A stretch of DNA of 64,000 nucleotides from an uncultured Thermococci archaeon (GTDB lineage Archaea; CAYQAE01; CAYVLA01). The notes below the pieces were generated by a model that worked only from the letters and a program-made list of their open reading frames with translations, was not told the origin of the DNA and searched no databases. The stretch lies in assembly GCA_964549615.1 (NCBI GenBank), contig CAZJVP010000099.1, forward strand, positions 32,001 through 96,000, written 5' to 3'. Positions 1-64,000 of this stretch are shown here, in pieces (position 1 is the first letter of the stretch; every line of letters starts with the position of its first letter). The position numbers and the translations under genes were made by a program.

Positions 1-296
1 CCCGGTCCCATCGAGGGTCCAGAGCGTCTGAAATGCATGGCATTTCCAGTTCTTTCGACGATTGCCATCTCGTAGGTAGTCCCATTCACGAAGACCCTAC
101 ACTGACAGTGCATACCGGACTTGACCCTGACGTCCAGAAGTATCTGTGACTGGTTGGAGCCGCAATTCACCGCGATGAAGGATGCATTTGCTTCCAAGAT
201 CTTGATCCTCGCATGGTTAAGCGCGTATATCGACGCAACAGATAGGAGCGCCAGGGCTGTGAACAGGAATACTCTGGGGTGTAATCGCGAAACCAA
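1..296 (-). CDS. Partial secreted/membrane-anchored hypothetical protein (runs off left edge)
   Basis: Manual translation from TTG at 296: LVSRLHPRVFLFTALALLSVASIYALNHARIKILEANASF... is open to the edge. It has an N-terminal hydrophobic segment and NAS/NQS/NGT sequons. Not in the ORF track because there is no stop in the window. Confidence 0.6.
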   Translation of the reverse strand, partial: MVSRLHPRVFLFTALALLSVASIYALNHARIKILEANASFIAVNCGSNQSQILLDVRVKSGMHCQCRVFVNGTTYEMAIVERTGNAMHFRRSGPSMGP

Positions 297-398
297 ACCA
301 TACTTTTCTCGCTTAGATAGGCAGATAAATGTGGCAGTATATGATGAGAACCGGACCAGGAAATATTATCAGGCGAATCCGATGGCTTCTGACTCCGC

Positions 399-1613
399 TC
401 AGTATGGCAACCGAGGAAGGAACCTTTCGTTCAAGATCTTTCGCCAATCGAACTTGCTTTCGGCCGATTGCCGCCCCCGCCTTCCCATTCTTCTTCGGAG
501 ATGGGGATCTAGGATTAGCCGACGAAGATAGTCGGAGAGAACGTTGGGGTCGCGGGGCGGAACAAGATAGCCTTCCTTTTCATGTTGCAGGATCTCGGGT
601 ATCCCGCCGATCCGTGAGGCGACCACCGGCACTCCTGAACTCAGGGATTCGGAAACTACCAGTGGGCAAGCATCCATCTGGACACTGGGCACGACCACAA
701 TATCGGAGGACCTGTACTTTTCAGCTTGACTCTTCTGATCAATTGACCACGGCAAGGTTTCTAGGAAGGGTAACCTTACGGGACCCATGCAGTACTCAGA
801 GTCGACCCTCACTTTGAAGAGAATTCCTTGCCTTATCAGCTCTTGGGCAGCGTCGAGAAAGAACTGGAATCCTTTGGCCGGATCACTGGCGCGACCCGGT
901 AGGTACACAATTGGAAGTTCACCGACCTCACCCTTGCTCGTCGGAAAGAAAATATCCGTGTCAACGCCATTGGGAAGAAGGTCGACAGCAACATCCTCTC
1001 CAAGCGTTTTTCGAAACATTGCCTCCAAACCACGGTTAACGACGAAAATTTGGTCTAGGAGTTTCAGCTTTTCCACGAGCATGCGAGGTCGCAGGAACAC
1101 CGGTAGGTCGTACATAAGCCTCCTGATTGTTTGGACTTTCCAGAAATCGGACCATCCAGGAACGCCGCAGGCGAGACACCGCATGCACCTCGCTCCATTC
1201 GAGAAGAAGTCAGTCTCACAGATATGATCGCCAGTCCAGAGGTCGCCCACCCTCCTCGGACAGAAGGGGAAGTATGCCCCCAAGTGATAGATCGCGTAAG
1301 TATGTCTGACCGCGTCGACAAGCCTATACAGGTCGAGAAAGGAAAAAGGCTGGGTCAAAAGCGATATATCAGGCGAAAACCGCTTGACTTCCTTCCGCAC
1401 CAACAGAGAGAACGTGTAGAGATCGAATCGCCTCCTATTCAGTTTCACGAGGCCGAATCCCAGACCGTCGGGATCGCGCACTTCGCCACACGTGACTAGC
1501 CGCACATCATATCCGTGTTGGCGAAGGGCCGTGCCAAACTGATACTTCACAGTATCCGCCCCAGACCTGGGTGGCCAGCTGAAGAACCTGCTTACGATTA
1601 ATACACGCTTCAC
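399..1613 (-). CDS. GT4 family glycosyltransferase with Cys-rich insert
   Basis: N-terminal RVLIVSRFF, LPNGVD, PGRASDPAKG, VVPSVQMDACPLVVSESLSSGVPVVASRIGGIPE. Confidence 0.9.
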   Translation of the reverse strand: MKRVLIVSRFFSWPPRSGADTVKYQFGTALRQHGYDVRLVTCGEVRDPDGLGFGLVKLNRRRFDLYTFSLLVRKEVKRFSPDISLLTQPFSFLDLYRLVDAVRHTYAIYHLGAYFPFCPRRVGDLWTGDHICETDFFSNGARCMRCLACGVPGWSDFWKVQTIRRLMYDLPVFLRPRMLVEKLKLLDQIFVVNRGLEAMFRKTLGEDVAVDLLPNGVDTDIFFPTSKGEVGELPIVYLPGRASDPAKGFQFFLDAAQELIRQGILFKVRVDSEYCMGPVRLPFLETLPWSIDQKSQAEKYRSSDIVVVPSVQMDACPLVVSESLSSGVPVVASRIGGIPEILQHEKEGYLVPPRDPNVLSDYLRRLILDPHLRRRMGRRGRQSAESKFDWRKILNERFLPRLPY

Positions 1614-1785
1614 TATTCACCAACCTCCACTGGTATGACTGGCACGCACCGACACGGACCCAGCAAAACGTATAGTTCAACGGTCGTCGTTTTGACAAGA
1701 ATTAAATGCGATCCCCGTCCAAACAGGTCGGGAAGCAAGATAGCTAGAACAGACTAGCCGCTTTGTCCCGCTGCAGCGGTTTCCG

Positions 1786-2658
1786 GTGAAATCAGGTATG
1801 ACAACCAAGTTTCATGTTCTCCTGACAGTGGACGTTGAGCCGGGGTACAGGTCAGCGGATGGCACGATGAACTGGGATTACGGATCCACAGTCCTGCAGA
1901 AAGGGAATGCAGGCGCACCCGGCTTTTTCTCAGGGGTTCCGACACTTCTTGAGCTAGCCGAGGAGATGTGTACGCACGGAGCGACTCACATAACCTTCTT
2001 CCTCATGCCCCTAATCTCTGTGATCAGAAATAGCGAGTCTCTGACGTCCCAATTAGTGTCCGCCAGCAGGGCGGGCCACGAAATGGGAGTCCATATCCAC
2101 CCAGACGATCCTGCGCTAGCCAAGGCCGAGACATACAACCCTGTATTCTCTTCAAACCCTTTCTTGGCTCAGCTTGCACTTATGCGCCGTGCGAAGAGCC
2201 TAATTTCGAACATCGTAGGTAAGACCACGTCAATTAGAATCGGGCGACTTGCGGCCGACGGAAGAACCCTGATGGCTATGGCTCTTTCCGGATTTCGTTT
2301 CGACAGCAGTCTTGCATCTCGCGGAGAAAAGCCTGTGAATTGGCACCGAGCGGTATTGAGAGTCCCAATATCCGTAGATCCGACAGGAAGATGGGCCCAT
2401 CCCGCATACGGCTTCGACTTCTTGAGGACGCTCTTTCTTGAAAGATACACCGTATGGGATCGTCGGCGGCAGGGATTCCTAGTGATATTCCTTCACAGCT
2501 CGAACATCGTAGACCAACGAGGTCGTACAAACAGTGACTTTGAGAACCTGAAGAGGTTCGTCGGCTATGTTTCCGACGAGTTTTGTTCAAAGGGCGACAC
2601 GCAATTCAGTTCAGTGCGTGAGTTCTCGCTCGCCTGGAGGAGTTCGGATCGCCCGTAA
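1786..2658 (+). CDS. Polysaccharide deacetylase family (NodB-like fold) protein
   Basis: LTVDVE, TFF, GHEMGVHIHP, SIRIGR, FDSS, IFLHS motifs. Confidence 0.75.
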   Translation: MKSGMTTKFHVLLTVDVEPGYRSADGTMNWDYGSTVLQKGNAGAPGFFSGVPTLLELAEEMCTHGATHITFFLMPLISVIRNSESLTSQLVSASRAGHEMGVHIHPDDPALAKAETYNPVFSSNPFLAQLALMRRAKSLISNIVGKTTSIRIGRLAADGRTLMAMALSGFRFDSSLASRGEKPVNWHRAVLRVPISVDPTGRWAHPAYGFDFLRTLFLERYTVWDRRRQGFLVIFLHSSNIVDQRGRTNSDFENLKRFVGYVSDEFCSKGDTQFSSVREFSLAWRSSDRP

Positions 2659-2953
2659 TGGGCCGACGGCCACAAGCATCTGCTGGACTGACAGCCATTA
2701 CTGACCGCCACCGTCACCGCATTCTCTCTTGAATATGGGCCTAATCTGGGATCACGCACAGGTATGAAATAGCCGAGATAACTAGACCAAGGAACTCGAC
2801 CGTCCGGCTTGGCAAGCGAATCCTACGCTCCCACAAGACATCGTTCGCTTGTTTCCAGGGGGGACGTAGGTTTTCGGCCCCACCCAACACGGTTCCTCCC
2901 CGACTTCCCTGCCATCATCGACAATGCTATTCTACGCCTCCGCAGTAGCCAAA

Positions 2954-5900
2954 TCAACCATAGTCGACTATCCACCTCACCTTGCCACCCGGGTGCTTCA
3001 CTTCGACGGTATGTATTCCGAAAGTGATGTCGGTTTGCACGTAGTAATAATCGGTAAAATACTTCTCGACGCTTCCGGCAAAGTCTGCACACTCTGCCGC
3101 TGTGACGCGGACGGGAATGTACACCCGGCCGTCTATGCTAATTTCTGTGAATACTCCCCAAAGCCTCACGTTAAGACCCGTTCCTGTCTCCCACGGATAC
3201 CGGCCCCATAGGCCTTGAGCAGCCTTCGGGATAGGTTCTACGAGAAGGTTAGGCGCGGGCAGCAGACGCGTCCCGCTAGCCCTAACGAAGTCGACCATCC
3301 ATCGCGATCCATACACGGTACCGTCCTCGTGGATGTAGCCGACCCTTCCATTCCTCACCGCATCCATGAAGCCAGCCCAGTCGCCCGTTCTAGCTACAAA
3401 CAAACCCACGACATGCTGAGCGTGGTACATCCCCCCCTCGAAGGTATGGTGATTGTCCGCCTCGTCCAGCGGAACCAACCTGCCAGCGTATTTCTCCAAC
3501 CAAGGTTGGTCACGGACTATGTCCGCTACGAACTTCAGGTAGGTTCCCCCCGACACGAATCCGTTATACCCGCCGATCTCCACAGCTGCATCAAGTACAT
3601 CCACTGCCCTGTAGTAGTCCTGTGTAGAGGAGTAAGCTGAGACCCCGTTCGCCAAGAAGCCGCGGTTGTAAATAACGAGATCGTCAAAGGAGTTCCCCAT
3701 GGTGTTCGAGCCTCTGTAGGGCGACCAAGGAGAACCGCCGCTCGGGCTAGTGACGTAGGAATGGCTGTGGTCGTGAGGGTCGTAGCCGTTGAACTGGAGG
3801 TTGAAAGTATAGATTTCGTCCCCCTTGGCCACAAACACGGGAAGCCCGTAGGCTTCAGCGAACGCGTTCATAGGATCTATTAGGCTGTCGCCTCCCTTCT
3901 TCCCAGAGATTATCGATATGCCCTGTTCGTAGGCCCCCATCACCGCGAGACCACCAAGATCTCTGGATCCCGGATAGTTTCCGCCGAAGGCCTGGGTTTT
4001 GAATTTGAACACCTTGTAGGTCTGATCCTCGAACCAGGGCGGGGGCTCCGGGGGGTCCCTACATACGGGTGGATTGGTTGGCATTCCCATCTTCCTCAAG
4101 ATCTCCAACGCGTAGTAGGTGGGCTCGAGCCTTGAGTCCCAACCCGGCCTGTCGCCAAAACCCCCGTCTGAGTTCTGGCACATCATGACCCAATCGTAAG
4201 TCCTCAAGGGGATCGTTCTCCCGGCCGTGTAGAGGAGATCTACGGCCCAGTAGGTCTCCCTCATATCACTTTCCCGTCCCCTCTCATAGCCCCAGCCTCC
4301 GTCAGCGTTCTGTACCGAGAGCAAGTAGTCGATGGCAGACTGCGGGATGCCTCTCCCGGCCCAGTATAGGATCATTGCGGCGTGGTGTGTCCTCCATACA
4401 CACGACCTCTGTGGCTTAAAGTCAGACAAAGTGGAAAGCCGAGTCCCAAGCGGATTTGATTCCCAACCACCATCAGCGTTCTGATTGCGTTGGAGAGCAT
4501 CAGCGACCTCTGCCAGCGTGGGGCTTGCAGTCGAAGTCTCGCCCAATAGCCTCAACGCGTGGAACTTGTGATAGACTACATCCAGCCTCCAGGAAGAGTC
4601 TTTCTCCACCAGCTCCTTGACGTCGGGGAGCGAAGATCCTAGGAGGGAAAGCGCCGTGAGACTTATATCCAGTCTCCACGGACCCATATTCGCCGCCTCG
4701 TTGCCGGGAGAATCAACCGCCGCGAGCGACGGTAAAGCCCCGGAGATCTTTTCGGCCAGGCCCGAGGGAATGGTTGCCCCGCAGAGCGCTGCCGCGGAGG
4801 CTCCAAACGCATCATGGTAGAAACTGGACCAAGATTGTCCGTAGGGCCCATACCCGTCCGCTTTCTGGCAGGACTCGACGTAATCACTCGGCGTCTTGAA
4901 ACCCGAGGCATCCACGTAGGCTACGAGGGCGGTCACATCGTCAGTCTTGGAGAGCGATCCGAGATCTGGCGTCTGCAGCGCACAGACCATGGCGCTCCCA
5001 TTCACAATTATGTTGCCCGTCGAAACGCCGCTCGGTAGGTAGAGCTTGAGGAACTGTGACACTCCCGGGTAGACTATGAGTGAAATCTCATTCTTCTTCG
5101 GATCGTAGGACAGGATTTCGGGTGGCTTAGCCTTCTTCAGAACCTCCCCGGTGTATCCATCTTCCCGTTCGGGAAAACCAAGCATCTCGAAGGGGACGCC
5201 AAGCTTGACGATCTTCATGTCCTCTGCCGGAACCGTAAGAGAAAGCTGGTTGTTGGACCTCGTAAGGTAGACCCATGGAGAGTTCGGGGACGATGGATCA
5301 AAGGCGACGAGAGTGTCGCATCGGTACGAATCGAATAGACCGCTGCCTATACTTATCCGCAGGGTCTGGGCTGAGAACTCAAAGTTGCTCACCGCCAGTT
5401 GCCACATGCTTCCAGTCTCCTTGCTCAGGGAATAGTAGAGATTCGATGTCTGCGGGAGGAACCAAGCCGGCTTGATGCCAAGCGTCCGACGTCCAAAAGG
5501 ACGGCTGCCACCAGTTGGCAGCTCGGCGTACTCCAGATTGGACAGGTAAGGCACGTAGTTCCATTTGGACGCGATCTTCCGGGCGAAAGCCTTCTCTTCC
5601 TGGTCGAAGGAGTAGGGGGAACCTGCGTCGGCAGGGCCATCCCATCCTCCGTGGACCCAGTTGGTCACATAGTGGGGGTTTAGAAGATACGCGTAGAGAA
5701 CCTGCTCTGCAAATCCAAGATCCCAATCCGTCGCGGTCCCGTGCCGGTCCATCGTCCTGTGCAGGTAGTAATCCGTTGCTAGGTCGCTTGCACAGGCCGA
5801 GACGCCGGCTGAGAATAAGGGTTGGTAGAGGCTCGAGTCGAAGTGATCAGTGAAGTACCAGGTTGCCTGGCCGTTGGCATCGCAATGCTGGAAGTGATTG

Positions 5901-8098
5901 ACGCTCGCGGCGAGGCGCCCATCGGCAGGGATGACATGGCTCGACCACCTATAGCCAAGGTGCGGCTGTCCTCCATACCAGGTGTCGGCCCTGAACGACC
6001 TTAGCGTACCGAGTATGTCGCTTACCATGTGAGCTTCGAACTCCGTTGAGTCGAGGACTCCGTCCCCGTTGTCATCCCATTCAGAGGCCAAGGGAACCAT
6101 GCCCTCGACGCCGTGGTAGCTTGCATACTCTTGATCCAGCACCAAGGCGCGCCACGTCGGGTCGGTCGCGATCAGGCGACCAAGCTTCTTGGCCACTCTT
6201 TCCCACTGCTCGCTGGAATGCGGCGCGGGCACAGGCGGCGAGTCGGCGCGCCAGGTCCTGTGGTAAAAGAACCATGACATGGCGTAGAAGGTGCCCGCAG
6301 GGTCCCTCTGTTCTACCGCCCTCCTCCATTGTTCGTACCATCCGCTCATCACCATCGCGCCGCCGAACTCGGGTGGCCAAAGCCCGGTGCGGTCCTCGAA
6401 GGGATAGAAGTACCGGGGCGGGTCGGTCGAGGACTGGCCCCACGTGTTGATCGGGATCACGAATGATCCCTCAACCTCCTGCAGTCTGTCTAGAACGACT
6501 TCTGGCGACCATCCTTGCTCCCCCCAGGACTCGAGTAGCCCGAACCCGTAGTGATCGTTCCAGATATCGGGGAGGGCCACGAAGGACTTGCTGGTGGAGG
6601 CCTGGCCCTCCGAGGTTGTGACCCAGTAGGTGACCTTCTCCGAAGGGGCTACCCTGATCCTAGCCTCCCACATATTCGGCCAGTTAGGAGAGTTCACTGG
6701 AGTCATCGGGACGCTGCCGCTAGCGAAGACGAAGTCCAGCCCGTTGTAGCGCCGCTCGTAGTGAAGCGTTACACCGCTTGTGGACGTCACTATGGCGTAT
6801 ATGCTCGCCCACCCGTCCGACGGGAAACTCGGGTATATGTCGTAGAGATCGTCGAAGTGATCATTCTCCCACACCGAGAGATCCCCGACGTAGAGACCCG
6901 CTATGCCCTGCTCCTTGACAACCGCGGTCTTGGTCGCCGTTGATCGATGGCCGGCGATGTCCACGGCCTCAACGGTGAGGACCACCTGCTGCCCGGGGTT
7001 GGCTTGGATCTGGAACTCGCATTGGTAGTCTCCGTTTGCCGTCCAAGCTATCTGTCTGGAGATCGCAGCTCCGCTGTCCACTCGGAGAGAGAATATCAAG
7101 GAAGAGACGGCATAGTCGTCGGAGATGCTGGCTTTCGCGGTAACCGAACCTGTTGGGCCGTAGAGGTCGCTGGCACCCGTGGATTGAACCGAGAGGCTTC
7201 CGATGCTCGGCGGCAACTCATCCGACCGGGAGCTGGGACCCAGCACGACGCTTAGGCTGCCCGAAAAGGTGGACGCGTCTCTCGTTCCGGGCGGGCAGGA
7301 AAGAAAACTGTACAGGCCGACCGCCCTCTCGGGCCCCGCGGGAACAAGCAGGTAGGGTAGAGGCGTCGCTCCAATCATAAGGGGCGGCAGGCCCTTCTCC
7401 GGAGAGGCATATAGATCGGAGTCATCATCGATGATGATGCTGGAGGCGGGTATTCCTTGCCCTGAACCAGACATCAGTCCCGCTGAGGACAAGTAGAGGC
7501 GGGCATCATCATTACACGCTACAAACAGCCCAAGGGGGCTGGGCGACCCCGACGCGGTCTGGCCCGCCGGGACGGAGAAGGACAGGCTAGGTGGATCACG
7601 GATCAGGAAATCAAAATCGACTTCCGCCGACAGGCTGGCTACGATGGACCAGGGCGCTATCTGGCACCTGATGCCCCATATGCCGGCCCTCGCCAGACGC
7701 GCAAGCTTAAATGCGAAAACCCATTCATGGATCGTCTGACTCCGGCTGGAGAAAGAGCTCCGAGCAGGGATCAAAGCCATCTGGCCCTGTGGCTCGACGA
7801 ACCCCGTTGCGCTCGCCCAAGACATTGACAGGCTGTGCGGAAGGTTCGAATGCTGCGTGGGTCCCTGCAGCGTGATCTGCACCGAGCCTATCTCCGAGAG
7901 GGCAGCGTTCTCGAGATGGACGAAGAGCCTGTACTCGCCGCCCGGAGCCATTTTCTGGACCGCCTTTCCCTGGGAATCCATCAAAGTCAGCGTGGCCCAA
8001 GCGCTCTGGCTGGACGCCTCCCGAGCCAGAGGCAGCAAGCTGCTCAATACGAGAAGCAAGACCGCGGCTACGCTGAATAGCGATCGTCTGAGCGACAG
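2954..8098 (-). CDS. Large secreted multidomain protein: N-terminal beta-rich domains, EF-hand loop, prenyltransferase/squalene-oxidase (QW) repeats, C-terminal PHP-like metallohydrolase
   Basis: 1701-aa ORF from TTG 8059, extendable to CTG 8098. Contains a signal peptide, DDNGDGVLDSTE, QNADGGW twice, CQNSDGGF, HDHSH, DEADNHH and FMDAVRNGR. Confidence 0.85.
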   Translation of the reverse strand: MSLRRSLFSVAAVLLLVLSSLLPLAREASSQSAWATLTLMDSQGKAVQKMAPGGEYRLFVHLENAALSEIGSVQITLQGPTQHSNLPHSLSMSWASATGFVEPQGQMALIPARSSFSSRSQTIHEWVFAFKLARLARAGIWGIRCQIAPWSIVASLSAEVDFDFLIRDPPSLSFSVPAGQTASGSPSPLGLFVACNDDARLYLSSAGLMSGSGQGIPASSIIIDDDSDLYASPEKGLPPLMIGATPLPYLLVPAGPERAVGLYSFLSCPPGTRDASTFSGSLSVVLGPSSRSDELPPSIGSLSVQSTGASDLYGPTGSVTAKASISDDYAVSSLIFSLRVDSGAAISRQIAWTANGDYQCEFQIQANPGQQVVLTVEAVDIAGHRSTATKTAVVKEQGIAGLYVGDLSVWENDHFDDLYDIYPSFPSDGWASIYAIVTSTSGVTLHYERRYNGLDFVFASGSVPMTPVNSPNWPNMWEARIRVAPSEKVTYWVTTSEGQASTSKSFVALPDIWNDHYGFGLLESWGEQGWSPEVVLDRLQEVEGSFVIPINTWGQSSTDPPRYFYPFEDRTGLWPPEFGGAMVMSGWYEQWRRAVEQRDPAGTFYAMSWFFYHRTWRADSPPVPAPHSSEQWERVAKKLGRLIATDPTWRALVLDQEYASYHGVEGMVPLASEWDDNGDGVLDSTEFEAHMVSDILGTLRSFRADTWYGGQPHLGYRWSSHVIPADGRLAASVNHFQHCDANGQATWYFTDHFDSSLYQPLFSAGVSACASDLATDYYLHRTMDRHGTATDWDLGFAEQVLYAYLLNPHYVTNWVHGGWDGPADAGSPYSFDQEEKAFARKIASKWNYVPYLSNLEYAELPTGGSRPFGRRTLGIKPAWFLPQTSNLYYSLSKETGSMWQLAVSNFEFSAQTLRISIGSGLFDSYRCDTLVAFDPSSPNSPWVYLTRSNNQLSLTVPAEDMKIVKLGVPFEMLGFPEREDGYTGEVLKKAKPPEILSYDPKKNEISLIVYPGVSQFLKLYLPSGVSTGNIIVNGSAMVCALQTPDLGSLSKTDDVTALVAYVDASGFKTPSDYVESCQKADGYGPYGQSWSSFYHDAFGASAAALCGATIPSGLAEKISGALPSLAAVDSPGNEAANMGPWRLDISLTALSLLGSSLPDVKELVEKDSSWRLDVVYHKFHALRLLGETSTASPTLAEVADALQRNQNADGGWESNPLGTRLSTLSDFKPQRSCVWRTHHAAMILYWAGRGIPQSAIDYLLSVQNADGGWGYERGRESDMRETYWAVDLLYTAGRTIPLRTYDWVMMCQNSDGGFGDRPGWDSRLEPTYYALEILRKMGMPTNPPVCRDPPEPPPWFEDQTYKVFKFKTQAFGGNYPGSRDLGGLAVMGAYEQGISIISGKKGGDSLIDPMNAFAEAYGLPVFVAKGDEIYTFNLQFNGYDPHDHSHSYVTSPSGGSPWSPYRGSNTMGNSFDDLVIYNRGFLANGVSAYSSTQDYYRAVDVLDAAVEIGGYNGFVSGGTYLKFVADIVRDQPWLEKYAGRLVPLDEADNHHTFEGGMYHAQHVVGLFVARTGDWAGFMDAVRNGRVGYIHEDGTVYGSRWMVDFVRASGTRLLPAPNLLVEPIPKAAQGLWGRYPWETGTGLNVRLWGVFTEISIDGRVYIPVRVTAAECADFAGSVEKYFTDYYYVQTDITFGIHTVEVKHPGGKVRWIVDYG

Positions 8099-8444
8099 TG
8101 GGAGGCCCCTCGCCTCGGAAGCTCAGGAATTCCCTAAAAAATCTTGTTTATGGCTCCCTCGCCCTATTGCCCGGCTCACCTCCGATATTGCGACAAACGC
8201 GAACGATCTTGGCCCTTCCCGCATGGTCCGAACGAAGATTCCGGTCCGGCCACTCTCAGCGTCCTTCGTCCAAGATTTCGATAACTGGCGCTTAGGCAGG
8301 AACCGATCAAGCAAGGTACCGGCAAGGGCGCAAGCAAACTGCGAACGCTTGCGCCTACCCCAAGGATTGGGCCACCTGCTCATGATCGGCTGGCGACAAG
8401 AGAAGATATGGAGCTGAACACCGACGACGTGGATGACATGCTTT

Positions 8445-9884
8445 TCAGAGGATGATTAATCCAAGTATTGTCGCTGCCCCAAACAGGCCCAAGATCCCCG
8501 CGACAGCCATTATCCTCACCCTTCTTTTCAACTTGAGTATCGTCGCGTACTCGGCGTTCGCAAAGGCCCCGAAGGGAACTCCCCTCATCTTCTCAGTGCT
8601 AAACAACATGAAGTCCCTCTTCTTTTCGAAGTAAGCGACGGTTCTTGCAGTGGCCGTGCTCACCAGCCTCACATAGTTGACGTCCTCCTCGACGGTGTAT
8701 CCATCATCCGCCACGGTCACCAGCGGAAACTGCACCCTCGCCCCCGGCACCTGTTGCCCCTCCTCCAGAAGGTCCACGAGGAGTTCGAAGGTGAAGACGT
8801 TCCAGAAAGGCACCGAGACCACATCCCTCCATTTCCTCTTCTCCGGCTCACAAGGGTAAAGCTGGGGGGTCCAGATGTCAGAGGCCCCTATGAAGTTCGG
8901 GAACCCTCCATGTGGAAGCTGCATCCTCAGGAGGGTCTGAATGTTCTCTTCCACGTCGTATCTGAAACCTTGCCTTTGAAGCCTTCTGATCTGGTGAAAG
9001 CCCAAGCCGGATGTTGCGACCATGGTTGGATAGGCGAATCGCCTGGCCCCCCGCCTCCCCTTGACGTATCTGTGGGAGAAAAGCCTCGTCCGGGGATCTA
9101 TCATCCCCACGAGGTGATCGCCAGCCAGCTTGGCGCTTTCCAAGAAGCGTTCTTCCCGTGTATGCTCGTAAAGGTCCAGCAGTCCCCGGCAGTTCAGGGC
9201 GGTGTAGAGGTAGTAGTAGAGGTGTGCGCTCTCCCCATCGTTGTAGCCCCACCCACCCCTCAGGGGCCCTGACCGGTCCTGCATCCTGATCATGTGGTCG
9301 GCCGCGGGAACGGCGTAGTCGGAGACCAGGCTTTCCTGCCCCGTGCACCGAGCGATCGCGCAGATGGCCGATATGGCGATGGCTGTCTGGTTATAGGTGT
9401 GAACCCGCCTGCCAGGGTACCCCCTCGGGCAGAAGAAGAAAGTTCCCGTCGAGGCGTCCCAATGTTCGGCAATCATCCTTTCCTTCAGGTTGTCACAGGC
9501 CACATCCAAGAGTTTCCTCCAGCCGTCCTCGCCGGCGTCCCTGAGGGCAGCGGCGGCCCGGGCAAGGGCTAGGGTCGGCCAGGCATTGTTTATGAGGGTG
9601 AGAGGCGTTGTAGAGTCGTGGTACAGATGTACTTTGGGCGAGTATGCTGACAACAGGTATCCTGACTCCAGCTGAGCATTGCGTAGCCACCTCTCGTCGC
9701 GGGTTTTTTGGTAGAGTTCCAGGTGGCCGATTATCCTGACCCCCTGCGTCCAGCAGGCCGGGGCCGTCACGACCGTGTAGTCCCTATGGTGGTGGATGAT
9801 GTAGCCGTGGACCCCTCCCTGAGGATCCCTCCAACTGTTCAGGTAGGCATCCAAGGAGGCCAGGGCCTCTGGAATTCCGAGCAT
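8445..9884 (-). CDS. Alpha/alpha-barrel (six-hairpin glycosidase/prenyltransferase-like) protein with C-terminal TM anchor
   Basis: Helical repeats, MQDRSGPLRGGW, MQLPHGGF, LLDLYEHTREERFLESA; ends KRRVRIMAVAGILGLFGAATILGLIIL. ATG 9884 chosen as start. Confidence 0.75.
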   Translation of the reverse strand: MLGIPEALASLDAYLNSWRDPQGGVHGYIIHHHRDYTVVTAPACWTQGVRIIGHLELYQKTRDERWLRNAQLESGYLLSAYSPKVHLYHDSTTPLTLINNAWPTLALARAAAALRDAGEDGWRKLLDVACDNLKERMIAEHWDASTGTFFFCPRGYPGRRVHTYNQTAIAISAICAIARCTGQESLVSDYAVPAADHMIRMQDRSGPLRGGWGYNDGESAHLYYYLYTALNCRGLLDLYEHTREERFLESAKLAGDHLVGMIDPRTRLFSHRYVKGRRGARRFAYPTMVATSGLGFHQIRRLQRQGFRYDVEENIQTLLRMQLPHGGFPNFIGASDIWTPQLYPCEPEKRKWRDVVSVPFWNVFTFELLVDLLEEGQQVPGARVQFPLVTVADDGYTVEEDVNYVRLVSTATARTVAYFEKKRDFMLFSTEKMRGVPFGAFANAEYATILKLKRRVRIMAVAGILGLFGAATILGLIIL

Positions 9885-10004
9885 ATCTACCGACGACGAA
9901 AAGTTCCTCGACTTTCTTTGAAAAATCCGATGCACAAGTCGATCCGAACCGGCTGATCCGTGACCAGGCAAAGCTTTTCAGCTCTGGGCATCACGCACAG
10001 TCGG

Positions 10005-11096
10005 ATGGGCCTCAGGGTAGCCCGGGTCGTGCCAGACTTTCTGCCGCTCGAAAAGGCGTATGGCTACTACGTCACCTTCTCGATGCTGACCAGCGCTCAG
10101 CAATCCCTTGGGAACGAGGTGACCCTTTTCTACCCCCGGTCAACACCGAAGGGAGACCTCGAGTTCAAGGTCAAGCCGGTGGGGGACCTAAGCCCAGCGT
10201 ATTTCGCGTTGGGGGCGAGCCTAAGACGCAGACTCGGCGAGTTCGACGTTGTGCACGGCCATGCCAGAGCAGCCTTGCCCTTGGCAGGCTTGGAGCCCTC
10301 AAGCCCGGTTGTCGTACACCTTCACGGACTCCCTTACCACGTCACGGAGCATACGGGAAGATTCGATCCGCACGACGCCACCGCCTTCATGTACTATCGC
10401 GCGTTCCTCAGGAAGGCAGACTGCGTGATCACCTACTGCAATAGCCTCCGAAGAAAGGTGATCGAGATATTCAGGTTGGACCCTGCAAGGGTCGTCCACA
10501 TCCCCAACGGCGTCGAGCCCCAATACTTCCGCGCCAAGGACCACCTCAGAGAGCAGCTCGGGATCCGCGACTCCCCGGCGGTAATCTATGTCGGGCGTTT
10601 CAGCGAGGTAAAGGGCATCTTTGAGTTTCTTGAGTCGATACCCAGTATACTCCGGCGGGTCCCCGATGCGAAGTTTCTATTTGTGGGATGCAACTCGGCC
10701 CTGCCAAAGTTTCTATCCAGGCACGAAATCGAAATGAGCTGTATGTGCGTCCAACACGTTCCCTACAACAAGGTTGGGGCCTACTACCGATCGGCTGACG
10801 TTCACGTCGCCCTATCCAAGGTCTACGGATACCAAAAGACCGTCCTTGAGTCGCTCGCCTCGGGAACCCCGGTGGTTACATCCGACTACCCGGACGCAAG
10901 GCGGCTGGTTGGGTCGGCAGGTTTGTTCACGGACCCGAACAAACCCGAGATGGTGGCCGCGGCAGTCTGCCAGGCGTTAGAGGATGATGAGCTCAGGATA
11001 AACGCAAGAAGCAGATCGAAGGAGATAATGAGGCAGTACACCTGGCGCAAAGCCGCGGAGAGAATCCAGGACGTCTATAGCCATCTGATGGCTTAG
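10005..11096 (+). CDS. GT4 family glycosyltransferase
   Basis: DVVHGH, IPNGVE, YVGRFSEVKG, VLESLASGTPVV. ATG 10005 lies about 25 nt after AAGCTTTTCA. Confidence 0.9.
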   Translation: MGLRVARVVPDFLPLEKAYGYYVTFSMLTSAQQSLGNEVTLFYPRSTPKGDLEFKVKPVGDLSPAYFALGASLRRRLGEFDVVHGHARAALPLAGLEPSSPVVVHLHGLPYHVTEHTGRFDPHDATAFMYYRAFLRKADCVITYCNSLRRKVIEIFRLDPARVVHIPNGVEPQYFRAKDHLREQLGIRDSPAVIYVGRFSEVKGIFEFLESIPSILRRVPDAKFLFVGCNSALPKFLSRHEIEMSCMCVQHVPYNKVGAYYRSADVHVALSKVYGYQKTVLESLASGTPVVTSDYPDARRLVGSAGLFTDPNKPEMVAAAVCQALEDDELRINARSRSKEIMRQYTWRKAAERIQDVYSHLMA

Positions 11097-12853
11097 AGTA
11101 GCGTCCTTGAGTCATACGGCTCCAGATCAACGAGGAAACATGCCCTCTTCCCACCGACGCACTCGACGTCAACCGGCAGCCCCCTTAACGCGGCACCGGA
11201 TGTGTTCTGAACACTCGCCGCCCCCTTAGCTACGGACGTGCGGACGGCTTTGTGCTCGGGGCACAAGACGGACTCCCAGTACTGCGCAATGTTGTGGTGG
11301 GTCGTCAACCAACACTTTGAGCCTAAGTCTTGGACCAGGAATCTGAGGAACTCCGGGAAGCACTTCGTGGAGTCCACCCTTCCGAAGAAGGGGGAGTACT
11401 GGCGCAGGTGGGGGTGCCACAGATAGGTTACCTGGGATCCAGACCGAGGCGCTCTCCGGAGCGCCCTCTTCAGAGAAAGGAGCTGGGTCGGCGTGAAAGG
11501 ATCGAAACGTCTGGTGTGGGCGCCCGTCTCAACTATGCGCGAGCCCTCCGGATGGTAAGGCATACAGACGCCCAAGTCAGGCCTGTAGGGGGCGATGTTC
11601 CGGCCAAGCAGGGACCTCCTCTCGACAGCCTCTGAGGAGCCGAGAAGGCCGGCCTGCGAAAGGGCCCTCGGGTAGAGTGGGTGGGATTTGTTGCCCGGGG
11701 CAGACCAGGTAGTTGGCTCGACCCCGAAGAATGCCTTCAACTTGAGGTTGTTGAGCCTGATGTTGTCGACTATCTCGCCCAAGGCGTCTTCCCCGCCGTC
11801 TTCCGAGGTTTGCCATCCGTGATGGTATTCGCCAGGTGCCACGTTCCTACGCCAAGACGTGTCCTGCGAGGCATCGTAGCCGTATGGGCTCCAGTAGTGG
11901 TAGTACATGTGATTCCCGACTTGGGCACACGGCCAAACCTGGTCAAGCAGCGGGTACTCCAAGTCATTGCAGGCCTTGATTTGTCCGAGGAATCGGAGCC
12001 AGCTCTCGAAACGGCTTCGGGAGACTTCGCCATTCATCTTCTCGGGAAACTTCTGGACCCAGCGAAACCACTCCTCGAAGTCTAGAGTCAACCGCGAGGA
12101 TATGAATAGCGACGGCGGTATCCTGAACAGTCCGGAGAGATCAAACGCCGTCTGAAGAGTCCCCTCGTTGCTCAGGTTATCGAAGCCGTCTATGTCCGCC
12201 CTCCAGGCCGAGGCGGCAGGAAGACCATATCTCCATCTGTAGATCCCGCAGCGGACCGGCGGATGCTCCTCGGGCGCAAAAACGCTCCTCACAACCAAAC
12301 GCCTGGTCTCCGTCCCGCCGGCATGGCGAGCCTCCACGAGCAGACTGGACCGATTCTCCGATGCAACGAGTGGGGTGACTGTGAAATCGTAAGCACGCGC
12401 CTCGCCGGGCTCAAGATCGAAGCTCTGCACGAAGGAGCGGTCCAACCTGTAGCTAGCGCCATTTGCCCTGAGGGAAAGTTCGACCGCCGCGGCCCTCAAC
12501 CGCCCGATGTTGTGCACCATCGCCGTGACCTTGAATGGCACCCCGACGGGACGATCTCCGATGTCCAGAACGCCGCCCTTGGCCCTCACCAAGGGACATC
12601 GAACGTTAAGCACGACCGACGGTTGTGGTGGAGGAAGCTGCCGATGAAGGTAGCTGAACTCTCTCTTGAAGCGCAGGGCGAGGATGAGCAAGCCCAGGGC
12701 CGGGATGAGCGAAAGCGACCCGAGCATCCATGACCCCGTTGTCAGGGACGTTGCCGTCAGCGCTACCTCCGAGATGAGCGCAACCAGGACCTCGGGGTAG
12801 ACGTAGTAGAGTGTGAAAAAGCCCCTAAGCATGGATCTCAAGCGAGCCACCAC
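11093..12853 (-). CDS. Membrane-anchored protein: 2 TM segments, CARDB/Ig-like domain, polysaccharide deacetylase-like domain
   Basis: N-terminal hydrophobic helices; VTAMVHNIG...DLEPGEARAYDFTV (CARDB-like); RADID, VGNHMYYH, WSAPGN, YLWHPH. Confidence 0.7.
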   Translation of the reverse strand: MVARLRSMLRGFFTLYYVYPEVLVALISEVALTATSLTTGSWMLGSLSLIPALGLLILALRFKREFSYLHRQLPPPQPSVVLNVRCPLVRAKGGVLDIGDRPVGVPFKVTAMVHNIGRLRAAAVELSLRANGASYRLDRSFVQSFDLEPGEARAYDFTVTPLVASENRSSLLVEARHAGGTETRRLVVRSVFAPEEHPPVRCGIYRWRYGLPAASAWRADIDGFDNLSNEGTLQTAFDLSGLFRIPPSLFISSRLTLDFEEWFRWVQKFPEKMNGEVSRSRFESWLRFLGQIKACNDLEYPLLDQVWPCAQVGNHMYYHYWSPYGYDASQDTSWRRNVAPGEYHHGWQTSEDGGEDALGEIVDNIRLNNLKLKAFFGVEPTTWSAPGNKSHPLYPRALSQAGLLGSSEAVERRSLLGRNIAPYRPDLGVCMPYHPEGSRIVETGAHTRRFDPFTPTQLLSLKRALRRAPRSGSQVTYLWHPHLRQYSPFFGRVDSTKCFPEFLRFLVQDLGSKCWLTTHHNIAQYWESVLCPEHKAVRTSVAKGAASVQNTSGAALRGLPVDVECVGGKRACFLVDLEPYDSRTLL

Positions 12854-13859
12854 GTGAACGCAGTCGTCGCAGAAGCGCTTCGACCGGCTCCGCGAATGTC
12901 AGGAAACGGCGATCGAGGATCGCCATGGGCTCGGTGTGGCCCCCAAATCCCTTCTTCCATCTGTACACGCCATGCTGGGCCGAGGATGGGTCGAGGAATA
13001 CCTCGCCCATGTTGTATCTGGACAGGCCCATCGAGACTCCCCACTCAATGACCTTCCAGTGGAGCAGATCGTTTGCCCTATAGTCCTTCGCCTCAGGCGT
13101 GTAACAGGTGTAGGGACAGAAAGCCGTGTCCAAGTGGTTCAGGACGAGGGCCGATGCGACCGGACAGTTGCCCGACTCCGCAATGAAGACCCTGATCATA
13201 TCTCTGGGCCGGAATGAATCCCAAAGCGCCTCCACGTGCCGGAACGAGAATGGTTGAAACCCCCTGTCCTGGGCAAATCTCACGAACATATCGTGAAAGA
13301 CGGAGAGGTCGGCCTTGTCCGCGGATGCCCTCACCCTGACGCCCTTCTCGGACGCTTGCCTAACGTTCCTTCTCTTCGGCGGATCCATCTGCCCCCAAGC
13401 ATGGGAGGCCTCTCTCGGAAGGTCCACAAGGAAGATCTCCGCCTTCCTAGTAACTCGGTACCCATGCGGGCCGGTCAACACGTCAAGCAGGCCTGCCGCT
13501 TCGAAGCGGTGGACACGGGCCCTGGATATTAGATTCTTCCGGGCGTACTCGTTGACGCGGGACACAAGGGCTGAGGCGACCGCGGTTGCCTCGGGCTTCG
13601 GGAGACGAATTAAGGATGGACCGCCGCCGCTACTACCCCCCATTACGATCTGCGAGAAAGGCCTGTTCCGTCGAATCCCTTGAAGCACGCCAAGGGGCCT
13701 GTCGCTCCAGGCCAGAAATCTCACCGGCAGCATCCCGCCGCCGCGCCGTTTCACCGCCTCTCCGTATTCGTAACACTGGCGATAGTCGCCCTGCCCAGAC
13801 TGCCTCAGCACCTCGTCCCAGTCGGACGCCCTGGGTGCTTGATCGATTTCTATCTTCAA
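12825..13859 (-). CDS. FemAB-like / lipid II:glycine glycyltransferase-like GNAT protein
   Basis: FLVDL...WGQMDPPKRRNVRQASEKGV, NDLLHWKVIEW, YNMG, GVYRWKKGFGG. Confidence 0.85.
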   Translation of the reverse strand: MKIEIDQAPRASDWDEVLRQSGQGDYRQCYEYGEAVKRRGGGMLPVRFLAWSDRPLGVLQGIRRNRPFSQIVMGGSSGGGPSLIRLPKPEATAVASALVSRVNEYARKNLISRARVHRFEAAGLLDVLTGPHGYRVTRKAEIFLVDLPREASHAWGQMDPPKRRNVRQASEKGVRVRASADKADLSVFHDMFVRFAQDRGFQPFSFRHVEALWDSFRPRDMIRVFIAESGNCPVASALVLNHLDTAFCPYTCYTPEAKDYRANDLLHWKVIEWGVSMGLSRYNMGEVFLDPSSAQHGVYRWKKGFGGHTEPMAILDRRFLTFAEPVEALLRRLRSRGGSLEIHA

Positions 13860-13877
13860 CCGGAAACCGACCTCGCC

Positions 13878-15395
13878 TTATTCACCTGTGCTGACTGCCT
13901 CTTTGACTTTTCTTGAGACAGTTGGGTACCGGGATATCCATTTGACCTCGTCAAATGCCTGCCCGAAGTGCATGTATCGGAGGCTTCTTAGAAGCCGCTT
14001 GAACTTCTCCTTTGGCCTCGATCTGTCCAGAAGATACCTTCTCGCGAGCGCGATCTCCTCGGAGCTGAAATCGTCATAGCCAAGCACCGGTGAATCCCCA
14101 GAGATGCAAGACCTGTCCTGCGTCTTCATCCAACCCTTCCGCCTGGCCTCTTCGAAGAGCTTGGTGCCCGGATAAGGCACAAGGAAAGCCACGTTGATCC
14201 GATGCGGCTGGAGCCTGTCCAGGATTTCGGCGGTTTCCCTGACCGTCCGCCAGCTCTCCCCGGGAAGGCCAACCATCACATTAGCGGTGATGGGTATAGA
14301 GGCCGAACGCAGCGAGCGAAAGCCCTTGATCATCTTTCCGAGGGTCGATCCCCTCTTCCCCCTCTGTGAGAAAAGAAGATCTGCCCCCGTCTCCAAGCCG
14401 ACCTGTGCATTCACGCACCCTGACCTCTTCATCGCCGCGGCAAGCTCGTCGGTCACAAGATCAGCCCGCATCTCGGCCCTCCAGACGATCCTCAAGTCCT
14501 TTTCGAGGAGCCCGTTGCAGATCGCAATCGACCTTTCCACGTCAAAGTTCCACGTTGGATCCCTGAACCAGATCGCCTCTACCGAATACTTCCGTACAAG
14601 CGTCTCTACCTCGTCCACGGTCCTCTCGGCGGAAAGCGCCCTCCATCGCGTCCCGAACTCTAGGATGTAGGGGCAGTACTCACAGCCGTAGGGGCAGCCC
14701 CTGCTGGACAGAACCGTGAAGAACCTCCTGCCCCGCCCCCCTCTCTTCATCTCGATCTTTCCGTAATCGTAGTAGCGCTCCATGTCCAGAAGTTCATAGG
14801 CAGGAGACGGCAGAGAGTCAAGATCATCGAGGGGTGGCGAAGGCGCCGTTCGAACGATCCGGCCGCCATCACTGAAGCTTATGCCACGGACCTCAGCGAG
14901 CCCAGTCTTCCCCGACAGGGCATCGCAGAGATCGGCAAGGCAGGTCTCAAGCTCCCCCTCGATCACAACGTCGACCGAATCGCCGAGGAGTTCCTCACGG
15001 TAGATGCAGGAAACGGGCCCCCACGTGGCGCTAACTGCGTCCGGAGCAGATGACTTGATCTTGCGAAGGACTTGTTGGTCTCCATCAAAGCAGGGAAAGC
15101 ACGGGCGACTCACGATGAGTTCGAACGAGCCGTTCTTGATGTATGCCGATATGCTTTCGAGGTCCCAGCATCTCACCTGGCAGTCGAGGATGTGCACGTC
15201 GTGCCCACGCATCCGGGCGGAAGCGGCGGCATACGCCTCGAGCAATGGCGGAAGGACTGGGGCGCTGGCGTCGTGGCCGAAGCTTCTCCTCCTGGATATG
15301 GAACCGACCACGCCAAAGCCACCGGCGAAATCCCTTTCGATGTTCCTCCCAGGCGGGCTGGGAAGGTTGAGAAGGAGCACCCTCAAGAGGCTCAC
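13878..15395 (-). CDS. B12-binding domain radical SAM protein
   Basis: PPLLEAYAAA...GHDVHILD, GELE, SSRGCPYGCEYC, GLETG, MVGLPGES, PYPGTKLF. GTG 15395 overlaps the upstream stop. Confidence 0.9.
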   Translation of the reverse strand: MSLLRVLLLNLPSPPGRNIERDFAGGFGVVGSISRRRSFGHDASAPVLPPLLEAYAAASARMRGHDVHILDCQVRCWDLESISAYIKNGSFELIVSRPCFPCFDGDQQVLRKIKSSAPDAVSATWGPVSCIYREELLGDSVDVVIEGELETCLADLCDALSGKTGLAEVRGISFSDGGRIVRTAPSPPLDDLDSLPSPAYELLDMERYYDYGKIEMKRGGRGRRFFTVLSSRGCPYGCEYCPYILEFGTRWRALSAERTVDEVETLVRKYSVEAIWFRDPTWNFDVERSIAICNGLLEKDLRIVWRAEMRADLVTDELAAAMKRSGCVNAQVGLETGADLLFSQRGKRGSTLGKMIKGFRSLRSASIPITANVMVGLPGESWRTVRETAEILDRLQPHRINVAFLVPYPGTKLFEEARRKGWMKTQDRSCISGDSPVLGYDDFSSEEIALARRYLLDRSRPKEKFKRLLRSLRYMHFGQAFDEVKWISRYPTVSRKVKEAVSTGE

Positions 15396-16921
15396 CCTTC
15401 GGACGGACGGACATGCCTGAGCCCAACCCTCGAGCTCAGTCGCTTGAGCAGCGCCGGCGCAACGACCCTGGAGTAGTACGCGGGGTTGAGCCAGAACATC
15501 CTCCCATAGCGGGAGGACCACTCGACTCTTCTTATGCGGGCTTTGAACCTGCGTATGCCGCGCAAGACATCCCGCATGGTCTTGAACTCGGTGCGTATCT
15601 GCCCGCTTGCACGGATGATCGTCGGGAACTCGCGCCAGGAGTCTATCGGGTCGAACACGCCGTCTTCGACTCCCATCTCATAGAGCGGGGTCTTTGGATA
15701 TGGTACCGACAAGGACGGGCGGGCGAAGGTGACCCGCGGAAGCCTCGACATGCGCTGCGCGAACTCCAACGTCGCTTCGATGGTATCTTTGCTCTCACCG
15801 GGGAGCCCGAAAAGAAGGTTGTTGCTGGCGTGGATGCCCGCGCTTGAGGTCCATCTGATGGACTGCTCAGCTTCCTCCACCGTCTGCTTCTTGCCTATAC
15901 GGTCCAAGACCTCCTGGCTTGCTGACTCCAGCCCATAGTTGAGCTGGTAGCAGCCCGACCTCTTCATCAGCTCAAGCAGATCGGCGTCCACGGAGGAGTA
16001 CCTCGTCTCCGCGCTCCACGCAATCTGGATGCCTCGTTCGATGATCATTTCGCATATCCTTGCGGTTCGCGCGCGGTCGATCGAGAACTCGGGGTCCTGG
16101 AACCGAACGATCCTTACCCCGTGATCCCTATACAGCAGCTCAAGCTCGTCCACGACGTTCCCCGGCGACCTGGACCGAAACCCCCTTCTGTGGATGTAGA
16201 GAGCACAGAAGGCGCAGCCGAACGGGCATCCCCTTGAGCTCAGGATGAATGTGGAAAGGCCTTGAAAGCTGTACAGGTCTGACTTATAGTATCCGAACTT
16301 CTGGTAGGGGGAAAGTGGCATGATCTCGTAGAGGGGAAAGGGGTTTTCATCCAAGTCCACCGTCCGCGCCGGAGGGTTCAGTTCAACATCGCGGGGGCCG
16401 AGGCGGACAACAGTACCCGGTATATCAAGCGGTTCATTGCCTGAAGCAATTGCCGCGACCAACTCCCAAACGGGGGCCTCGGGCTCTCCCACGACGCCGA
16501 TGTCGGCCGATCCCATCTCCTGCATCGCTGACTCGGGGAAGACCGTCACATGTGGGCCTATGACGACCAGAGTTACGTTCCGTAATAGAGCGCGGGTGGC
16601 GTCAAGGAGCTGGGCAGGGACCTTAACCGACGGGTAGGGGCATATCCATCTGTCGAATGCCGCAGTGTTCAGGACCACCACATCAGGCCGTTGGGCAGCT
16701 ATCCTTCGTGCAGTTTCCTCGACGGACAGCTGGGCGGCGTTAGCCTCAAGAAGGGCGAGATCAACGCCCTCGCCTAGCCCCCTTCTCAACATGGAAGCGG
16801 CGTACGCGAGGTCAAGGGGCGGCCTGTTCCTGCGGTTTGTGAAATGGAAATACTGGGTCAGATCCAAGCCATCGATTCTCACGGGGTAACTGGAGGGATG
16901 AGGAGTGTTCACGAAGAGCAC
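15392..16921 (-). CDS. B12-binding domain radical SAM protein
   Basis: PPLDLAYAAS, IGPHVT, GEPE, SSRGCPFGCAFC, GLESAS, FGLPGES, PYPKTPLY. The ORF-track extension to 17245 overlaps the divergent gene; real start is near 16921. Confidence 0.9.
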   Translation of the reverse strand: MLFVNTPHPSSYPVRIDGLDLTQYFHFTNRRNRPPLDLAYAASMLRRGLGEGVDLALLEANAAQLSVEETARRIAAQRPDVVVLNTAAFDRWICPYPSVKVPAQLLDATRALLRNVTLVVIGPHVTVFPESAMQEMGSADIGVVGEPEAPVWELVAAIASGNEPLDIPGTVVRLGPRDVELNPPARTVDLDENPFPLYEIMPLSPYQKFGYYKSDLYSFQGLSTFILSSRGCPFGCAFCALYIHRRGFRSRSPGNVVDELELLYRDHGVRIVRFQDPEFSIDRARTARICEMIIERGIQIAWSAETRYSSVDADLLELMKRSGCYQLNYGLESASQEVLDRIGKKQTVEEAEQSIRWTSSAGIHASNNLLFGLPGESKDTIEATLEFAQRMSRLPRVTFARPSLSVPYPKTPLYEMGVEDGVFDPIDSWREFPTIIRASGQIRTEFKTMRDVLRGIRRFKARIRRVEWSSRYGRMFWLNPAYYSRVVAPALLKRLSSRVGLRHVRPSEG

Positions 16922-17030
16922 TCTTGTCCCGGTCGTCTCGTTCCGCTCCGAACAAACGATCCCGACGCGTTTACTTATATTTGATGTGCGCCTAGATTTC
17001 GGCTTGAAAGGATCGCGAATGTGAAGAGCT

Positions 17031-18239
17031 ATGAACGTACTTTTGGTGACGAGGAAGTTCCCACCGCCGAATGACCTGGGGGCCGTTGCAACCCTGCTCT
17101 GGGAAGTGTCCAACGGCTTGGTCGACAGGGGGGTCAACGTAGTCGTCCTGGCGGGTCCCCATCGGGGGGCGGACATCGAGGAACCCAGAAAAGGACTGCG
17201 GATTGTCCGATTTAAGGCTAGTAGAGCCGGTGTCAACCGGAGCATTCCTTCCGCACTTAGGAAAGCCGAGATGGGGGCTGACGTGATCCACCTTCACGAC
17301 GTGCTGCCCATGGGGCTGCCCCTTTTGTGGAGACTGTCGCGCAATCCCGCGCCCAGGTTCTGGACCTGGCACAACCTCGCCCCCCTTTGCAGGAATTCTT
17401 TTTTGTGGCCTCCGTGTTCGCTTTGCCGAGGCGATGCAATCCCGGGGAGGTCGGGCCTTTGCTATCTGGATCGCGAACCAGACTGCAAGAATTGCTTCCC
17501 CAAAGGCATCAAGGGCCGAATTGGCCATGGAAGGTTCCTCATATCTTCCAAGGTGATCCTCACGCTCGCCAAGCGTTTCAACCTCATCGTTCCCTCGCGG
17601 GCGGCAAAACGTGTGCTCCAAGGCGCGGTCGGCGAACCCGTCAGGGTCATACCTAATGCAACCGTTCCACCGCCCCTTGTCATGAGCCACAGGGAAGCGA
17701 ATCCCGTCGAGGTCGTCTTCGGAGGCAGGATAGTCCCCGAAAAGGGTCTCGACCTGCTTGTGGACTCCCTTCGGGGGGTGGATGTTCAGTTGACCAGTTA
17801 CGGATTGGGACGAACGGAGTACTGCCAGAGACTGGCCCAACGCGCGCGCGAGGCGGGCGTCAACTACATACAAAAAAGATGGGTCGCCTACGAGAAGCTA
17901 CACGCGCTTCTATCCAGTGCGGATCTCTGCGCGGTACCTAGCAGGGGGTTTGAGACGTTCGGCATGATCGCGCTGGACGCCGAGTCCGCAGGGTTGCCTT
18001 TGGTTTTGTCGCGGTCGGGGGGGTTGACCGAAGTGGCAGCCGACGGTAAGAACGCACTGTATTTCGACCGCGAGGACTGCGAGGGCCTAGCCCTAGCGAT
18101 AGATTCACTGGCGCGGGATCCCAAGAGGAGAGCGAAGTACTCCAGAATCTCAAGAAAGATCGTACAAACCCGCTTCCCGGTCTCTAGACACGTCGATCTC
18201 CTCCTGAAGGCATACGAGTCGAAGGGCGACCAACCGTGA
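17031..18239 (+). CDS. GT4 family glycosyltransferase with Cys-rich insert
   Basis: MNVLLVT, DVIHLH, GRIVPEKG, VPSRGFETFGMIALDA. Confidence 0.9.
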   Translation: MNVLLVTRKFPPPNDLGAVATLLWEVSNGLVDRGVNVVVLAGPHRGADIEEPRKGLRIVRFKASRAGVNRSIPSALRKAEMGADVIHLHDVLPMGLPLLWRLSRNPAPRFWTWHNLAPLCRNSFLWPPCSLCRGDAIPGRSGLCYLDREPDCKNCFPKGIKGRIGHGRFLISSKVILTLAKRFNLIVPSRAAKRVLQGAVGEPVRVIPNATVPPPLVMSHREANPVEVVFGGRIVPEKGLDLLVDSLRGVDVQLTSYGLGRTEYCQRLAQRAREAGVNYIQKRWVAYEKLHALLSSADLCAVPSRGFETFGMIALDAESAGLPLVLSRSGGLTEVAADGKNALYFDREDCEGLALAIDSLARDPKRRAKYSRISRKIVQTRFPVSRHVDLLLKAYESKGDQP

Positions 18240-19420
18240 GAGATCGTTTCGAGGGCCAGAGCGTGCTTTTTGTCGTGTCTTCGGTGACGGGCAACCAGCT
18301 CACAAGAGCTTATCCGTTCGCCTCGCTCTTGGCGCAGGGAGGCAGAAAGGTGGAGATAATCGGGCCGGCCAAGACCGGGTCCGGTCTGTACATAGAGGAC
18401 TCCAACTTCGAGATAAGACCGATCCCCCGCCTCTCCTTGAGGTCCAGAACGCGATGGCTCTCCGGAAAAGTGTCGCGGTATGACATCGTTTGTGTGTCCA
18501 AACCGTGTTGGGAAGGGACCCTGGCGGCCGTGATGGCGAAGAGAATGGGCAAGATGTTGATCTTTGATATCGACGACGACGACCCTCGAAACTGGTTCTT
18601 CGATTTGCGAACGGATGCCGGGAGGATCGGGCCGAAGGGCATCGCCGCGAGGCTTCCTGAGGCCGTTGTGATACAGGTAAACTTCTCGATGCGCGTGATC
18701 GCCGACCGACTGACGGTTGCATCCCACGCCTTAAGAAGGAAGTACGGAGGCCAGGTCGTCTACGTGCCCATCCCGTCACGGATCTTTGAGGGACAGACGC
18801 GTGACATTCCGGGCGACAAGATCGTCATGTACGCGGGGGCGATCAGGGCTCACAAAGGGATAGAGACGCTGATCGAGGCATTCACATTGGCCAAGTCACA
18901 GGTCCCTGAGGCTAAGCTGTATCTGGTCGGGCCCATCCATGAGGACTCTATCAGCTGGGAGGGCATGAGCCGGAGGATCGACAGGGTGAACGATATCTTC
19001 TGCCCGGGGTTTCAGCCGATCCAGGCCATTCCTAAGTGGCTGTCCAAGGCAGACTGTCTGGTTCTGCCGAATCCCGACAATCCGATCCACAGGGCGCAGT
19101 CGCCGGTCAAACTGATGTACTACATGGGTGCCCACCGGCCCATCGTCACCACCCCGGTGGGGGAGATACCGCTCATCCTTGATGAGGGGTCGGCCCTCTT
19201 CGTGCCGCCGGACGATCCGCAAAGCATGTCGGAAGCGATCGTGAGGGTCCTTTCGGATCCAGGTCTTTCCCGCAAGTTGGCCGATGCGTCGAACCGGATA
19301 TTCCTAGAACGCCACTGCGCCGAGGTCATGCATGATGGGATCGAGGAGATCTACTCTCTTGAGGGCGTCGGCAGGGCGCCCGGGACAACTGGCCTTGCCC
19401 GAGAGGGTCGGATCACATGA
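18236..19420 (+). CDS. GT4 family glycosyltransferase
   Basis: FDIDD, YAGAIRAHKG, SPVKLMYYMG, PIVTTPVGE. GTGA coupling with the upstream gene. Confidence 0.88.
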   Translation: MRDRFEGQSVLFVVSSVTGNQLTRAYPFASLLAQGGRKVEIIGPAKTGSGLYIEDSNFEIRPIPRLSLRSRTRWLSGKVSRYDIVCVSKPCWEGTLAAVMAKRMGKMLIFDIDDDDPRNWFFDLRTDAGRIGPKGIAARLPEAVVIQVNFSMRVIADRLTVASHALRRKYGGQVVYVPIPSRIFEGQTRDIPGDKIVMYAGAIRAHKGIETLIEAFTLAKSQVPEAKLYLVGPIHEDSISWEGMSRRIDRVNDIFCPGFQPIQAIPKWLSKADCLVLPNPDNPIHRAQSPVKLMYYMGAHRPIVTTPVGEIPLILDEGSALFVPPDDPQSMSEAIVRVLSDPGLSRKLADASNRIFLERHCAEVMHDGIEEIYSLEGVGRAPGTTGLAREGRIT

Positions 19421-19489
19421 ACGCCTCGAGAACTGTTTGCAAACATGTTTATGGCCGTCTCGTCTCTGCCATAACTTCTTGACAGGTCG

Positions 19490-20641
19490 GTGGACTTGAG
19501 GATCGCGAGGCTTGTGACTTCGTTTCCCCGCGGAGGCCTGCTGACGGGCGGCCTTTTGCCCAACATCTATCACCTTTCGACCGAGGAGATCCGCCGGGGC
19601 AACGAAACCGCGGTCTTCACGTATGGCGGTGACGGGCCGGGCCCGGAACGCGTGGGGGACGTACCGGTTTACAGGTGTGGAAGGCCAAGACTCCAGAGAC
19701 TGTTGCTTGGGCCGGCCATCCTTAGAACGATCCGCAGGACGGGCTTTCATCCCGACATAATCCACTCCATGAACGCAATGCCTCTGGGCTGGCTGTACGA
19801 CCCCTCCGCGTCTAGGAGGGTCGGCGCGCGGTGTGTGCTCTCCGTGCACACGCCCGTCAGGCAGACCGACCGGTTCGCCCCGACCCGGAGGTACGCGCAG
19901 AACGCTGAGTACGCACTCCTCCTCAGGAGGACCTCGGGGAAGGTGGACCTAAACATCGCGGTGTCGCGTTTCGTCATGCGAGAACTCGTCGCGATAGGCG
20001 TGCCGGAGGATCGCATAAGGGTGATTCCCTCGGGCCTGAACACGGACCTCTTCGTCCCCCAACCCCTGTCGTTCTCAGCCCCGTATCACAAGTTCCTCTA
20101 CGTTGGCAGGTTCGCGGCCATAAAGGGACTGGAGAACCTAGTGAAGGCCGCGGCATTGCTGCAGCAGGAGAAGGACTGCAGGAATACGCGGTTCGTCCTC
20201 GTGGGCGGCTCGAGAGATGATGACGACTACTCAAGGACGATTTCGCTCATAGCCCAATACGGATTGGAGCATCTGTTTGCGCTCTACCCACCCACGCCCC
20301 ACCGAGAGATGCCCAACTTCTACAAGAACTGCCACTGCTTCGTCCTTCCCTCGATAAGGGAGCCCCTAGGGAAGGTGCTCTTGGAGGCGATGGCCTCGAG
20401 GAGGCCCGTCGTGGCCTCTGACGCAGGCGGCATTCCGGATCTGGTGCAGCATGACAAGAACGGACTTCTTTTCCGGTCACAGGATCCCAGCTCCCTTGCC
20501 GATGCACTCTCGAGGATCATGGACGATCCGAAGCTGGCGCTGAAGATGGCCTCCAGGGGGGTCCGATTCTGCAAGGGCTTCGACTGGGCTCGAATCTCCC
20601 GCATGTACCTTGAAGCCTTCGAGGAGGTGCTGAAACGATGA
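19490..20641 (+). CDS. GT4 family glycosyltransferase
   Basis: YVGRFAAIKG, LPSIREPLGKVLLEAMAS, GGIPDLV. Confidence 0.92.
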   Translation: MDLRIARLVTSFPRGGLLTGGLLPNIYHLSTEEIRRGNETAVFTYGGDGPGPERVGDVPVYRCGRPRLQRLLLGPAILRTIRRTGFHPDIIHSMNAMPLGWLYDPSASRRVGARCVLSVHTPVRQTDRFAPTRRYAQNAEYALLLRRTSGKVDLNIAVSRFVMRELVAIGVPEDRIRVIPSGLNTDLFVPQPLSFSAPYHKFLYVGRFAAIKGLENLVKAAALLQQEKDCRNTRFVLVGGSRDDDDYSRTISLIAQYGLEHLFALYPPTPHREMPNFYKNCHCFVLPSIREPLGKVLLEAMASRRPVVASDAGGIPDLVQHDKNGLLFRSQDPSSLADALSRIMDDPKLALKMASRGVRFCKGFDWARISRMYLEAFEEVLKR

Positions 20642-21312
20642 TCCAAGAACCTCGCAAGACAGGCTTGCTCAGAATCGCATCTGGGATCAGGACCCGTCTT
20701 GTGCTCAGGGGCATTGGCAGCTTCGGCCCAGGGTCATCGATCGGCGCGGGCGTCAGAATCTACAACAAGAGGCTGGTCCGGATCGGCTCGCACACAAGGA
20801 TCGATGACTACGTTTGCCTCAATGGCCTCGGCGAGAACGGGCTGACCATCGGCTCCCGATGCCAGGTGCGCTTCGGCTGCCTGATCGATTGCTGGAAAGG
20901 CAAGGGAATCCGGATCGGAGACGACACGTTCATCGGGCCGCTGTCCGTCATTCAGGGACAAGGCGGCACGAGCATAGGATCGCGTTGCCTGATCGGTGGA
21001 CATGCCTACATCGTCCCTGCCAGCCACGTATTCTCGGACCCGTCGAGGCCGATTCAAGATCAGGGGGAAACCCGCAAGGGCATAACGATAGAGGACGATG
21101 TCTGGACGGGCTGCGGGGTGAGGATCCTCGACGGGGTGAGGATAGGCAGGGGGAGCGTCATTGGCGCTGGGAGCGTGGTGACCCGCGATATCCCGCCAAT
21201 GTCCGTTGCCTACGGCGTTCCAGCTAGAATCCGGAGAAAACGCGGCCAGGAAGGGCCAGACTCACCGTCAGGAGTCTCCAAACCGAATAGAGGCACAGAA
21301 CTCCAACGATGA
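20638..21312 (+). CDS. Hexapeptide-repeat (left-handed beta-helix) acyltransferase
   Basis: IGxxxxIG repeats, ITIEDDVW, IGAGSVVTRDIPP...GVPAR. ATGA coupling. Confidence 0.92.
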   Translation: MIQEPRKTGLLRIASGIRTRLVLRGIGSFGPGSSIGAGVRIYNKRLVRIGSHTRIDDYVCLNGLGENGLTIGSRCQVRFGCLIDCWKGKGIRIGDDTFIGPLSVIQGQGGTSIGSRCLIGGHAYIVPASHVFSDPSRPIQDQGETRKGITIEDDVWTGCGVRILDGVRIGRGSVIGAGSVVTRDIPPMSVAYGVPARIRRKRGQEGPDSPSGVSKPNRGTELQR

Positions 21313-22708
21313 CCGAGAGCATGAGCGATACACGGGCATGAATGAGCACGGGATTGGGTTCCTCCACGACGAGTTCCATCCTCGCTATGACAAGCTCGGA
21401 TCGGGTTGCCGAGGAGACCTTCAGCGGAACCTGAATCATCTTGAAGTTCTCCGGGCTCAAACGAACGTAGTCCGCGAGCGGGTCGGCGATATCGATGGTA
21501 CAGGACCCGCCGATCGGAATTTCCCCGGAAAAGTAGTTGTTTGTCCGGCCAACGTCAATACTGAATGGTCCGAGATATTCGTGCTCGCCGGCAACCGTCA
21601 CACACGGACTCTCCTTGACGGAAGACCAACCCTTCCCGGCTGCGAACACGAGGCTATGGCCCCCCGTCGCATTCGAGGCGAACCATATGTATGAGCTTGG
21701 CGCACCCGAGGATAGCACGATCCAGATCCTAGATCCCCCGAAAAGTAGGAAGGGGGAGGAAAGCTTGAAGCTTAGCCAGCGGGGAGCCAAGCCAAGATCG
21801 CCAGGTGCTGCCGTAGCCCGGAAAAGCGGATCCCCGCCGGGACGGCCGGCCTCGTCACGGTAGGCGGAAAGAGTCAGGTCCATCCCCGGGTTGGCGACCG
21901 CCCCCACCAAGACCTCAAGCCCACCGATAGCGTAGGTCCGGTTGAGCTCAAGACCGTGGGCGGCGAAGTGATCGGCGGAGACTAGGAAACCGCGGTCGCC
22001 GGTCGTGTCGGTGACCGACAGCAGCGGTGAAAGCGGACGGGTCACGGTCGAGTTTAAGGTTACCTTTCCGACCAGCACCCGGGCCCTCCTGGGAACGGCG
22101 ACCTCGACCCGGTCCGGGCTGGCGCTGGTTGGCCTCATCAGCCTCCCCGTCAGGTTCGAGGCAGAGGATACGTCTTCGACAACTTTTCGCGGCGGGTATC
22201 CGAGCTGGACCAAGCCGACCGAAAGGATCGCCACGACGCACACCAATCCGATCAAGACCGACCTTGCCCGGGGTCGACTGCCCACGCCCGCCAGCCGAAT
22301 TCCCCGCGAGTAGGCGAAAAACACGATGGCGATGGCAAGAAGGGCCACCTGGAACCCTATCATGTTGTAGGGATGGGAATGGCCCACCGCGGAGGCGAAC
22401 TGCCTAACCCCGGCGACCCTAAAGACCAGCGAAACTAGGCTTGTGCCTGCCTGCTTCGCACGCGAGGCGATGGGGATGAGGCCATCCGAAACGACGGTCG
22501 TGGCGCTCTGGGCAATGCGCGACAACGACCATTCCAGCGCTCTTACTGCGAAGGAGAAAGCCAACCCCATCATCTCCGCTGCCAGGCGAGCTGCCTCTGT
22601 GAAGCGGCTGATTGATGGCCTGACAGAAAAGGCGAACAGGGCCGGAAACCAGACCCCGTTCAAAGCGCGCACTGGAGAAGCTGCTCGGCTTCGAAACACT
22701 AGGATCAC
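21224..22708 (-). CDS. Membrane-anchored surface protein with a choice-of-anchor-R-like beta domain
   Basis: Two central TM segments, LSAYRDEAGRPGGDPL...WLSF...WIVLSS, and a C-terminal TM. Start is uncertain. Confidence 0.65.
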   Translation of the reverse strand: MILVFRSRAASPVRALNGVWFPALFAFSVRPSISRFTEAARLAAEMMGLAFSFAVRALEWSLSRIAQSATTVVSDGLIPIASRAKQAGTSLVSLVFRVAGVRQFASAVGHSHPYNMIGFQVALLAIAIVFFAYSRGIRLAGVGSRPRARSVLIGLVCVVAILSVGLVQLGYPPRKVVEDVSSASNLTGRLMRPTSASPDRVEVAVPRRARVLVGKVTLNSTVTRPLSPLLSVTDTTGDRGFLVSADHFAAHGLELNRTYAIGGLEVLVGAVANPGMDLTLSAYRDEAGRPGGDPLFRATAAPGDLGLAPRWLSFKLSSPFLLFGGSRIWIVLSSGAPSSYIWFASNATGGHSLVFAAGKGWSSVKESPCVTVAGEHEYLGPFSIDVGRTNNYFSGEIPIGGSCTIDIADPLADYVRLSPENFKMIQVPLKVSSATRSELVIARMELVVEEPNPVLIHARVSLMLSVIVGVLCLYSVWRLLTVSLALPGRVFSGF

Positions 22709-22889
22709 TCAGCCCATCAGAGGCATGCTCTGCATGTCGGGTGTTCCGAAACCTTTTAAACTCTTCCACCCTCCCCGGGATGGCCTCCGGATGAGCTTCC
22801 GCGCCAGACGATGACGCGCAACAAAGCACGAAGTGCGGTTGCGACTGAATCTTATTACCGAGGAAAAACAACGAAAGGCTGGTCTGAGC

Positions 22890-23933
22890 TTGGCCAAAAT
22901 ACTAATAGGGGTTCACACGCCTTTCCAAGTAAATTTCTTCGAGGGTCTGGTGAGGCGCCTCGGCGACGGGCACGATTTCCTTTTCGCAGCCCGGAATCGT
23001 GACGCAACGGTTGAGATGCTGAGGGCAAAGGGCTTGCCTTTCGTGGACGTAGGGGGATACTCCGGCCGTGACCTGGGTGAGAAACTGAGGGAGTATGCCC
23101 ATGGGGTTTCGGAGATAGGCACGATAGTGGATGAGTTCCGGCCGGACATCATGGTGACGGAGCGCTATCCCTCTGCCTGCAGGGCCTGCTACCTAAAGGG
23201 CGTCCCCTACTGGACGGTCTTCAACGACGAGCGGGAACACCACGTAAACCACCTCACCCACCCGACGGCATCAAGGGTATTCGTCCCATCGTTCTACAGG
23301 AACGAGGACCTGTCCGCCCACGGGGTCTACGATCCGGACAGGATCGTGTGGTTCGACGGGCTGATCACGTGCTACCTCAAGGATTTCCGTAGGCCCTCCG
23401 GAAACCCCTTCCTTAGCGTCCAGGGCTACCGAGAAGGGTTGCCCACGGTACTGATCAGGCCGGAGTTCGAGTTCTCGGTCTTTTTCGAGGGGTACAAACC
23501 CGTGCTGCCGAGGATCGCCTCAGGACTCATCCGTTCCATCGATGCCAACGTAGTCGTGTTCCCCCGGACCCCGGACCAGCGGAAGAGATTCGGGAGGATC
23601 GGCGCCCTGACGGTCGACAAGCCCTTCGAAGACACGCCGGTCGCCTTCGCCGACCTCGTCATGGGATGCGCTGAATCCATGCTGTGCGAGGCCTTCACGA
23701 TAGGCACGCCGGCCTTGAGTTCGATCTACTGGTCGCTCACGGCTCCGATGAGGCTCCTGCACAGGTACATACCGCACACGACGGACCCTGACGAGGCGAT
23801 CGCAGTTGCGAAGAAGCTTCTCTTCGACAAGGAGACGATTCAAAGCTACAAGGAGACATCAAGCAGGGTGATCGGCGCGATGGAGAACCCGATAGACAAG
23901 ATTTCCGACCAACTGAGCCTTCTTTTGGGCTGA
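22890..23933 (+). CDS. DUF354-family (GT-B-like) protein
   Basis: HTPFQVNFF, FAARNRD, FNDERE, VLIRPE, VVFPRTPDQR, SMLCEAFTIGTPALS. Confidence 0.8.
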   Translation: MAKILIGVHTPFQVNFFEGLVRRLGDGHDFLFAARNRDATVEMLRAKGLPFVDVGGYSGRDLGEKLREYAHGVSEIGTIVDEFRPDIMVTERYPSACRACYLKGVPYWTVFNDEREHHVNHLTHPTASRVFVPSFYRNEDLSAHGVYDPDRIVWFDGLITCYLKDFRRPSGNPFLSVQGYREGLPTVLIRPEFEFSVFFEGYKPVLPRIASGLIRSIDANVVVFPRTPDQRKRFGRIGALTVDKPFEDTPVAFADLVMGCAESMLCEAFTIGTPALSSIYWSLTAPMRLLHRYIPHTTDPDEAIAVAKKLLFDKETIQSYKETSSRVIGAMENPIDKISDQLSLLLG

Positions 23934-24132
23934 ACCGTGCGCCACGCAGGGAATCGATCGCAGTTGGCTGAGAGCTCTGCAGGCCTGGATCTCAACCGAA
24001 GAAACCTTGATCGCCGGCCTCCACGAGTGAGCCCACCTTCCAAACGGCTACCAATGCTTGAATGACGCCAAGGGCGCGGATCAAGAAGCTTTTAATCCTA
24101 CAGAACGCTTATCGGGGTTCGCGGGTCATTCG

Positions 24133-25101
24133 ATGGCAAGGATCTGGCTGGATGCAACGGGGATCAGGCAGGCAAACATGCTGTCGGTCTTGGCAAAGTC
24201 CCTATCCGAGCGGGCGGAGATCCTAGCCACCACGTCGGCAGATCCCAGGCCTGCGAGGGTTTTCAGGTTCCTCCACATGTCGACAAACCGGGTCGTGGGG
24301 AAGGGGAGGGACCCGCTTCAGCGGTACGCACGCCGAATCCTGCGGCTATCAAGGGAGATAGAGCACTACAAGCCGGACCTGCTCATCTCCGACCTCGACT
24401 CGGCGGCGGTTCGCACGGCATTTGGGCTCGGCATCCCGACCTGGACGATCTACACGAGCGAGCCGGGACCCAACGGGCTCGATGCGAAACGCATGAGCTA
24501 CCCCCTCTGCGAGAAGATCTTTGCCTCAAGCCTGATCCCCAAGGAGAAGCTCGTCCAGGAAGGCATCCCCCGAGACCGGTTGGTCCACTTCAACGGGCTC
24601 AACGAGTGCTACATCAGGTCGATCGAGAGGAAGAGCGGATCACGCCCGCGCGTTCTCGTGAGGCCGAACGGACACGATTCGGCTCGCTGGGTCAGGAATG
24701 TCGCCGCGAAGATCCTCCGCGAGGTCGAGGATTCCCAGCTGACCGTCCTCGGCAAGCTCCCGGCCCGGGGCGTGGCCCGGGCAACGAGGTCTGGAAAGGT
24801 CCGGTTCCTTGAATTCATCCCACACCCGCCGGTCTTGAACCAGGACCTCTTCATCGGCTACGGGAGGATGCTCGCCGAGTCCTTCGTGGTCGGAATCCCG
24901 ACGATCCGCACGACCAACGACAACTACCCGGATCTTTCCATGGTGTATTCGCAGCAACCTCTGATCACGGACCCGGATGAGATATCGGAGGCATCGGTTT
25001 CCATGCTCAGAGAAAGAAGGGCACCAAGGCCCGTCTCCGGCCTCGAATCCCCCATCGCCGCGGTGACCAAGGCGCTCCTGAAGCGTGGTTTGATCTCGTA
25101 G
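24133..25101 (+). CDS. DUF354-family protein (tandem paralog)
   Basis: RIWLDA, AVRTAFGLGIP, FNGLNECY, VLVRP, MLAESFVVGIPTI. Confidence 0.75.
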   Translation: MARIWLDATGIRQANMLSVLAKSLSERAEILATTSADPRPARVFRFLHMSTNRVVGKGRDPLQRYARRILRLSREIEHYKPDLLISDLDSAAVRTAFGLGIPTWTIYTSEPGPNGLDAKRMSYPLCEKIFASSLIPKEKLVQEGIPRDRLVHFNGLNECYIRSIERKSGSRPRVLVRPNGHDSARWVRNVAAKILREVEDSQLTVLGKLPARGVARATRSGKVRFLEFIPHPPVLNQDLFIGYGRMLAESFVVGIPTIRTTNDNYPDLSMVYSQQPLITDPDEISEASVSMLRERRAPRPVSGLESPIAAVTKALLKRGLIS

Positions 25102-25429
25102 GGGATGACCCCTCCCTCCAGCCAGTAGAAGGAAGGTCCTGAAGGAGCTCGGTTGGGAACGGCCGGAACTGGGTGGAAGCCGGATCTCAGGCGGCCTGCA
25201 CAGAGCCAGAGCTGCTAGGCTCTGCTTGGCAGACACCGCTTTGAGCGTTCGCAGAGTTTGAGTTGGGAGGTGGAAACGAAGGTGCCGATCGTCTCCGTCA
25301 GCCATCCATATCCCCGCGGCAAGGCTCTCGCCGAGGCCATCTAGCTCAATCACGAGGTTTCCATTCCAGTTCATCCGCTACATTCACTTGGAAGGATTAA
25401 TATCCGAGAATCCACTGGGGTCCCCTGCC

Positions 25430-26290
25430 TTGGAGGGCGGAAACCGATCCCTTTTCCAGCGCGCGATGACCTTCGTCCTAGCATGCATCGCGCTCGGGCT
25501 GCCGGAGATCGCCTCCATACAAGTACCCGTCAGCGCCACAGTGCTCAACGCGCCGCCCAGGGTCCTGTCCGTGGCCGTTCGAGACGCGTCCGTGGACCCG
25601 AGATCCCCCTTTGTCATCGTGGTTGAGGTGGAGGACAACAACACCCTTTACGACGTTCGCGAAGTCCGCGTCGAGCTTGCTTGCACCGCGGTCGATCTCA
25701 CGGTCACTGTGGTCTGGACCCCGGAAGGATTCGACGTGCTTGAAGGTCCGGGCGAGATCTCAACATATGCGTGCAAGGTCCCGGCCAACCTTGGTTCGCC
25801 AAACGGCACGTGGGCTTTCGCGGCCATACTGCGGGGCGATGCCCCAGCCGGGTCGTGGCTGGTCCGAGCGCTGGTCTGCGACGAGGAGTCTTGCGCTGAA
25901 GCATCGACTGTCATCTCGGTGAACACGTACGTTTCGATCGCGATAGCCGACCCGGCTGGCCTGAACCTAACCTCGGTTCGGGCCGGAGGCTACAGTGCGA
26001 CTGCGCTCAACGTCATCTACACTTCGAACGCTGACGTCGACCTACTCATGTCCTCAACCGGGTTCGTCGGGGTCGAGCAGGACAGCTTCAGACTCCCGCC
26101 CTCGGCCTTCGCCGCGTGGGTTGGAGCGAACCGCCCCACCCAGCTTTCGGCGGAGCCCAAGCTGATTGCGTCGAGGCTCCCTCGCGGCAGCGTAACCCCT
26201 CTCAGGGTGGCGCTTTCGGTCACCGTGCCGCAGCCATTCTACGACCAGGAGTACAGGGGCTTGATCACGGTGACTTTGCGGGCATCGTAG
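25430..26290 (+). CDS. Secreted beta-rich (Ig-like) hypothetical protein
   Basis: Signal peptide MTFVLACIALGL, VSATVLNAPP, beta-rich body ending YRGLITVTL. Resembles the N-terminus of the 1701-aa protein. GATTAATAT upstream suggests the TTG 25430 start. Confidence 0.75.
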   Translation: MEGGNRSLFQRAMTFVLACIALGLPEIASIQVPVSATVLNAPPRVLSVAVRDASVDPRSPFVIVVEVEDNNTLYDVREVRVELACTAVDLTVTVVWTPEGFDVLEGPGEISTYACKVPANLGSPNGTWAFAAILRGDAPAGSWLVRALVCDEESCAEASTVISVNTYVSIAIADPAGLNLTSVRAGGYSATALNVIYTSNADVDLLMSSTGFVGVEQDSFRLPPSAFAAWVGANRPTQLSAEPKLIASRLPRGSVTPLRVALSVTVPQPFYDQEYRGLITVTLRAS

Positions 26291-26488
26291 GGCATCCTGA
26301 ATCCTTTAACCCCGGATAGACTCCAGCCTTTTTTCGCAAGGCTTCTCACCTACAGGCATATGGGATGCAGCGCGGAGACATCCCCGCCAGTCCACGCATG
26401 AAAGGTCAGCGCCCGGCTTGGGGAGTCCCCGTCGCCCTGCCGCCGATTCGTTGAGTCTGGGGCGCGGCTCGCGGCCCGGTGGGAATGG

Positions 26489-26494
26489 CTTAAG
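26489..26494 (+). promoter_or_regulatory. Archaeal TATA-like box
   Basis: CTTAAG 25 nt upstream of ATG 26520. Confidence 0.45.
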
Positions 26495-26519
26495 AAGGCG
26501 GCCGTCGAGCCTAGGGTGA

Positions 26520-27668
26520 ATGAAGATCGCTCGGATCACCGAGAGGTACCCTGCGCAATCCAAGGAGATCAATAGGGGTCTGATCCCCAACGTCCACTAC
26601 CTCTCCAAGTTCCAAAGCGAGATGGGGGACCAGGTCACCATCTACACCGTGCGGGAGCCCGGCCAACCCGCGCACCAGCGGGAAGGCTCGGTCGAGGTCG
26701 TCAGGATTAAGAAACCCCCCATGACGCGCACTTTCATGGGACTTAGGATCTGTCAGGCGATCCGAAAATCGGGCCAGCGGCCTGACGTCGTCCATTCGCT
26801 GAATCCGCTGCCGCTTGGATGGCTATTTTCGAGGGCGCGGAAGATCCTTCCCGCAAAGTACGTCATGTCCGTGCATGCCTCCATAGACAGCCGGACGCAG
26901 ATCGCGGGGTGGCCCTCACCTAGGAAGCTCTACGTGCAGGAGTTCAGAAGGCTTGCTGCCGAGCTGGCAAGAGCGGTGGATCTGGTTCTGCCCGTATCTC
27001 GTTTCATTCGAAAGGAACTGATGGCAACCGGGGTAGACCCCAGGATGATGAGAGTCATCCCTTCTGGGGTCGAGACGGACCTTTTCACCCCCAGAGAGCT
27101 GCGTTCCGGCGAGGCAAGAAGCATCCTCTACGTGGGAAGGTTCTCCTCTGGGAAGGGCATACCCCACCTTCTGCACGCGTTTCACGTCCTCGAAAGGAGG
27201 CATGACCTCAAACTGACCCTCGCTGGTGGAACCACCGAGGACGACGGGTACCGAGAAGTGCTCTCCGAGATAGCGAGACTGGGCCTCGGCAAGAACGTGG
27301 AGATCCGGCCCCCGGTCCCCCACACCATGCTGCCCGAGTTGTACCGCTCCAGCGACATCGTCGTGCTACCTTCAGATAAGGAGGCGCTCGGGAAGGTTCT
27401 TCTCGAAGCAATGGCCTGCTCGGTGCCGGTGATTGCCTCAAGCAGCGGTGGGGTCGCAGATATCGTCGATGATGGCAAGACGGGGATCCTCGTACCGTGC
27501 CGGGATGCCCGGTCCCTTGCCGATGCCTTGGACTTGCTCATAAGGGATGATCGCCTGCGACGCAGAATGGGCCTGGCAGCCCGAAGGAAGGCGGAGGAGT
27601 TCGACTGGAAGATCGTGGCCCGCCGTTACACCGAGGCTTTCGAGTCCGTCTGCGGGCGGGGTGGATGA
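26520..27668 (+). CDS. GT4 family glycosyltransferase (paralog of 19490..20641)
   Basis: DVVHSLNPLPLGWL, RVIPSG, YVGRF, LPSDKEALGKVLLEAMA. Confidence 0.92.
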   Translation: MKIARITERYPAQSKEINRGLIPNVHYLSKFQSEMGDQVTIYTVREPGQPAHQREGSVEVVRIKKPPMTRTFMGLRICQAIRKSGQRPDVVHSLNPLPLGWLFSRARKILPAKYVMSVHASIDSRTQIAGWPSPRKLYVQEFRRLAAELARAVDLVLPVSRFIRKELMATGVDPRMMRVIPSGVETDLFTPRELRSGEARSILYVGRFSSGKGIPHLLHAFHVLERRHDLKLTLAGGTTEDDGYREVLSEIARLGLGKNVEIRPPVPHTMLPELYRSSDIVVLPSDKEALGKVLLEAMACSVPVIASSSGGVADIVDDGKTGILVPCRDARSLADALDLLIRDDRLRRRMGLAARRKAEEFDWKIVARRYTEAFESVCGRGG

Positions 27669-27730
27669 AACAACGTTAAATCCATCCGGTCGCCTGGTCA
27701 TCCACGACATGGTACATTCAGGGACGGGTT

Positions 27731-27744
27731 GCGAATCTTAATAA
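27731..27744 (+). promoter_or_regulatory. Archaeal BRE/TATA promoter
   Basis: GCGAAT-CTTAATAA ends 24 nt before ATG 27769. Confidence 0.6.
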
Positions 27745-27768
27745 GACGGCGTCAGGTAAGCGCGAAAC

Positions 27769-28770
27769 ATGCCTTACGACCGGGTGTTGGTGACCGGAGG
27801 GCTCGGATTCATCGGGTCCGTCGTCTCCGAGCGGTTCCTTCAGCAGGGCTCCGAGGTCACCGTCCTCGACTCCATGATCTCGAACGTGATCGAGCCGGAA
27901 TCCCTCTTGGACCGCTATCCAAAGGCAAGGGTCGTCTTCTCCTCTGTAGAGGAGTTCTTCACGGACGGAGCCGGGGTGCCCGGCCATGACCTAGTCATCC
28001 ATGCCGCAAGCTTCGTCGGGCCCGCATCCATCGTCCAATACCAGGGCGCGGTTGGACATAGCATCGTCTCGGATGCCGCGAAGATCATCAAGGCCTGCCT
28101 GGCCTGGGACATCCCCCTGGTCTTCATATCCTCGGCCGAGGTCTACGGAAGGAGCGGAATCCTGAGCGAGGACTCGGAAATCCGCGTCCCCCCGTACTAT
28201 AACGCCCGCATCGAGTATGCGCTGGCCAAGCTGACCAGCGAGGCCATGGTCGTGAACAGCCATGCGCAGGGGCTGAGAGCGGTTGTGGTTAGACCCTTCA
28301 ACGTCGCGGGGCCACGCCAGAGCCGTGCAGGAGGCTTCGTCATGCCCACGTTCGTCCAGCAGGCTTTGGGCAACAAGCCTCTGACCGTGTTTGGGACAGG
28401 CATGCAGAAGAGAGCGTTCCTAGGAGTTCGGGACCTCGCTGACTTCTTCGCTGGATACGTGGCCGACGGCACGTTCGACACCCCCAAGATCTACAATGTC
28501 GGGAACCCAAAGAACGCCACGACCATCGAGGATCTCGCGCGTCGGATAATTGAACTCCTCGACAGCAAGTCGCAGATCGTCCATGTCAACCCGCAGTCCG
28601 TCTACGGTCCCCTCTACTACGAGGCTGAGAGCTTCGAGAAGCTGCCAGACATAAGCAACGCCTCGGCGCTGGGCTGGTCGCCAAAGCAAGGCTTGGACGA
28701 GATCATCCTGGAGACCGCCGAATTCTACCGCCACAACCGGGATACACGTGGGGCAGATGCTCGCAGTTAG
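27769..28770 (+). CDS. NAD-dependent epimerase/dehydratase (extended SDR)
   Basis: VLVTGGLGFIGS, SSAEVYG, YALAK, RPFNVAGPRQ. Confidence 0.92.
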   Translation: MPYDRVLVTGGLGFIGSVVSERFLQQGSEVTVLDSMISNVIEPESLLDRYPKARVVFSSVEEFFTDGAGVPGHDLVIHAASFVGPASIVQYQGAVGHSIVSDAAKIIKACLAWDIPLVFISSAEVYGRSGILSEDSEIRVPPYYNARIEYALAKLTSEAMVVNSHAQGLRAVVVRPFNVAGPRQSRAGGFVMPTFVQQALGNKPLTVFGTGMQKRAFLGVRDLADFFAGYVADGTFDTPKIYNVGNPKNATTIEDLARRIIELLDSKSQIVHVNPQSVYGPLYYEAESFEKLPDISNASALGWSPKQGLDEIILETAEFYRHNRDTRGADARS

Positions 28771-29452
28771 GCCGATCCGCTCGGTACTCGTTGTGGCGCC
28801 CCACGCCGACGACGAAGCCGTGGGGGCAGGCGGCCTGATCGCCAAGCTGACGAATTCAGACGTCTCGGTCAGGGTCTTGTTCATGGCTGTGGACGGTTTT
28901 CACCACTACGGCATCGAGCGGAACACGACGCTCGCAGAGAGGAAGCAGGAGATCGAGAAGGCCTCCGCAACCTTGGGATTCGAATACAGGATCGTCTACG
29001 AGGGGCGTGACCTAATGGAGAAGCTGGACACAGTCCCCCAAAGGGACCTAGTCGATCTGTACGAAAGCGAGCTGAACGAGCACCGGCCAGACATGGTGCT
29101 TCTGCCCCACGGCATGGACTTCGACCAAGACCATGTCGCGTGCTTCAGGGCGGCTCTCGCGGCGACAAGGCCCATACCTGAGGGCCTTGGCAAACACTTC
29201 CCTGCCAAGGTGCTGACGTACGAGATGCCCAAGCTGGTCTGGTCCGAACAACCCTTCCGGCCCACGGTTTACTGGGACATAACGAGGGAGATCGATGTTA
29301 AACTTAGAGCCGTCGCGAGTTACACCAGCCAGCTCAGGAAACCTCCACACATCCGCAGCCCGGAGAACATCAGATGCCTAGCGCGCCTAAGAGGGAGCGA
29401 GATCGGAGTGGAATTTGCTGAGGCCTATCACGCTCTGAGATGGGTAGTATAG
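28748..29452 (+). CDS. PIG-L/LmbE family deacetylase
   Basis: VVAPHADDE, DQDH, KLRAVASYTSQ, ARLRG...AEAY. Confidence 0.88.
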   Translation: MGQMLAVRPIRSVLVVAPHADDEAVGAGGLIAKLTNSDVSVRVLFMAVDGFHHYGIERNTTLAERKQEIEKASATLGFEYRIVYEGRDLMEKLDTVPQRDLVDLYESELNEHRPDMVLLPHGMDFDQDHVACFRAALAATRPIPEGLGKHFPAKVLTYEMPKLVWSEQPFRPTVYWDITREIDVKLRAVASYTSQLRKPPHIRSPENIRCLARLRGSEIGVEFAEAYHALRWVV

Positions 29453-29513
29453 CCAGTCTTTGAGTCCTAGGGCCGGGCTCCGGGCGGAGCTAGATAAGCA
29501 GGAAGGGCCGGTC

Positions 29514-30404
29514 ATGTCGGCGAAAAGCGGACCCAGGGTCTTGATCATAATCGTTAACTGGAATGGGGAGAGATACCTCGGCAGCTGCATCGAGGCCGCG
29601 ATGGCGAACAACTACCCGAACATAGACATCCTTGTCGTGGACAACGCCAGCACCGATGGGAGCATTGGTGTCGTTGCGCGATATCCTTCCGTCGGGCTGA
29701 TCCAGCTCCCAGAGAACAAGGGCTGGGGGAGCGGGATCAACGCGGGACTCGCAAGCGACAGGGCTCGGTTGGCCCACTTCTACCTCTGCATGAATAACGA
29801 CGTGAACCTCGATCAGAACGCCGTGCAGGCCCTAGTTGCTTGCGCAGAGCGGCACAGGGATTTCGGCATTCTTTCGCCCACGCTTCTTAACCGCCATGGC
29901 GCCTTCACACATTCAGGAGGATTCTTCACCCACCTGGGCTGGTGGAAGCCCCACATCGTTGGCGAGGGCAGCGGAGACCTCACCGAGCTCGACATCGTGA
30001 TCGGGGCCGCCATGTTCGTCCGCAGGGAAGTCGTTGCCAAGATAGGGGGTTTCGACCCTGAGTTCTTTCTATACCGGGAGGACGTTGACTACTGTCGAAG
30101 GGCCAAGCACTACGGATTCCGGGTCGGCGTGGTCCATCGAGCGAGAGCAGTCCACGTTGGGGGAGCGACTACAACCAAGGTCGCAGAGAGCCAGTCCGCC
30201 GAGAGCATGACGAGCCCAGACTTGGTGCACGTCTACGCCGTCAGTTGCATCAAGTACGCCTTCAAGCACCTCACGACGGCGCAACTCTTGCGCTGGCTGT
30301 TGACCGCCAGAGGCAGATCCTCCTGGTACCTGGTTCCGAACTTGTGGCCAAGCTTGGCCCGAATTCGCAAGAAAGGACTGTCAAAAGTGGAGGTTGGAGC
30401 CTAG
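29514..30404 (+). CDS. GT2 family glycosyltransferase
   Basis: IIIVNWNG, VVDNASTDGS, MNNDV, GGFDPEFFLYREDVDYC. Confidence 0.92.
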   Translation: MSAKSGPRVLIIIVNWNGERYLGSCIEAAMANNYPNIDILVVDNASTDGSIGVVARYPSVGLIQLPENKGWGSGINAGLASDRARLAHFYLCMNNDVNLDQNAVQALVACAERHRDFGILSPTLLNRHGAFTHSGGFFTHLGWWKPHIVGEGSGDLTELDIVIGAAMFVRREVVAKIGGFDPEFFLYREDVDYCRRAKHYGFRVGVVHRARAVHVGGATTTKVAESQSAESMTSPDLVHVYAVSCIKYAFKHLTTAQLLRWLLTARGRSSWYLVPNLWPSLARIRKKGLSKVEVGA

Positions 30405-30576
30405 GCCGGATCCTGAGCTTTGAAGCACCAGCCCCTTTCCGGGGCCAAGGAGGGGCATATGGGGAAGATCTTGAAGCTTTGGCCCCAGCCGTTTGTATCG
30501 GGGCCTCTTCCTGTCCCACGATCCGACAATATCCGTCCGGCGAAAACCGCCTCGAGATACATCGGATGCACGTGAT

Positions 30577-30584
30577 GTTATAAG
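30577..30584 (+). promoter_or_regulatory. Archaeal TATA-like box
   Basis: GTTATAAG 22 nt upstream of TTG 30607. Confidence 0.5.
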
Positions 30585-30606
30585 GCTAGAAAGCCAAGGA
30601 CTAGCG

Positions 30607-31635
30607 TTGACCACCCTCCCTGCGGTCTCGGTCATCGTCCCTTTAGGCAAGCACAACGAGCTACTGGAACCTGTCGTGGCCGCTATCCTCTCCCTTGACT
30701 ATCCCGGATTCGAGGTCATAATGACGGAGGGTTCGAAGGGCGAGGCCGAGAGCATGTTGCGAAGGTATCCGGACGGGAAGATCACGTATGTTAAGGGGAC
30801 GTGCAAGAACCCTGCCGGGCTGAGGAACCTGGGCGTCGCCGCGGCGAGGAACGATCTTCTTGCCTTCCTTGACTCAGACTGCATTCCGGAGCCATCATGG
30901 CTCAAAGAGCTCGTGATCGCCAAGGAGACTCTCAAGGTACGAATGGTCGTGGGCGCGACGCGGTCTGCCAATGCGGACTCGAACAGATGGGCCAGGGTTG
31001 CGGCAAAGCGGTACGCAATGTGGTTTGCGGGGGCCACGAGGGGGTCTTTCGTGGCGAGGATCGACACCAAGAATCTCCTTGTCGAGAAGAGCTACCTCGT
31101 ATCTCTCGGGCTCTTCGACGAGAAATTGGACTCCAAGGAGGACAGGGATCTGGGCCTTAGGGTCTTGAGATCGGGGGACCAGATCGGGTATGCCCCAAAG
31201 GCCGTGGTAAGACACTTCGACCCCCAGAGCGTCCGGGCGCTGTACAGGAGAGCAGTCTGGTACGCGAGGGGGATGAGGCAGTTCAGGGCGAAGTACGGGG
31301 TCGGGCTCTTCTCCCAAAATCCGGATCCCATCTACCACAAGAGATATGCGGGCGAGGGCAACTGGGCAATGCTCTCGATCGCCTGGTTTGCCTGCGTGGC
31401 GGCATTGGCTTGGACCCGTTGGGCTAGGGGAACGGAACTTGCGATTCTGCTGTTAGTGGGGATCTTCATCCTTGTCATGGCTTTTCGGTCGCTGCTCAAG
31501 TCTTTCGCCAAGTTCCTCCTCGGCCGAACAAGCTGGGAGGACTTCGTCTTCGATCTCGTGACAGACCTGGGACACAAGGTCGGGTGGGTTTCTACGCTGC
31601 CCGCTTCCCGTGGGAGAAGAGAAGGCACGACATGA
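30607..31635 (+). CDS. GT2 glycosyltransferase with C-terminal TM helices
   Basis: VSVIVP, RNLG, AFLDSDC, EDRDLGLR, C-terminal hydrophobic segments. Confidence 0.9.
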   Translation: MTTLPAVSVIVPLGKHNELLEPVVAAILSLDYPGFEVIMTEGSKGEAESMLRRYPDGKITYVKGTCKNPAGLRNLGVAAARNDLLAFLDSDCIPEPSWLKELVIAKETLKVRMVVGATRSANADSNRWARVAAKRYAMWFAGATRGSFVARIDTKNLLVEKSYLVSLGLFDEKLDSKEDRDLGLRVLRSGDQIGYAPKAVVRHFDPQSVRALYRRAVWYARGMRQFRAKYGVGLFSQNPDPIYHKRYAGEGNWAMLSIAWFACVAALAWTRWARGTELAILLLVGIFILVMAFRSLLKSFAKFLLGRTSWEDFVFDLVTDLGHKVGWVSTLPASRGRREGTT

Positions 31636-32467
31636 GAGATCCATTCCAGGATGCATGGAACGCAAGATAGTAGGTGACCATGGCAAGCTTCTCGGCTAGG
31701 CCGGTCCCCTCCGACCAGACGTGCGGCAACCTGCGCAACTTTGCAAGCATCCGTGCGCCGACCAGACGGAGCGTCGCAAGCGGCGCGGCCGCGTCCTTGG
31801 ATAGATTTGCCTCCTCCCGTCCTCTGCGGCGCGCCTTGAACACCAACGATATGGCATCGGTTGGAAAATCGTGGAGGACGGGGGCATTGACTGGGACGAG
31901 TCGGTAGCCCGCGGCAACGAACCTTCGGTGGAACTCCCAGTCGACGTTCAGTCTGATATCCTCCCGGAAGCCTCCGAGGCTGAGAAATACGTCCTTCCTA
32001 ACGGCCATGTTCTTGGTGTCCAGTCCACGGTACTGCTTCGCGCGGACAGACTCGAGCCTGCACCCCCTCAGATTCCGCAGGCACAGGTGGTTCGGACCCA
32101 TGGTGGCGTCGGCCTCCCCCCGGGCCACCGGACCCGTTAGCTCGGCAAGCCATGACGGGTCAGGGACGCAGTCCGAGTCTGTGAACGCGATGATCGAGCC
32201 CCTGGCCGCCTGGACCCCTAGGTTCCGACAAAAGCCGCTTCCCCGGTTGGTCGGTGCCCGGAAAAGGCTGATGGGGCGGCTGTCGGCAAGATGCTCCAGC
32301 TTTTGCCACGTGCCGTCGCTTGAGCAGTCATCCACCATGATCAGTTCGTAGCCTTCGAACTTCTGGCGGGAAAGCGACTCCACCAGCCTTTCGACCCTAT
32401 TCGCATCATTGTAGATGGGGACCACTACGCTGACGACCGGGCGTCCCTCGACAAAGATCGCCATCAC
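31592..32467 (-). CDS. GT2 family glycosyltransferase
   Basis: VSVVVPIYN, VDDCSSDGT, RNLG, AFTDSDC. Confidence 0.9.
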   Translation of the reverse strand: MMAIFVEGRPVVSVVVPIYNDANRVERLVESLSRQKFEGYELIMVDDCSSDGTWQKLEHLADSRPISLFRAPTNRGSGFCRNLGVQAARGSIIAFTDSDCVPDPSWLAELTGPVARGEADATMGPNHLCLRNLRGCRLESVRAKQYRGLDTKNMAVRKDVFLSLGGFREDIRLNVDWEFHRRFVAAGYRLVPVNAPVLHDFPTDAISLVFKARRRGREEANLSKDAAAPLATLRLVGARMLAKLRRLPHVWSEGTGLAEKLAMVTYYLAFHASWNGSLMSCLLFSHGKRAA

Positions 32468-32487
32468 AGCGAGTGCCGGACGGAATT

Positions 32488-32533
32488 TAATAAAGCGTTA
32501 CGGAGTGCCGCCCCGACCAGCCAAAGGTTAAGA
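32488..32533. promoter_or_regulatory. Divergent archaeal promoter pair
   Basis: CTTTATTA on the minus strand (32488-32495) before the GT2; AAAGGTTAAGA (32523-32533) 26 nt before ATG 32560. Confidence 0.55.
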
Positions 32534-32559
32534 GCCGTTCTCCCCAACCCGTTCTTGCG

Positions 32560-33858
32560 ATGATCCTCCACCCGAGGCTGCGGTACAGGGAGATCAGGTC
32601 GTTCAGCAACGAGCTCAGGACGCTGTCCGAAGTGATCCGGTTGGAACGTTTGCCCTTGGGGGCGATCAGGGATCGCCAGGCGCGGCTTCTCCGCTGGATT
32701 GTGCGGTACAGCTACAGGAACGTCCCGTTCTACAGGGACTCCTTCCAGAGATGTGACATCCATCCTGATCAGATCAGGTCGACGGCCGACCTGGACAAGC
32801 TGCCAGTCCTCACCAAGGAGCAGGTTGTTTGCAACTACCCCCACCGGATGGTCGCGGAAGGGTACGACTCCGAGACATCCTTTCGATGCAGGTCGAGCGG
32901 AACAAGCGGCATCCCCGCCACATACCTTTCCGATTGGGCGACAAGGGATGCAAACTTCGCGCTGCTTTACAGGGCAAGATCCCTCTTCGGGTACAGGCCG
33001 AAGCATCTGGAATGCATCTTCACCTATCTGGCCCCGGCGACGAGGTGGTATCAGAGGTTAGGCTTCTGCAGGAGGATCAGAATCAGCCTACTCCAGCCGC
33101 TTGAGGATTCGATTGAACAGGCCATCCGTCTTCGCCCCGACGTCTTGTACAGTGTGCCTTCCTATCTCCGGACGCTGTGCCTGGAGGGTTCAGAACGGCT
33201 CGGCGCGCTCCCCTTGGTCTTGGTCGTTTCCTCAGGGGAGGTCCTTGACCCCAAGACCCGGGAAATCCTCCGAGAAGGCTTCAGGGCACCCGTGCTGGAT
33301 CTGTACGGCGCGGCCGAACAGCCCTATGTGGCGTCAGAGTGCCCCCTTCAAAGCGGTCTACACGTAAACATGTACAACACCCTGATCGAGGTGGCGAGGG
33401 ATGGGGAAGGGGCTGCGCCCGGTGAGACGGGCGAGATCCTCCTGACGACCTTGACGAACAGGGCGATGCCGCTCATCAGGTACCGGATGGGGGACGCAAG
33501 CCGAATTTTGCCGGACGAATGCTGCTGTGGGCGGCACGGCGAGATGCTTGACCGGATCCAGGGGCGATGCGACGACTTCCTCAAGAGTAGGACGGGACGA
33601 GAAGTTGCGGCCATAGTTGTGGAGGCTGCGGTTCTCAGCAACGCACGCGTCAAGGCGTTCAGGGTGATTCAGAGGAGCCCTTCTAGGCTTGAGATCCAAT
33701 CCGTGGGGAAGATAGAAGACGAGGCCGCGGCAAGGATCGCCGACAGCATGCGGCAAGCCCTGATGGATCAGCGCCTTGAGGTCGAGTTCCGGGATGTGGA
33801 AGCCATAGATCCGGACCCATCCGGCAAGAGAAGGGTCGTGATCCGCGAAAGCTGGTGA
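32560..33858 (+). CDS. CapK/phenylacetate-CoA ligase-like adenylating enzyme
   Basis: NVPFYR, LPVLTK, SSGTSG, YGAAE, MPLIRYRMGD, GRCDD, SGKRR. Confidence 0.88.
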   Translation: MILHPRLRYREIRSFSNELRTLSEVIRLERLPLGAIRDRQARLLRWIVRYSYRNVPFYRDSFQRCDIHPDQIRSTADLDKLPVLTKEQVVCNYPHRMVAEGYDSETSFRCRSSGTSGIPATYLSDWATRDANFALLYRARSLFGYRPKHLECIFTYLAPATRWYQRLGFCRRIRISLLQPLEDSIEQAIRLRPDVLYSVPSYLRTLCLEGSERLGALPLVLVVSSGEVLDPKTREILREGFRAPVLDLYGAAEQPYVASECPLQSGLHVNMYNTLIEVARDGEGAAPGETGEILLTTLTNRAMPLIRYRMGDASRILPDECCCGRHGEMLDRIQGRCDDFLKSRTGREVAAIVVEAAVLSNARVKAFRVIQRSPSRLEIQSVGKIEDEAAARIADSMRQALMDQRLEVEFRDVEAIDPDPSGKRRVVIRESW

Positions 33859-33910
33859 ACGGAGCGAGGAACCCTGTTTCCGGGTCTCGGGGAACCACCT
33901 GATGCCAGGG

Positions 33911-34723
33911 TCAGGCGTGCAAGGGGCGGGGATGCTTGCGCAGAGAGCATAGCACTGGGAGGAGACGAAGCGCATGACGCTTCCCGGACACCCTCAGACG
34001 CATCGTGAGAAGTGACAGAAGCAAAGAATGGATGCGCAACGACCTGACCTCCCCCCAGACGTGGATCTGCGCGTCATGTTCCTGGCATATCGATATTCCG
34101 CCATCCTCGATCTGAACGCAGAAAGGTACAATGCCTGATAGATCGAAACTTATGTGCAGCGGCTGTCGCCCCCCCTTCCCTGAACGTGCTCGCCCGATGT
34201 CCGGCAGAACCGTTCTCAGGAACCGCTCCACCGGGCGGACCGAGAGCAACTTCGTGTAGACGGTCCCACAGTCGCGAACCAACGGTGCGCCGCTCACCTT
34301 GGACCAGAAGAACCTGCGCGTTTCGGGGGCGGCAACCCCGTAGCCGACAAGGGCCTCCCCCTCCCGGGCTATCGACCGCCTCCACATGTACAGGCTCGTC
34401 CCGATGCCCAGCCTCCTGTAGTCAGGGTGAACGACAACCAGCCCGCTTGCCGCGGGAACCACGAAGCCCGGTGCGATCTTAAGGTTCTGCAGGGTCGTCA
34501 GCCAACAGCCCACGACCGTGTTCTCCACCTCGGCCACCGCCGAGAGGTCGGCCCTGAATACGGGGCTCCTCAGGAGCGCCCACTCCAGGGATTCGTCCGA
34601 ACGCTCCCCGTACCCGGCCCTGATGATCTCGGCAACGGCCCCTAGGTCCCTGCCCTCCAAGGGCCGAATCCTCGCCCCGGCCCTGTTGGAATTCAGAACA
34701 TTGCCCCCCTCGGCACGAACCAC
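33911..34723 (-). CDS. GNAT N-acyltransferase with C-terminal SCP2-like segment
   Basis: IRPLEGRD, VHPDYRRLGIG (motif A); C-terminal LLTMRLRVSG. Confidence 0.8.
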   Translation of the reverse strand: MVRAEGGNVLNSNRAGARIRPLEGRDLGAVAEIIRAGYGERSDESLEWALLRSPVFRADLSAVAEVENTVVGCWLTTLQNLKIAPGFVVPAASGLVVVHPDYRRLGIGTSLYMWRRSIAREGEALVGYGVAAPETRRFFWSKVSGAPLVRDCGTVYTKLLSVRPVERFLRTVLPDIGRARSGKGGRQPLHISFDLSGIVPFCVQIEDGGISICQEHDAQIHVWGEVRSLRIHSLLLSLLTMRLRVSGKRHALRLLPVLCSLRKHPRPLHA

Positions 34724-35460
34724 TTGGACCTAACCCGCAGTGATCTGACAAGCTTCAGCGCCCTTCGCGCATTCCAGGCGGGCGAAAAAGAAATTTTGCC
34801 CAAGATCCAGTCCCGCAGCCCGGGCCCGCCTTGGAAAAGAATCCGTCCCAGGGTGCTCTCCTCGACCGCTAGGACGACCTCCGCCGTCGAGCCCTCGCTG
34901 ACGGAGACGCCCTCCTCGGTCACCTCCACCCTAAATGCCGAAGCTGTGCCGTCCTTCCTGAGAACCCTGAGAAGATAGGTCCCTTTCGGCGGCGGAGACC
35001 TCGCGAGCACCTCGCAAAGGAGGCCGGAGGCGTTCGCCACCGAGACCGAGAAGGTTCGAAGGAGCCTCTTGCGCCCCATCCTCAGCGACTCACAGGCCTG
35101 CTTCATCACTCCGTCATCGTCAGGCGCGTTCATCACGATCCTGTCGAAGCCGCGCTCGATTGCCTGCTTCTCGGCGGCCCGGAGGAGCGATGTCATTACC
35201 GCTACCCCGTCATCATCCGGATCGTAGCAGGGATCCAGTATCTCCCCGTTCTTGGCAAGCGTTAGGCACCCGACCAGCCTATCGCCCCTGCAGGCAACAA
35301 GGACTCCTGGCCCAACCTCCGGGCGAAGGCGGTTGAACCATTTCCAAAAGTCAGGAGTCCTCGGAGTATGCCCCGCGTAGGCCGAGTAGCACTTCTCGTA
35401 TATCCGCGAGATCTCAAGTTCGTCTCCCTCTATGTAGTGGCGGACCGTGATCGGGGCCAT
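34693..35460 (-). CDS. GNAT family protein with C-terminal SCP2-like domain
   Basis: VRHYIEGD, RTPDFWKW, LLRAAEKQA; C-terminal FRVEVTEEGVSV...LGRILF...GKISF. Confidence 0.75.
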   Translation of the reverse strand: MAPITVRHYIEGDELEISRIYEKCYSAYAGHTPRTPDFWKWFNRLRPEVGPGVLVACRGDRLVGCLTLAKNGEILDPCYDPDDDGVAVMTSLLRAAEKQAIERGFDRIVMNAPDDDGVMKQACESLRMGRKRLLRTFSVSVANASGLLCEVLARSPPPKGTYLLRVLRKDGTASAFRVEVTEEGVSVSEGSTAEVVLAVEESTLGRILFQGGPGLRDWILGKISFSPAWNARRALKLVRSLRVRSKWFVPRGAMF

Positions 35461-35483
35461 ACGCGTAGGGACGTCGCCGGCGG

Positions 35484-35491
35484 CTTAAAAG
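35484..35491 (-). promoter_or_regulatory. Archaeal TATA-like box
   Basis: CTTTTAAG on the minus strand, 23 nt upstream of ATG 35460. Confidence 0.6.
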
Positions 35492-35791
35492 ACTAGCAGG
35501 GTGATAAAGACCACTTGGAAATCCCTATCCGACGGGAAGGCGGAGAGATCGAAACGCATCGATTCGTCAGATATCTGCTTTATCTGTCGCCGTCACCGGT
35601 GAGCTGGACGAAGACCGGGATGGGTCGGCGAATCCGGGACCTGCCACGTCCCGCCCCGGTCAAACGGCCCGGAAGCGATGCCATGTACCACAGATCGGCC
35701 CGCATTATCCGAGCAGAGCTAGATGAAGCGGTGCATTCTGGCCAGCTTGCAGCAAGATCCGAAGCCCGGAGCAGGAAGGCGTGGTGATGGA

Positions 35792-36763
35792 GTGAAGAAG
35801 ACAAAGATGGGCATACTAGGCCTGTGCGCGCTGGCCATAGCCCTAGCGGTAACGGCCGCGTACCTGGCCAACCAGAGGGCGCCGCGCACCTTGACCATGG
35901 CTGGAACCAGCAGATCGGGCACGGCATACTGCGTCTATGCTTACGGGGTCGAGAAAGGCATCTTCCGCAAGCATGGCGTGAACGTCAGTCTCGTGCTTTT
36001 CAAGGATGTCTACACCATGACGCTTAGCTTCATCAGCGGCAGCGTCGACGCCATACCGCTGTCGCCAAGCATTGCTGCCAGCACGTACAACGAGGGCGAG
36101 AAGTTCAGGATAGCCATGGCTCTCAGCGACTCGGCGGAGCACAAGCTCCTTGCCCGCCCGGAGATATCCGACATCTATGCCCTCAAGGGGTGCAAGCTGG
36201 GCGTCCATGGGCGCACGTCCGACGACTACAACGTGATGAAGTGGTACTTCGAAAGCAAGGGGATCGACATCGAAAACGACATGGAGGTGGTCGAGATCAG
36301 GACACCGGCCAACCTCGTGACCAGCTACATGATGGGTCAGCTGGATGCGGTTGTGCTGTGGGGCGGCTACGCCTATGATGTGGAGTCCGCAGGCGCTTCC
36401 GTCCTTCTGAGCACCACGCAAGCCCTGAAAGAGCTCATAGGGTACGCCCACTACCTCCCCGTCTTCGTGTTGAGGGATGACTTCCTCGACACCCAGAGGA
36501 CAACTGCCGACAACTTCCTTCGCGCTGTCAGGGAGATTGCAAGGGAGGTCACCGCACACCCGGACGAGGCTGCTGAGATAGTGGCAAGGTACAACGAAGA
36601 ACCCGTGGAGAAGACGAGGGCAGTCATCGCCATGACTCATTACATGGGGGATCTGGACGAGGAGGTCAAGGAAGGGATCCTCGCCTTCTTCGACTACGCG
36701 GTGCAGAAAGGATTCCTGACAGCTTCCCCGGGCGACGAGATATTCTACGACGATTGGAGGTAG
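35792..36763 (+). CDS. ABC transporter substrate-binding protein (SsuA/NMT1/THI5-like)
   Basis: N-terminal TM anchor, EKGIFRKHGVNV, LKGCKLG, GQLDAVVLW, HPDEAAEI. Confidence 0.88.
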   Translation: MKKTKMGILGLCALAIALAVTAAYLANQRAPRTLTMAGTSRSGTAYCVYAYGVEKGIFRKHGVNVSLVLFKDVYTMTLSFISGSVDAIPLSPSIAASTYNEGEKFRIAMALSDSAEHKLLARPEISDIYALKGCKLGVHGRTSDDYNVMKWYFESKGIDIENDMEVVEIRTPANLVTSYMMGQLDAVVLWGGYAYDVESAGASVLLSTTQALKELIGYAHYLPVFVLRDDFLDTQRTTADNFLRAVREIAREVTAHPDEAAEIVARYNEEPVEKTRAVIAMTHYMGDLDEEVKEGILAFFDYAVQKGFLTASPGDEIFYDDWR

Positions 36764-36776
36764 GGCCCGGTCGCCT

Positions 36777-37541
36777 TCACGCCGGCTGGTATCTGCGGAC
36801 GCGTCTCTCAAGCGGCCTGAACACCAATTGGTCGAACGCCTGCAGCACCGCCACGATGACGATCGCCCATGCGAATATCTCGTCTGTCCTGAGCCTCTCC
36901 CAGGCGAAGCTTATGGCGTAGCCGATGCCGCTCTGTGCTCCGAGCACCTCGGCGATCACGCTCACCTTCCAGGCGAGCGACATGGCCACCCGGGATCCGG
37001 TCAGGATGTAGGGGAAGATGCTCGGGATGACGACGTTGGAGAAGATGGACTCCTTGCTGTGCCCGAATATCCCGGCCATCTCGACCAGCGTTTGGTCGAC
37101 GTTCCTTATCCCCTGCAGTATGTTCACGGCGAGTATGGGGAAGGCGATGGCCCACACGACGAAGATGGGCGAAAGCGAGCTGATGCCGAACCATATGATG
37201 GCAAGGACGATCCATATCGCGGAAGGTATGGACTGGAGGAAAAGGACGATCATCTCCAAAGAGGCGCGCGCCGACGGGCTGCGCCCTGTCAGGAAGCCGA
37301 GCAGCATGCTCAGCGCGAGGCCTATGCAGAATGCCAGACCGACCCTGAACAGCGTATGCGCGACATGGAACGCGATCTTGCCGGAGGATGCCAGTTGGAG
37401 AAAGGCCGCCGCGACCTCCGGAGGCGAGGGGAGAACGACGCGGGAGAACTGGGTCGATGCAGCCCACCAGATGGCGATGACAAGAGGAATCGCCAAACCC
37501 GCTGCCAAGTAGCTCGTCTTCGAGACTGACATCCTCGACAC
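36777..37541 (-). CDS. ABC transporter permease (SsuC/TauC-like)
   Basis: LPSPPEV, TLFRV, IPSAIW, WFG, EMAGIFG, VIAEVLGAQSGIG. Confidence 0.92.
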   Translation of the reverse strand: MSRMSVSKTSYLAAGLAIPLVIAIWWAASTQFSRVVLPSPPEVAAAFLQLASSGKIAFHVAHTLFRVGLAFCIGLALSMLLGFLTGRSPSARASLEMIVLFLQSIPSAIWIVLAIIWFGISSLSPIFVVWAIAFPILAVNILQGIRNVDQTLVEMAGIFGHSKESIFSNVVIPSIFPYILTGSRVAMSLAWKVSVIAEVLGAQSGIGYAISFAWERLRTDEIFAWAIVIVAVLQAFDQLVFRPLERRVRRYQPA

Positions 37542-37543
37542 GT

Positions 37544-38824
37544 CTATACGGGCAGATCCGGAATGATCTGAACCCTCTTCTCGCCCCGCTCAGCGGGTAA
37601 CTCGCCCGGCCGGACCAGCTTCACCTCGAAGGTCAGGCCGGTCTTGTTCTTGAGTTCTGCGGCGACCGCCTTGACCAGTTCGTCCTCAAAAGCAGTCCTC
37701 ACCCACGAGTTCAGCTCGCAGATCAAGGCGGGATGGGATCTGGGCCTGACCTGGATGAGGAAGTTGCCCGAGAGTTCGGGACAGTGCTTGACGATCCTCT
37801 CAACCGTGCTGGGACTCACGAGAACCCCGCGGATCTTCAGCATGTCGTCGAGCCGGCTGATGTCCTCGGAGATCCTCTGATGGGTCCGACCGCATGCGCA
37901 GGGCTCCTCGCTGAGGACTTTCCCTCTGTCGCCGGTCCTGTACCTCACAAGAGGCATGGTGAACCTCTGCAAAGTGGTCACCACGATCTCCCCGACCTCC
38001 CCGGCCGCCACCTGCTCGCCGGTCTTGGGGTCCACGACCTCAAGTAGGCACACGTCGTGCCATACGTGGAGGCCGTCGTGGGCCTCGCATTCGTTCCCGA
38101 TTCCCCCGGTTTCGGTGGTGCCGTAGCTGTTGAAGAGTTCGGCGTCAAGCCTTTCCTGTATCTCCTTCCTTGTGCTTGGCTCAAGCCGCCCCGCTGTCGA
38201 AAGTGCTACCCTGAGCGGAAGCTTCGAGAAGTCGACGCCCATCTCCTCCCCGACCTGCGCGATCCTGAGATGGTAGCTTGGCACGGCGTTGAGGACCGTC
38301 GTTCCCATCGTCTTCATCAGCCAGATCTGCCTCTGGGTGTTGCCGGGGCCAGCCGGAATCACAAGGCAGCCCAGCCTCTCGGCCGAGGCGTGTCCGCTAA
38401 GCCCTGCGGCCCAGAGTCCATAGGCCAACGTCATCTGGTAGACGTCGCCCGGCCTGACGCCCCTCATCATCAGGGATCTGGCGCCGAAGTTGGCAAGGGC
38501 GTCGATGTCGCTTCTGGAGAGCAGGACGCCGGCGGGCCTGCCGCTTGACCCCGAGGTCAAGTAGAGCCTCGCCAGTTCGTCCCTGGGGACGGCGCAGAAG
38601 CCGTACGGGAAGCCGTCCACGATCACGTCCTTCGATATGAAGGGAAGCTTTGAGAACTCCTCTCTCGAGGATGGGGCCGAGGTGAAGCCGGACTGGGACC
38701 ACAGCCTCCTGTAAGTCTCCATGTTCCAGGCGTGCCTACAGATCTTGCGCAGCAGCCCTTCCTGAAGCTTGTCGAGGGCTTTCCTGGGCATCGTCTCGAT
38801 CCTCGGATGGTAGTAGTCCGTCAA
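37544..38824 (-). CDS. paaK: Phenylacetate-CoA ligase family protein
   Basis: YYHPRIETMPR..L..LQ N-terminus, TSGSSG, YGLW, GPGNTQRQI, YGTTE, DGLHVW, PLVRYRTGD, RLDDMLKIRGV. Confidence 0.85.
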   Translation of the reverse strand: MTDYYHPRIETMPRKALDKLQEGLLRKICRHAWNMETYRRLWSQSGFTSAPSSREEFSKLPFISKDVIVDGFPYGFCAVPRDELARLYLTSGSSGRPAGVLLSRSDIDALANFGARSLMMRGVRPGDVYQMTLAYGLWAAGLSGHASAERLGCLVIPAGPGNTQRQIWLMKTMGTTVLNAVPSYHLRIAQVGEEMGVDFSKLPLRVALSTAGRLEPSTRKEIQERLDAELFNSYGTTETGGIGNECEAHDGLHVWHDVCLLEVVDPKTGEQVAAGEVGEIVVTTLQRFTMPLVRYRTGDRGKVLSEEPCACGRTHQRISEDISRLDDMLKIRGVLVSPSTVERIVKHCPELSGNFLIQVRPRSHPALICELNSWVRTAFEDELVKAVAAELKNKTGLTFEVKLVRPGELPAERGEKRVQIIPDLPV

Positions 38825-39561
38825 GATGAACTCCCCAGCAGTCTTACGATCTCCTCCCTGACGCGCAGCAGCCGGGGGCTGGAGGGATCGCGCGGCTTCC
38901 CGTCCTCAAGCGTTATGTCGGCCTTGATCGTCGCCGGGCAGGAGGAGTAAACGATGATCCTGTCGGCCAGAAAGAGGGCCTCGTAGAGGTCGTGGGTCAC
39001 GAAGACCGTGGTCTTGTTTGCCTTCTCGATCACCAACACGAACTGCCCCAGAACCCTTTTCCTGGTTGCGACATCGAGCGAGTTGAACGGTTCGTCCATG
39101 AGGAGGAGGCTGGGTTCCAAGACGAGGGCTCTTGCCAGCGCCAGCCTCTGTTTCTCGCCGCCGGATAGGTTGGCCGGGCCATCGTTCTGCCTGTCGCCGA
39201 GTCCCACCATCTCTAGGAGCGCCAGGGACCTTGATCGCCTCGCCTCCGGGTTGGGCTCTATCGGCTCTATGCCAAACTCGACGTTGCCCAGCACGCTCCT
39301 CCAGGGCAAAAGTCTGGGCTCCTGGAAGACGTAGCCGACGCGTGTGCCGGCGGTGCCGACCGGCTTGCCGTCGATCTCCATCTTCCCCTCATCCGGCCTG
39401 ATGATGCCGGCTATGACCTTGAGGGTCGTCGTCTTGCCGCAGCCGGTGGGACCCAGGATGCAAGCGATCCCGCCGTCGTTGATGCTAAAGGAGATGCGGT
39501 CGATGACCTTTCCTCTCTGGGGAAAGGAGACTGATATGTTGTCCAGCGTCAGCGACACCAT
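38821..39561 (-). CDS. ABC transporter ATP-binding protein (SsuB/TauB-like)
   Basis: GPTGCGKTT, FQEPRLLPW, LSGGEKQR, LLMDEPF, FVTHD. Confidence 0.95.
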   Translation of the reverse strand: MVSLTLDNISVSFPQRGKVIDRISFSINDGGIACILGPTGCGKTTTLKVIAGIIRPDEGKMEIDGKPVGTAGTRVGYVFQEPRLLPWRSVLGNVEFGIEPIEPNPEARRSRSLALLEMVGLGDRQNDGPANLSGGEKQRLALARALVLEPSLLLMDEPFNSLDVATRKRVLGQFVLVIEKANKTTVFVTHDLYEALFLADRIIVYSSCPATIKADITLEDGKPRDPSSPRLLRVREEIVRLLGSSS

Positions 39562-39894
39562 GGCACGTTCAAGTAGGCAGTCTCGAGGCTGAAATACCTA
39601 TTTGGGGCATTGGCCTGAAGCCGGATCGGAGCCTGTGACAGGGATCGGATGCTCCTGAAATTCTTCAAATCCAAGATCCTCCACCGGGCAGCAGGGACTC
39701 TGCCCGAGCCGGATTCCTCGGGATACCCGGATGCCGCCTAGGACCTGAAGGCCGGACCAAGGGACTCCAGCTAGGGCGATCGCCAAGACCCGTCTCGGAT
39801 CAACAGCCGTTCCGTCGTCGCACGGGGAGAAAGGCGTGGCAATCAAGCGCCGTATGATGCACACATTGAAATCGTTAGGTTGCATTAGCCTTGG

Positions 39895-41205
39895 ATGCAA
39901 TTGATCTTCCACCCGCGCGTCAGATTCAGAGAGGGAAGGGAAGCATGCTCGAGGGCAGTCCTCCTCGCAAGACTGCACAAACTCCAACACGCCGAACCCA
40001 AGGCGATCGAGACATACACCAAGAGGAAGCTCGCCCGCATCCTTGATCACTGCCGACGAAGGATACCGTTCTACAGGGACTGGTTCACCAAAAACCCCGT
40101 GGAAAGCTACGATCTGAGCCATTTCCCGATCATCAACAAAGATACCCTGAGAACCAGCCCGACCAGCCATCTCCTGCCCGGGATAGACGAAGAGAAGTGT
40201 TGGACCAACCTCTCCTCCGGTTCAACAGGCGAGCCCATGAGATTCCTGTTCGATAGGTATACCGGGGCCGTCGTGGACAAGGCCGCGTCCTACTTCAACA
40301 TGTTCGAGTCCGGATACACGCTTAGGGACCGCTTGGGTAAGCAAGCCGTGCGGGACATCGGCAAGTGGTGGATGAAGCTTGGGATAATGAGGATGAAGGC
40401 AATCCCGATGGTGGGAGACCATTTCCAGACCATCCGGGAGCTCGTCGACTGGAGGGCAACCTGCCTCTACTTTTCTCCGTCCCTTGGCGAGGCCCTTGCG
40501 ATGGCCAACAATCAATCCAAAGAGCATCTCCGCGTCAAGTGGATCTTCACCTCCAACGAGACGCTCTTCCAGTCTGCCGCAGCCCTGCTCTCAAGCTCAT
40601 TCGAAGCCAAGGTGTTCGACAGGTATGGATCCGCCGAGTTCCCCGGAGTTGCTTGGACATGTGAAGAGAATAACTACCACATAATCCCCGAGCAGATCGT
40701 TGAGACGCTGGATTCAAGGGGGGAGCAAGTAGGACCCGGGGAGAGGGGGATCCTCGTGCTCACAACGCTCAACAATACGGTGGAGCCGCTGGTGCGGTAC
40801 GACACGCAGGACTTGGCGATCGTCGGGGACACAGACAGGTGCGGGTGCGGGAGGACATCTCCTTACCTGAGAAGAGTCGAGGGACGCATCCATGACTTTC
40901 TTGTGGACCATGACGGCTGGGGGATAAGCCCGATGATCCTTAATCCCTTGATGGACGACTACAACAACATCAGACGTTTCAAGGTGCGTCAGACCAAGAG
41001 AGGAGAGGCGGTTGTGGAGATCGTCCCAGCGAGACCCGACATCGATTTGGAAACCATACCGGCCCTCAAGGTAGTTGCTGAGAGGCTTAAGGGAAGGATC
41101 AGCCTCAAAGTCAGGGCTGTGGAGAGCGTAGAGGATACGGGCGGCAAGCGGAGGATCGTGGACTCCGCGGTCAAGCCCGATTGGCTAAGGTCCAGCGAAA
41201 GCTAG
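39895..41205 (+). CDS. CapK/phenylacetate-CoA ligase-like adenylating enzyme
   Basis: IPFYR, FPIINK, SSGSTGEP, YGSAE, PLVRYDTQD, EGRIHD, GGKRR. Confidence 0.88.
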   Translation: MQLIFHPRVRFREGREACSRAVLLARLHKLQHAEPKAIETYTKRKLARILDHCRRRIPFYRDWFTKNPVESYDLSHFPIINKDTLRTSPTSHLLPGIDEEKCWTNLSSGSTGEPMRFLFDRYTGAVVDKAASYFNMFESGYTLRDRLGKQAVRDIGKWWMKLGIMRMKAIPMVGDHFQTIRELVDWRATCLYFSPSLGEALAMANNQSKEHLRVKWIFTSNETLFQSAAALLSSSFEAKVFDRYGSAEFPGVAWTCEENNYHIIPEQIVETLDSRGEQVGPGERGILVLTTLNNTVEPLVRYDTQDLAIVGDTDRCGCGRTSPYLRRVEGRIHDFLVDHDGWGISPMILNPLMDDYNNIRRFKVRQTKRGEAVVEIVPARPDIDLETIPALKVVAERLKGRISLKVRAVESVEDTGGKRRIVDSAVKPDWLRSSES

Positions 41206-41342
41206 GCACTGGACATGCGCGGGCCCGCGCCATCGATGCTGCCTATCCTGTTGGCAGGCGGCGCGATTGTCGGGCAGAAATCACCGGAACGACCACAGGA
41301 AATGGCCGCCATCCGTTCCAGTGGGCGACCTTGGCATGGGGA

Positions 41343-42821
41343 CTATTTTCGCAGTACGTAGTGGAAGACGTTCAACTCAGCGAAAACGTAGTGAGATTCG
41401 CGCATTCCATATTCCTCGAAGTACTCCTTGGGGTAACCCTCTCCGCTGTAGGCCACGATCGTCCAGAAACCTTCCTTGCCGGCTAGGATGCTAGGCAGTT
41501 GGTCCGTTGTCAGGATCTCCTTGTTAACCCTGGGCACGGTTCCCGGCGTCGGTCCGAGAGGATATGCCTCAGGAGAAGCCTCTCGGTAGTAGTAGTGGAG
41601 GGCTTCATAGAATCCGGAAGGCCAAACGAACACCACCTCATCCACCGAGGCTTCTTCGCACAGAAGACTGGCTACATCTCGCCACTGTTCGTTCTGGAAA
41701 TCCCTGTAGTAGGGGACGAGAGGCTGTGAACATGTGAGGACCATGCTTGCAAGAAGCAGGATTCTCCATTTTCTGGTCTGGAAGAATTGGACCGAACGCG
41801 CTACCAAGATGTAGACGGGAAAAGAAGCCGCTATAGTGTACTTGGTCACGTATAGAGGGATTGCGACAAGCGAAAAGGCCAGCGGAAGGCCGACGATGCA
41901 GCCGAGCCAGAGACCAAGAAAGGAAAGTGCGCCCGGGTCGGCCAGGGAAACTTTCCACTCGAAGGTGTGCAGGGAAGAAATGGGCTTTCGGAGCTCCCAA
42001 GCGCCACGGAGTTTGGTAAAGGAGAAAAGTCCTATGGTGGCCAATGCGGTGAAGAATGCGACTTTCCACTCCTGGCCCCCTATGTACTCCGCGAAAGTCC
42101 TGAAGACGGTGGCCATTGTTGGTTTCTTTATCCACCCGATTAGGGACACCCGATCACTCTGCGCCGTGAACAGGAGCAGCCACAAAACGAAAAGCAAGCC
42201 GATAGACAGCTGAACGACCATCAACGTTTTCCCGACAGGCTCGTTTCGTTTCCGCAGAAGTACCCAGAGCAACTGGAAGCCTAGGGCAAGGACACCGTAC
42301 ACATGCAGGAAGGCCAAAGCAAGGGACGTTACCGCGTAGAGGACGAGATCCCTCCTCCGGCAGCGACGCAGGAGGCGGAGAAGAAGGATAATCGATGCCA
42401 GCGACAAGAACGCCAGTGCCGAGTACATCCGGGCCTCCTGGGAGTGGTGGATGTGGAATCGCGATAAAGCCACGATCAGGGCTGTGACGAGCCCAGTCTC
42501 CTCTTCAAAGAGGGATCTGGCAACGAGAAAGACCAGAGGAATGCACAGGACCCCGAAGACCACGGACAAAGAGCGCGTGCCCCGTTCGGAATCGCCGAAT
42601 GCGGCTGACCATCCCTTGAGAAGGAGGTAGTAAAGGGGCGGATGGGTGTCCTGAGCGACGCGTGTGTTGAATATGTCGCCCAAGGAACCCGAGATCCTGT
42701 TCACGCTGGACACCTCGTCCAGCCAGTAGCTTTCAGCCCCCAACTGGACCAGCCTGAGCACGGCGCCAATGAGGCATATGACGCTTAACGCGATGAGGAC
42801 ACGTCGTGTCTCCAACTTCAC
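41343..42821 (-). CDS. GT39/ArnT-like (GT-C) membrane glycosyltransferase
   Basis: WLDE, HPPLYY, RSLS, SQEARMY, many TM helices. Confidence 0.9.
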   Translation of the reverse strand: MKLETRRVLIALSVICLIGAVLRLVQLGAESYWLDEVSSVNRISGSLGDIFNTRVAQDTHPPLYYLLLKGWSAAFGDSERGTRSLSVVFGVLCIPLVFLVARSLFEEETGLVTALIVALSRFHIHHSQEARMYSALAFLSLASIILLLRLLRRCRRRDLVLYAVTSLALAFLHVYGVLALGFQLLWVLLRKRNEPVGKTLMVVQLSIGLLFVLWLLLFTAQSDRVSLIGWIKKPTMATVFRTFAEYIGGQEWKVAFFTALATIGLFSFTKLRGAWELRKPISSLHTFEWKVSLADPGALSFLGLWLGCIVGLPLAFSLVAIPLYVTKYTIAASFPVYILVARSVQFFQTRKWRILLLASMVLTCSQPLVPYYRDFQNEQWRDVASLLCEEASVDEVVFVWPSGFYEALHYYYREASPEAYPLGPTPGTVPRVNKEILTTDQLPSILAGKEGFWTIVAYSGEGYPKEYFEEYGMRESHYVFAELNVFHYVLRK

Positions 42822-44146
42822 CCAACCCCAGATCTGTATGACGTTCTCGATCTCCCGCTCTTGATGCTCTCAATCAGAATTCCCGGGCCGTGGACCAGCG
42901 CGCGGTAGGACTCGGGCGCCTCCGTGCTCGGTAATCCTTGTCTTGTGAAGCAGAGATGGCAAAACGGTCTGACCCGCTCATACGTATCCGCGTCCATCCT
43001 GACCAACCTCATCTTGGGGTAGCCGAGCCTCATCTGGTCGGCCAGCTGGCAGGGTTGATCGTTCCACTCGATGATTCCGGCGACAATTCTCATGGCCGAG
43101 TCAGGCCTCCCCATGATGTGAGGCGAGGCACGACACTTTCTGGATATTTCGTCCCTTGCGTCCACCACGCCGTGCGCCATCTGGATGATCGTTTCGGTGC
43201 AGCTTCCTACAAGGAAGTTGGCGCGCGCCTCCACCGTCTCCGGCCATTCGGTGTTTCTCCTCAGGGTGAGGCACGGGGTCGCTAAGAGGTAGGCTTCCTG
43301 TTGCAGACCCCCGGAATCGGTAACTATGAACGCCGCATCCTTGATGAGGGAAAGCGCGGCAAGATAGGAGACGGGGGGAATCAGGCGAACTGCACCAGTT
43401 GTATTGAAGAGCCCAAGACGCCTCGCCGCCCTCCGCGTCCTAGGGTGGATCGGAAATACGACTGGTAGGTCCAGCTTTGCAAGTGCGGAGAAAATGGATG
43501 ACAACTTAGCTGGGTCTTCTACGTTCTCCTCCCTGTGAACGGTTGCTAGGACATAGCGCGAGGGCTCTAACCCCAAGCTCTGCGCCGCGTTCGCCTCCGC
43601 AATCGATTCCGAGAGCGATGAAACAAGCGACACGATGGGATGCCCATACTGGAATATTGAAGCTGGACGGATTCCCTCCCGGAGGAGGTTGAGGGTTGCA
43701 GTCTTGGTCGGGGCGAAATGAACCCTCGAGCACGCAGAAATGGTCACCCTATTCCTCTCTTCCGGCATCGCTGGGTCGAAAGACCTACAACCCGCCTCTA
43801 TATGGGCCATGGGAAGGCCCATCCTCGACGCGGCAATCGCCGCGCCGAGAGTGGAGTCAGTATCTCCCACCGCAACGACCATACCGGTCCCGGTATCGCG
43901 AAAAGTCCTTGCCAGCACACGAATCGTTGTGGCCAGACGACTGAGGGGCTCCCGAGGAACGAAAGGCAATATTGCCTTGGGTCTGGGTAGATCGAGCTCG
44001 GGTATGTGTCTCTCGCTGAGCTCCCAATCGTAATGCTGCCCGGTGTGCAGCAACTGGAAATCTAGGTCCCTCCTTCTCATCTCACGGATGATCGGGGTCA
44101 TCTTTATGATTTCGGGGCGCGTGCCCACGACCAAAGCTATGTTCAT
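42818..44146 (-). CDS. wecB: UDP-N-acetylglucosamine 2-epimerase (non-hydrolysing)
   Basis: GTRPEIIK, HTGQHY, GDT, HIEAG, PEERNR, TVHREEN, HPRT, TDSGGLQQEA. Confidence 0.95.
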   Translation of the reverse strand: MNIALVVGTRPEIIKMTPIIREMRRRDLDFQLLHTGQHYDWELSERHIPELDLPRPKAILPFVPREPLSRLATTIRVLARTFRDTGTGMVVAVGDTDSTLGAAIAASRMGLPMAHIEAGCRSFDPAMPEERNRVTISACSRVHFAPTKTATLNLLREGIRPASIFQYGHPIVSLVSSLSESIAEANAAQSLGLEPSRYVLATVHREENVEDPAKLSSIFSALAKLDLPVVFPIHPRTRRAARRLGLFNTTGAVRLIPPVSYLAALSLIKDAAFIVTDSGGLQQEAYLLATPCLTLRRNTEWPETVEARANFLVGSCTETIIQMAHGVVDARDEISRKCRASPHIMGRPDSAMRIVAGIIEWNDQPCQLADQMRLGYPKMRLVRMDADTYERVRPFCHLCFTRQGLPSTEAPESYRALVHGPGILIESIKSGRSRTSYRSGVG

Positions 44147-44255
44147 CGATCCTGAGCTTTCTCGCCTGCTCTTAGACCTCGTTTTGGTAGGGCTTCGATT
44201 CATCTCGATCGAGCCTGAGGTAAGCGAGAAAAAGCCTCATGCGACCGGATTTCGA

Positions 44256-45149
44256 ATGAAGGCAGCAATACAGGTTGACGTGGACGGGGACTGGACTTAC
44301 AGAAGCTACCTCGGGCTGGAAACAACGGTTGAAAAGGACGAGCTTTTCGCAGAGGCAATGAACGCAGTTCTGACAAAGCTCGAGGAGCACCAGCTACCTG
44401 CCACCTTCTTCGTGGTGGGAAGGGATCTACAAGTTGATTGGAAAGCTAGGATACTGAAAAGGGCTGCGCGCTCCGGCCACGAGATCTCCAATCACTCAAT
44501 GAACCATATCCTGAATTTCGCCGAACTCAAGGAAATGGATGTGGCTTCTGAGATAGACGAGTCCGCCCGAATGTGCCTCGAGAAGCTCGGAGTCGTGGTC
44601 CGTGGCTTCAGGGCCCCCGGCTTTGACCTTCACCCCAAGGCGCTCAGGTTGCTCCGAGCGAGGTCTTACGTCTATGACTCGTCCGTGATCCCGACATTCG
44701 TCTATCCGTTGGCTCTGGCAGCAGATCGCCTGTTCCACTTGGCCAGAGGTACCCCCATACCACATTGGAGGCACGGGCCAAAGTTTGGCTGGTTTGTTGC
44801 ACCTCTGGCCCCCTATTTCCCCTCCGACGATGACTTCTTGACCGGTGGCGCTATAGAGGTCCTTGAGGTGCCTGTGTCTACCCACCCCACTACTCGGATT
44901 CCGATCCACATGGCCTTCAGCCTGGTCCTCGGGTCGAGATGGTTTGAGATCGGCGTAAGGTCGCTGCGTCGGAAGGGCCTCCCCCTTGTCTTCCTCATAC
45001 ACCTGAAGGATTTTCGTGCCTTGCTGGACGGGCGTAACGCCAAGGCGCTTCGAATGACCGATCACGTCCTGACGAGAATCGCAGAGGAATTTGAACCCAC
45101 CACTACCCTGGAGCTTGCGCGGGAATGGACCGCCAGGCTGGCACCCTAG
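44256..45149 (+). CDS. Polysaccharide deacetylase family protein
   Basis: VDVD, ATFFVVG, GHEISNHSMNH, GFRAPGF, YDSS, EVPVS. Confidence 0.9.
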   Translation: MKAAIQVDVDGDWTYRSYLGLETTVEKDELFAEAMNAVLTKLEEHQLPATFFVVGRDLQVDWKARILKRAARSGHEISNHSMNHILNFAELKEMDVASEIDESARMCLEKLGVVVRGFRAPGFDLHPKALRLLRARSYVYDSSVIPTFVYPLALAADRLFHLARGTPIPHWRHGPKFGWFVAPLAPYFPSDDDFLTGGAIEVLEVPVSTHPTTRIPIHMAFSLVLGSRWFEIGVRSLRRKGLPLVFLIHLKDFRALLDGRNAKALRMTDHVLTRIAEEFEPTTTLELAREWTARLAP

Positions 45150-45248
45150 CCGGATGGATTCAATACCATCTACGAACCTGCTGAGGCAGCTCACCACCAA
45201 GTGAAGCGAAAAGTAATCTTCTCAAATAGGAGGTCAAGACGAACCTTC

Positions 45249-46004
45249 ATGCATCGAGAAGCGTCGATCAGCGTCATCCTGCCCATGTTCAATGAGGCGA
45301 CCAACGCCGCCTGCATTGTGGCCGTGGGAGGAATGCTCGAGCGGACTGGCCGCTCCTGGGAGATCATCGTTGTGGACGACGGCAGCACGGACGGCACGGC
45401 CTTGGCCGTTACCGCGGCCGCGAAGGGCATGCAGAACGTCACGATCCAATCCCATCAGCGAAACGAAGGATTGGGGGCCGCGATCCGGACGGGAGTTTCG
45501 GCTTCCACAGGCGAGTGCATAATCGTTCTGGACGCCGACCTGTCCTACGATGTGCGATGCATCCCGAAACTCTTGGAGAAGATGGAGAACAACGATGTGG
45601 TCGTGTGTTCGCCGTACATGAAAGGCGCTTCCTCTGAGGGGCCGCCCAGAACCAGAATATGGGCCAGTAGGGCCGTCAATACCTTGTACAGGGCGCTCAT
45701 AGATCGGGGGCTCACATGTTACACAGGCATGGCGAGGGCGTACAGGCGTGACGCCCTCCGGTCGGTGGAATGGTCGTCCGACGGTTTTGAGAGCCAAGCG
45801 GAGATCCTGGCGAGGCTGGTATTGCAGAACCGTGCTATCTGTGAAATACCTGTCGTCCTCAGCAAAAGAAGAGCGGGCAGATCCAAGCTCGCCGTACATC
45901 GAGAAATACTGGCGCACCTGAAGCTGCTCGCGCGGCTCGCGTTTCTTGCGTCGTCATGTCGAAGATCCCAGAAAGGGCAACGCCAGGGATATGTTCTAAC
46001 TTGA
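45249..46004 (+). CDS. GT2 polyprenol-phosphate glycosyltransferase (DPM1/ArnC-like)
   Basis: PMFNE, VDDGSTDGT, GLGAAIRTG, LDADLS, EIPV, RRAGRSK. Confidence 0.9.
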   Translation: MHREASISVILPMFNEATNAACIVAVGGMLERTGRSWEIIVVDDGSTDGTALAVTAAAKGMQNVTIQSHQRNEGLGAAIRTGVSASTGECIIVLDADLSYDVRCIPKLLEKMENNDVVVCSPYMKGASSEGPPRTRIWASRAVNTLYRALIDRGLTCYTGMARAYRRDALRSVEWSSDGFESQAEILARLVLQNRAICEIPVVLSKRRAGRSKLAVHREILAHLKLLARLAFLASSCRRSQKGQRQGYVLT

Positions 46005-47279
46005 CCTCAGGTAGTTCATGACCCTTGAAGCTGCCAAGAATCCTGACTCGGCGGCGGATCCAATCGTGGGCATTTCAGGGTACATCAGATGAGCGCCCGC
46101 TGTGAAAACGCCCCTTGGCAGGAAGTTTTCTTCGCTAACCAGTGTCTGGAAATCCCTGGTGAAGATCGGGGATGCGAACCGTTCCCTGAACACACGGACC
46201 TCTCTGATCTTCGACCCGAAGCCTGGGAAGATCTTATCCAGACTCGTCTTGGCCTCTTCTATGACGGCCTCGTCGCTCGCCTGCCAAGACGGATCAGCGA
46301 CGCCCAGATAGCGGTAAGCGTAGCAGATGGCCATGCCGCTCGGCCCGCCGTATCGGTCAAACAGGTGGTGAATCAAGCCACCCAAAGGTATATCGTCGTA
46401 GGCGAAGACTATGCTAAGGTTCCGGTCGATCATTCTTTCCTCAAGAATAAAGCACAGGTTGATGATCGACTGATATTGTATGCCATGAAGCTCGCCGCTG
46501 CCGCAAGGAGGCATAGATAGCAATTCCCCGCGAGGGATGCAAGCGACGACCGCGTGGACATCGATTTCATCCTTTCCATCAGTCCCTTGAACCTCCGCTC
46601 GATAGCCTTCGGGCTTCGCCCTCAAGTTCGTCACCTCGCAGCTCGTTTCGACTCTGCCGCTGTTCTTTTCGATGCAACTCCTCAGCGTCTGTACCAAGAG
46701 TTCGAGCCGGTTGCCGAGGACTCCAGTCTTGCTGCCCATCCGTACCGAGTTTTGCAGGCGGTTCCACACCCAGGACGCCGATAGGCCGTGTAAGCCTTGT
46801 TTGTACTTGACCCACGACAGTGGTTCGAAGAAGCCTGTCGTAGCTTCCTTGCCCACCTTGCTCAACAGCCATTCGCTTGCCGACCTTCCCTCAATATCGT
46901 CCCCGGTCAGGCCGAGAAGTGCCTCCAGGGACAGAATTCCCAGCCTAATTCTGCTACCAAAGGGCAGGGGCTTGAAAGTCAGAAGGCTCAGCGGAGACGT
47001 AATGCCATACAACCCTCCGTTGAAATGGAAACACGTCTCAACTCTCTCCCACCTGACTGCTTCTAAGAGTCCCAGCCTTTGCAGGAGGGCGAGCGCAGCA
47101 TCATCGGTTGGCAGCACGTTATGGCAAAACCGCGGCAACATGAGATGTCCCTGTCGAAAGCTTGAACAAAGACCCCCAAGGGACGGGCTCTTCTCGACGA
47201 GGACAGTATCCACATTGGAAGAAAGGCTGAGGGCGCAACAAAGGCCACTGATTCCGCCGCCAACAACCAAGACTCTCAT
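45996..47279 (-). CDS. FAD-dependent oxidoreductase (protoporphyrinogen oxidase/amine oxidase-like)
   Basis: MRVLVVGGGISG, EKSPSLGGL, C-terminal AAESGFLAA. Confidence 0.85.
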   Translation of the reverse strand: MRVLVVGGGISGLCCALSLSSNVDTVLVEKSPSLGGLCSSFRQGHLMLPRFCHNVLPTDDAALALLQRLGLLEAVRWERVETCFHFNGGLYGITSPLSLLTFKPLPFGSRIRLGILSLEALLGLTGDDIEGRSASEWLLSKVGKEATTGFFEPLSWVKYKQGLHGLSASWVWNRLQNSVRMGSKTGVLGNRLELLVQTLRSCIEKNSGRVETSCEVTNLRAKPEGYRAEVQGTDGKDEIDVHAVVACIPRGELLSMPPCGSGELHGIQYQSIINLCFILEERMIDRNLSIVFAYDDIPLGGLIHHLFDRYGGPSGMAICYAYRYLGVADPSWQASDEAVIEEAKTSLDKIFPGFGSKIREVRVFRERFASPIFTRDFQTLVSEENFLPRGVFTAGAHLMYPEMPTIGSAAESGFLAASRVMNYLRSS

Positions 47280-47436
47280 CGAATTACCCTCCGGTCGAAC
47301 CAAAGCGAGTGCCCTCCGCCTCTCAATGGAAGATGCAACGCGGCAACCAATAGACCCCGCGTCTCGGGGACGTGCTATTAACGCTTGCCTGACTGAGAAG
47401 TCAGGTTTGGGTGTCGACATTCGAAACACGCCGATG

Positions 47437-47674
47437 CTAGATCTCGGCTTGACGTAACCGCGTGGCCCCTGCCAGCGAGGGTCGCCTTGTTGTCAGATGA
47501 CCTTCTCCATAGACCGGTCGGTGAGCCAGGAGTGTGCCACAGAAGAATGACGCGGCCCCGCGACTTACGATGGGCAAGGCCGTGTAGAACCCTTGGTACG
47601 CATGCTCGTTCTGGTCGCGTGCCGGGCGGGCCCGGTGCGGCCAGCCTGAAGAGGGCGAGTACACCTAGGGCCAT
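47437..47674 (-). pseudogene. Possible fragment of a membrane transporter gene (MFS-like)
   Basis: Short hydrophobic stretches in two frames (MALGVLALF; EHAYQGFYTALPIVSRGAASFFCGTLL); no full gene. Confidence 0.2.
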
Positions 47675-47737
47675 CTCGAAAAACTAGGGCGGCTTGGGGT
47701 AGACATGCGGAGCAAACGCTGCGAACACAGTCAGGCA

Positions 47738-49600
47738 TCACCCGTCGGATCGCCGCCCTGACGCCGCGCCATTGGCGATGTTCAGCGAGTACCAGATCTC
47801 CATGTTCACCAGGTCGGCCAAGAATGGGTCATTCTTCCGAACCAGAGCACGCACAGCTTCTGGGTTAAGGATACCGTCGCGCATCAGGTTCCCGTTCGAA
47901 ACCGCTGTCTCAGCAAAGCCTCTGAGCTCATTGGCGTACCACTCCTCGACAGGCAGGGAGAAGCCGATCTTGGTCCTTTGGGTGATCTCGGGTGGGAACC
48001 CCATTTTTTCTAGATAGCTCCTCAGCAAATCCTTGGTCCGCGGGTTGTGGAAGAGCTCGGCAGGCGAGCTGCTAAGCGCAAGTTCGACAACCGTCCTATC
48101 CATCAGCGGATACGTGGGCACCAAGGAGTTTGCCTGGTGATAGTACCAGAAGGCTCTGAAACCGCCCGGGAGGTTTGACCGAACGCCCAGCAACCGCCGG
48201 GAGTTGAAGGGCCCCAGCACCGCCGCCTCGAGGATCTCCTCGTTCAGAACGGACTTGATGCGACCCCATTCCTCGGCCGGAATGAAGGAATCAGAGAGAA
48301 CCTCGCGTGATCGTGCGAATGCCTTGGAAAGCTCGCGCAGCAGGAAGTAGCCGGGGACAATGCCCTCGATAAGAATCTTCCACAGCCTGATGATGTGCCC
48401 GAGCCTGCCCGGGCCGCGTGCGATATCCATAATCCCCTGGCCGAAGCGCCGCCGCAGCAATCGCTTGGATGATGCGCTGAGACAACCTAGGCACACCAAG
48501 GAGAAGATTGCGTCCGCCGCGGCCCAGTCCACCCACGATGGGTAACCCCCGAAGAGCTCATCGCCCCCGTCACCGCTGAATACGACCTCTGCCCCCTCGC
48601 TTGCAGCCAGGACTGCTGCGCAGTAGTATTGCACCCCCCCGCCCGGCGGTTCCTGTCCCACCATGATCGTCTCTTGCAGCGTTCGGCGGAAATCGTTCCA
48701 ATCTATCGTCCGGCTCCTGTGAGTTGAACCGATGTGTGCGCTTGCCCTCAGCGCGGATGCCCCCTCGTCCCAACCCTTCTTCGCAGCACCCACCGAGAGC
48801 GTCACAATCCGACTACTCAATTGCTGTCGTGCCAGTCCGGACAGCGTGCCACACACGGTCGAAGAGTCTATGCCGCCGCTAAGGTACGCAAAAGGGGGCG
48901 AATGAACGGCATGCATCCTAGCCTTCGTTGAATCCGCAATCGCCTGCCAGACCGCCTCCCAACTTAAACCCTCCTGTCTCCTCGATAGATAAGCTGAAGC
49001 GTCCCAGTACATGGACTCCTCGAACCCTTGTTGGTCTGCTGTGAGTATGTATCCTGCCCTCACCTTTTGCACGCCTTCAAAAATCGTCTTGGAGTCCGCC
49101 CTCCTGCCCCGAACCAGTATCTCGGCAATGCCTGTCCTGTCCAAATTCGGGCGGGGCCGCGTTCGAGCCAGGGCAGTGAGATCCGTCGAAAATAGAATCA
49201 CCCCCTCAACACAGCGGTAATACAGCGGCCGACTACCGAAGTGGTCTCTGACGAGATAGAGCTCTGATCCACCTGGGTCAAAGAGAACGATCGAAAACTC
49301 GCCGTTCAGCCTGGTGAAGAAGCTGGCGCCCTGTGAGGAAAAGCCTGCGGCGAGCGAGATCGCCTGGTTCTCCGTATCGACAGGGTAGATCCTGCCCATC
49401 AGGGCGACGATGGGCCCCTCCTTTTCATGGTGCCATTGCACAGGCTCAGTCGGTCTGTCGAAGGCCCTCAGCTCAAGACGATTGGAGGCGTAGACATGGT
49501 CCGGCCCAGATCGTTCGGAGTCGATGTAGGTCGAGGCCTCGTCGAGCAGCCTCGTTGGGCACCCCCCGCGCAAGACGTATGCCCCGACGAGTCTCGCCAC
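47738..49600 (-). CDS. Asparagine synthase (AsnB)-like ATP-dependent amide ligase lacking the N-terminal glutaminase Cys
   Basis: LNGEF, RDHFGSRPLYY, LSGGIDSS, SGDGGDELFGGY, RTKIGF. Start GTG 49600 after GAGGTG gives MARLVG. Confidence 0.88.
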   Translation of the reverse strand: MARLVGAYVLRGGCPTRLLDEASTYIDSERSGPDHVYASNRLELRAFDRPTEPVQWHHEKEGPIVALMGRIYPVDTENQAISLAAGFSSQGASFFTRLNGEFSIVLFDPGGSELYLVRDHFGSRPLYYRCVEGVILFSTDLTALARTRPRPNLDRTGIAEILVRGRRADSKTIFEGVQKVRAGYILTADQQGFEESMYWDASAYLSRRQEGLSWEAVWQAIADSTKARMHAVHSPPFAYLSGGIDSSTVCGTLSGLARQQLSSRIVTLSVGAAKKGWDEGASALRASAHIGSTHRSRTIDWNDFRRTLQETIMVGQEPPGGGVQYYCAAVLAASEGAEVVFSGDGGDELFGGYPSWVDWAAADAIFSLVCLGCLSASSKRLLRRRFGQGIMDIARGPGRLGHIIRLWKILIEGIVPGYFLLRELSKAFARSREVLSDSFIPAEEWGRIKSVLNEEILEAAVLGPFNSRRLLGVRSNLPGGFRAFWYYHQANSLVPTYPLMDRTVVELALSSSPAELFHNPRTKDLLRSYLEKMGFPPEITQRTKIGFSLPVEEWYANELRGFAETAVSNGNLMRDGILNPEAVRALVRKNDPFLADLVNMEIWYSLNIANGAASGRRSDG

Positions 49601-49624
49601 GGCACCTCTTCTCTCAAGCATACG

Positions 49625-49639
49625 ATAATAAGATTTTCG
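49625..49639 (-). promoter_or_regulatory. Archaeal BRE/TATA promoter
   Basis: CGAAAAT-CTTATTAT on the minus strand, 24 nt upstream of GTG 49600. Confidence 0.6.
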
Positions 49640-49741
49640 GATCGATTCCCCGATTCTTCGAAAGGACAAACCGACGATAGATGCAAAACCCGCGGTGCCG
49701 CGGGGGCGTGTGGCTCATCTTCCTTAACACGAGCCGCCGTC

Positions 49742-50480
49742 TCCGAATCCCTGCCCGGCTACATCAGGATGTCAGGATGGGCTTCGCTCCCCTCGCTCGA
49801 CGCGACCATCTGGCGAAGCCGCGCCCCCTGCCTTATTAGGCTCCCTGCTTCTCGCCTCTCGCGGATTGAATGGTTCAAGAATTTCGATGGCGGGCGTGGA
49901 GGTCTCCAGTCCAAACCACGAGACTGCCCCTGGGCGAGGCTAGGGAGTCAGTCGTCACCGATCGAGCCCTGCCTTAGGAGATTGCCCAAATCGTCTCCAA
50001 ACAGGGACGCAACCGAGGCCGCCTCATCCTTCGCCAGGATGAGGCATTCTTTCGATGGAGGTTCGCTAGCGGAAGAAGACGCTATCCCTTCTGCCGCCTA
50101 CTGAAGGAGCGGCGGGCGGTAGGCTACGCGGTGATGAGGCTTCACCAGGGACGTGGCACGATCATCGACTCCGGCGGAGTTGATGAGAACTACACCAAGA
50201 TTCTTCTGGGGCCATGGCAAGCACGTTGAGGTTCGACATGCTCTCAATCTGGGATTTCTCGGTGGAAAGCTGGCTGAGGCAACAACTTGAATCACTGGGT
50301 TTCAAGCAAGACGCTTTGACGGCTGTGATTCAGAGGAGGACGTCAGGTCAGGCTACCTTGCCTCTTCTGGTGCGGCCGGTCAAGGAGAACTCTCAGGAGA
50401 GCGACTGGCACGTGGGCGGCCTGGACGTTCGCAGGATCGGTAGCTGGTTCATAAAAGGGGTTTGCTCGGATGCCGAGTAG
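49742..50480 (+). pseudogene. Frameshifted, 5'-truncated GNAT-family gene
   Basis: Three frames join: SESLPGYIRMSGW...PIEPCL / EIAQIV...RQDEAFFRWRF...GYAVM...TIID / AMASTLRFDMLSIW...LGF...WHVGGLD. Shifts are near 49975 and 50210. Confidence 0.6.
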
Positions 50481-50498
50481 CTGCAAAGCCTGACTGAG

Positions 50499-51421
50499 AT
50501 GTCCTTGCACCACCCGGCGGGCGCGGGACTCCCTTTGATAGCACCCGGGAAACGAAGCAATTCCGCCCGCGGGGGACTGGTCGCATCGGTGTCCGCCCGA
50601 CGGGAAGGAAATAGGGGACTTCGGGCCCTCCGCCTAGTGGCCTTATCGCCGATGCCTCTGTTGCTTCTCTACGCCCTGCCCTGGTCCTTTCGCCTCTGCT
50701 CAACTTGGATCGATGGAAAACCTGCGGTATGGGAGGTCCTAATTGAGCCGGGCACGACGATGGCACGTAGCAGCGACAGCATCCAAGGGGACTTCTCGGT
50801 CCAGATGAACACGACCGATTCCTACGGTATCTACCTGCGACAGGAGATCTGGATAAACGAGTCGGTGCGCCACTCGGTCCTCTTGGGTCTTGTGTTCAGG
50901 ATCGACGAGATCGACGACATCGACTCAAGCGGCAGCACAGCCTGACCGGGCTGGAGATAGGCCTGGAGGGAGGAGACATCGATGCGGATAGCCAGCCCGA
51001 GTATATGTATCACTACCTCTTCATCGATCGATGCGTAAGGGTCGAGGACTTCCCAGCCTGGCAGCGCAACACCACGCCCACGGATGCACCACACAAAATG
51101 GCCTTCCTTCACCATGTTGAGTCCATTGGCATCCGGAACTTTTTCCAAGGCAACATCTCGCAGCTCTTTCTCGAGAACCTGGGAGGCTTTCCGCTTGGAC
51201 CCATAGACCTCCGCGTCTGGGCGCTCAGGTGGGGAGACGGAATGCCTGATTCCGGCATAAAGGCGACCATCGACTCTATCAACATCTGGGTGCCCGAGAG
51301 GGTCGCCATGGCCATTCTGTCCCTGAGCCTCCTCTCAGGCATGCTGAGATCGTTGCTTGCCAGAACCGGTAAGGATAGGCAGATCGATCCGCCTTCAACC
51401 GATCGGCTGCCCAAAGAGTGA
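50499..51421 (+). pseudogene. Frameshifted secreted protein with a VPE-TM-basic (PEF-CTERM-like) tail
   Basis: ORF 50499..50945 (signal-like LLLLYALPW) continues via a -1 shift near 50930 into SLTGLEIGLEGG...MYHYLF, ending INIWVPERVAMAILSLSLLSGMLRSLLARTGK. Confidence 0.6.
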
Positions 51422-52090
51422 TACGAGCGCGATGACCCTCGATTCCGCTTCCTAGGCACATCCGAATCCGGCCGAGATCCAGTGTTTTGAGCGCGGGTGC
51501 CCCAACGCCCCCGTGCGCTGAAACAATAACAACACTGGCGGACAGAGCGTACACTCAACATCCGGGCCGTTGGATGAAGCGGATCTCGATGGACGCAGAG
51601 ACGAGGCAGTGGGGATGACATCTCGTCCAATGGAATTTCGAAGCGCTACCGCCAGTTCGCCGGGAGATTCCTCAAAGGAGGTGCCCATGAGGTAGCGCTC
51701 ATGGAGGGCCGCTCGGCGGCACGCCAGCGCCGATCTAGGGTTCTCACTGTTGGCAGCAGGCGTATGGGAATTGTTCAGCAGGCATCGGAAAATAATCGAG
51801 GCGCGCTCAAGGGAAACGAGGAGCAGCGTAGAGTGATCCCGATTGCCCGGAAGATCCGCACCGATCATCAATGTCGTCCGAAGCCGTGCGAATCCGAATC
51901 CCGGGTTCACCCTTATGGGCGGGGTTAGCTATGCAAGTCACGAGGCTTCTTGCAGGGCCCGCAATCCCGCAACGAAACACCGCAGAGGTTGGCTGACCTT
52001 GAAAAGCCAAATGCTGAAATGGAGAAATGAGAGGGAACTCACCGAGGTCGACCGCTGTTCTTGGGATGATCGGGGAAGGGCTTTCCCCGG

Positions 52091-53245
52091 GTGGAGAGCT
52101 TGAGGACCGAGATCGTCCAAAGCGCCAGAGAACTCGCCGATATCGGGGTCGACTCCTTCGTGACAGATCCCATGCACACCTCATGGTACCTGATGGCGCA
52201 TGAACGATCGGGCGTCGGCAGGAGGGAACCAAGGCACATCGTTGTCCTCGATTCTTCGCGGCCCGTTGCATATGTGCCGTGCTACGTGCAGCATTCCGCA
52301 GTATACGATGATCTGGCAATCGTCCTTGCCACGCCCACGCTCCGAAGGGCAATCCGGTGGGCCGCCTTGATTGGTGCATTCCCAGGCCTGTCCCCAGCCC
52401 TTCTCTGCTCGTCCCCGGACAGCCTTTACACGACGCTGTCCATCAGCCCCGCCCTGGAGCGGTCCGAGGAGGCCAATGTGGTCAGGGCCGTGGTCGACGC
52501 CTTGTTGCAGGTGGCGAGGGACGAGGAGCTGGACGTTGTTGGTTTCATGAATCTTCCACGGAGGGAAAGCCTTCTCTGGCAGGCGCTGCCGTCCATGGGG
52601 TTCATCTACTCCAAGCGCGTACCCTCAGCGTACCTCCCCGTGAACTTTCGGACCTTTGAAGAGTACCTGAGGCTTGGAGCAAGAAAACGGCGGAAACAAT
52701 ACAAGATCGAGGTTAAAAGGGCTGCCCAGCAGGGCCTGATCATCCATGAAATCGAGGATTATTCGGGCCTTGGCGGACTGCTCTCGGATATCCTGGGCGA
52801 GACCTGGGGGGTGCGTGGTAAGACCTCGCCCTTCCCGCCCAGCTACTTTGAGTCGCTAGCCGAGCATACCAAAGGCAGGTCCTGCGTCATATCCGGATCG
52901 TTTCGCGGCGAGGTGGACGGATTCACCCTCTTGCTGTGGACCGCGGAGGAGATGTGCGCCTACCAGTACGGGGCAAGGAAGAAGGAGCGGGTTCGGCTCT
53001 CCAATCTATATTTCAACATCTGCTACAACGCCACGATTGCCAAGGCGATCTCCTTAGGAGTGAAATCGATCAGATTCGGGCCGGGCTCCCTTCACGTCAA
53101 GACCTCCAGGGGATGCCTATTGGAGGACTTAGGCATGTTCCTCAAGCCCATGAAGAGGATCCACCTACCTGCCTTCAAGGCTTTGATGCTGCGCAACAGG
53201 AGGCGAGGGAGGGCCGCGCAGGATGTCCGAGGGTTACCGGCCTAA
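52091..53245 (+). CDS. GNAT/FemAB-like protein (peptidoglycan-recognition type)
   Basis: FRTFEEYL...RRKQYKIE, LYFNICY, IAKAI, FGPG..VKTSRG. Confidence 0.85.
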   Translation: MESLRTEIVQSARELADIGVDSFVTDPMHTSWYLMAHERSGVGRREPRHIVVLDSSRPVAYVPCYVQHSAVYDDLAIVLATPTLRRAIRWAALIGAFPGLSPALLCSSPDSLYTTLSISPALERSEEANVVRAVVDALLQVARDEELDVVGFMNLPRRESLLWQALPSMGFIYSKRVPSAYLPVNFRTFEEYLRLGARKRRKQYKIEVKRAAQQGLIIHEIEDYSGLGGLLSDILGETWGVRGKTSPFPPSYFESLAEHTKGRSCVISGSFRGEVDGFTLLLWTAEEMCAYQYGARKKERVRLSNLYFNICYNATIAKAISLGVKSIRFGPGSLHVKTSRGCLLEDLGMFLKPMKRIHLPAFKALMLRNRRRGRAAQDVRGLPA

Positions 53246-54390
53246 CCCGAACGCGGTGCGTAAACCTGCCCCACTTTTTCTAGATGCATGGCTAGGTCGG
53301 TGCTGCTCCGAAAGAAGCGCTCCTCGCGGCCAGACCCAAGCTGCCTCCTAGCGCGAAACACTCCCTCGACCAGCATGGACCTCGGCCCGCCCATGAAAAC
53401 CCTCGCCTTGACCCTCTGGCCAACCCCGGTTGAAAGGCGGACAAGGTAAGGGTGTGCGGTGAGGAAGTCGACGCGAGACGGCGGATGTGTTTCCCCAAAA
53501 AGTGCCTTGAGGGACTCCAGTATTACCAAGAGTCCCGGCGAGAAGGTCCCGTACTCGCAATCGTAAGACGTCTGAAGAAGATATGCCGTCTTGCCGTACC
53601 TGAGCAGCAGGGCGAATGCTATGGGTTGTTCGTCGAGGTTGAGGACGTGTAGATCCAGCCAGCCTTCATGACCCAGGAGGGCGAGCAGGTCCTCCCAAAA
53701 CCTCTCCCCCGTAAAAAGCTGCTGGCGCTTCCAACTACGCTCCGAGACCCGCCGGACAGCAGCCCACGCACTGCCCGCGGGGTCGAGCTTGCGGTATCTC
53801 TTGGTCAGCAACTCGCCAGTCTTCCTCAGCTTTTCGCTGGCTCTTCTCGCGTTCTTCCTGAGTTTTGGTCCTCTTTTCTGGTAGTAGGAATCCCACCCTC
53901 CTCGTATCTCGACGAGAGCATTCCGCCACTGGGGCGAGTATGAATACTCGATGCTCATCCCGCTATCTTGAGCCGCCGATTCCAAGAGCCTCAAGGACGG
54001 TGATGAGCCGTTCAGCGCAAAGAACTCTGCCACGGGCACGCCCGACTCGTCCCTGATCGCCTCAAGCACGGTGCGGAAAACCTCCGCCGTCCCGCCGGGC
54101 ACCAGGAAGTCGACCTCAAGCCATGGCCTAGCCACGGCGAACCTGGCCCTTCTGAGCCTGAAGATTCCTCCAGTCTCCGCGATCTGGAGAGGCGCCAGGC
54201 CCACAATGCCGGCCCTGTCCCGGAGCACTATGATGAAAGGGCGGCTAGCCGTTTCGCGGTGCTTCATCCATAGTTCGCAGAAGCTTGGGTGGACGAACGG
54301 GGCGGGCCGGCCGCACTGCTCCATCAGATCGAGCCAGGCACTTCTGATCTCCGCCGCGCCCTCCCAAGTCTTGATTACTTCAACCCTCAA
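53242..54390 (-). CDS. GNAT family protein (CelD/BcsL-like, Acetyltransf_6)
   Basis: PFVHPSF, VGLAPL, GGWDSYY...KLRKNARR, TSYD...FSPGLL, VDFL. Confidence 0.88.
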   Translation of the reverse strand: MRVEVIKTWEGAAEIRSAWLDLMEQCGRPAPFVHPSFCELWMKHRETASRPFIIVLRDRAGIVGLAPLQIAETGGIFRLRRARFAVARPWLEVDFLVPGGTAEVFRTVLEAIRDESGVPVAEFFALNGSSPSLRLLESAAQDSGMSIEYSYSPQWRNALVEIRGGWDSYYQKRGPKLRKNARRASEKLRKTGELLTKRYRKLDPAGSAWAAVRRVSERSWKRQQLFTGERFWEDLLALLGHEGWLDLHVLNLDEQPIAFALLLRYGKTAYLLQTSYDCEYGTFSPGLLVILESLKALFGETHPPSRVDFLTAHPYLVRLSTGVGQRVKARVFMGGPRSMLVEGVFRARRQLGSGREERFFRSSTDLAMHLEKVGQVYAPRSG

Positions 54391-55588
54391 GACCTTCGCC
54401 TGCCGCTTCCCTGTTTTCTTCTTCTTGCTTCCCGAGGACCTTCCACTCGTCGCCGTCGGGACGTCCCCTGGCCCTCCCTTGGACGCAGCCCAAACCTCGT
54501 TCTCGGTTGCGAAGCAGTCTCCGCCGCCTCAAGCCGTCACTGAGACGAAAAGCCACCGAAAGTAGCCTGCCCCTTGGGTTTTTGGGAAAGCATCGGACTC
54601 TGAGTCTTGATTGTGTAGAGTCCGCAAGTCGTTCCAAGAAGGGATAGGTTGTAAGGAAATCCATCGTCGTCTCCAGCGACTTGTGTTGGAAACAGTCGCG
54701 CATCGCCTTGGTGGTCAGGTAGGTGCCCGGCGATAAGTGGGCGTAGTCCGAGTCGTAGGCGGTCTGCATCCAGTATATCGTTTTGTGGTGTCGAAGTAGG
54801 ACGACGAAGGCCGCGGGACGATCGTCGATGCGGAGGATATAGAGGCTCAACAAACCCTTTTCGCTCATCAATTCAATGAACTCCCTCCAGAAGCCGCCCC
54901 TGAGATAGCTCGATGGATCCTTCCAACTCTTGGCAACAATGCATTCTAGTGTCGATAGGCTTCCTTCCAACCCGTCGGGCCCGCCCGACTTCTCGATCTC
55001 CGCGCTGCCGCAACGACCCATCTTCCTGTCCACCCTCCTCATAACGTACCTCGTCCTGGCAGACCTCCTGGCAAGGTAATCCTCCCATGTTCCATCCAGA
55101 CTTACGAGTGAATTGGTCCATCTCGGGGGTCGAAGATACCCCAGAGTATATCCCTTTCTTGCGCCGAACACCTCGATCGCGGGCAGGGAGGGGGACGAAC
55201 AAGGAATTGCGAAGAGATCAAGCATGTCAAAGTCGCAATTGACCGTCGCCGCGGCGAGAACATCTGGAACCGCTCCGGCTCCGGGATGCATTAGCAGGAA
55301 ATCCGAGTCAAGCCAGGAGACCGCGACCATGAACCTGAGCCTTTTGATGGTGAGGCCCGACTTCCTGGTGGGCGCGATGCATAGAGGGGCCAGCGCCTGG
55401 GGCCTCCCCTGGTCGTCCTTGAGCATGACAACGCGAGGGATGGCTGAAGGGACTCGGTGCTTCAGCCAGAGCTTGCAGAAGTCTGGATCCGCGAAGGGCG
55501 TCGCGTTCGGAGCGTTGCGACAGATATCTAGCCATTCGCCCCTGAGGGGCTCGATCTCGCTCCACCCGTCCGCCAAGACTGCCCGCAA
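54380..55588 (-). CDS. GNAT family protein (CelD/BcsL-like; tandem paralog)
   Basis: PFADPDF, ALAPL, GTWEDYL, TAYD...LSPG, MDFL. TTG 55588 lies 25 nt after CTTTTAAG. Confidence 0.88.
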   Translation of the reverse strand: MRAVLADGWSEIEPLRGEWLDICRNAPNATPFADPDFCKLWLKHRVPSAIPRVVMLKDDQGRPQALAPLCIAPTRKSGLTIKRLRFMVAVSWLDSDFLLMHPGAGAVPDVLAAATVNCDFDMLDLFAIPCSSPSLPAIEVFGARKGYTLGYLRPPRWTNSLVSLDGTWEDYLARRSARTRYVMRRVDRKMGRCGSAEIEKSGGPDGLEGSLSTLECIVAKSWKDPSSYLRGGFWREFIELMSEKGLLSLYILRIDDRPAAFVVLLRHHKTIYWMQTAYDSDYAHLSPGTYLTTKAMRDCFQHKSLETTMDFLTTYPFLERLADSTQSRLRVRCFPKNPRGRLLSVAFRLSDGLRRRRLLRNRERGLGCVQGRARGRPDGDEWKVLGKQEEENREAAGEGLEG

Positions 55589-55613
55589 GACAGCAAAAAG
55601 TAGCCTCAGAAGG

Positions 55614-55621
55614 CTTAAAAG
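55614..55621 (-). promoter_or_regulatory. Archaeal TATA-like box
   Basis: CTTTTAAG on the minus strand, identical to the box at 35484-35491. Confidence 0.55.
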
Positions 55622-55711
55622 CCAAGTGGCCGGGCCGAATACTCGGGTTTCAACGTTTCCCATCGGTTCTGTCGGCGGCCGGGGCAAAAGAGAGGTGTTT
55701 CTGACAGCTTG

Positions 55712-56281
55712 CTAGCGCGCCTGCCGCAGCGCCTCAATTCGCCTGACCGTTCCTTCCACCACGCGTCCCACCAACCGAACCCTCATGCACGAGATGATCA
55801 TTCTTCTTACCAGAAGAAGAAATCGGTCTACTAAACCTTCCTGACGAAAGGCCTTGGCGTAGGGCACACATCCCTCCCTCCAACCTCTGAAGCTTAGCCT
55901 GCGTATTCGCACACCCAACGTGCGAACATACCACTGAGCCATCTCCTCATCCTTTGCCTCCCCCACGTAGCCCGCCCCGCCCTGGCGCCACATCATCCTT
56001 TCGGCCTCACGGCACAGCATCTCGCCCAAGCCCCTTCTCCTGTACTCAGGGCGGACGAATAGAGTGTGGACGTGATAGTACCTGCCCGATGTCCTCTCGA
56101 AGCACCTCATCCCGATCACCTTGCCCTCCCACCGGGCAACAAGCGTTGTGCTCCGCTGAATCCACCCTTCCATCCCGGGTAGGTACATGTCGTTGCATTT
56201 GAGCATCTCGATTGCCTCGGCTAGGGAATCGCTTGATGCGACCTCGATTGTTGGAGAGAAATCTGACAACTCTACACCCAA
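55712..56281 (-). CDS. GNAT N-acetyltransferase
   Basis: LFVRPEYRRRGLG (motif A); CAAACCTTTTAC about 20 nt upstream. Confidence 0.85.
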   Translation of the reverse strand: MGVELSDFSPTIEVASSDSLAEAIEMLKCNDMYLPGMEGWIQRSTTLVARWEGKVIGMRCFERTSGRYYHVHTLFVRPEYRRRGLGEMLCREAERMMWRQGGAGYVGEAKDEEMAQWYVRTLGVRIRRLSFRGWREGCVPYAKAFRQEGLVDRFLLLVRRMIISCMRVRLVGRVVEGTVRRIEALRQAR

Positions 56282-56943
56282 TTCCGGTGCGGAAATGCCG
56301 AGTAAAAGGTTTGTGGCGGATGATCGGATCCGAGCATGTCTTGATCCGCTATTTTGGAATCAGGGACGGATGCCGCATAGCGGGGCGGGCGAAAGTGAAG
56401 ATCTTGCGCACTTGGCAGGATTATCCGAAGCCACCGTGACCGGCGGAAAAGGCCGCCTGTGGAAACAGTTTGCTCCCTGCGTGTGAAGAACCACCGCCAC
56501 CAACCAAGACACCACGAGGATGCCATGAAGGGAACAACTCCGGCCGCGGCTCACCGGCTGCGAGCCACTTGCAAGTATTGCGACAAATGACAAAGATGGA
56601 CCGCCCAGCCCGGTTCCACCCCCGGAGAGGTCGAACCCTCCTTTCACCGACTTCAGACCGCCGGCAGCTTATGGCCCGGGCGTGCACTGGCAGGTGTGCA
56701 AAGAGGGCTTTTTGTCATTTTGGGCCTCATGCTTGCAGTCCCCATGGGTGCGGCGTGTCCGGTCCCAGGACCGATGGCAACGGCGTGATTCGCCTGCTTC
56801 ACATCGGCAAGGCATGGTTCTACCCGGGCCACCCAGCCCCCGTCCTGAGCCAGGACCCGCGCATCAACTACTACCCCGTCCCGGCCTTGCAAGGATCAGG
56901 CGCGCTCAAAGCCAACTCGACGTGGACCCGATGACCGGCTAGG

Positions 56944-57369
56944 CTATCCCGGAAGCGCCTCAAGCCTATTGACATCCCTCACAGCATCGAAGCCGCCATC
57001 AAATGAGAATATGCCGGGCAGCTTCCTATCGCGAACGATGACCACGCTTATGGCATCCGCAAAGCTCAGCTGCCTGTACGTCCTGAAGATGTGATGAGCC
57101 GCGTTGAAGATGTCGTCGTCCACGAAGAGCGTGTCCACATGGGCGGAGTTGAGCATGGCCTCCCCGACCTCGGCCGAGCGGTCAGGCCCAATCTTCCTCC
57201 TGAGATAGGTAACGACCTCCCCGAATATGTGGTTGGTTATGAAAACCCTGCCGAGTGCCCCCTCCGACACGGCCCCGACCCCGACTATGGGCTTCGGCCT
57301 CTCATGGTGTCGATCCCTCGGATTGAATGCGCCGATCCAGACCCCTGAGTCCACAAGGTACAAGCTCAC
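56944..57369 (-). CDS. vapC: PIN-domain toxin (VapC family)
   Basis: LVDSGVW, D.HH, GEVVTYL, LSFADA, SFDGGFD. Coupled to the upstream antitoxin. Confidence 0.9.
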   Translation of the reverse strand: MSLYLVDSGVWIGAFNPRDRHHERPKPIVGVGAVSEGALGRVFITNHIFGEVVTYLRRKIGPDRSAEVGEAMLNSAHVDTLFVDDDIFNAAHHIFRTYRQLSFADAISVVIVRDRKLPGIFSFDGGFDAVRDVNRLEALPG

Positions 57370-57608
57370 CCGCTCCCATGGACGACCTCGTCCAGCTCCG
57401 CTGTGGCGTCGGCCTCCCTTTCCGTCGGCAGCGCGCCTATGAGCGCCTTCAGCGGATCCTCCCCGCTGGCCTTCCGCACCCTGATGTAGACCTCGTCACC
57501 AAGGATGGTCCAAACCACCTCATCGCCAGGCCCCACCCCGAACCTTTTCCGGAGCGATGCCGGCACGACCGTCTGGAAACCCTTTGACACCCTTGTCGTG
57601 GCAACCAC
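57366..57608 (-). CDS. vapB: AbrB/MazE/SpoVT-type antitoxin
   Basis: TRVSKGFQTVVPASLRKRFGVGPGDEVVW; ATGA overlap with the PIN gene. Confidence 0.9.
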   Translation of the reverse strand: MVATTRVSKGFQTVVPASLRKRFGVGPGDEVVWTILGDEVYIRVRKASGEDPLKALIGALPTEREADATAELDEVVHGSG

Positions 57609-58778
57609 GGAGGCCGTCTCCTTGGGAAACGAGCAGTCTCAAAGCAGTTCAATCTTTCTCATGCCCAGCCGTGCGCTGCAGATTCATGCATGATGCGCCC
57701 TGCTTCCCCAAGGTCGCGCCAAGCTTCCAGGCATTCCCTTGTTCTGGTCGTCGACCAGCCTGGCCTGGATATGGACCCTCCTTGACTGCTGTGTCACCCG
57801 GATCGAGGCGGGTCCGTAGGCCTCCGGCATGCCGAAGAAGCGACCGTACTGCTCAAGGCTGAAGGAGACCCCTCCACCCTCACTGTGAACTTGCGGTCGT
57901 TGGATGTGACCAGGACCTGGGAGGCAGATCATCCATCACACTTGCCTCAACAACAAGCCGGACACCAAGGCGATCGCGCAGGGCAACCTGAGCTCCGGTT
58001 CCTCCAGAGCTTGGAACGATCCATCGAGGGGCTGAGCAAGGAGCCGCCGCTTCTCAGAACCTGATCCTTGGCCAAGACCGGCAGGCCTGCCAGGTGCCTT
58101 GCGAATCAGTTCCCCGCACGTCAGGCCAGGCATCGCGGTTTGTTGGATTTGCCATGGTCGAGCGCGGCCCGCACCTTGGCTTCCTGATGTGTCCTCACCC
58201 TGCCGGTTAAATATACTGAGCCCGCTTCAGCCAAGCCATATGGTAGGCCTCGCTCAGAGCCGTCCCGAACTCGCGGTACCCGACACGCGGATGGCCCAAC
58301 AACTAGGACGGCCCCCTGCCCGGCTGGTCGGGAGGCAGGGACCATGCGACCATCATGCCGGACGTATTCCCGGCGGCGGTCTGCACCACCATTGCCGTCG
58401 TGGCCTCCGACCCTAGTAAGACGGGCGGGCAAGTCTTCCCATCGAGGAGGCCCGGACAGGAAAATTGCGCCGGGTGAGTTGCCAGTTGCCACGTGCAGGC
58501 TGAAGATACCCCACCGTCGGGTTCTTCCAGCCTCCAAGAATACTCTTATCCCTGCCAGAGAAAACGGTGATCGAAACACAGGCACGAACAGAGGAAATAA
58601 GCCACCTAGGACCTGCTTATCGGGCAACCCTTCCCCCGCGCGAGGGCGCCGCCTGAGGCTCTTCAGCTGCCCATCCCAAGGCATCGATACCTCCCATCCC
58701 AACATCTGACCATCCTTTATCACCCAGCCTCCGATGGTATGGGATGTCCTCCGTCGGGGCCTTCGGGGCTGACCTGAG

Positions 58779-59861
58779 ATGAGGGATGAAAGCTTTGGTC
58801 CGGCTGGCATGATTGAGGAATGGTCGAACCAGCCCAAGGCGAATCACAGCGCGGATGACGGGCCGTCCATCAGCGTGATCATCCCTTGCAAACCATCTGA
58901 CGGGCTTCCGCCAGTAATCGAGTCTGCCTCGAAGCTGGACTACCCGAGCGACCTTTTTGAGATCCTCCTGATCAAAGGAACCAACCCCTCCCTGCAGCGC
59001 AACTTGGGGGCAAGTCTCGCCAAGGGCGACATACTGGCCTTCACTGACGATAACTGCCAGCTTCCCCCCGACTGGCTGAGACTTGCAGCCAAGCACTTCC
59101 GCGACGCTAGAGTCTCCATAGTCGGCGGTCCGAACCTGACTCCTCCGTCGGATCCCCGTCTCTCGAGGATCTTCGGCCTGGCTTGCGCGTCCAAACTGGG
59201 CACCGGCCCGATGCACAGGCGATACCGACGCACTCGGCTGCTCCCGCAGGCGGATGAAAGTGCCTTGGCACTGAGCAACCTCTTCATCCGTCGGAAGCTC
59301 TTCGACAGCGGACTGAGTTTCAGCCCTCTTCTCTTTCCAAACGAGGAGAACCAATTCATGAATGGAGCCTCGCGACAGGGGCACCGCATGGTCTACGATC
59401 CTGACATCGTGGTCTACCATCCCAGGAAGCGAAGCTGGCGGGCGTTTTCACGCCAGTTCGCTCGCTATGGCGCCGGGAGAGCGAGGCAGACCCGCATGGA
59501 CCTCGGAAGCCTGAGGCCCTTCCATCTCTTGCCCGGGGCGCTGGTCCTCGCATCGATGTTCCTACTCGTCGGGGTGTTGCTGTTTCGCCGCTTACTGCCT
59601 TGGGTTCTGCTCCTTGCGGCTGCATACATCGTCCCAATCGTCGCCGAGTCGGTTCGGATCAGTCTCCGTGAGGGCGATCCTAAAGCGGCTTGGCTGCTGA
59701 TTCCGTCATTCCTCCTCATCCACTATTCCTACGGCTTTGGATTCGTCATGGGCTTGATCTGCCCGCTCGGCAAGATCCGCGGGGCCGCCCCGACCCGGGA
59801 CGACGTCTCTCGTCTGGAGCCATCAGGCTACACATGGCCTGCTGGACAGAGGATCTCGTAG
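58779..59861 (+). CDS. GT2 glycosyltransferase with C-terminal TM helices (ExoA-like)
   Basis: ISVIIP, QRNLG, AFTDDNC, VGGP, NEE, QFARYGAGR, IHYSYGFGF. Confidence 0.9.
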   Translation: MRDESFGPAGMIEEWSNQPKANHSADDGPSISVIIPCKPSDGLPPVIESASKLDYPSDLFEILLIKGTNPSLQRNLGASLAKGDILAFTDDNCQLPPDWLRLAAKHFRDARVSIVGGPNLTPPSDPRLSRIFGLACASKLGTGPMHRRYRRTRLLPQADESALALSNLFIRRKLFDSGLSFSPLLFPNEENQFMNGASRQGHRMVYDPDIVVYHPRKRSWRAFSRQFARYGAGRARQTRMDLGSLRPFHLLPGALVLASMFLLVGVLLFRRLLPWVLLLAAAYIVPIVAESVRISLREGDPKAAWLLIPSFLLIHYSYGFGFVMGLICPLGKIRGAAPTRDDVSRLEPSGYTWPAGQRIS

Positions 59862-60812
59862 GCAGGTGACCCTGGCGCACAGGATTCCAAGGAGGCACAT
59901 CGCGGCTGATCCTAGGGATACGTCCTCTGCCACCTCAAAGATGCTGACATAGTCCACCTGTATCCACTCGTCCTGAACAAGGTCAACGTAGCCCCTGACT
60001 AAGCGGGTCCCGTCCCAGTAGATGCGGTAGTTGTCTATCCAGATTACCAGTCCCATCTCGGTGTCTGGCGGGGAATCCGTGCCGGCAACCACTCGACCGT
60101 CCACGGTGAACTGCGCCGAGCCGTCCCGCCAGACGATCCCGTACGTGTGCCAGTCACGCATATCCACTCCCTCGACGGGCTGCGTCAGCGTGATGTTGTC
60201 GTTCCTCACCGACATGACGTTAAAGCCGGGGAAAGGGTACTCCGAATGGCGCGATATGCTGATGAACCAGAGGACATTTGAAGGATTGGTCTCGCCCATT
60301 AGGTGGCCGAAGTTTCCGTTCCAGAAGCCCCATCCTCTCGTTCCGCCTCCAGCCTCGCCCGTGAGCGTATTGTCGTCGCTGCACCTGAGCCTTACTTCGA
60401 AACCTTTGTGAAGCCAGTTCAAACCTCGACCCCCCATGATGTCGTTTATCTCAGCGTCGGAGTACTCCTCGCTCGAAGATGCCGCGCTGACGTTGAGGAA
60501 GAGGTATCCGTTGCAAACCACAATTGTGCCCGTGCCTGGGTGATAGCCCCAGTACCAGTGATTATCCATGTCATCGAAGTCGTCGAAGAATATCAACCCT
60601 GAGGCGGATGTGGCGGGTCTCAGGGCCGGGCCGAGGCTGCACGCAAGTGCGGCACCCGCGATGAACAAGCCGAGAAGAACCATCGCCCTGGGTCTACCGG
60701 TGTAGCCCGATCCCGTGGGGCCCGCCTTAGGAGGCCTAGCCCCCGAGTGCGGAGAAGGGGCCCAGGTTCTCATCCAAGAACCAGCCTCTTCATCAGGTTG
60801 CGGTTTGACCAA
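59823..60812 (-). CDS. Secreted ConA-like/GH16-like beta-sandwich protein with C-terminal TM tail
   Basis: Signal-like segment, FFDDFD, GTRGWGFWN, WHTYGIVW...FTVDG, IWIDN, IQVDYV; tail EVAEDVSLGSAAMCLLGILCAR. Confidence 0.75.
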   Translation of the reverse strand: MVKPQPDEEAGSWMRTWAPSPHSGARPPKAGPTGSGYTGRPRAMVLLGLFIAGAALACSLGPALRPATSASGLIFFDDFDDMDNHWYWGYHPGTGTIVVCNGYLFLNVSAASSSEEYSDAEINDIMGGRGLNWLHKGFEVRLRCSDDNTLTGEAGGGTRGWGFWNGNFGHLMGETNPSNVLWFISISRHSEYPFPGFNVMSVRNDNITLTQPVEGVDMRDWHTYGIVWRDGSAQFTVDGRVVAGTDSPPDTEMGLVIWIDNYRIYWDGTRLVRGYVDLVQDEWIQVDYVSIFEVAEDVSLGSAAMCLLGILCARVTCLRDPLSSRPCVA

Positions 60813-60824
60813 CTTTCTCGCCCA

Positions 60825-61802
60825 TCACACCTTGTTGCCTCGGGCGCTCCGAAGATCCAGGGACCTTCGGGCCCGCCGCACAATCTCGCTTGCTCTTACG
60901 ACGATGGTCCAGAAGGCGCATAGCAGTCCCGTGCCTGCGGTGGGCCGACCCAATGCCCTGAGGAGGGCCATTCTGCACCTCAGGCTCAGCCACCTGACGT
61001 ACAGCTTCTCGCTTCCGGCATTCCCCGGCGGGTCTGCGTATATCCTGGTGACGGGGACCTCGCCAACCGTTAACCCGATCCTGGCCGCTTGTCCCCACAC
61101 TTGGAAGGGCATGGCATAACCCGTCTCAGTGATCTTCAGCTTCCTAAGCGCGTCCGTCCTGTAGGCCTTGAAGCCCGTGGCGGCGTCCGTGACGCGGTAT
61201 CCAGTCATTTTCGCCACGAAACGGGCCATCTCCAAGTTTGCCTTGAGCCTGTGCGGCGCCGGCTTCCCCACGTGCGGAGAAAGATCATGATACCGGCTTC
61301 CCGACACGATATCGTACGAGACCAGTTTCTCCACCAACCTGCGCAGATCTCTCGGGTCATGTTGGCCGTCGGCATCCATGGTCACCACGCCTTTGTACGG
61401 TCCTGCAAGCGCCGCGGCGAAGCCTGTCAGAATAGCAGAACCATACCCCAGGTTGGCGTGGTGGCGAACGCCCATGAGCCTAGGCATTTCGCTGCGGAAG
61501 CGGTCGATCACCGCCCAGGTCCCGTCCGTTGAACCATCGTCCACGACAAGCACGTCTCCCCTCCACTCCTGGGCAACGAGGTCCAGGACCCTCGGGAGGC
61601 TTTCCTCTTCATTGTGGGCCGGGATGACAAGCAATGCATCTTTGTCTGCGATTGCCAGGATTTCCTGCGTGCAGGTCCCGCCCTCGGAGGACGGGCGAGC
61701 TCGCATCTCGCACAAGCGCCTACGACCAACATCTTGCTTCCGCGTGAGTTGAAGAAACTTCCTGTCGAATGATATCCATCCGGGGATCACCCACACGTTC
61801 AC
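60825..61802 (-). CDS. GT2 polyprenol-phosphate glycosyltransferase (DPM1-like)
   Basis: IPAHNEE, VDDGSTDGT, GYGSAI, MDADGQH, GSRY, TDAATGFKAY, EVPV. Start is uncertain. Confidence 0.9.
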   Translation of the reverse strand: MNVWVIPGWISFDRKFLQLTRKQDVGRRRLCEMRARPSSEGGTCTQEILAIADKDALLVIPAHNEEESLPRVLDLVAQEWRGDVLVVDDGSTDGTWAVIDRFRSEMPRLMGVRHHANLGYGSAILTGFAAALAGPYKGVVTMDADGQHDPRDLRRLVEKLVSYDIVSGSRYHDLSPHVGKPAPHRLKANLEMARFVAKMTGYRVTDAATGFKAYRTDALRKLKITETGYAMPFQVWGQAARIGLTVGEVPVTRIYADPPGNAGSEKLYVRWLSLRCRMALLRALGRPTAGTGLLCAFWTIVVRASEIVRRARRSLDLRSARGNKV

Positions 61803-61815
61803 CGCCCGGCACGCC

Positions 61816-63456
61816 TCAAGCCGAGGGGCGGTCCACGTTTCTGTAGTGGTAGAGCTGTATGCCGACGTAGCTCCTCTTGTCCTGCAGCGAGAAGGCCTCG
61901 TCCAGATACTTCTTGACCTGGCCTTGGGGGTCAGTGAACTCCTGATGGGAAAGGACCAACCACACCCCGTTCACCGAGGGTTCGTTGCGCACGATCTGGT
62001 CCACCTGTTCTGCAGTGTAGGCCAACTTCAAGTAGCTTGAGTTTCCGCGATGCCGGTGGTAGTACCAGAACGGAACTACAACGTAGGGCGCGTTGAAGAC
62101 GACGACCTCGTCCGCGGCTAGGTGTTGAGAGACGTACCCTTCCAGCTCCCTCCACTGCTCCTTCTGCTCCTCGGCGTAGTACTTGGCCAGACTCGCTGAG
62201 CTGGAGATCAACAGGGAACACACCACGAGGATACCTGCTAGTCTGCCGAGGGCCAGAGCGGTGTTGCGCGTCCCGCGCGCGACCAGGATGTAGAAAGCTG
62301 GGGACGCAGCAATGGTGTAGTGTTTCGCATAGATGGGAAAGAGGAGTAGGGAGAAGGTGAAGGGAATGACGATGGACGATCCGAGCCATAGGAGGAGAAG
62401 GACAACCACGTCTAGGCGTGCCCCGAGGGAGAGCGCCCAGCGGAAGCCGGTCAAGGAGTCGATGGGGCATCGAGGCCGGAAACTGCCGCTCAGCTTGGCA
62501 AGCTCGAAGAGACCCAAGACCATGAGGAATGAGTACGCCATTAGCCTGATCTCGTTCTCTCCGCCGTAGTAGGCTAGGGTCTTGGGAAGATCAACGAAGG
62601 TTGGCTGTCTGAGCCAAGAGATCCCCAATATCAATCCGGGCTCCGCCCGCATGCCCCTGAGTACGTCCAGCTGGCGAAGCACGTTCAGAACCCAAGGAAG
62701 GAAGGCGATGAAGGGCAACCCGAACATCACCACCCAGGGAAGGCGCGCAACCGCGTTCGGCTTTGCAAGCGCGGTCATGGAAAGCCCCTCATCGGCCGGC
62801 GGGAGCCCCCCGTTTGCCGGGGTTCCGATGCGAGCTTGGCGCGCGCGGAGGCGGGCTCTGAGGTAGAGCGAGAAAATGGCCTCTGAGGCGACGATGAAAG
62901 ACCCGTAGACATGCGTGTAGAGAAGAAAGACGTTGGTCAGGGAAGCTGCAACCATGTCTCTTGCCCTTCCACTTTCCAGGTATCTGATGAAGAAGTAGTA
63001 GGACGCGAGACCAAGGAAGACCATCATCGAGTAGCCCCGGGCCTCCTGGGAATAGGAGATGTGAAGGCTTGATGCAGCCATCACCAGGGCCGAGATGAGC
63101 CCGACGCCGTCTCCGAAGAGGCGTCTACCCACCAGATAGATCATGAGCAGGGATAGAACCCCAAATGCTGCTGAGGGAATTCTCACCGCCAGCTCGCTGT
63201 CCCCGCAGATCGAGATCCAGCAACGCAGCATAACGTAGTGAAGGGGAGGGTTCGTCTCGCGCCCCATTCGGGACCAGAACTCCGCCGAGTTGCTCTCAGA
63301 CACCAAGACGCTCGTCGCCTCGTCCAGCCAAAGGCTCTCAGAGGAGATCTGCACCAACCTGAGGACTGCGCCTCCCGCGAGGATCGCCAGGAGGCAGAAA
63401 AGCACCCAACCTAGATGGACGTTTTGATCGGATGCCATTCTTCCCATCCGATGCAA
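61816..63456 (-). CDS. GT39/ArnT-like (GT-C) membrane glycosyltransferase (paralog of 41343..42821)
   Basis: WLDE, NPPLHY, RIPS, YSQEARGY, many TM helices. Confidence 0.9.
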   Translation of the reverse strand: MHRMGRMASDQNVHLGWVLFCLLAILAGGAVLRLVQISSESLWLDEATSVLVSESNSAEFWSRMGRETNPPLHYVMLRCWISICGDSELAVRIPSAAFGVLSLLMIYLVGRRLFGDGVGLISALVMAASSLHISYSQEARGYSMMVFLGLASYYFFIRYLESGRARDMVAASLTNVFLLYTHVYGSFIVASEAIFSLYLRARLRARQARIGTPANGGLPPADEGLSMTALAKPNAVARLPWVVMFGLPFIAFLPWVLNVLRQLDVLRGMRAEPGLILGISWLRQPTFVDLPKTLAYYGGENEIRLMAYSFLMVLGLFELAKLSGSFRPRCPIDSLTGFRWALSLGARLDVVVLLLLWLGSSIVIPFTFSLLLFPIYAKHYTIAASPAFYILVARGTRNTALALGRLAGILVVCSLLISSSASLAKYYAEEQKEQWRELEGYVSQHLAADEVVVFNAPYVVVPFWYYHRHRGNSSYLKLAYTAEQVDQIVRNEPSVNGVWLVLSHQEFTDPQGQVKKYLDEAFSLQDKRSYVGIQLYHYRNVDRPSA

Positions 63457-63561
63457 GGAGTCCGAGAACCAATAAGAACCTGAGCTAGAGTTGAGGTTGA
63501 AACGCTGCGATGGGTGCCCAAGAACAGGTCAGACGGGCACAATGCATCGCAGGCCTGCTGG

Positions 63562-64000
63562 ATGATCGGGTTGTCCCAGAACTATGCTTGCAAGTTCGAC
63601 GTCACGGTGGTCGGAGGAGGTGCTGCTGGATGCGCGGCCGCCCGCTTTCTGGCCGAGGCCGGAAGGACGGTTGCCCTAGTCGAAAGCAAGGGGATCGGCA
63701 GCCAGGCACACACACCCGTCACCTTCACCGAGACCCTCAGGGACTTCGGGCTGGAGGCGGCGGTTCACATATTCTACCGGCGCCTGTCCTATCACAGTCC
63801 GACAGGTGCGCTTTCCACATTGGAGATGGGCGAGCCAGCATGGGGATGCGTAGATTACCGCAAAGCGTGCAGGCTCCTGTGGCATGCCGCGGAGGAAGCC
63901 GGGGCAGTCCTGATCCAGGCGCGCGCCAAATCGCTCAGGAAGTCGGGCCAAGGCTTGGAGATCCTCCTTGATTCGGAAGCCGCGCTGAGATCCACGGTGG
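63562..64000 (+). CDS. Partial FAD-dependent oxidoreductase (geranylgeranyl reductase/lycopene cyclase-like; runs off right edge)
   Basis: Manual translation: MIGLSQNYACKFDVTVVGGGAAGCAAARFLAEAGRTVALVE...VDYRKACRLLWHAAEEAGA, open to the edge. Confidence 0.8.
   Translation, partial: MIGLSQNYACKFDVTVVGGGAAGCAAARFLAEAGRTVALVESKGIGSQAHTPVTFTETLRDFGLEAAVHIFYRRLSYHSPTGALSTLEMGEPAWGCVDYRKACRLLWHAAEEAGAVLIQARAKSLRKSGQGLEILLDSEAALRSTV

Follow-up and report, generated by a model that had tools for sequence, protein, structure and literature searches.

Removal of acetyl groups from amino sugars and their re-acylation with amino acids or other acids have so far been worked out only in bacteria. In the Wbp/Vim pathways (PMC7468200), the CE4 enzyme VimE takes off the C-2 acetyl, VimA, which matches TIGR03019 (pep-cterm_femAB), then adds Ser or Gly, a swap of VimA orthologues changes Ser to Gly, and WbpS makes a uronamide. 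In the holdfast pathway, HfsK was proposed to acylate the amines that HfsH exposes (PMC5362036). We took both systems, neither of which the initial annotation named, as precedents for deacetylation followed by re-acylation; the logic of Arn, PpgS/Rv3779 and related bacterial systems would be matched by the pairs of GT2 and GT-C genes reported below. A review (PMC11407970) describes archaeal N-glycans that bear threonine amides as well as acetamidino, methyl and glyceric acid groups, and a full-text literature search found no described archaeal equivalent of the gene set. The initial annotation's view that nothing similar is described in archaea holds for the genes, within the reach of this search, but not for the chemistry.

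We analyzed 64,000 nucleotides (the window) forming the central 64 kb of a cell-surface glycan island of about 112 kb (contig C99, about 5.5-117.7 kb). The genome is archaeal, since the archaeal SSU and LSU rRNA models of Rfam gave the best matches, and MCR was not found in the assembly (99.5% complete); the host, an uncultured non-methanogen, belongs to a very small archaeal lineage. All 135 window ORFs of at least 105 aa were searched against Pfam (E <= 0.001), yielding matches for 38, and 52 selected ORFs were compared with NCBIfam. The window represents 2.0% of the assembly and holds 6 of the 25 Glycos_transf_1 and 6 of the 16 Glycos_transf_2 matches of the genome (together 12 of 41, with 19 of 41 on the contig), a clustering far above chance, so that the proposed glycan island is real. 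The features were as follows (window positions, strand, description and basis):

399-1613, minus: GT4-type glycosyltransferase (Pfam Glyco_trans_1_4, 2e-20)
1786-2658, plus: predicted divergent CE4-like polysaccharide deacetylase, the third deacetylase (Atlas)
2954-8059, minus: 1701-aa secreted protein (Pfam Prenyltrans, 3e-16, residues 1151-1325)
8445-9971, minus: 508-aa (alpha/alpha)6-barrel protein with C-terminal membrane helix, core cluster (AF2, VIA)
9960-11096, plus: GT4 glycosyltransferase, core cluster (Pfam; 36-52% identity, syntenic in relatives)
11093-12853, minus: 586-aa membrane-anchored CE4-fold protein, the putative fourth deacetylase, core cluster (AF2, VIA)
12825-13859, minus: FemAB/VimA-like tandem-GNAT transferase, core cluster (Pfam Acetyltransf_6, 1.4e-19; FemAB, 4.8e-15)
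13878-15521, minus: AprD4-like radical SAM enzyme, core cluster (Pfam Radical_SAM)
15392-17245, minus: B12-binding radical SAM enzyme, core cluster (Pfam Radical_SAM, 9e-26; B12-binding, 35.8 bits, cut-off 32.1)
17031-18239, plus: GT4-type glycosyltransferase (Pfam)
18236-19420, plus: GT4-type glycosyltransferase (Pfam)
19490-20641, plus: GT4-type glycosyltransferase (Pfam)
20638-21312, plus: hexapeptide-repeat (LbH) sugar acyltransferase, WcaF/WbbJ-like (Pfam Hexapep, 3e-19)
21224-22708, minus: 494-aa membrane protein, core cluster (hydropathy)
22833-23933 and 24058-25101, plus: DUF354 pair (Pfam PF04007, 6.8e-24 and 1.4e-9)
25388-26290, plus: 300-aa protein with N-terminal hydrophobic segment (hydropathy)
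26520-27668, plus: GT4 glycosyltransferase (Pfam Glycos_transf_1, 5e-41)
27769-28770, plus: SDR nucleotide-sugar epimerase/dehydratase (Pfam Epimerase, 1.9e-36)
28748-29452, plus: PIG-L/BshB-type GlcNAc de-N-acetylase (Pfam PIG-L, 1.4e-17)
29460-30404, plus: GT2 (Pfam)
30493-31635, plus: GT2 (Pfam; 54% identity in locus L011 of genome G001)
31592-32467, minus: GT2 (Pfam)
32560-33858, plus: PaaK/F390-synthetase-like adenylating ligase (NCBIfam)
33911-34723, minus: GNAT (Pfam)
34693-35460, minus: GNAT (Pfam)
35723-36763, plus: SsuA/NMT1-type ABC importer, binding protein (Pfam, NCBIfam)
36777-37541, minus: SsuA/NMT1-type ABC importer, permease (Pfam, NCBIfam)
37544-38824, minus: phenylacetate-CoA-ligase-like gene (295 bits to PaaK, 4r1l)
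38821-39561, minus: SsuA/NMT1-type ABC importer, ATPase (Pfam, NCBIfam)
39895-41205, plus: third PaaK-like adenylating ligase (NCBIfam DVU_1553 family, 108 bits; 27% identity to the ligase at 32560)
41343-42821, minus: GT-C/PMT_2 (Pfam, NCBIfam)
42818-44203, minus: WecB (Pfam, NCBIfam)
44043-45149, plus: CE4 deacetylase (Pfam, NCBIfam)
45201-46004, plus: ArnC/DPM1-like GT2 (Pfam, NCBIfam)
45996-47429, minus: FAD amine-oxidase-family protein (Pfam, NCBIfam)
47738-49669, minus: AsnB-like amide synthetase without N-terminal catalytic Cys (Pfam Asn_synthase, 4.7e-45)
about 49705-50474, plus: frameshifted, 5'-truncated GNAT pseudogene (blastx in two frames against the intact paralogue at 107407-108597 of the contig)
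50736-51412, plus: pseudogene, frameshifted copy of a 236-aa gene (blastx in two frames against 108939-109646 of the contig)
52091-53245, plus: FemAB_like PF04339 protein (Pfam)
53242-54390 and 54380-55687, both minus: Acetyltransf_6 paralogues (Pfam; 32% mutual identity)
55712-56281, minus: small GNAT (Pfam)
56944-57369, minus: PIN-domain toxin-like gene (Pfam PIN, 1.3e-10)
58779-59861, plus: GT2 with C-terminal membrane helices (Pfam, NCBIfam; hydropathy)
59823-60812, minus: 329-aa membrane protein (weak GH16 match; hydropathy)
60825-61802, minus: PpgS/DPM1-like GT2 (Pfam, NCBIfam)
61816-63456, minus: GT-C/PMT_2 (Pfam, NCBIfam)

This inventory bears out most of the gene content first read from the window: all 14 glycosyltransferases (six GT4-type, six GT2 and two GT-C/PMT_2), both DUF354 proteins, WecB and the single SDR, seven GNAT/FemAB-type genes plus one frameshifted GNAT, the hexapeptide acyltransferase, the AsnB-like gene and three adenylating ligases, all PaaK/F390-synthetase-like (Pfam, NCBIfam). 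WecB and the SDR are indeed the only two nucleotide-sugar enzymes inside the window, but this is an edge effect, and the apparent dominance of tailoring enzymes is partly one too: 16-26 kb upstream on the contig lie two GHMP kinases, two sugar-phosphate nucleotidyltransferases, an SDR epimerase/dehydratase and a UDP-sugar dehydrogenase. The SDR of the window was nearest to UDP-4-keto-pentose/UDP-xylose synthase (NF008872, 95 bits, below the cut-off of 294). As to the archaeal-type promoters proposed in the initial annotation, 18 of 47 assumed starts have AT-rich octamers in the 120 nt upstream of them, in some cases at -22 to -35, a count made without a shuffle control.

The tailoring families remain linked in relatives, and are not scattered. 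Eleven genes form a core (window 8.4-25.1 kb) whose order is kept in the metagenome locus L090 at 29-64% identity; it comprises the (alpha/alpha)6 protein, GT4s, the membrane-anchored CE4 deacetylase, the FemAB-like transferase, both radical SAM enzymes (AprD4-like and B12-type), the hexapeptide acyltransferase (64% identity; NCBIfam WcaF family, 76.9 bits), the membrane protein and two DUF354 proteins. The DUF354 pair is also kept in L014, and a sequence search found no solved relative for it; among the three GT4 genes at 17031-20641, only the first (17031-18239) has a counterpart in L090. The same-genus locus L013 keeps the genes for the GT4, the 586-aa CE4 protein, the FemAB-like transferase and the two radical SAM enzymes in the same order (55-65% identity), and the last four, the tailoring genes, recur in L017 from another genus (45-63%). 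Two further same-genus loci keep other modules collinear, namely WecB, CE4, GT2 and FAD oxidase in L010 (44-52%; window 42.8-47.4 kb) and GT2, PaaK and two GNATs in L011 (52-58%; window 30.5-35.5 kb), and the genes at 52091-56281 have homologues at 38-58% identity in these same loci.

The conserved gene set probably serves to deacetylate amino sugars and to attach amino acids or other acids instead. The best explanation of the whole, which we hold with moderate confidence, is a mosaic glycan island of about 112 kb building an N-acyl-edited surface glycan, whose steps we infer from family knowledge and bacterial precedent. Polyprenol-linked oligo- or polysaccharides would be made from HexNAc and uronic acids, supplied by WecB and, just upstream of the window, by a WecA/AglH-type initiator, UDP-sugar dehydrogenase, kinases and nucleotidyltransferases, and assembled by the 12 GT4/GT2 enzymes. 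CE4 and PIG-L deacetylases would free the 2-amino groups, FemAB/VimA-like tandem GNATs would give them new substituents, probably amino acids taken from aminoacyl-tRNA, though acyl-CoA may be the donor instead, and ordinary GNATs and the hexapeptide transferase would add acyl groups activated by PaaK-like ligases. AsnB-like enzymes without glutaminase may activate the carboxylates of uronic acids by adenylation and couple them to an amine that is not ammonia from glutamine, and the two radical SAM enzymes, AprD4-like and B12-type, may deoxygenate and/or C-methylate a sugar. Two pairs of DPM1/ArnC/PpgS-like GT2 and GT-C would add single (amino)sugars at the outer face from polyprenyl-phosphate donors, one pair coming with its own CE4 deacetylase in a putative lipid-linked amino-sugar block (41343-47429). 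What results is most likely an exopolysaccharide or a surface-layer-associated heteroglycan with heavily edited N-acyl groups. No tailoring enzyme among the 52 ORFs run reached a curated equivalog cut-off of NCBIfam, so their substrates are guesses. The contig yielded no Wzx/Wzy-type flippase or polymerase, no oligosaccharyltransferase and no sugar aminotransferase.

The island consists of modules put together as a mosaic and is no single operon. The coding strand switches about 20 times along it, and it contains pseudogenes, fragments of genes and a PIN toxin gene, which argues for several independent pathways instead of one assembly line. Deacetylation followed by re-acylation is plausible, as it fits both the bacterial precedents and the anatomy: the CE4-fold gene directly adjoins the FemAB-like gene in the window, and the pair is kept in four related records (L013, L017, L014 and L090; FemAB-like protein 32-55% identity). 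This transferase belongs to the FemAB family by Pfam cut-offs (TIGR03019, 54.3 bits, below the cut-off of 260), and its more distant homologues, from Bathyarchaeia and bacteria, have GT, WecB, PIG-L and hexapeptide genes as neighbors in the 16 loci examined out of 68.

The four deacetylases initially counted divide evenly, two being confirmed by Pfam (PIG-L, for which BshB1 at 68.9 bits fell short of its NCBIfam cut-off, and CE4) and two at fold level only. The AF2 model of the 586-aa protein (pLDDT 81.3, pTM 0.84) shows an N-terminal helical hairpin, a beta-sandwich, a CE4-fold domain (about residues 198-527; VIA Z of 19.2 to 3rxz, 14.7 to PelA and 14.2 to ArnD) and a C-terminal beta-sandwich. 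Residues R211, D213, H308, H312, D444 and H473 show no variation among 30 homologues; the family is rare (a search of 1.84 billion representatives gave 53 at E <= 0.001), and its more distant homologues neighbor GT4 and SDR genes. Positive residues flank the hydrophobic segment on both sides, and if its catalytic domain is extracellular, a cytoplasmic FemAB-like enzyme would be unable to re-acylate the exposed amines. The protein at 1786-2658 had no Pfam match even at E <= 1. In the Atlas it resembles Polysacc_deac_1 (polysaccharide-deacetylase) clusters by features (0.94) and by structure (TM 0.86), which hints at a polysaccharide deacetylase but does not prove it.

Both enzymes initially called B12 radical SAMs are radical SAM proteins, only the second passing the B12-binding cut-off. 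AprD4 is a sugar diol-dehydratase. The protein at 13878-15521 (B12-binding 20.6 bits, below 32.1; 49-62% identity in L013, L017 and L090) has AprD4 as its best solved relative (6fd2, 117.5 bits) and is possibly an amino-sugar diol dehydratase; that at 15392-17245 (AprD4 66.6 bits, TsrM 46.7 bits; 50-65% identity in relatives) is a possible C-methyltransferase. Methylation of the polymer is accordingly uncertain, with one of the two enzymes nearest AprD4 and below the B12-binding cut-off.

The ligase at 32560-33858 and the two GNATs at 33911-34723 and 34693-35460 form a candidate acyl-activation and transfer module. The ligase at 37544-38824 sits inside the ABC importer genes (35723-39561) and is closely related to true phenylacetate-CoA ligases (295 bits), and together they may simply serve aromatic-acid metabolism; the importer's binding protein has a 41% homologue in L010, a glycan locus of the sister species. 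The AsnB-like protein (TIGR03108, 154 bits, below the cut-off of 817) has two paralogues downstream on the contig (69% and 40% identity); the glutaminase Cys was absent after every candidate start in the three, and no AsnB-like gene was found in three same-family genomes at E <= 1e-20.

A cross-linked envelope is not supported, no Mur-type ligase, ATP-grasp ligase or transpeptidase being seen by Pfam in the window and upstream contig. The proposed likeness to PEP-CTERM loci holds at superfamily level only, and we rejected such a locus because all curated cut-offs were missed by wide margins and the two exosortase-family genes of the genome lie on contigs other than C99.

Among the other core proteins, the 508-aa protein (AF2 pLDDT 62.6; 53-62% identity in L014, L090 and L091) matched GH76 6shm (VIA Z 26.1) and many (alpha/alpha)6 families (Z 20-26), and its model looks glycan hydrolase-, transglycosylase- or epimerase-like. 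The 494-aa protein has two N-terminal helices, a middle domain of ~280 aa and a C-terminal helix by hydropathy, with a weak choice-of-anchor R match (NCBIfam) and 29% identity to a syntenic gene in L090. No Pfam family matched the 300-aa protein. The PIN gene lies amid gene fragments (56707-56886 and 57986-58302), outside the glycan machinery. The 1701-aa protein has a prenyltransferase-type alpha-alpha toroid domain, a single N-X-S/T sequon and an 863-aa paralogue just upstream of the window, and is possibly a surface or acceptor protein.

The host assembly (3.21 Mb in 104 contigs, 59.9% G+C, rated 99.5% complete) is archaeal, as the initial annotation had supposed: its rRNA fragments were best matched by the archaeal SSU and LSU models of Rfam, which outscored their clan rivals. 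The MCR alpha subunit (MCR_alpha) was not found in this 99.5%-complete assembly, which ruled out a methanogen, so we describe the host as a non-methanogenic archaeon. Bacterial contamination as the origin of the contig was also ruled out, because the flanks and modules were 40-77% identical to three related archaeal genomes and an archaeal-type prepilin peptidase is encoded on the contig. As references we used the five species-level genomes of the host's phylum, including one of the same genus (G001), two of the same family (G002 and G003) and one of the same class (G004).

The window corresponds to positions 32001-96000 of the 152-kb contig C99. To delimit the island we ran Pfam on 73 further ORFs of this contig outside the window, and glycan genes were found to span approximately C99:5.5 kb to 117.7 kb. 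The features outside the window (Pfam) are the following:

Upstream: two GHMP kinases, two sugar-phosphate nucleotidyltransferases, an SDR and a UDP-sugar dehydrogenase
Upstream: four GT4 genes and one GT2 gene
Upstream: a WecA/AglH-type Glycos_transf_4 initiator
Upstream: an ABC ATPase with a DrrA-type C-terminus
Upstream: an 863-aa paralogue of the 1701-aa toroid-domain protein
Downstream: a UbiA prenyltransferase, GT4s, a PEP-utiliser-domain protein and another radical SAM protein
Downstream: two more AsnB-like genes, a GNAT, a third GT-C and a methyltransferase

The count of only two nucleotide-sugar enzymes made on first reading thus held for the window but not for the island, where nucleotide-sugar genes lie upstream on the same contig, and is an edge effect. 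No oligosaccharyltransferase AglB/STT3 was found on C99 (STT3 matches lie on C43 (two), C61 and, weakly, C21), and none of the 15 genome matches to DegT_DnrJ_EryC1 aminotransferases was on it. The window represents 2% of the genome and holds 6 of its 25 Glycos_transf_1 and 6 of its 16 Glycos_transf_2 matches, the whole contig accounting for 19 of these 41; glycosyltransferases are therefore clustered in the window beyond chance.

We then ran Pfam on all 135 window ORFs of at least 105 aa, yielding a match for 38, and NCBIfam on 52 chosen ORFs. Most of the inventory first read from the sequence was recovered by these profiles: 14 glycosyltransferases (6 GT4-type, 6 GT2 and 2 GT-C), 2 DUF354 proteins, WecB, one SDR, one hexapeptide transferase, 2 radical SAM proteins, 7 GNAT/FemAB-type proteins, 3 PaaK/F390-synthetase-like ligases and one AsnB-like protein. 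Four deacetylases had also been claimed; two were found by Pfam and the other two (1786-2658 and 11093-12853) have fold-level evidence rather than Pfam matches, the former matching polysaccharide-deacetylase clusters of the ESM Atlas. For the Acetyltransf_6/FemABX families, the gene at 12825-13859 scored 71.1 bits against PF13480 (cut-off 22) and 55.7 bits against PF02388 (cut-off 24), the genes starting at 53242 and 54380 scored 81.5 and 80.9 bits against PF13480, and the gene starting at 52091 scored 40.6 bits against PF04339 (cut-off 27). Sequence searches against solved structures returned no match at E <= 0.01 for the FemAB-like proteins 12825-13859 and 53242-54390, and chance-level rows only for the DUF354 proteins. 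NCBIfam scores of the tailoring families were below threshold throughout.

One part of the island conserved in relatives is a core cluster of 11 genes at 8.4-25.1 kb, which includes the following:

8445-9971, minus strand: 508-aa protein
From 9960: GT4
11093-12853, minus strand: 586-aa candidate CE4-fold deacetylase
12825-13859, minus strand: FemAB-like protein
13878-15521: radical SAM protein
15392-17245: radical SAM protein
21224-22708, minus strand: 494-aa membrane protein

We assessed synteny by comparing the neighbourhoods of all Acetyltransf_6 matches in three same-family genomes with a curated set of 46 window genes. This 46-gene comparison covers 11 loci, nine from relatives' genomes (L010-L018) and two from metagenomes (L090 and L091); the wider-locus tables were made with an ORF set lacking 13878-15521, 17031-18239 and 44043-45149, which overlap their neighbours. 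In the same-genus locus L013, the GT4 (9960), 586-aa, FemAB-like and both radical SAM genes are collinear with 9.96-17.2 kb of the window at 52-65% identity; the same four tailoring genes occur in a third genus (L017) at 45-63% identity, and in G002 the tailoring set is rearranged and lies directly beside nucleotide-sugar genes and two DUF354 genes. Metagenomes were scanned for the 586-aa family using an alignment of 8 sequences as a query, which returned 17 loci. The core cluster is carried by the near-identical L089 and L090 and by L091; in L090 all 11 genes are collinear with 8.4-25.1 kb of the window at 29-64% identity, in the order DUF354, DUF354, 494-aa membrane protein, hexapeptide transferase, GT4, radical SAM, radical SAM, FemAB-like, 586-aa, GT4, 508-aa. 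In 14 further metagenome loci, more distant 586-aa homologues have GT4 and SDR genes as neighbours. Two other blocks are kept in the sister species, namely WecB, CE4, ArnC-like GT2 and FAD oxidoreductase in L010 (44-52%) and GT2, PaaK-like ligase and two GNATs in L011 (52-58%). The tailoring families are thus linked rather than scattered in relatives (L010, L011, L013, L017, G002, L090 and L091), although the order of the modules differs from that of the window.

The 586-aa protein belongs to a rare family, with 8 close cluster representatives and 53 at E <= 0.001 among 1.84 billion. In its predicted structure (pLDDT 81.3, pTM 0.84), a helical hairpin at the N-terminus is followed by a barrel domain set between two beta-sandwiches, and its hydrophobic stretch is flanked by basic residues at both ends. 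Compared with 48,161 solved chains using VIA-align, the model matched polysaccharide deacetylases best (3rxz, Z 19.2, rmsd 2.9 over 230 aligned residues; 1z7a, Z 18.1; 3qbu, Z 17.9), followed lower down by PelA (Z 14.7), ArnD (14.2) and Agd3 (12.9). Judging by this model, the barrel domain has the distorted (beta/alpha) barrel fold of CE4. Foldseek with the whole model gave only low-TM multi-domain matches (TM 0.12-0.25), and PF01522 did not match the protein at E <= 1. Six Arg/Asp/His residues are invariant in 30 homologues, including D213, H308, H312 (with H-x3-H spacing), D444 and H473; by their conservation in sequence, these five are candidates for the metal-binding and catalytic residues of a CE4 enzyme. 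The gene adjoins the FemAB-like gene in the window as well as in L013, L017, L090 and L014, another relative's neighbourhood. Together with two bacterial precedents, this conserved adjacency provides the strongest support for a putative deacetylate-then-reacylate step.

The best solved relative of the radical SAM protein 13878-15521 is AprD4, an amino-sugar diol dehydratase, at 117.5 bits; the protein scored below the Pfam B12-binding cut-off and, with 132.5 bits, did not reach the cut-off of 500 of the AprD4 equivalog model NF033070. Its partner 15392-17245 is above the Pfam B12-binding cut-off. The model of the 508-aa protein is less good (pLDDT 62.6) and places a GH76 mannanase at VIA Z 26.1, with many such families tied at Z 20-26; as modelled, the protein is clearly an (alpha/alpha)6 barrel with a C-terminal membrane helix. 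The AsnB-like window protein carries the Asn_synthase (ATP pyrophosphatase) domain (PF00733, 155.2 bits). No Cys follows the initiator Met at any candidate start of the three AsnB-like paralogues, whose aligned N-termini read MARLVGAY, MARLVGVY and MSTLVGGY, so they are without the nucleophile of glutamine-dependent amidotransferases; judging from their sequences, the most likely reaction is the coupling of an adenylated carboxylate with some other amine. At E <= 1e-20, none of the three same-family genomes gave a match to the AsnB-like gene.

We compared the island with described systems, starting with the Wbp/Vim pathway of Porphyromonas gingivalis and Tannerella forsythia, as described by Veith et al. 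(2020; PMC7468200). There the role proposed for VimE (CE4) is to take off the acetyl group at C-2; VimA, which matches TIGR03019, adds Ser or Gly (exchanging vimA between the species changes the amino acid), and WbpS makes a uronamide; VimF completes the named set. Common to both systems are CE4 deacetylases, GT4 enzymes, amide-forming enzymes of the AsnB-like type and a pep-cterm_femAB-type (TIGR03019) transferase, and they would share the logic of taking the N-2 acetyl off and putting an amino acid on (PMC7468200). Wbp/Vim is bacterial whereas the island is archaeal; it depends on a 2,3-diamino uronic acid made through WbpA/B/E/D (PMC7468200), whereas the contig has a UDP-sugar dehydrogenase and a hexapeptide transferase but no DegT-type aminotransferase. 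WbpS is by family a glutamine-type amidotransferase, unlike the Cys-less AsnB-like proteins of the island, and the archaeal cluster additionally has two radical SAM enzymes, an (alpha/alpha)6 protein and DUF354 proteins. In the Caulobacter holdfast, a polysaccharide adhesin whose locus likewise pairs a deacetylase with a FemX-like N-acyltransferase, HfsK (a FemX-like tandem GNAT) is proposed to act on amines exposed by the CE4 deacetylase HfsH; this role of HfsK is itself a proposal, and HfsK is regulated by c-di-GMP via its C-terminal tail (PMC5362036). The holdfast system is without radical SAM, AsnB-like or PaaK-like partners, unlike the island.

A resemblance to bacterial PEP-CTERM/XrtA EPS loci had also been proposed, and the same superfamilies (FemAB-like, AsnB-like, CE4 deacetylase, acyl-CoA ligase and GT4) do co-occur there (NCBIfam TIGR03019, TIGR03108, TIGR03006, TIGR03098, stp1-3). 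The window proteins scored 5-15x below the curated NCBIfam cut-offs (54.3 bits against 260.35 for TIGR03019, 154.2 against 816.9 for TIGR03108, 51.5 against 276.2 for TIGR03006 and 40.2 against 592.35 for TIGR03098), no exosortase gene lies on the 152-kb contig and the host is archaeal. Because the cut-offs are missed by this much and both exosortase-family genes of the genome are on other contigs, the island is not a PEP-CTERM/XrtA locus.

Lipid-linked transfer of an amino sugar is the mechanism of ArnC/ArnD/ArnT and of PpgS with its GT-C. A comparable set of DPM1-type GT2, CE4 and PMT_2-type GT-C genes lies within 5 kb (41343-46004):

41343-42821: GT-C (PMT_2)
44043-45149: CE4
45201-46004: GT2 (best NCBIfam match ArnC)

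A second GT2 and GT-C pair of PpgS-like logic is located at 60825-63456. The likeness is at family level only, as the NCBIfam cut-offs are unmet (ArnC 87 of 529 bits, PpgS 77.1 of 370); the island's conserved block adds WecB and a FAD oxidoreductase, and archaea are without lipid A. The FAD protein (45996-47429, of the amine-oxidase/phytoene-desaturase family) adjoins the ArnC-like GT2, which is also its neighbour in the sister species (44%). At 59823-60812, flanked by a GT2 on one side and by the PpgS-like pair on the other, lies the gene of a 329-aa membrane protein with a weak GH16/concanavalin-like match (E 0.0014). Deacetylases and glycoside hydrolases are often paired in exopolysaccharide systems, and the 586-aa protein recalls PelA, PgaB/IcaB-type proteins and Agd3 in its CE4-fold domain with flanking beta-sandwiches and in the (alpha/alpha)6 hydrolase-like protein encoded two genes away; it differs from them in being closest to small putative deacetylases (3rxz, 1z7a, 3qbu), in its N-terminal membrane hairpin and in lacking a PF01522 match.

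Among Archaea, surface glycans bearing an amino acid are described for Methanococcus and Methanoculleus, whose N-glycans carry a threonine amide on mannuronic acid and acetamidino, methyl and glyceric acid groups (PMC11407970). Since such groups are known, the chemistry is not unheard of in Archaea. The amino acid there sits on the C-6 carboxyl, and no FemAB-like/CE4 route to it was found described (PMC11407970). Archaeal N-glycosylation (agl) further differs in that no AglB is in or beside the island. The open-access literature yielded no link between FemAB-like genes and archaeal glycans, and the open-access papers listed for Hadarchaeota and glycosyltransferases included none on this topic by title or abstract.

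The gene inventory of the first reading is confirmed, and these observations partly support the prediction, made from gene content, that this little-known archaeal lineage has a surface-polysaccharide type locus capable of N-acyl editing. Under the proposed mechanism, polyprenol-linked glycans rich in HexNAc and uronic acids would be assembled, CE4 and PIG-L enzymes would strip N-acetyl groups, and FemAB/VimA-like and GNAT enzymes would substitute amino acids or acids activated by the PaaK-like ligases. Uronic acids would be turned into amides, the radical SAM pair may deoxygenate and/or methylate a sugar, and the two GT2 and GT-C pairs would add single (amino)sugars outside the membrane. Of the first interpretation, the island, the linkage and the deacetylate-then-reacylate idea fit these data; the PEP-CTERM likeness holds at superfamily level only and the scarcity of nucleotide-sugar enzymes within the window only. 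To our knowledge, archaeal surface glycans are chemically very diverse and the genes behind most of their modifications are unknown. For a lineage with five species-level reference genomes, the island gives a concrete, conserved set of genes predicted to edit the N-acyl groups of amino sugars. This set encodes a membrane-anchored CE4 deacetylase of a rare family, a transferase resembling VimA and FemX, and AprD4-like and B12-type radical SAM enzymes. As predicted from these genes, the island would carry into the Archaea a chemistry known from two bacterial systems; it also suggests that there are AsnB-like enzymes unable to use glutamine. The conserved 11-gene core, the rare CE4 family, the radical SAM pair and the glutaminase-less AsnB-like proteins are its distinctive features, and the enzymes are testable by expression in standard hosts although the organism is uncultured.

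The island is also a mosaic and partly decayed. In a frameshifted GNAT, as had been noted on first reading, 49705-50474 matches residues 145-396 of the intact GNAT C99:107407-108597 in two reading frames; the copy was recovered by blastx against all genome ORFs and not by tblastn with the window's own GNATs. A frameshifted copy of the gene neighbouring that intact GNAT lies at 50736-51412, and the AsnB-like window gene is 69% identical to C99:105395-107233. Taken together, these make 47738-51412 and C99:105365-109646 a decayed segmental duplication, in whose window copy the AsnB-like gene is intact and the adjacent GNAT and 236-aa genes are frameshifted. A junk zone between glycan modules (56200-58900) contains a PIN-domain gene (56944-57369), a surface-family fragment (56707-56886) and, on the minus strand, a two-frame fragment of a PaaK-like N-terminus (57986-58302). 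G+C content dips to 0.53-0.55 at 1-4 kb and 0.56-0.58 at 40-48 kb of the window, compared with 0.599 for the genome. HEPN/nucleotidyltransferase pairs occur further along the island (C99:103802-104985 and 120916-122273); together with the dips they are compatible with piecemeal acquisition. At 35723-39561, a close phenylacetate-CoA-ligase homologue is encoded within an SsuA/NMT1-type ABC importer operon, and a binding protein of this type reappears in the sister-species glycan locus L010, a hint that an organic acid may be imported and used as acyl donor.

Such a region could instead be a variable store of unrelated surface-glycan pathways and of passengers, namely pseudogenes, toxin-antitoxin genes and an operon for aromatic-acid uptake and CoA ligation. 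The deacetylases would then mostly yield amino sugars with free, positively charged amines, in the manner of PNAG, Pel, holdfast and Arn-type systems, and the GNATs would acetylate, with no systematic reacylation. The repeated changes of strand, two pseudogenes from the degenerate duplication, the PIN gene and gene fragments, the low G+C at both places, the different arrangement of modules in relatives and the missing AsnB-like gene in the three same-family genomes all speak for it, as do the strong PaaK homology of the ligase starting at 37544 and the resemblance of the 586-aa protein to PelA and Agd3, deacetylases of exported polymers without re-acylation. We nevertheless regard this explanation as rather unlikely: the CE4 gene directly adjoins the FemAB-like gene in four related records, spanning three genera and a metagenome contig, the sister-species glycan loci L010 and L011 again contain PaaK-like ligases and the binding protein, and seven GNAT/FemAB-type genes in 64 kb are far above the need of plain N-acetylation.

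Deacetylation followed by reacylation could be carried further. The core might make an amino sugar new to Archaea, with the N-acetyl replaced by an amino acid, the ring deoxygenated and/or C-methylated by the radical SAM pair and the free amine of that amino acid anchoring archaeosortase-processed surface proteins; this would be the archaeal equivalent of the type IX linking sugar of bacteria, a proposal we consider improbable in this full form. Slightly less probable still is a core dedicated to a linking sugar, an N-aminoacylated sugar whose free alpha-amine accepts the C-termini of surface proteins via archaeosortase, as Wbp/Vim does for type IX secretion cargo; Veith et al. propose this very extension to exosortase systems (PMC7468200). 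The VimA-family and CE4 genes are indeed adjacent, and two exosortase/archaeosortase-family genes (PF09721) are present in the genome, C88:53688-54371 by a GT4 and C51:56558-57319 near a surface-family member; neither is in or beside the island, none is on C99, and a Wbp-type sugar aminotransferase is absent from the contig. The known archaeosortase, ArtA, attaches a lipid rather than a sugar, and the surface-protein family ends in a long basic tail after a helix with no obvious short PGF/PEP-type motif. This large family has 136 matching ORFs genome-wide by BLAST, including C99:122549-123763 in addition to the fragment in the island, and its C-termini share the conserved helix and tail ...KDRALLWxYxxEW...LWTLMVRRRLYREV..TR. 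The GT4 next to the first PF09721 gene is C88:52719-53177, with a UDP-sugar dehydrogenase homologue nearby, and the second gene has two GT4 genes nearby and a family member at a distance of ~3 kb.

A target other than glycans was weighed from the profile matches, in which the products of the FemAB, radical SAM and CE4 genes would act on the head group of a membrane lipid or on a small metabolite (cf. HpnI/J/K for hopanoids, mycothiol and bacillithiol for thiols), the genes merely lying among glycosyltransferases. The best NCBIfam match of the 13878 protein is HpnJ (148.8 bits), with TIGR04072 (lipid biosynthesis B12/radical SAM) at 92-127 bits; the PIG-L protein best matches the bacillithiol deacetylases BshB1/BshB2, and MshA and BshA are among the higher-scoring matches of several GT4s. 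All these scores are far below the curated cut-offs, the core also encodes an (alpha/alpha)6 glycan-enzyme-like protein, at least 3 glycosyltransferases and two DUF354 proteins, and distant 586-aa homologues keep company with GT4 and SDR genes in the 14 further metagenome loci, which makes this target very improbable. A new pseudomurein-like sacculus, with FemAB-like and AsnB-like enzymes building peptide or amide bridges between glycan strands, would be the boldest form of the cross-linked envelope suggested on first reading and is extremely unlikely: FemAB enzymes do make peptidoglycan cross-bridges (PMC5362036) and amide links between the carboxylate of one chain and the amine of another could be formed by glutaminase-less AsnB-like enzymes, but Pfam found no Mur-type/ATP-grasp peptide ligase and no transpeptidase in the window and the rest of the contig, the AsnB-like genes are absent from the three same-family genomes, as would be unexpected for an essential wall, and the island has pseudogenes and a variable layout.

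Beyond the editing genes, the secreted 1701-aa (2954-8059) and 863-aa (C99:29708-32296) proteins have an alpha-alpha toroid domain of the prenyltransferase/squalene-cyclase type, the former with a single N-X-S/T sequon, unexpectedly few for a surface protein within a glycan island. A second, smaller glycan locus of the genome (C55:14500-28800) contains its fourth Acetyltransf_6 gene, two GT2 genes, an SDR and a DegT-type aminotransferase.
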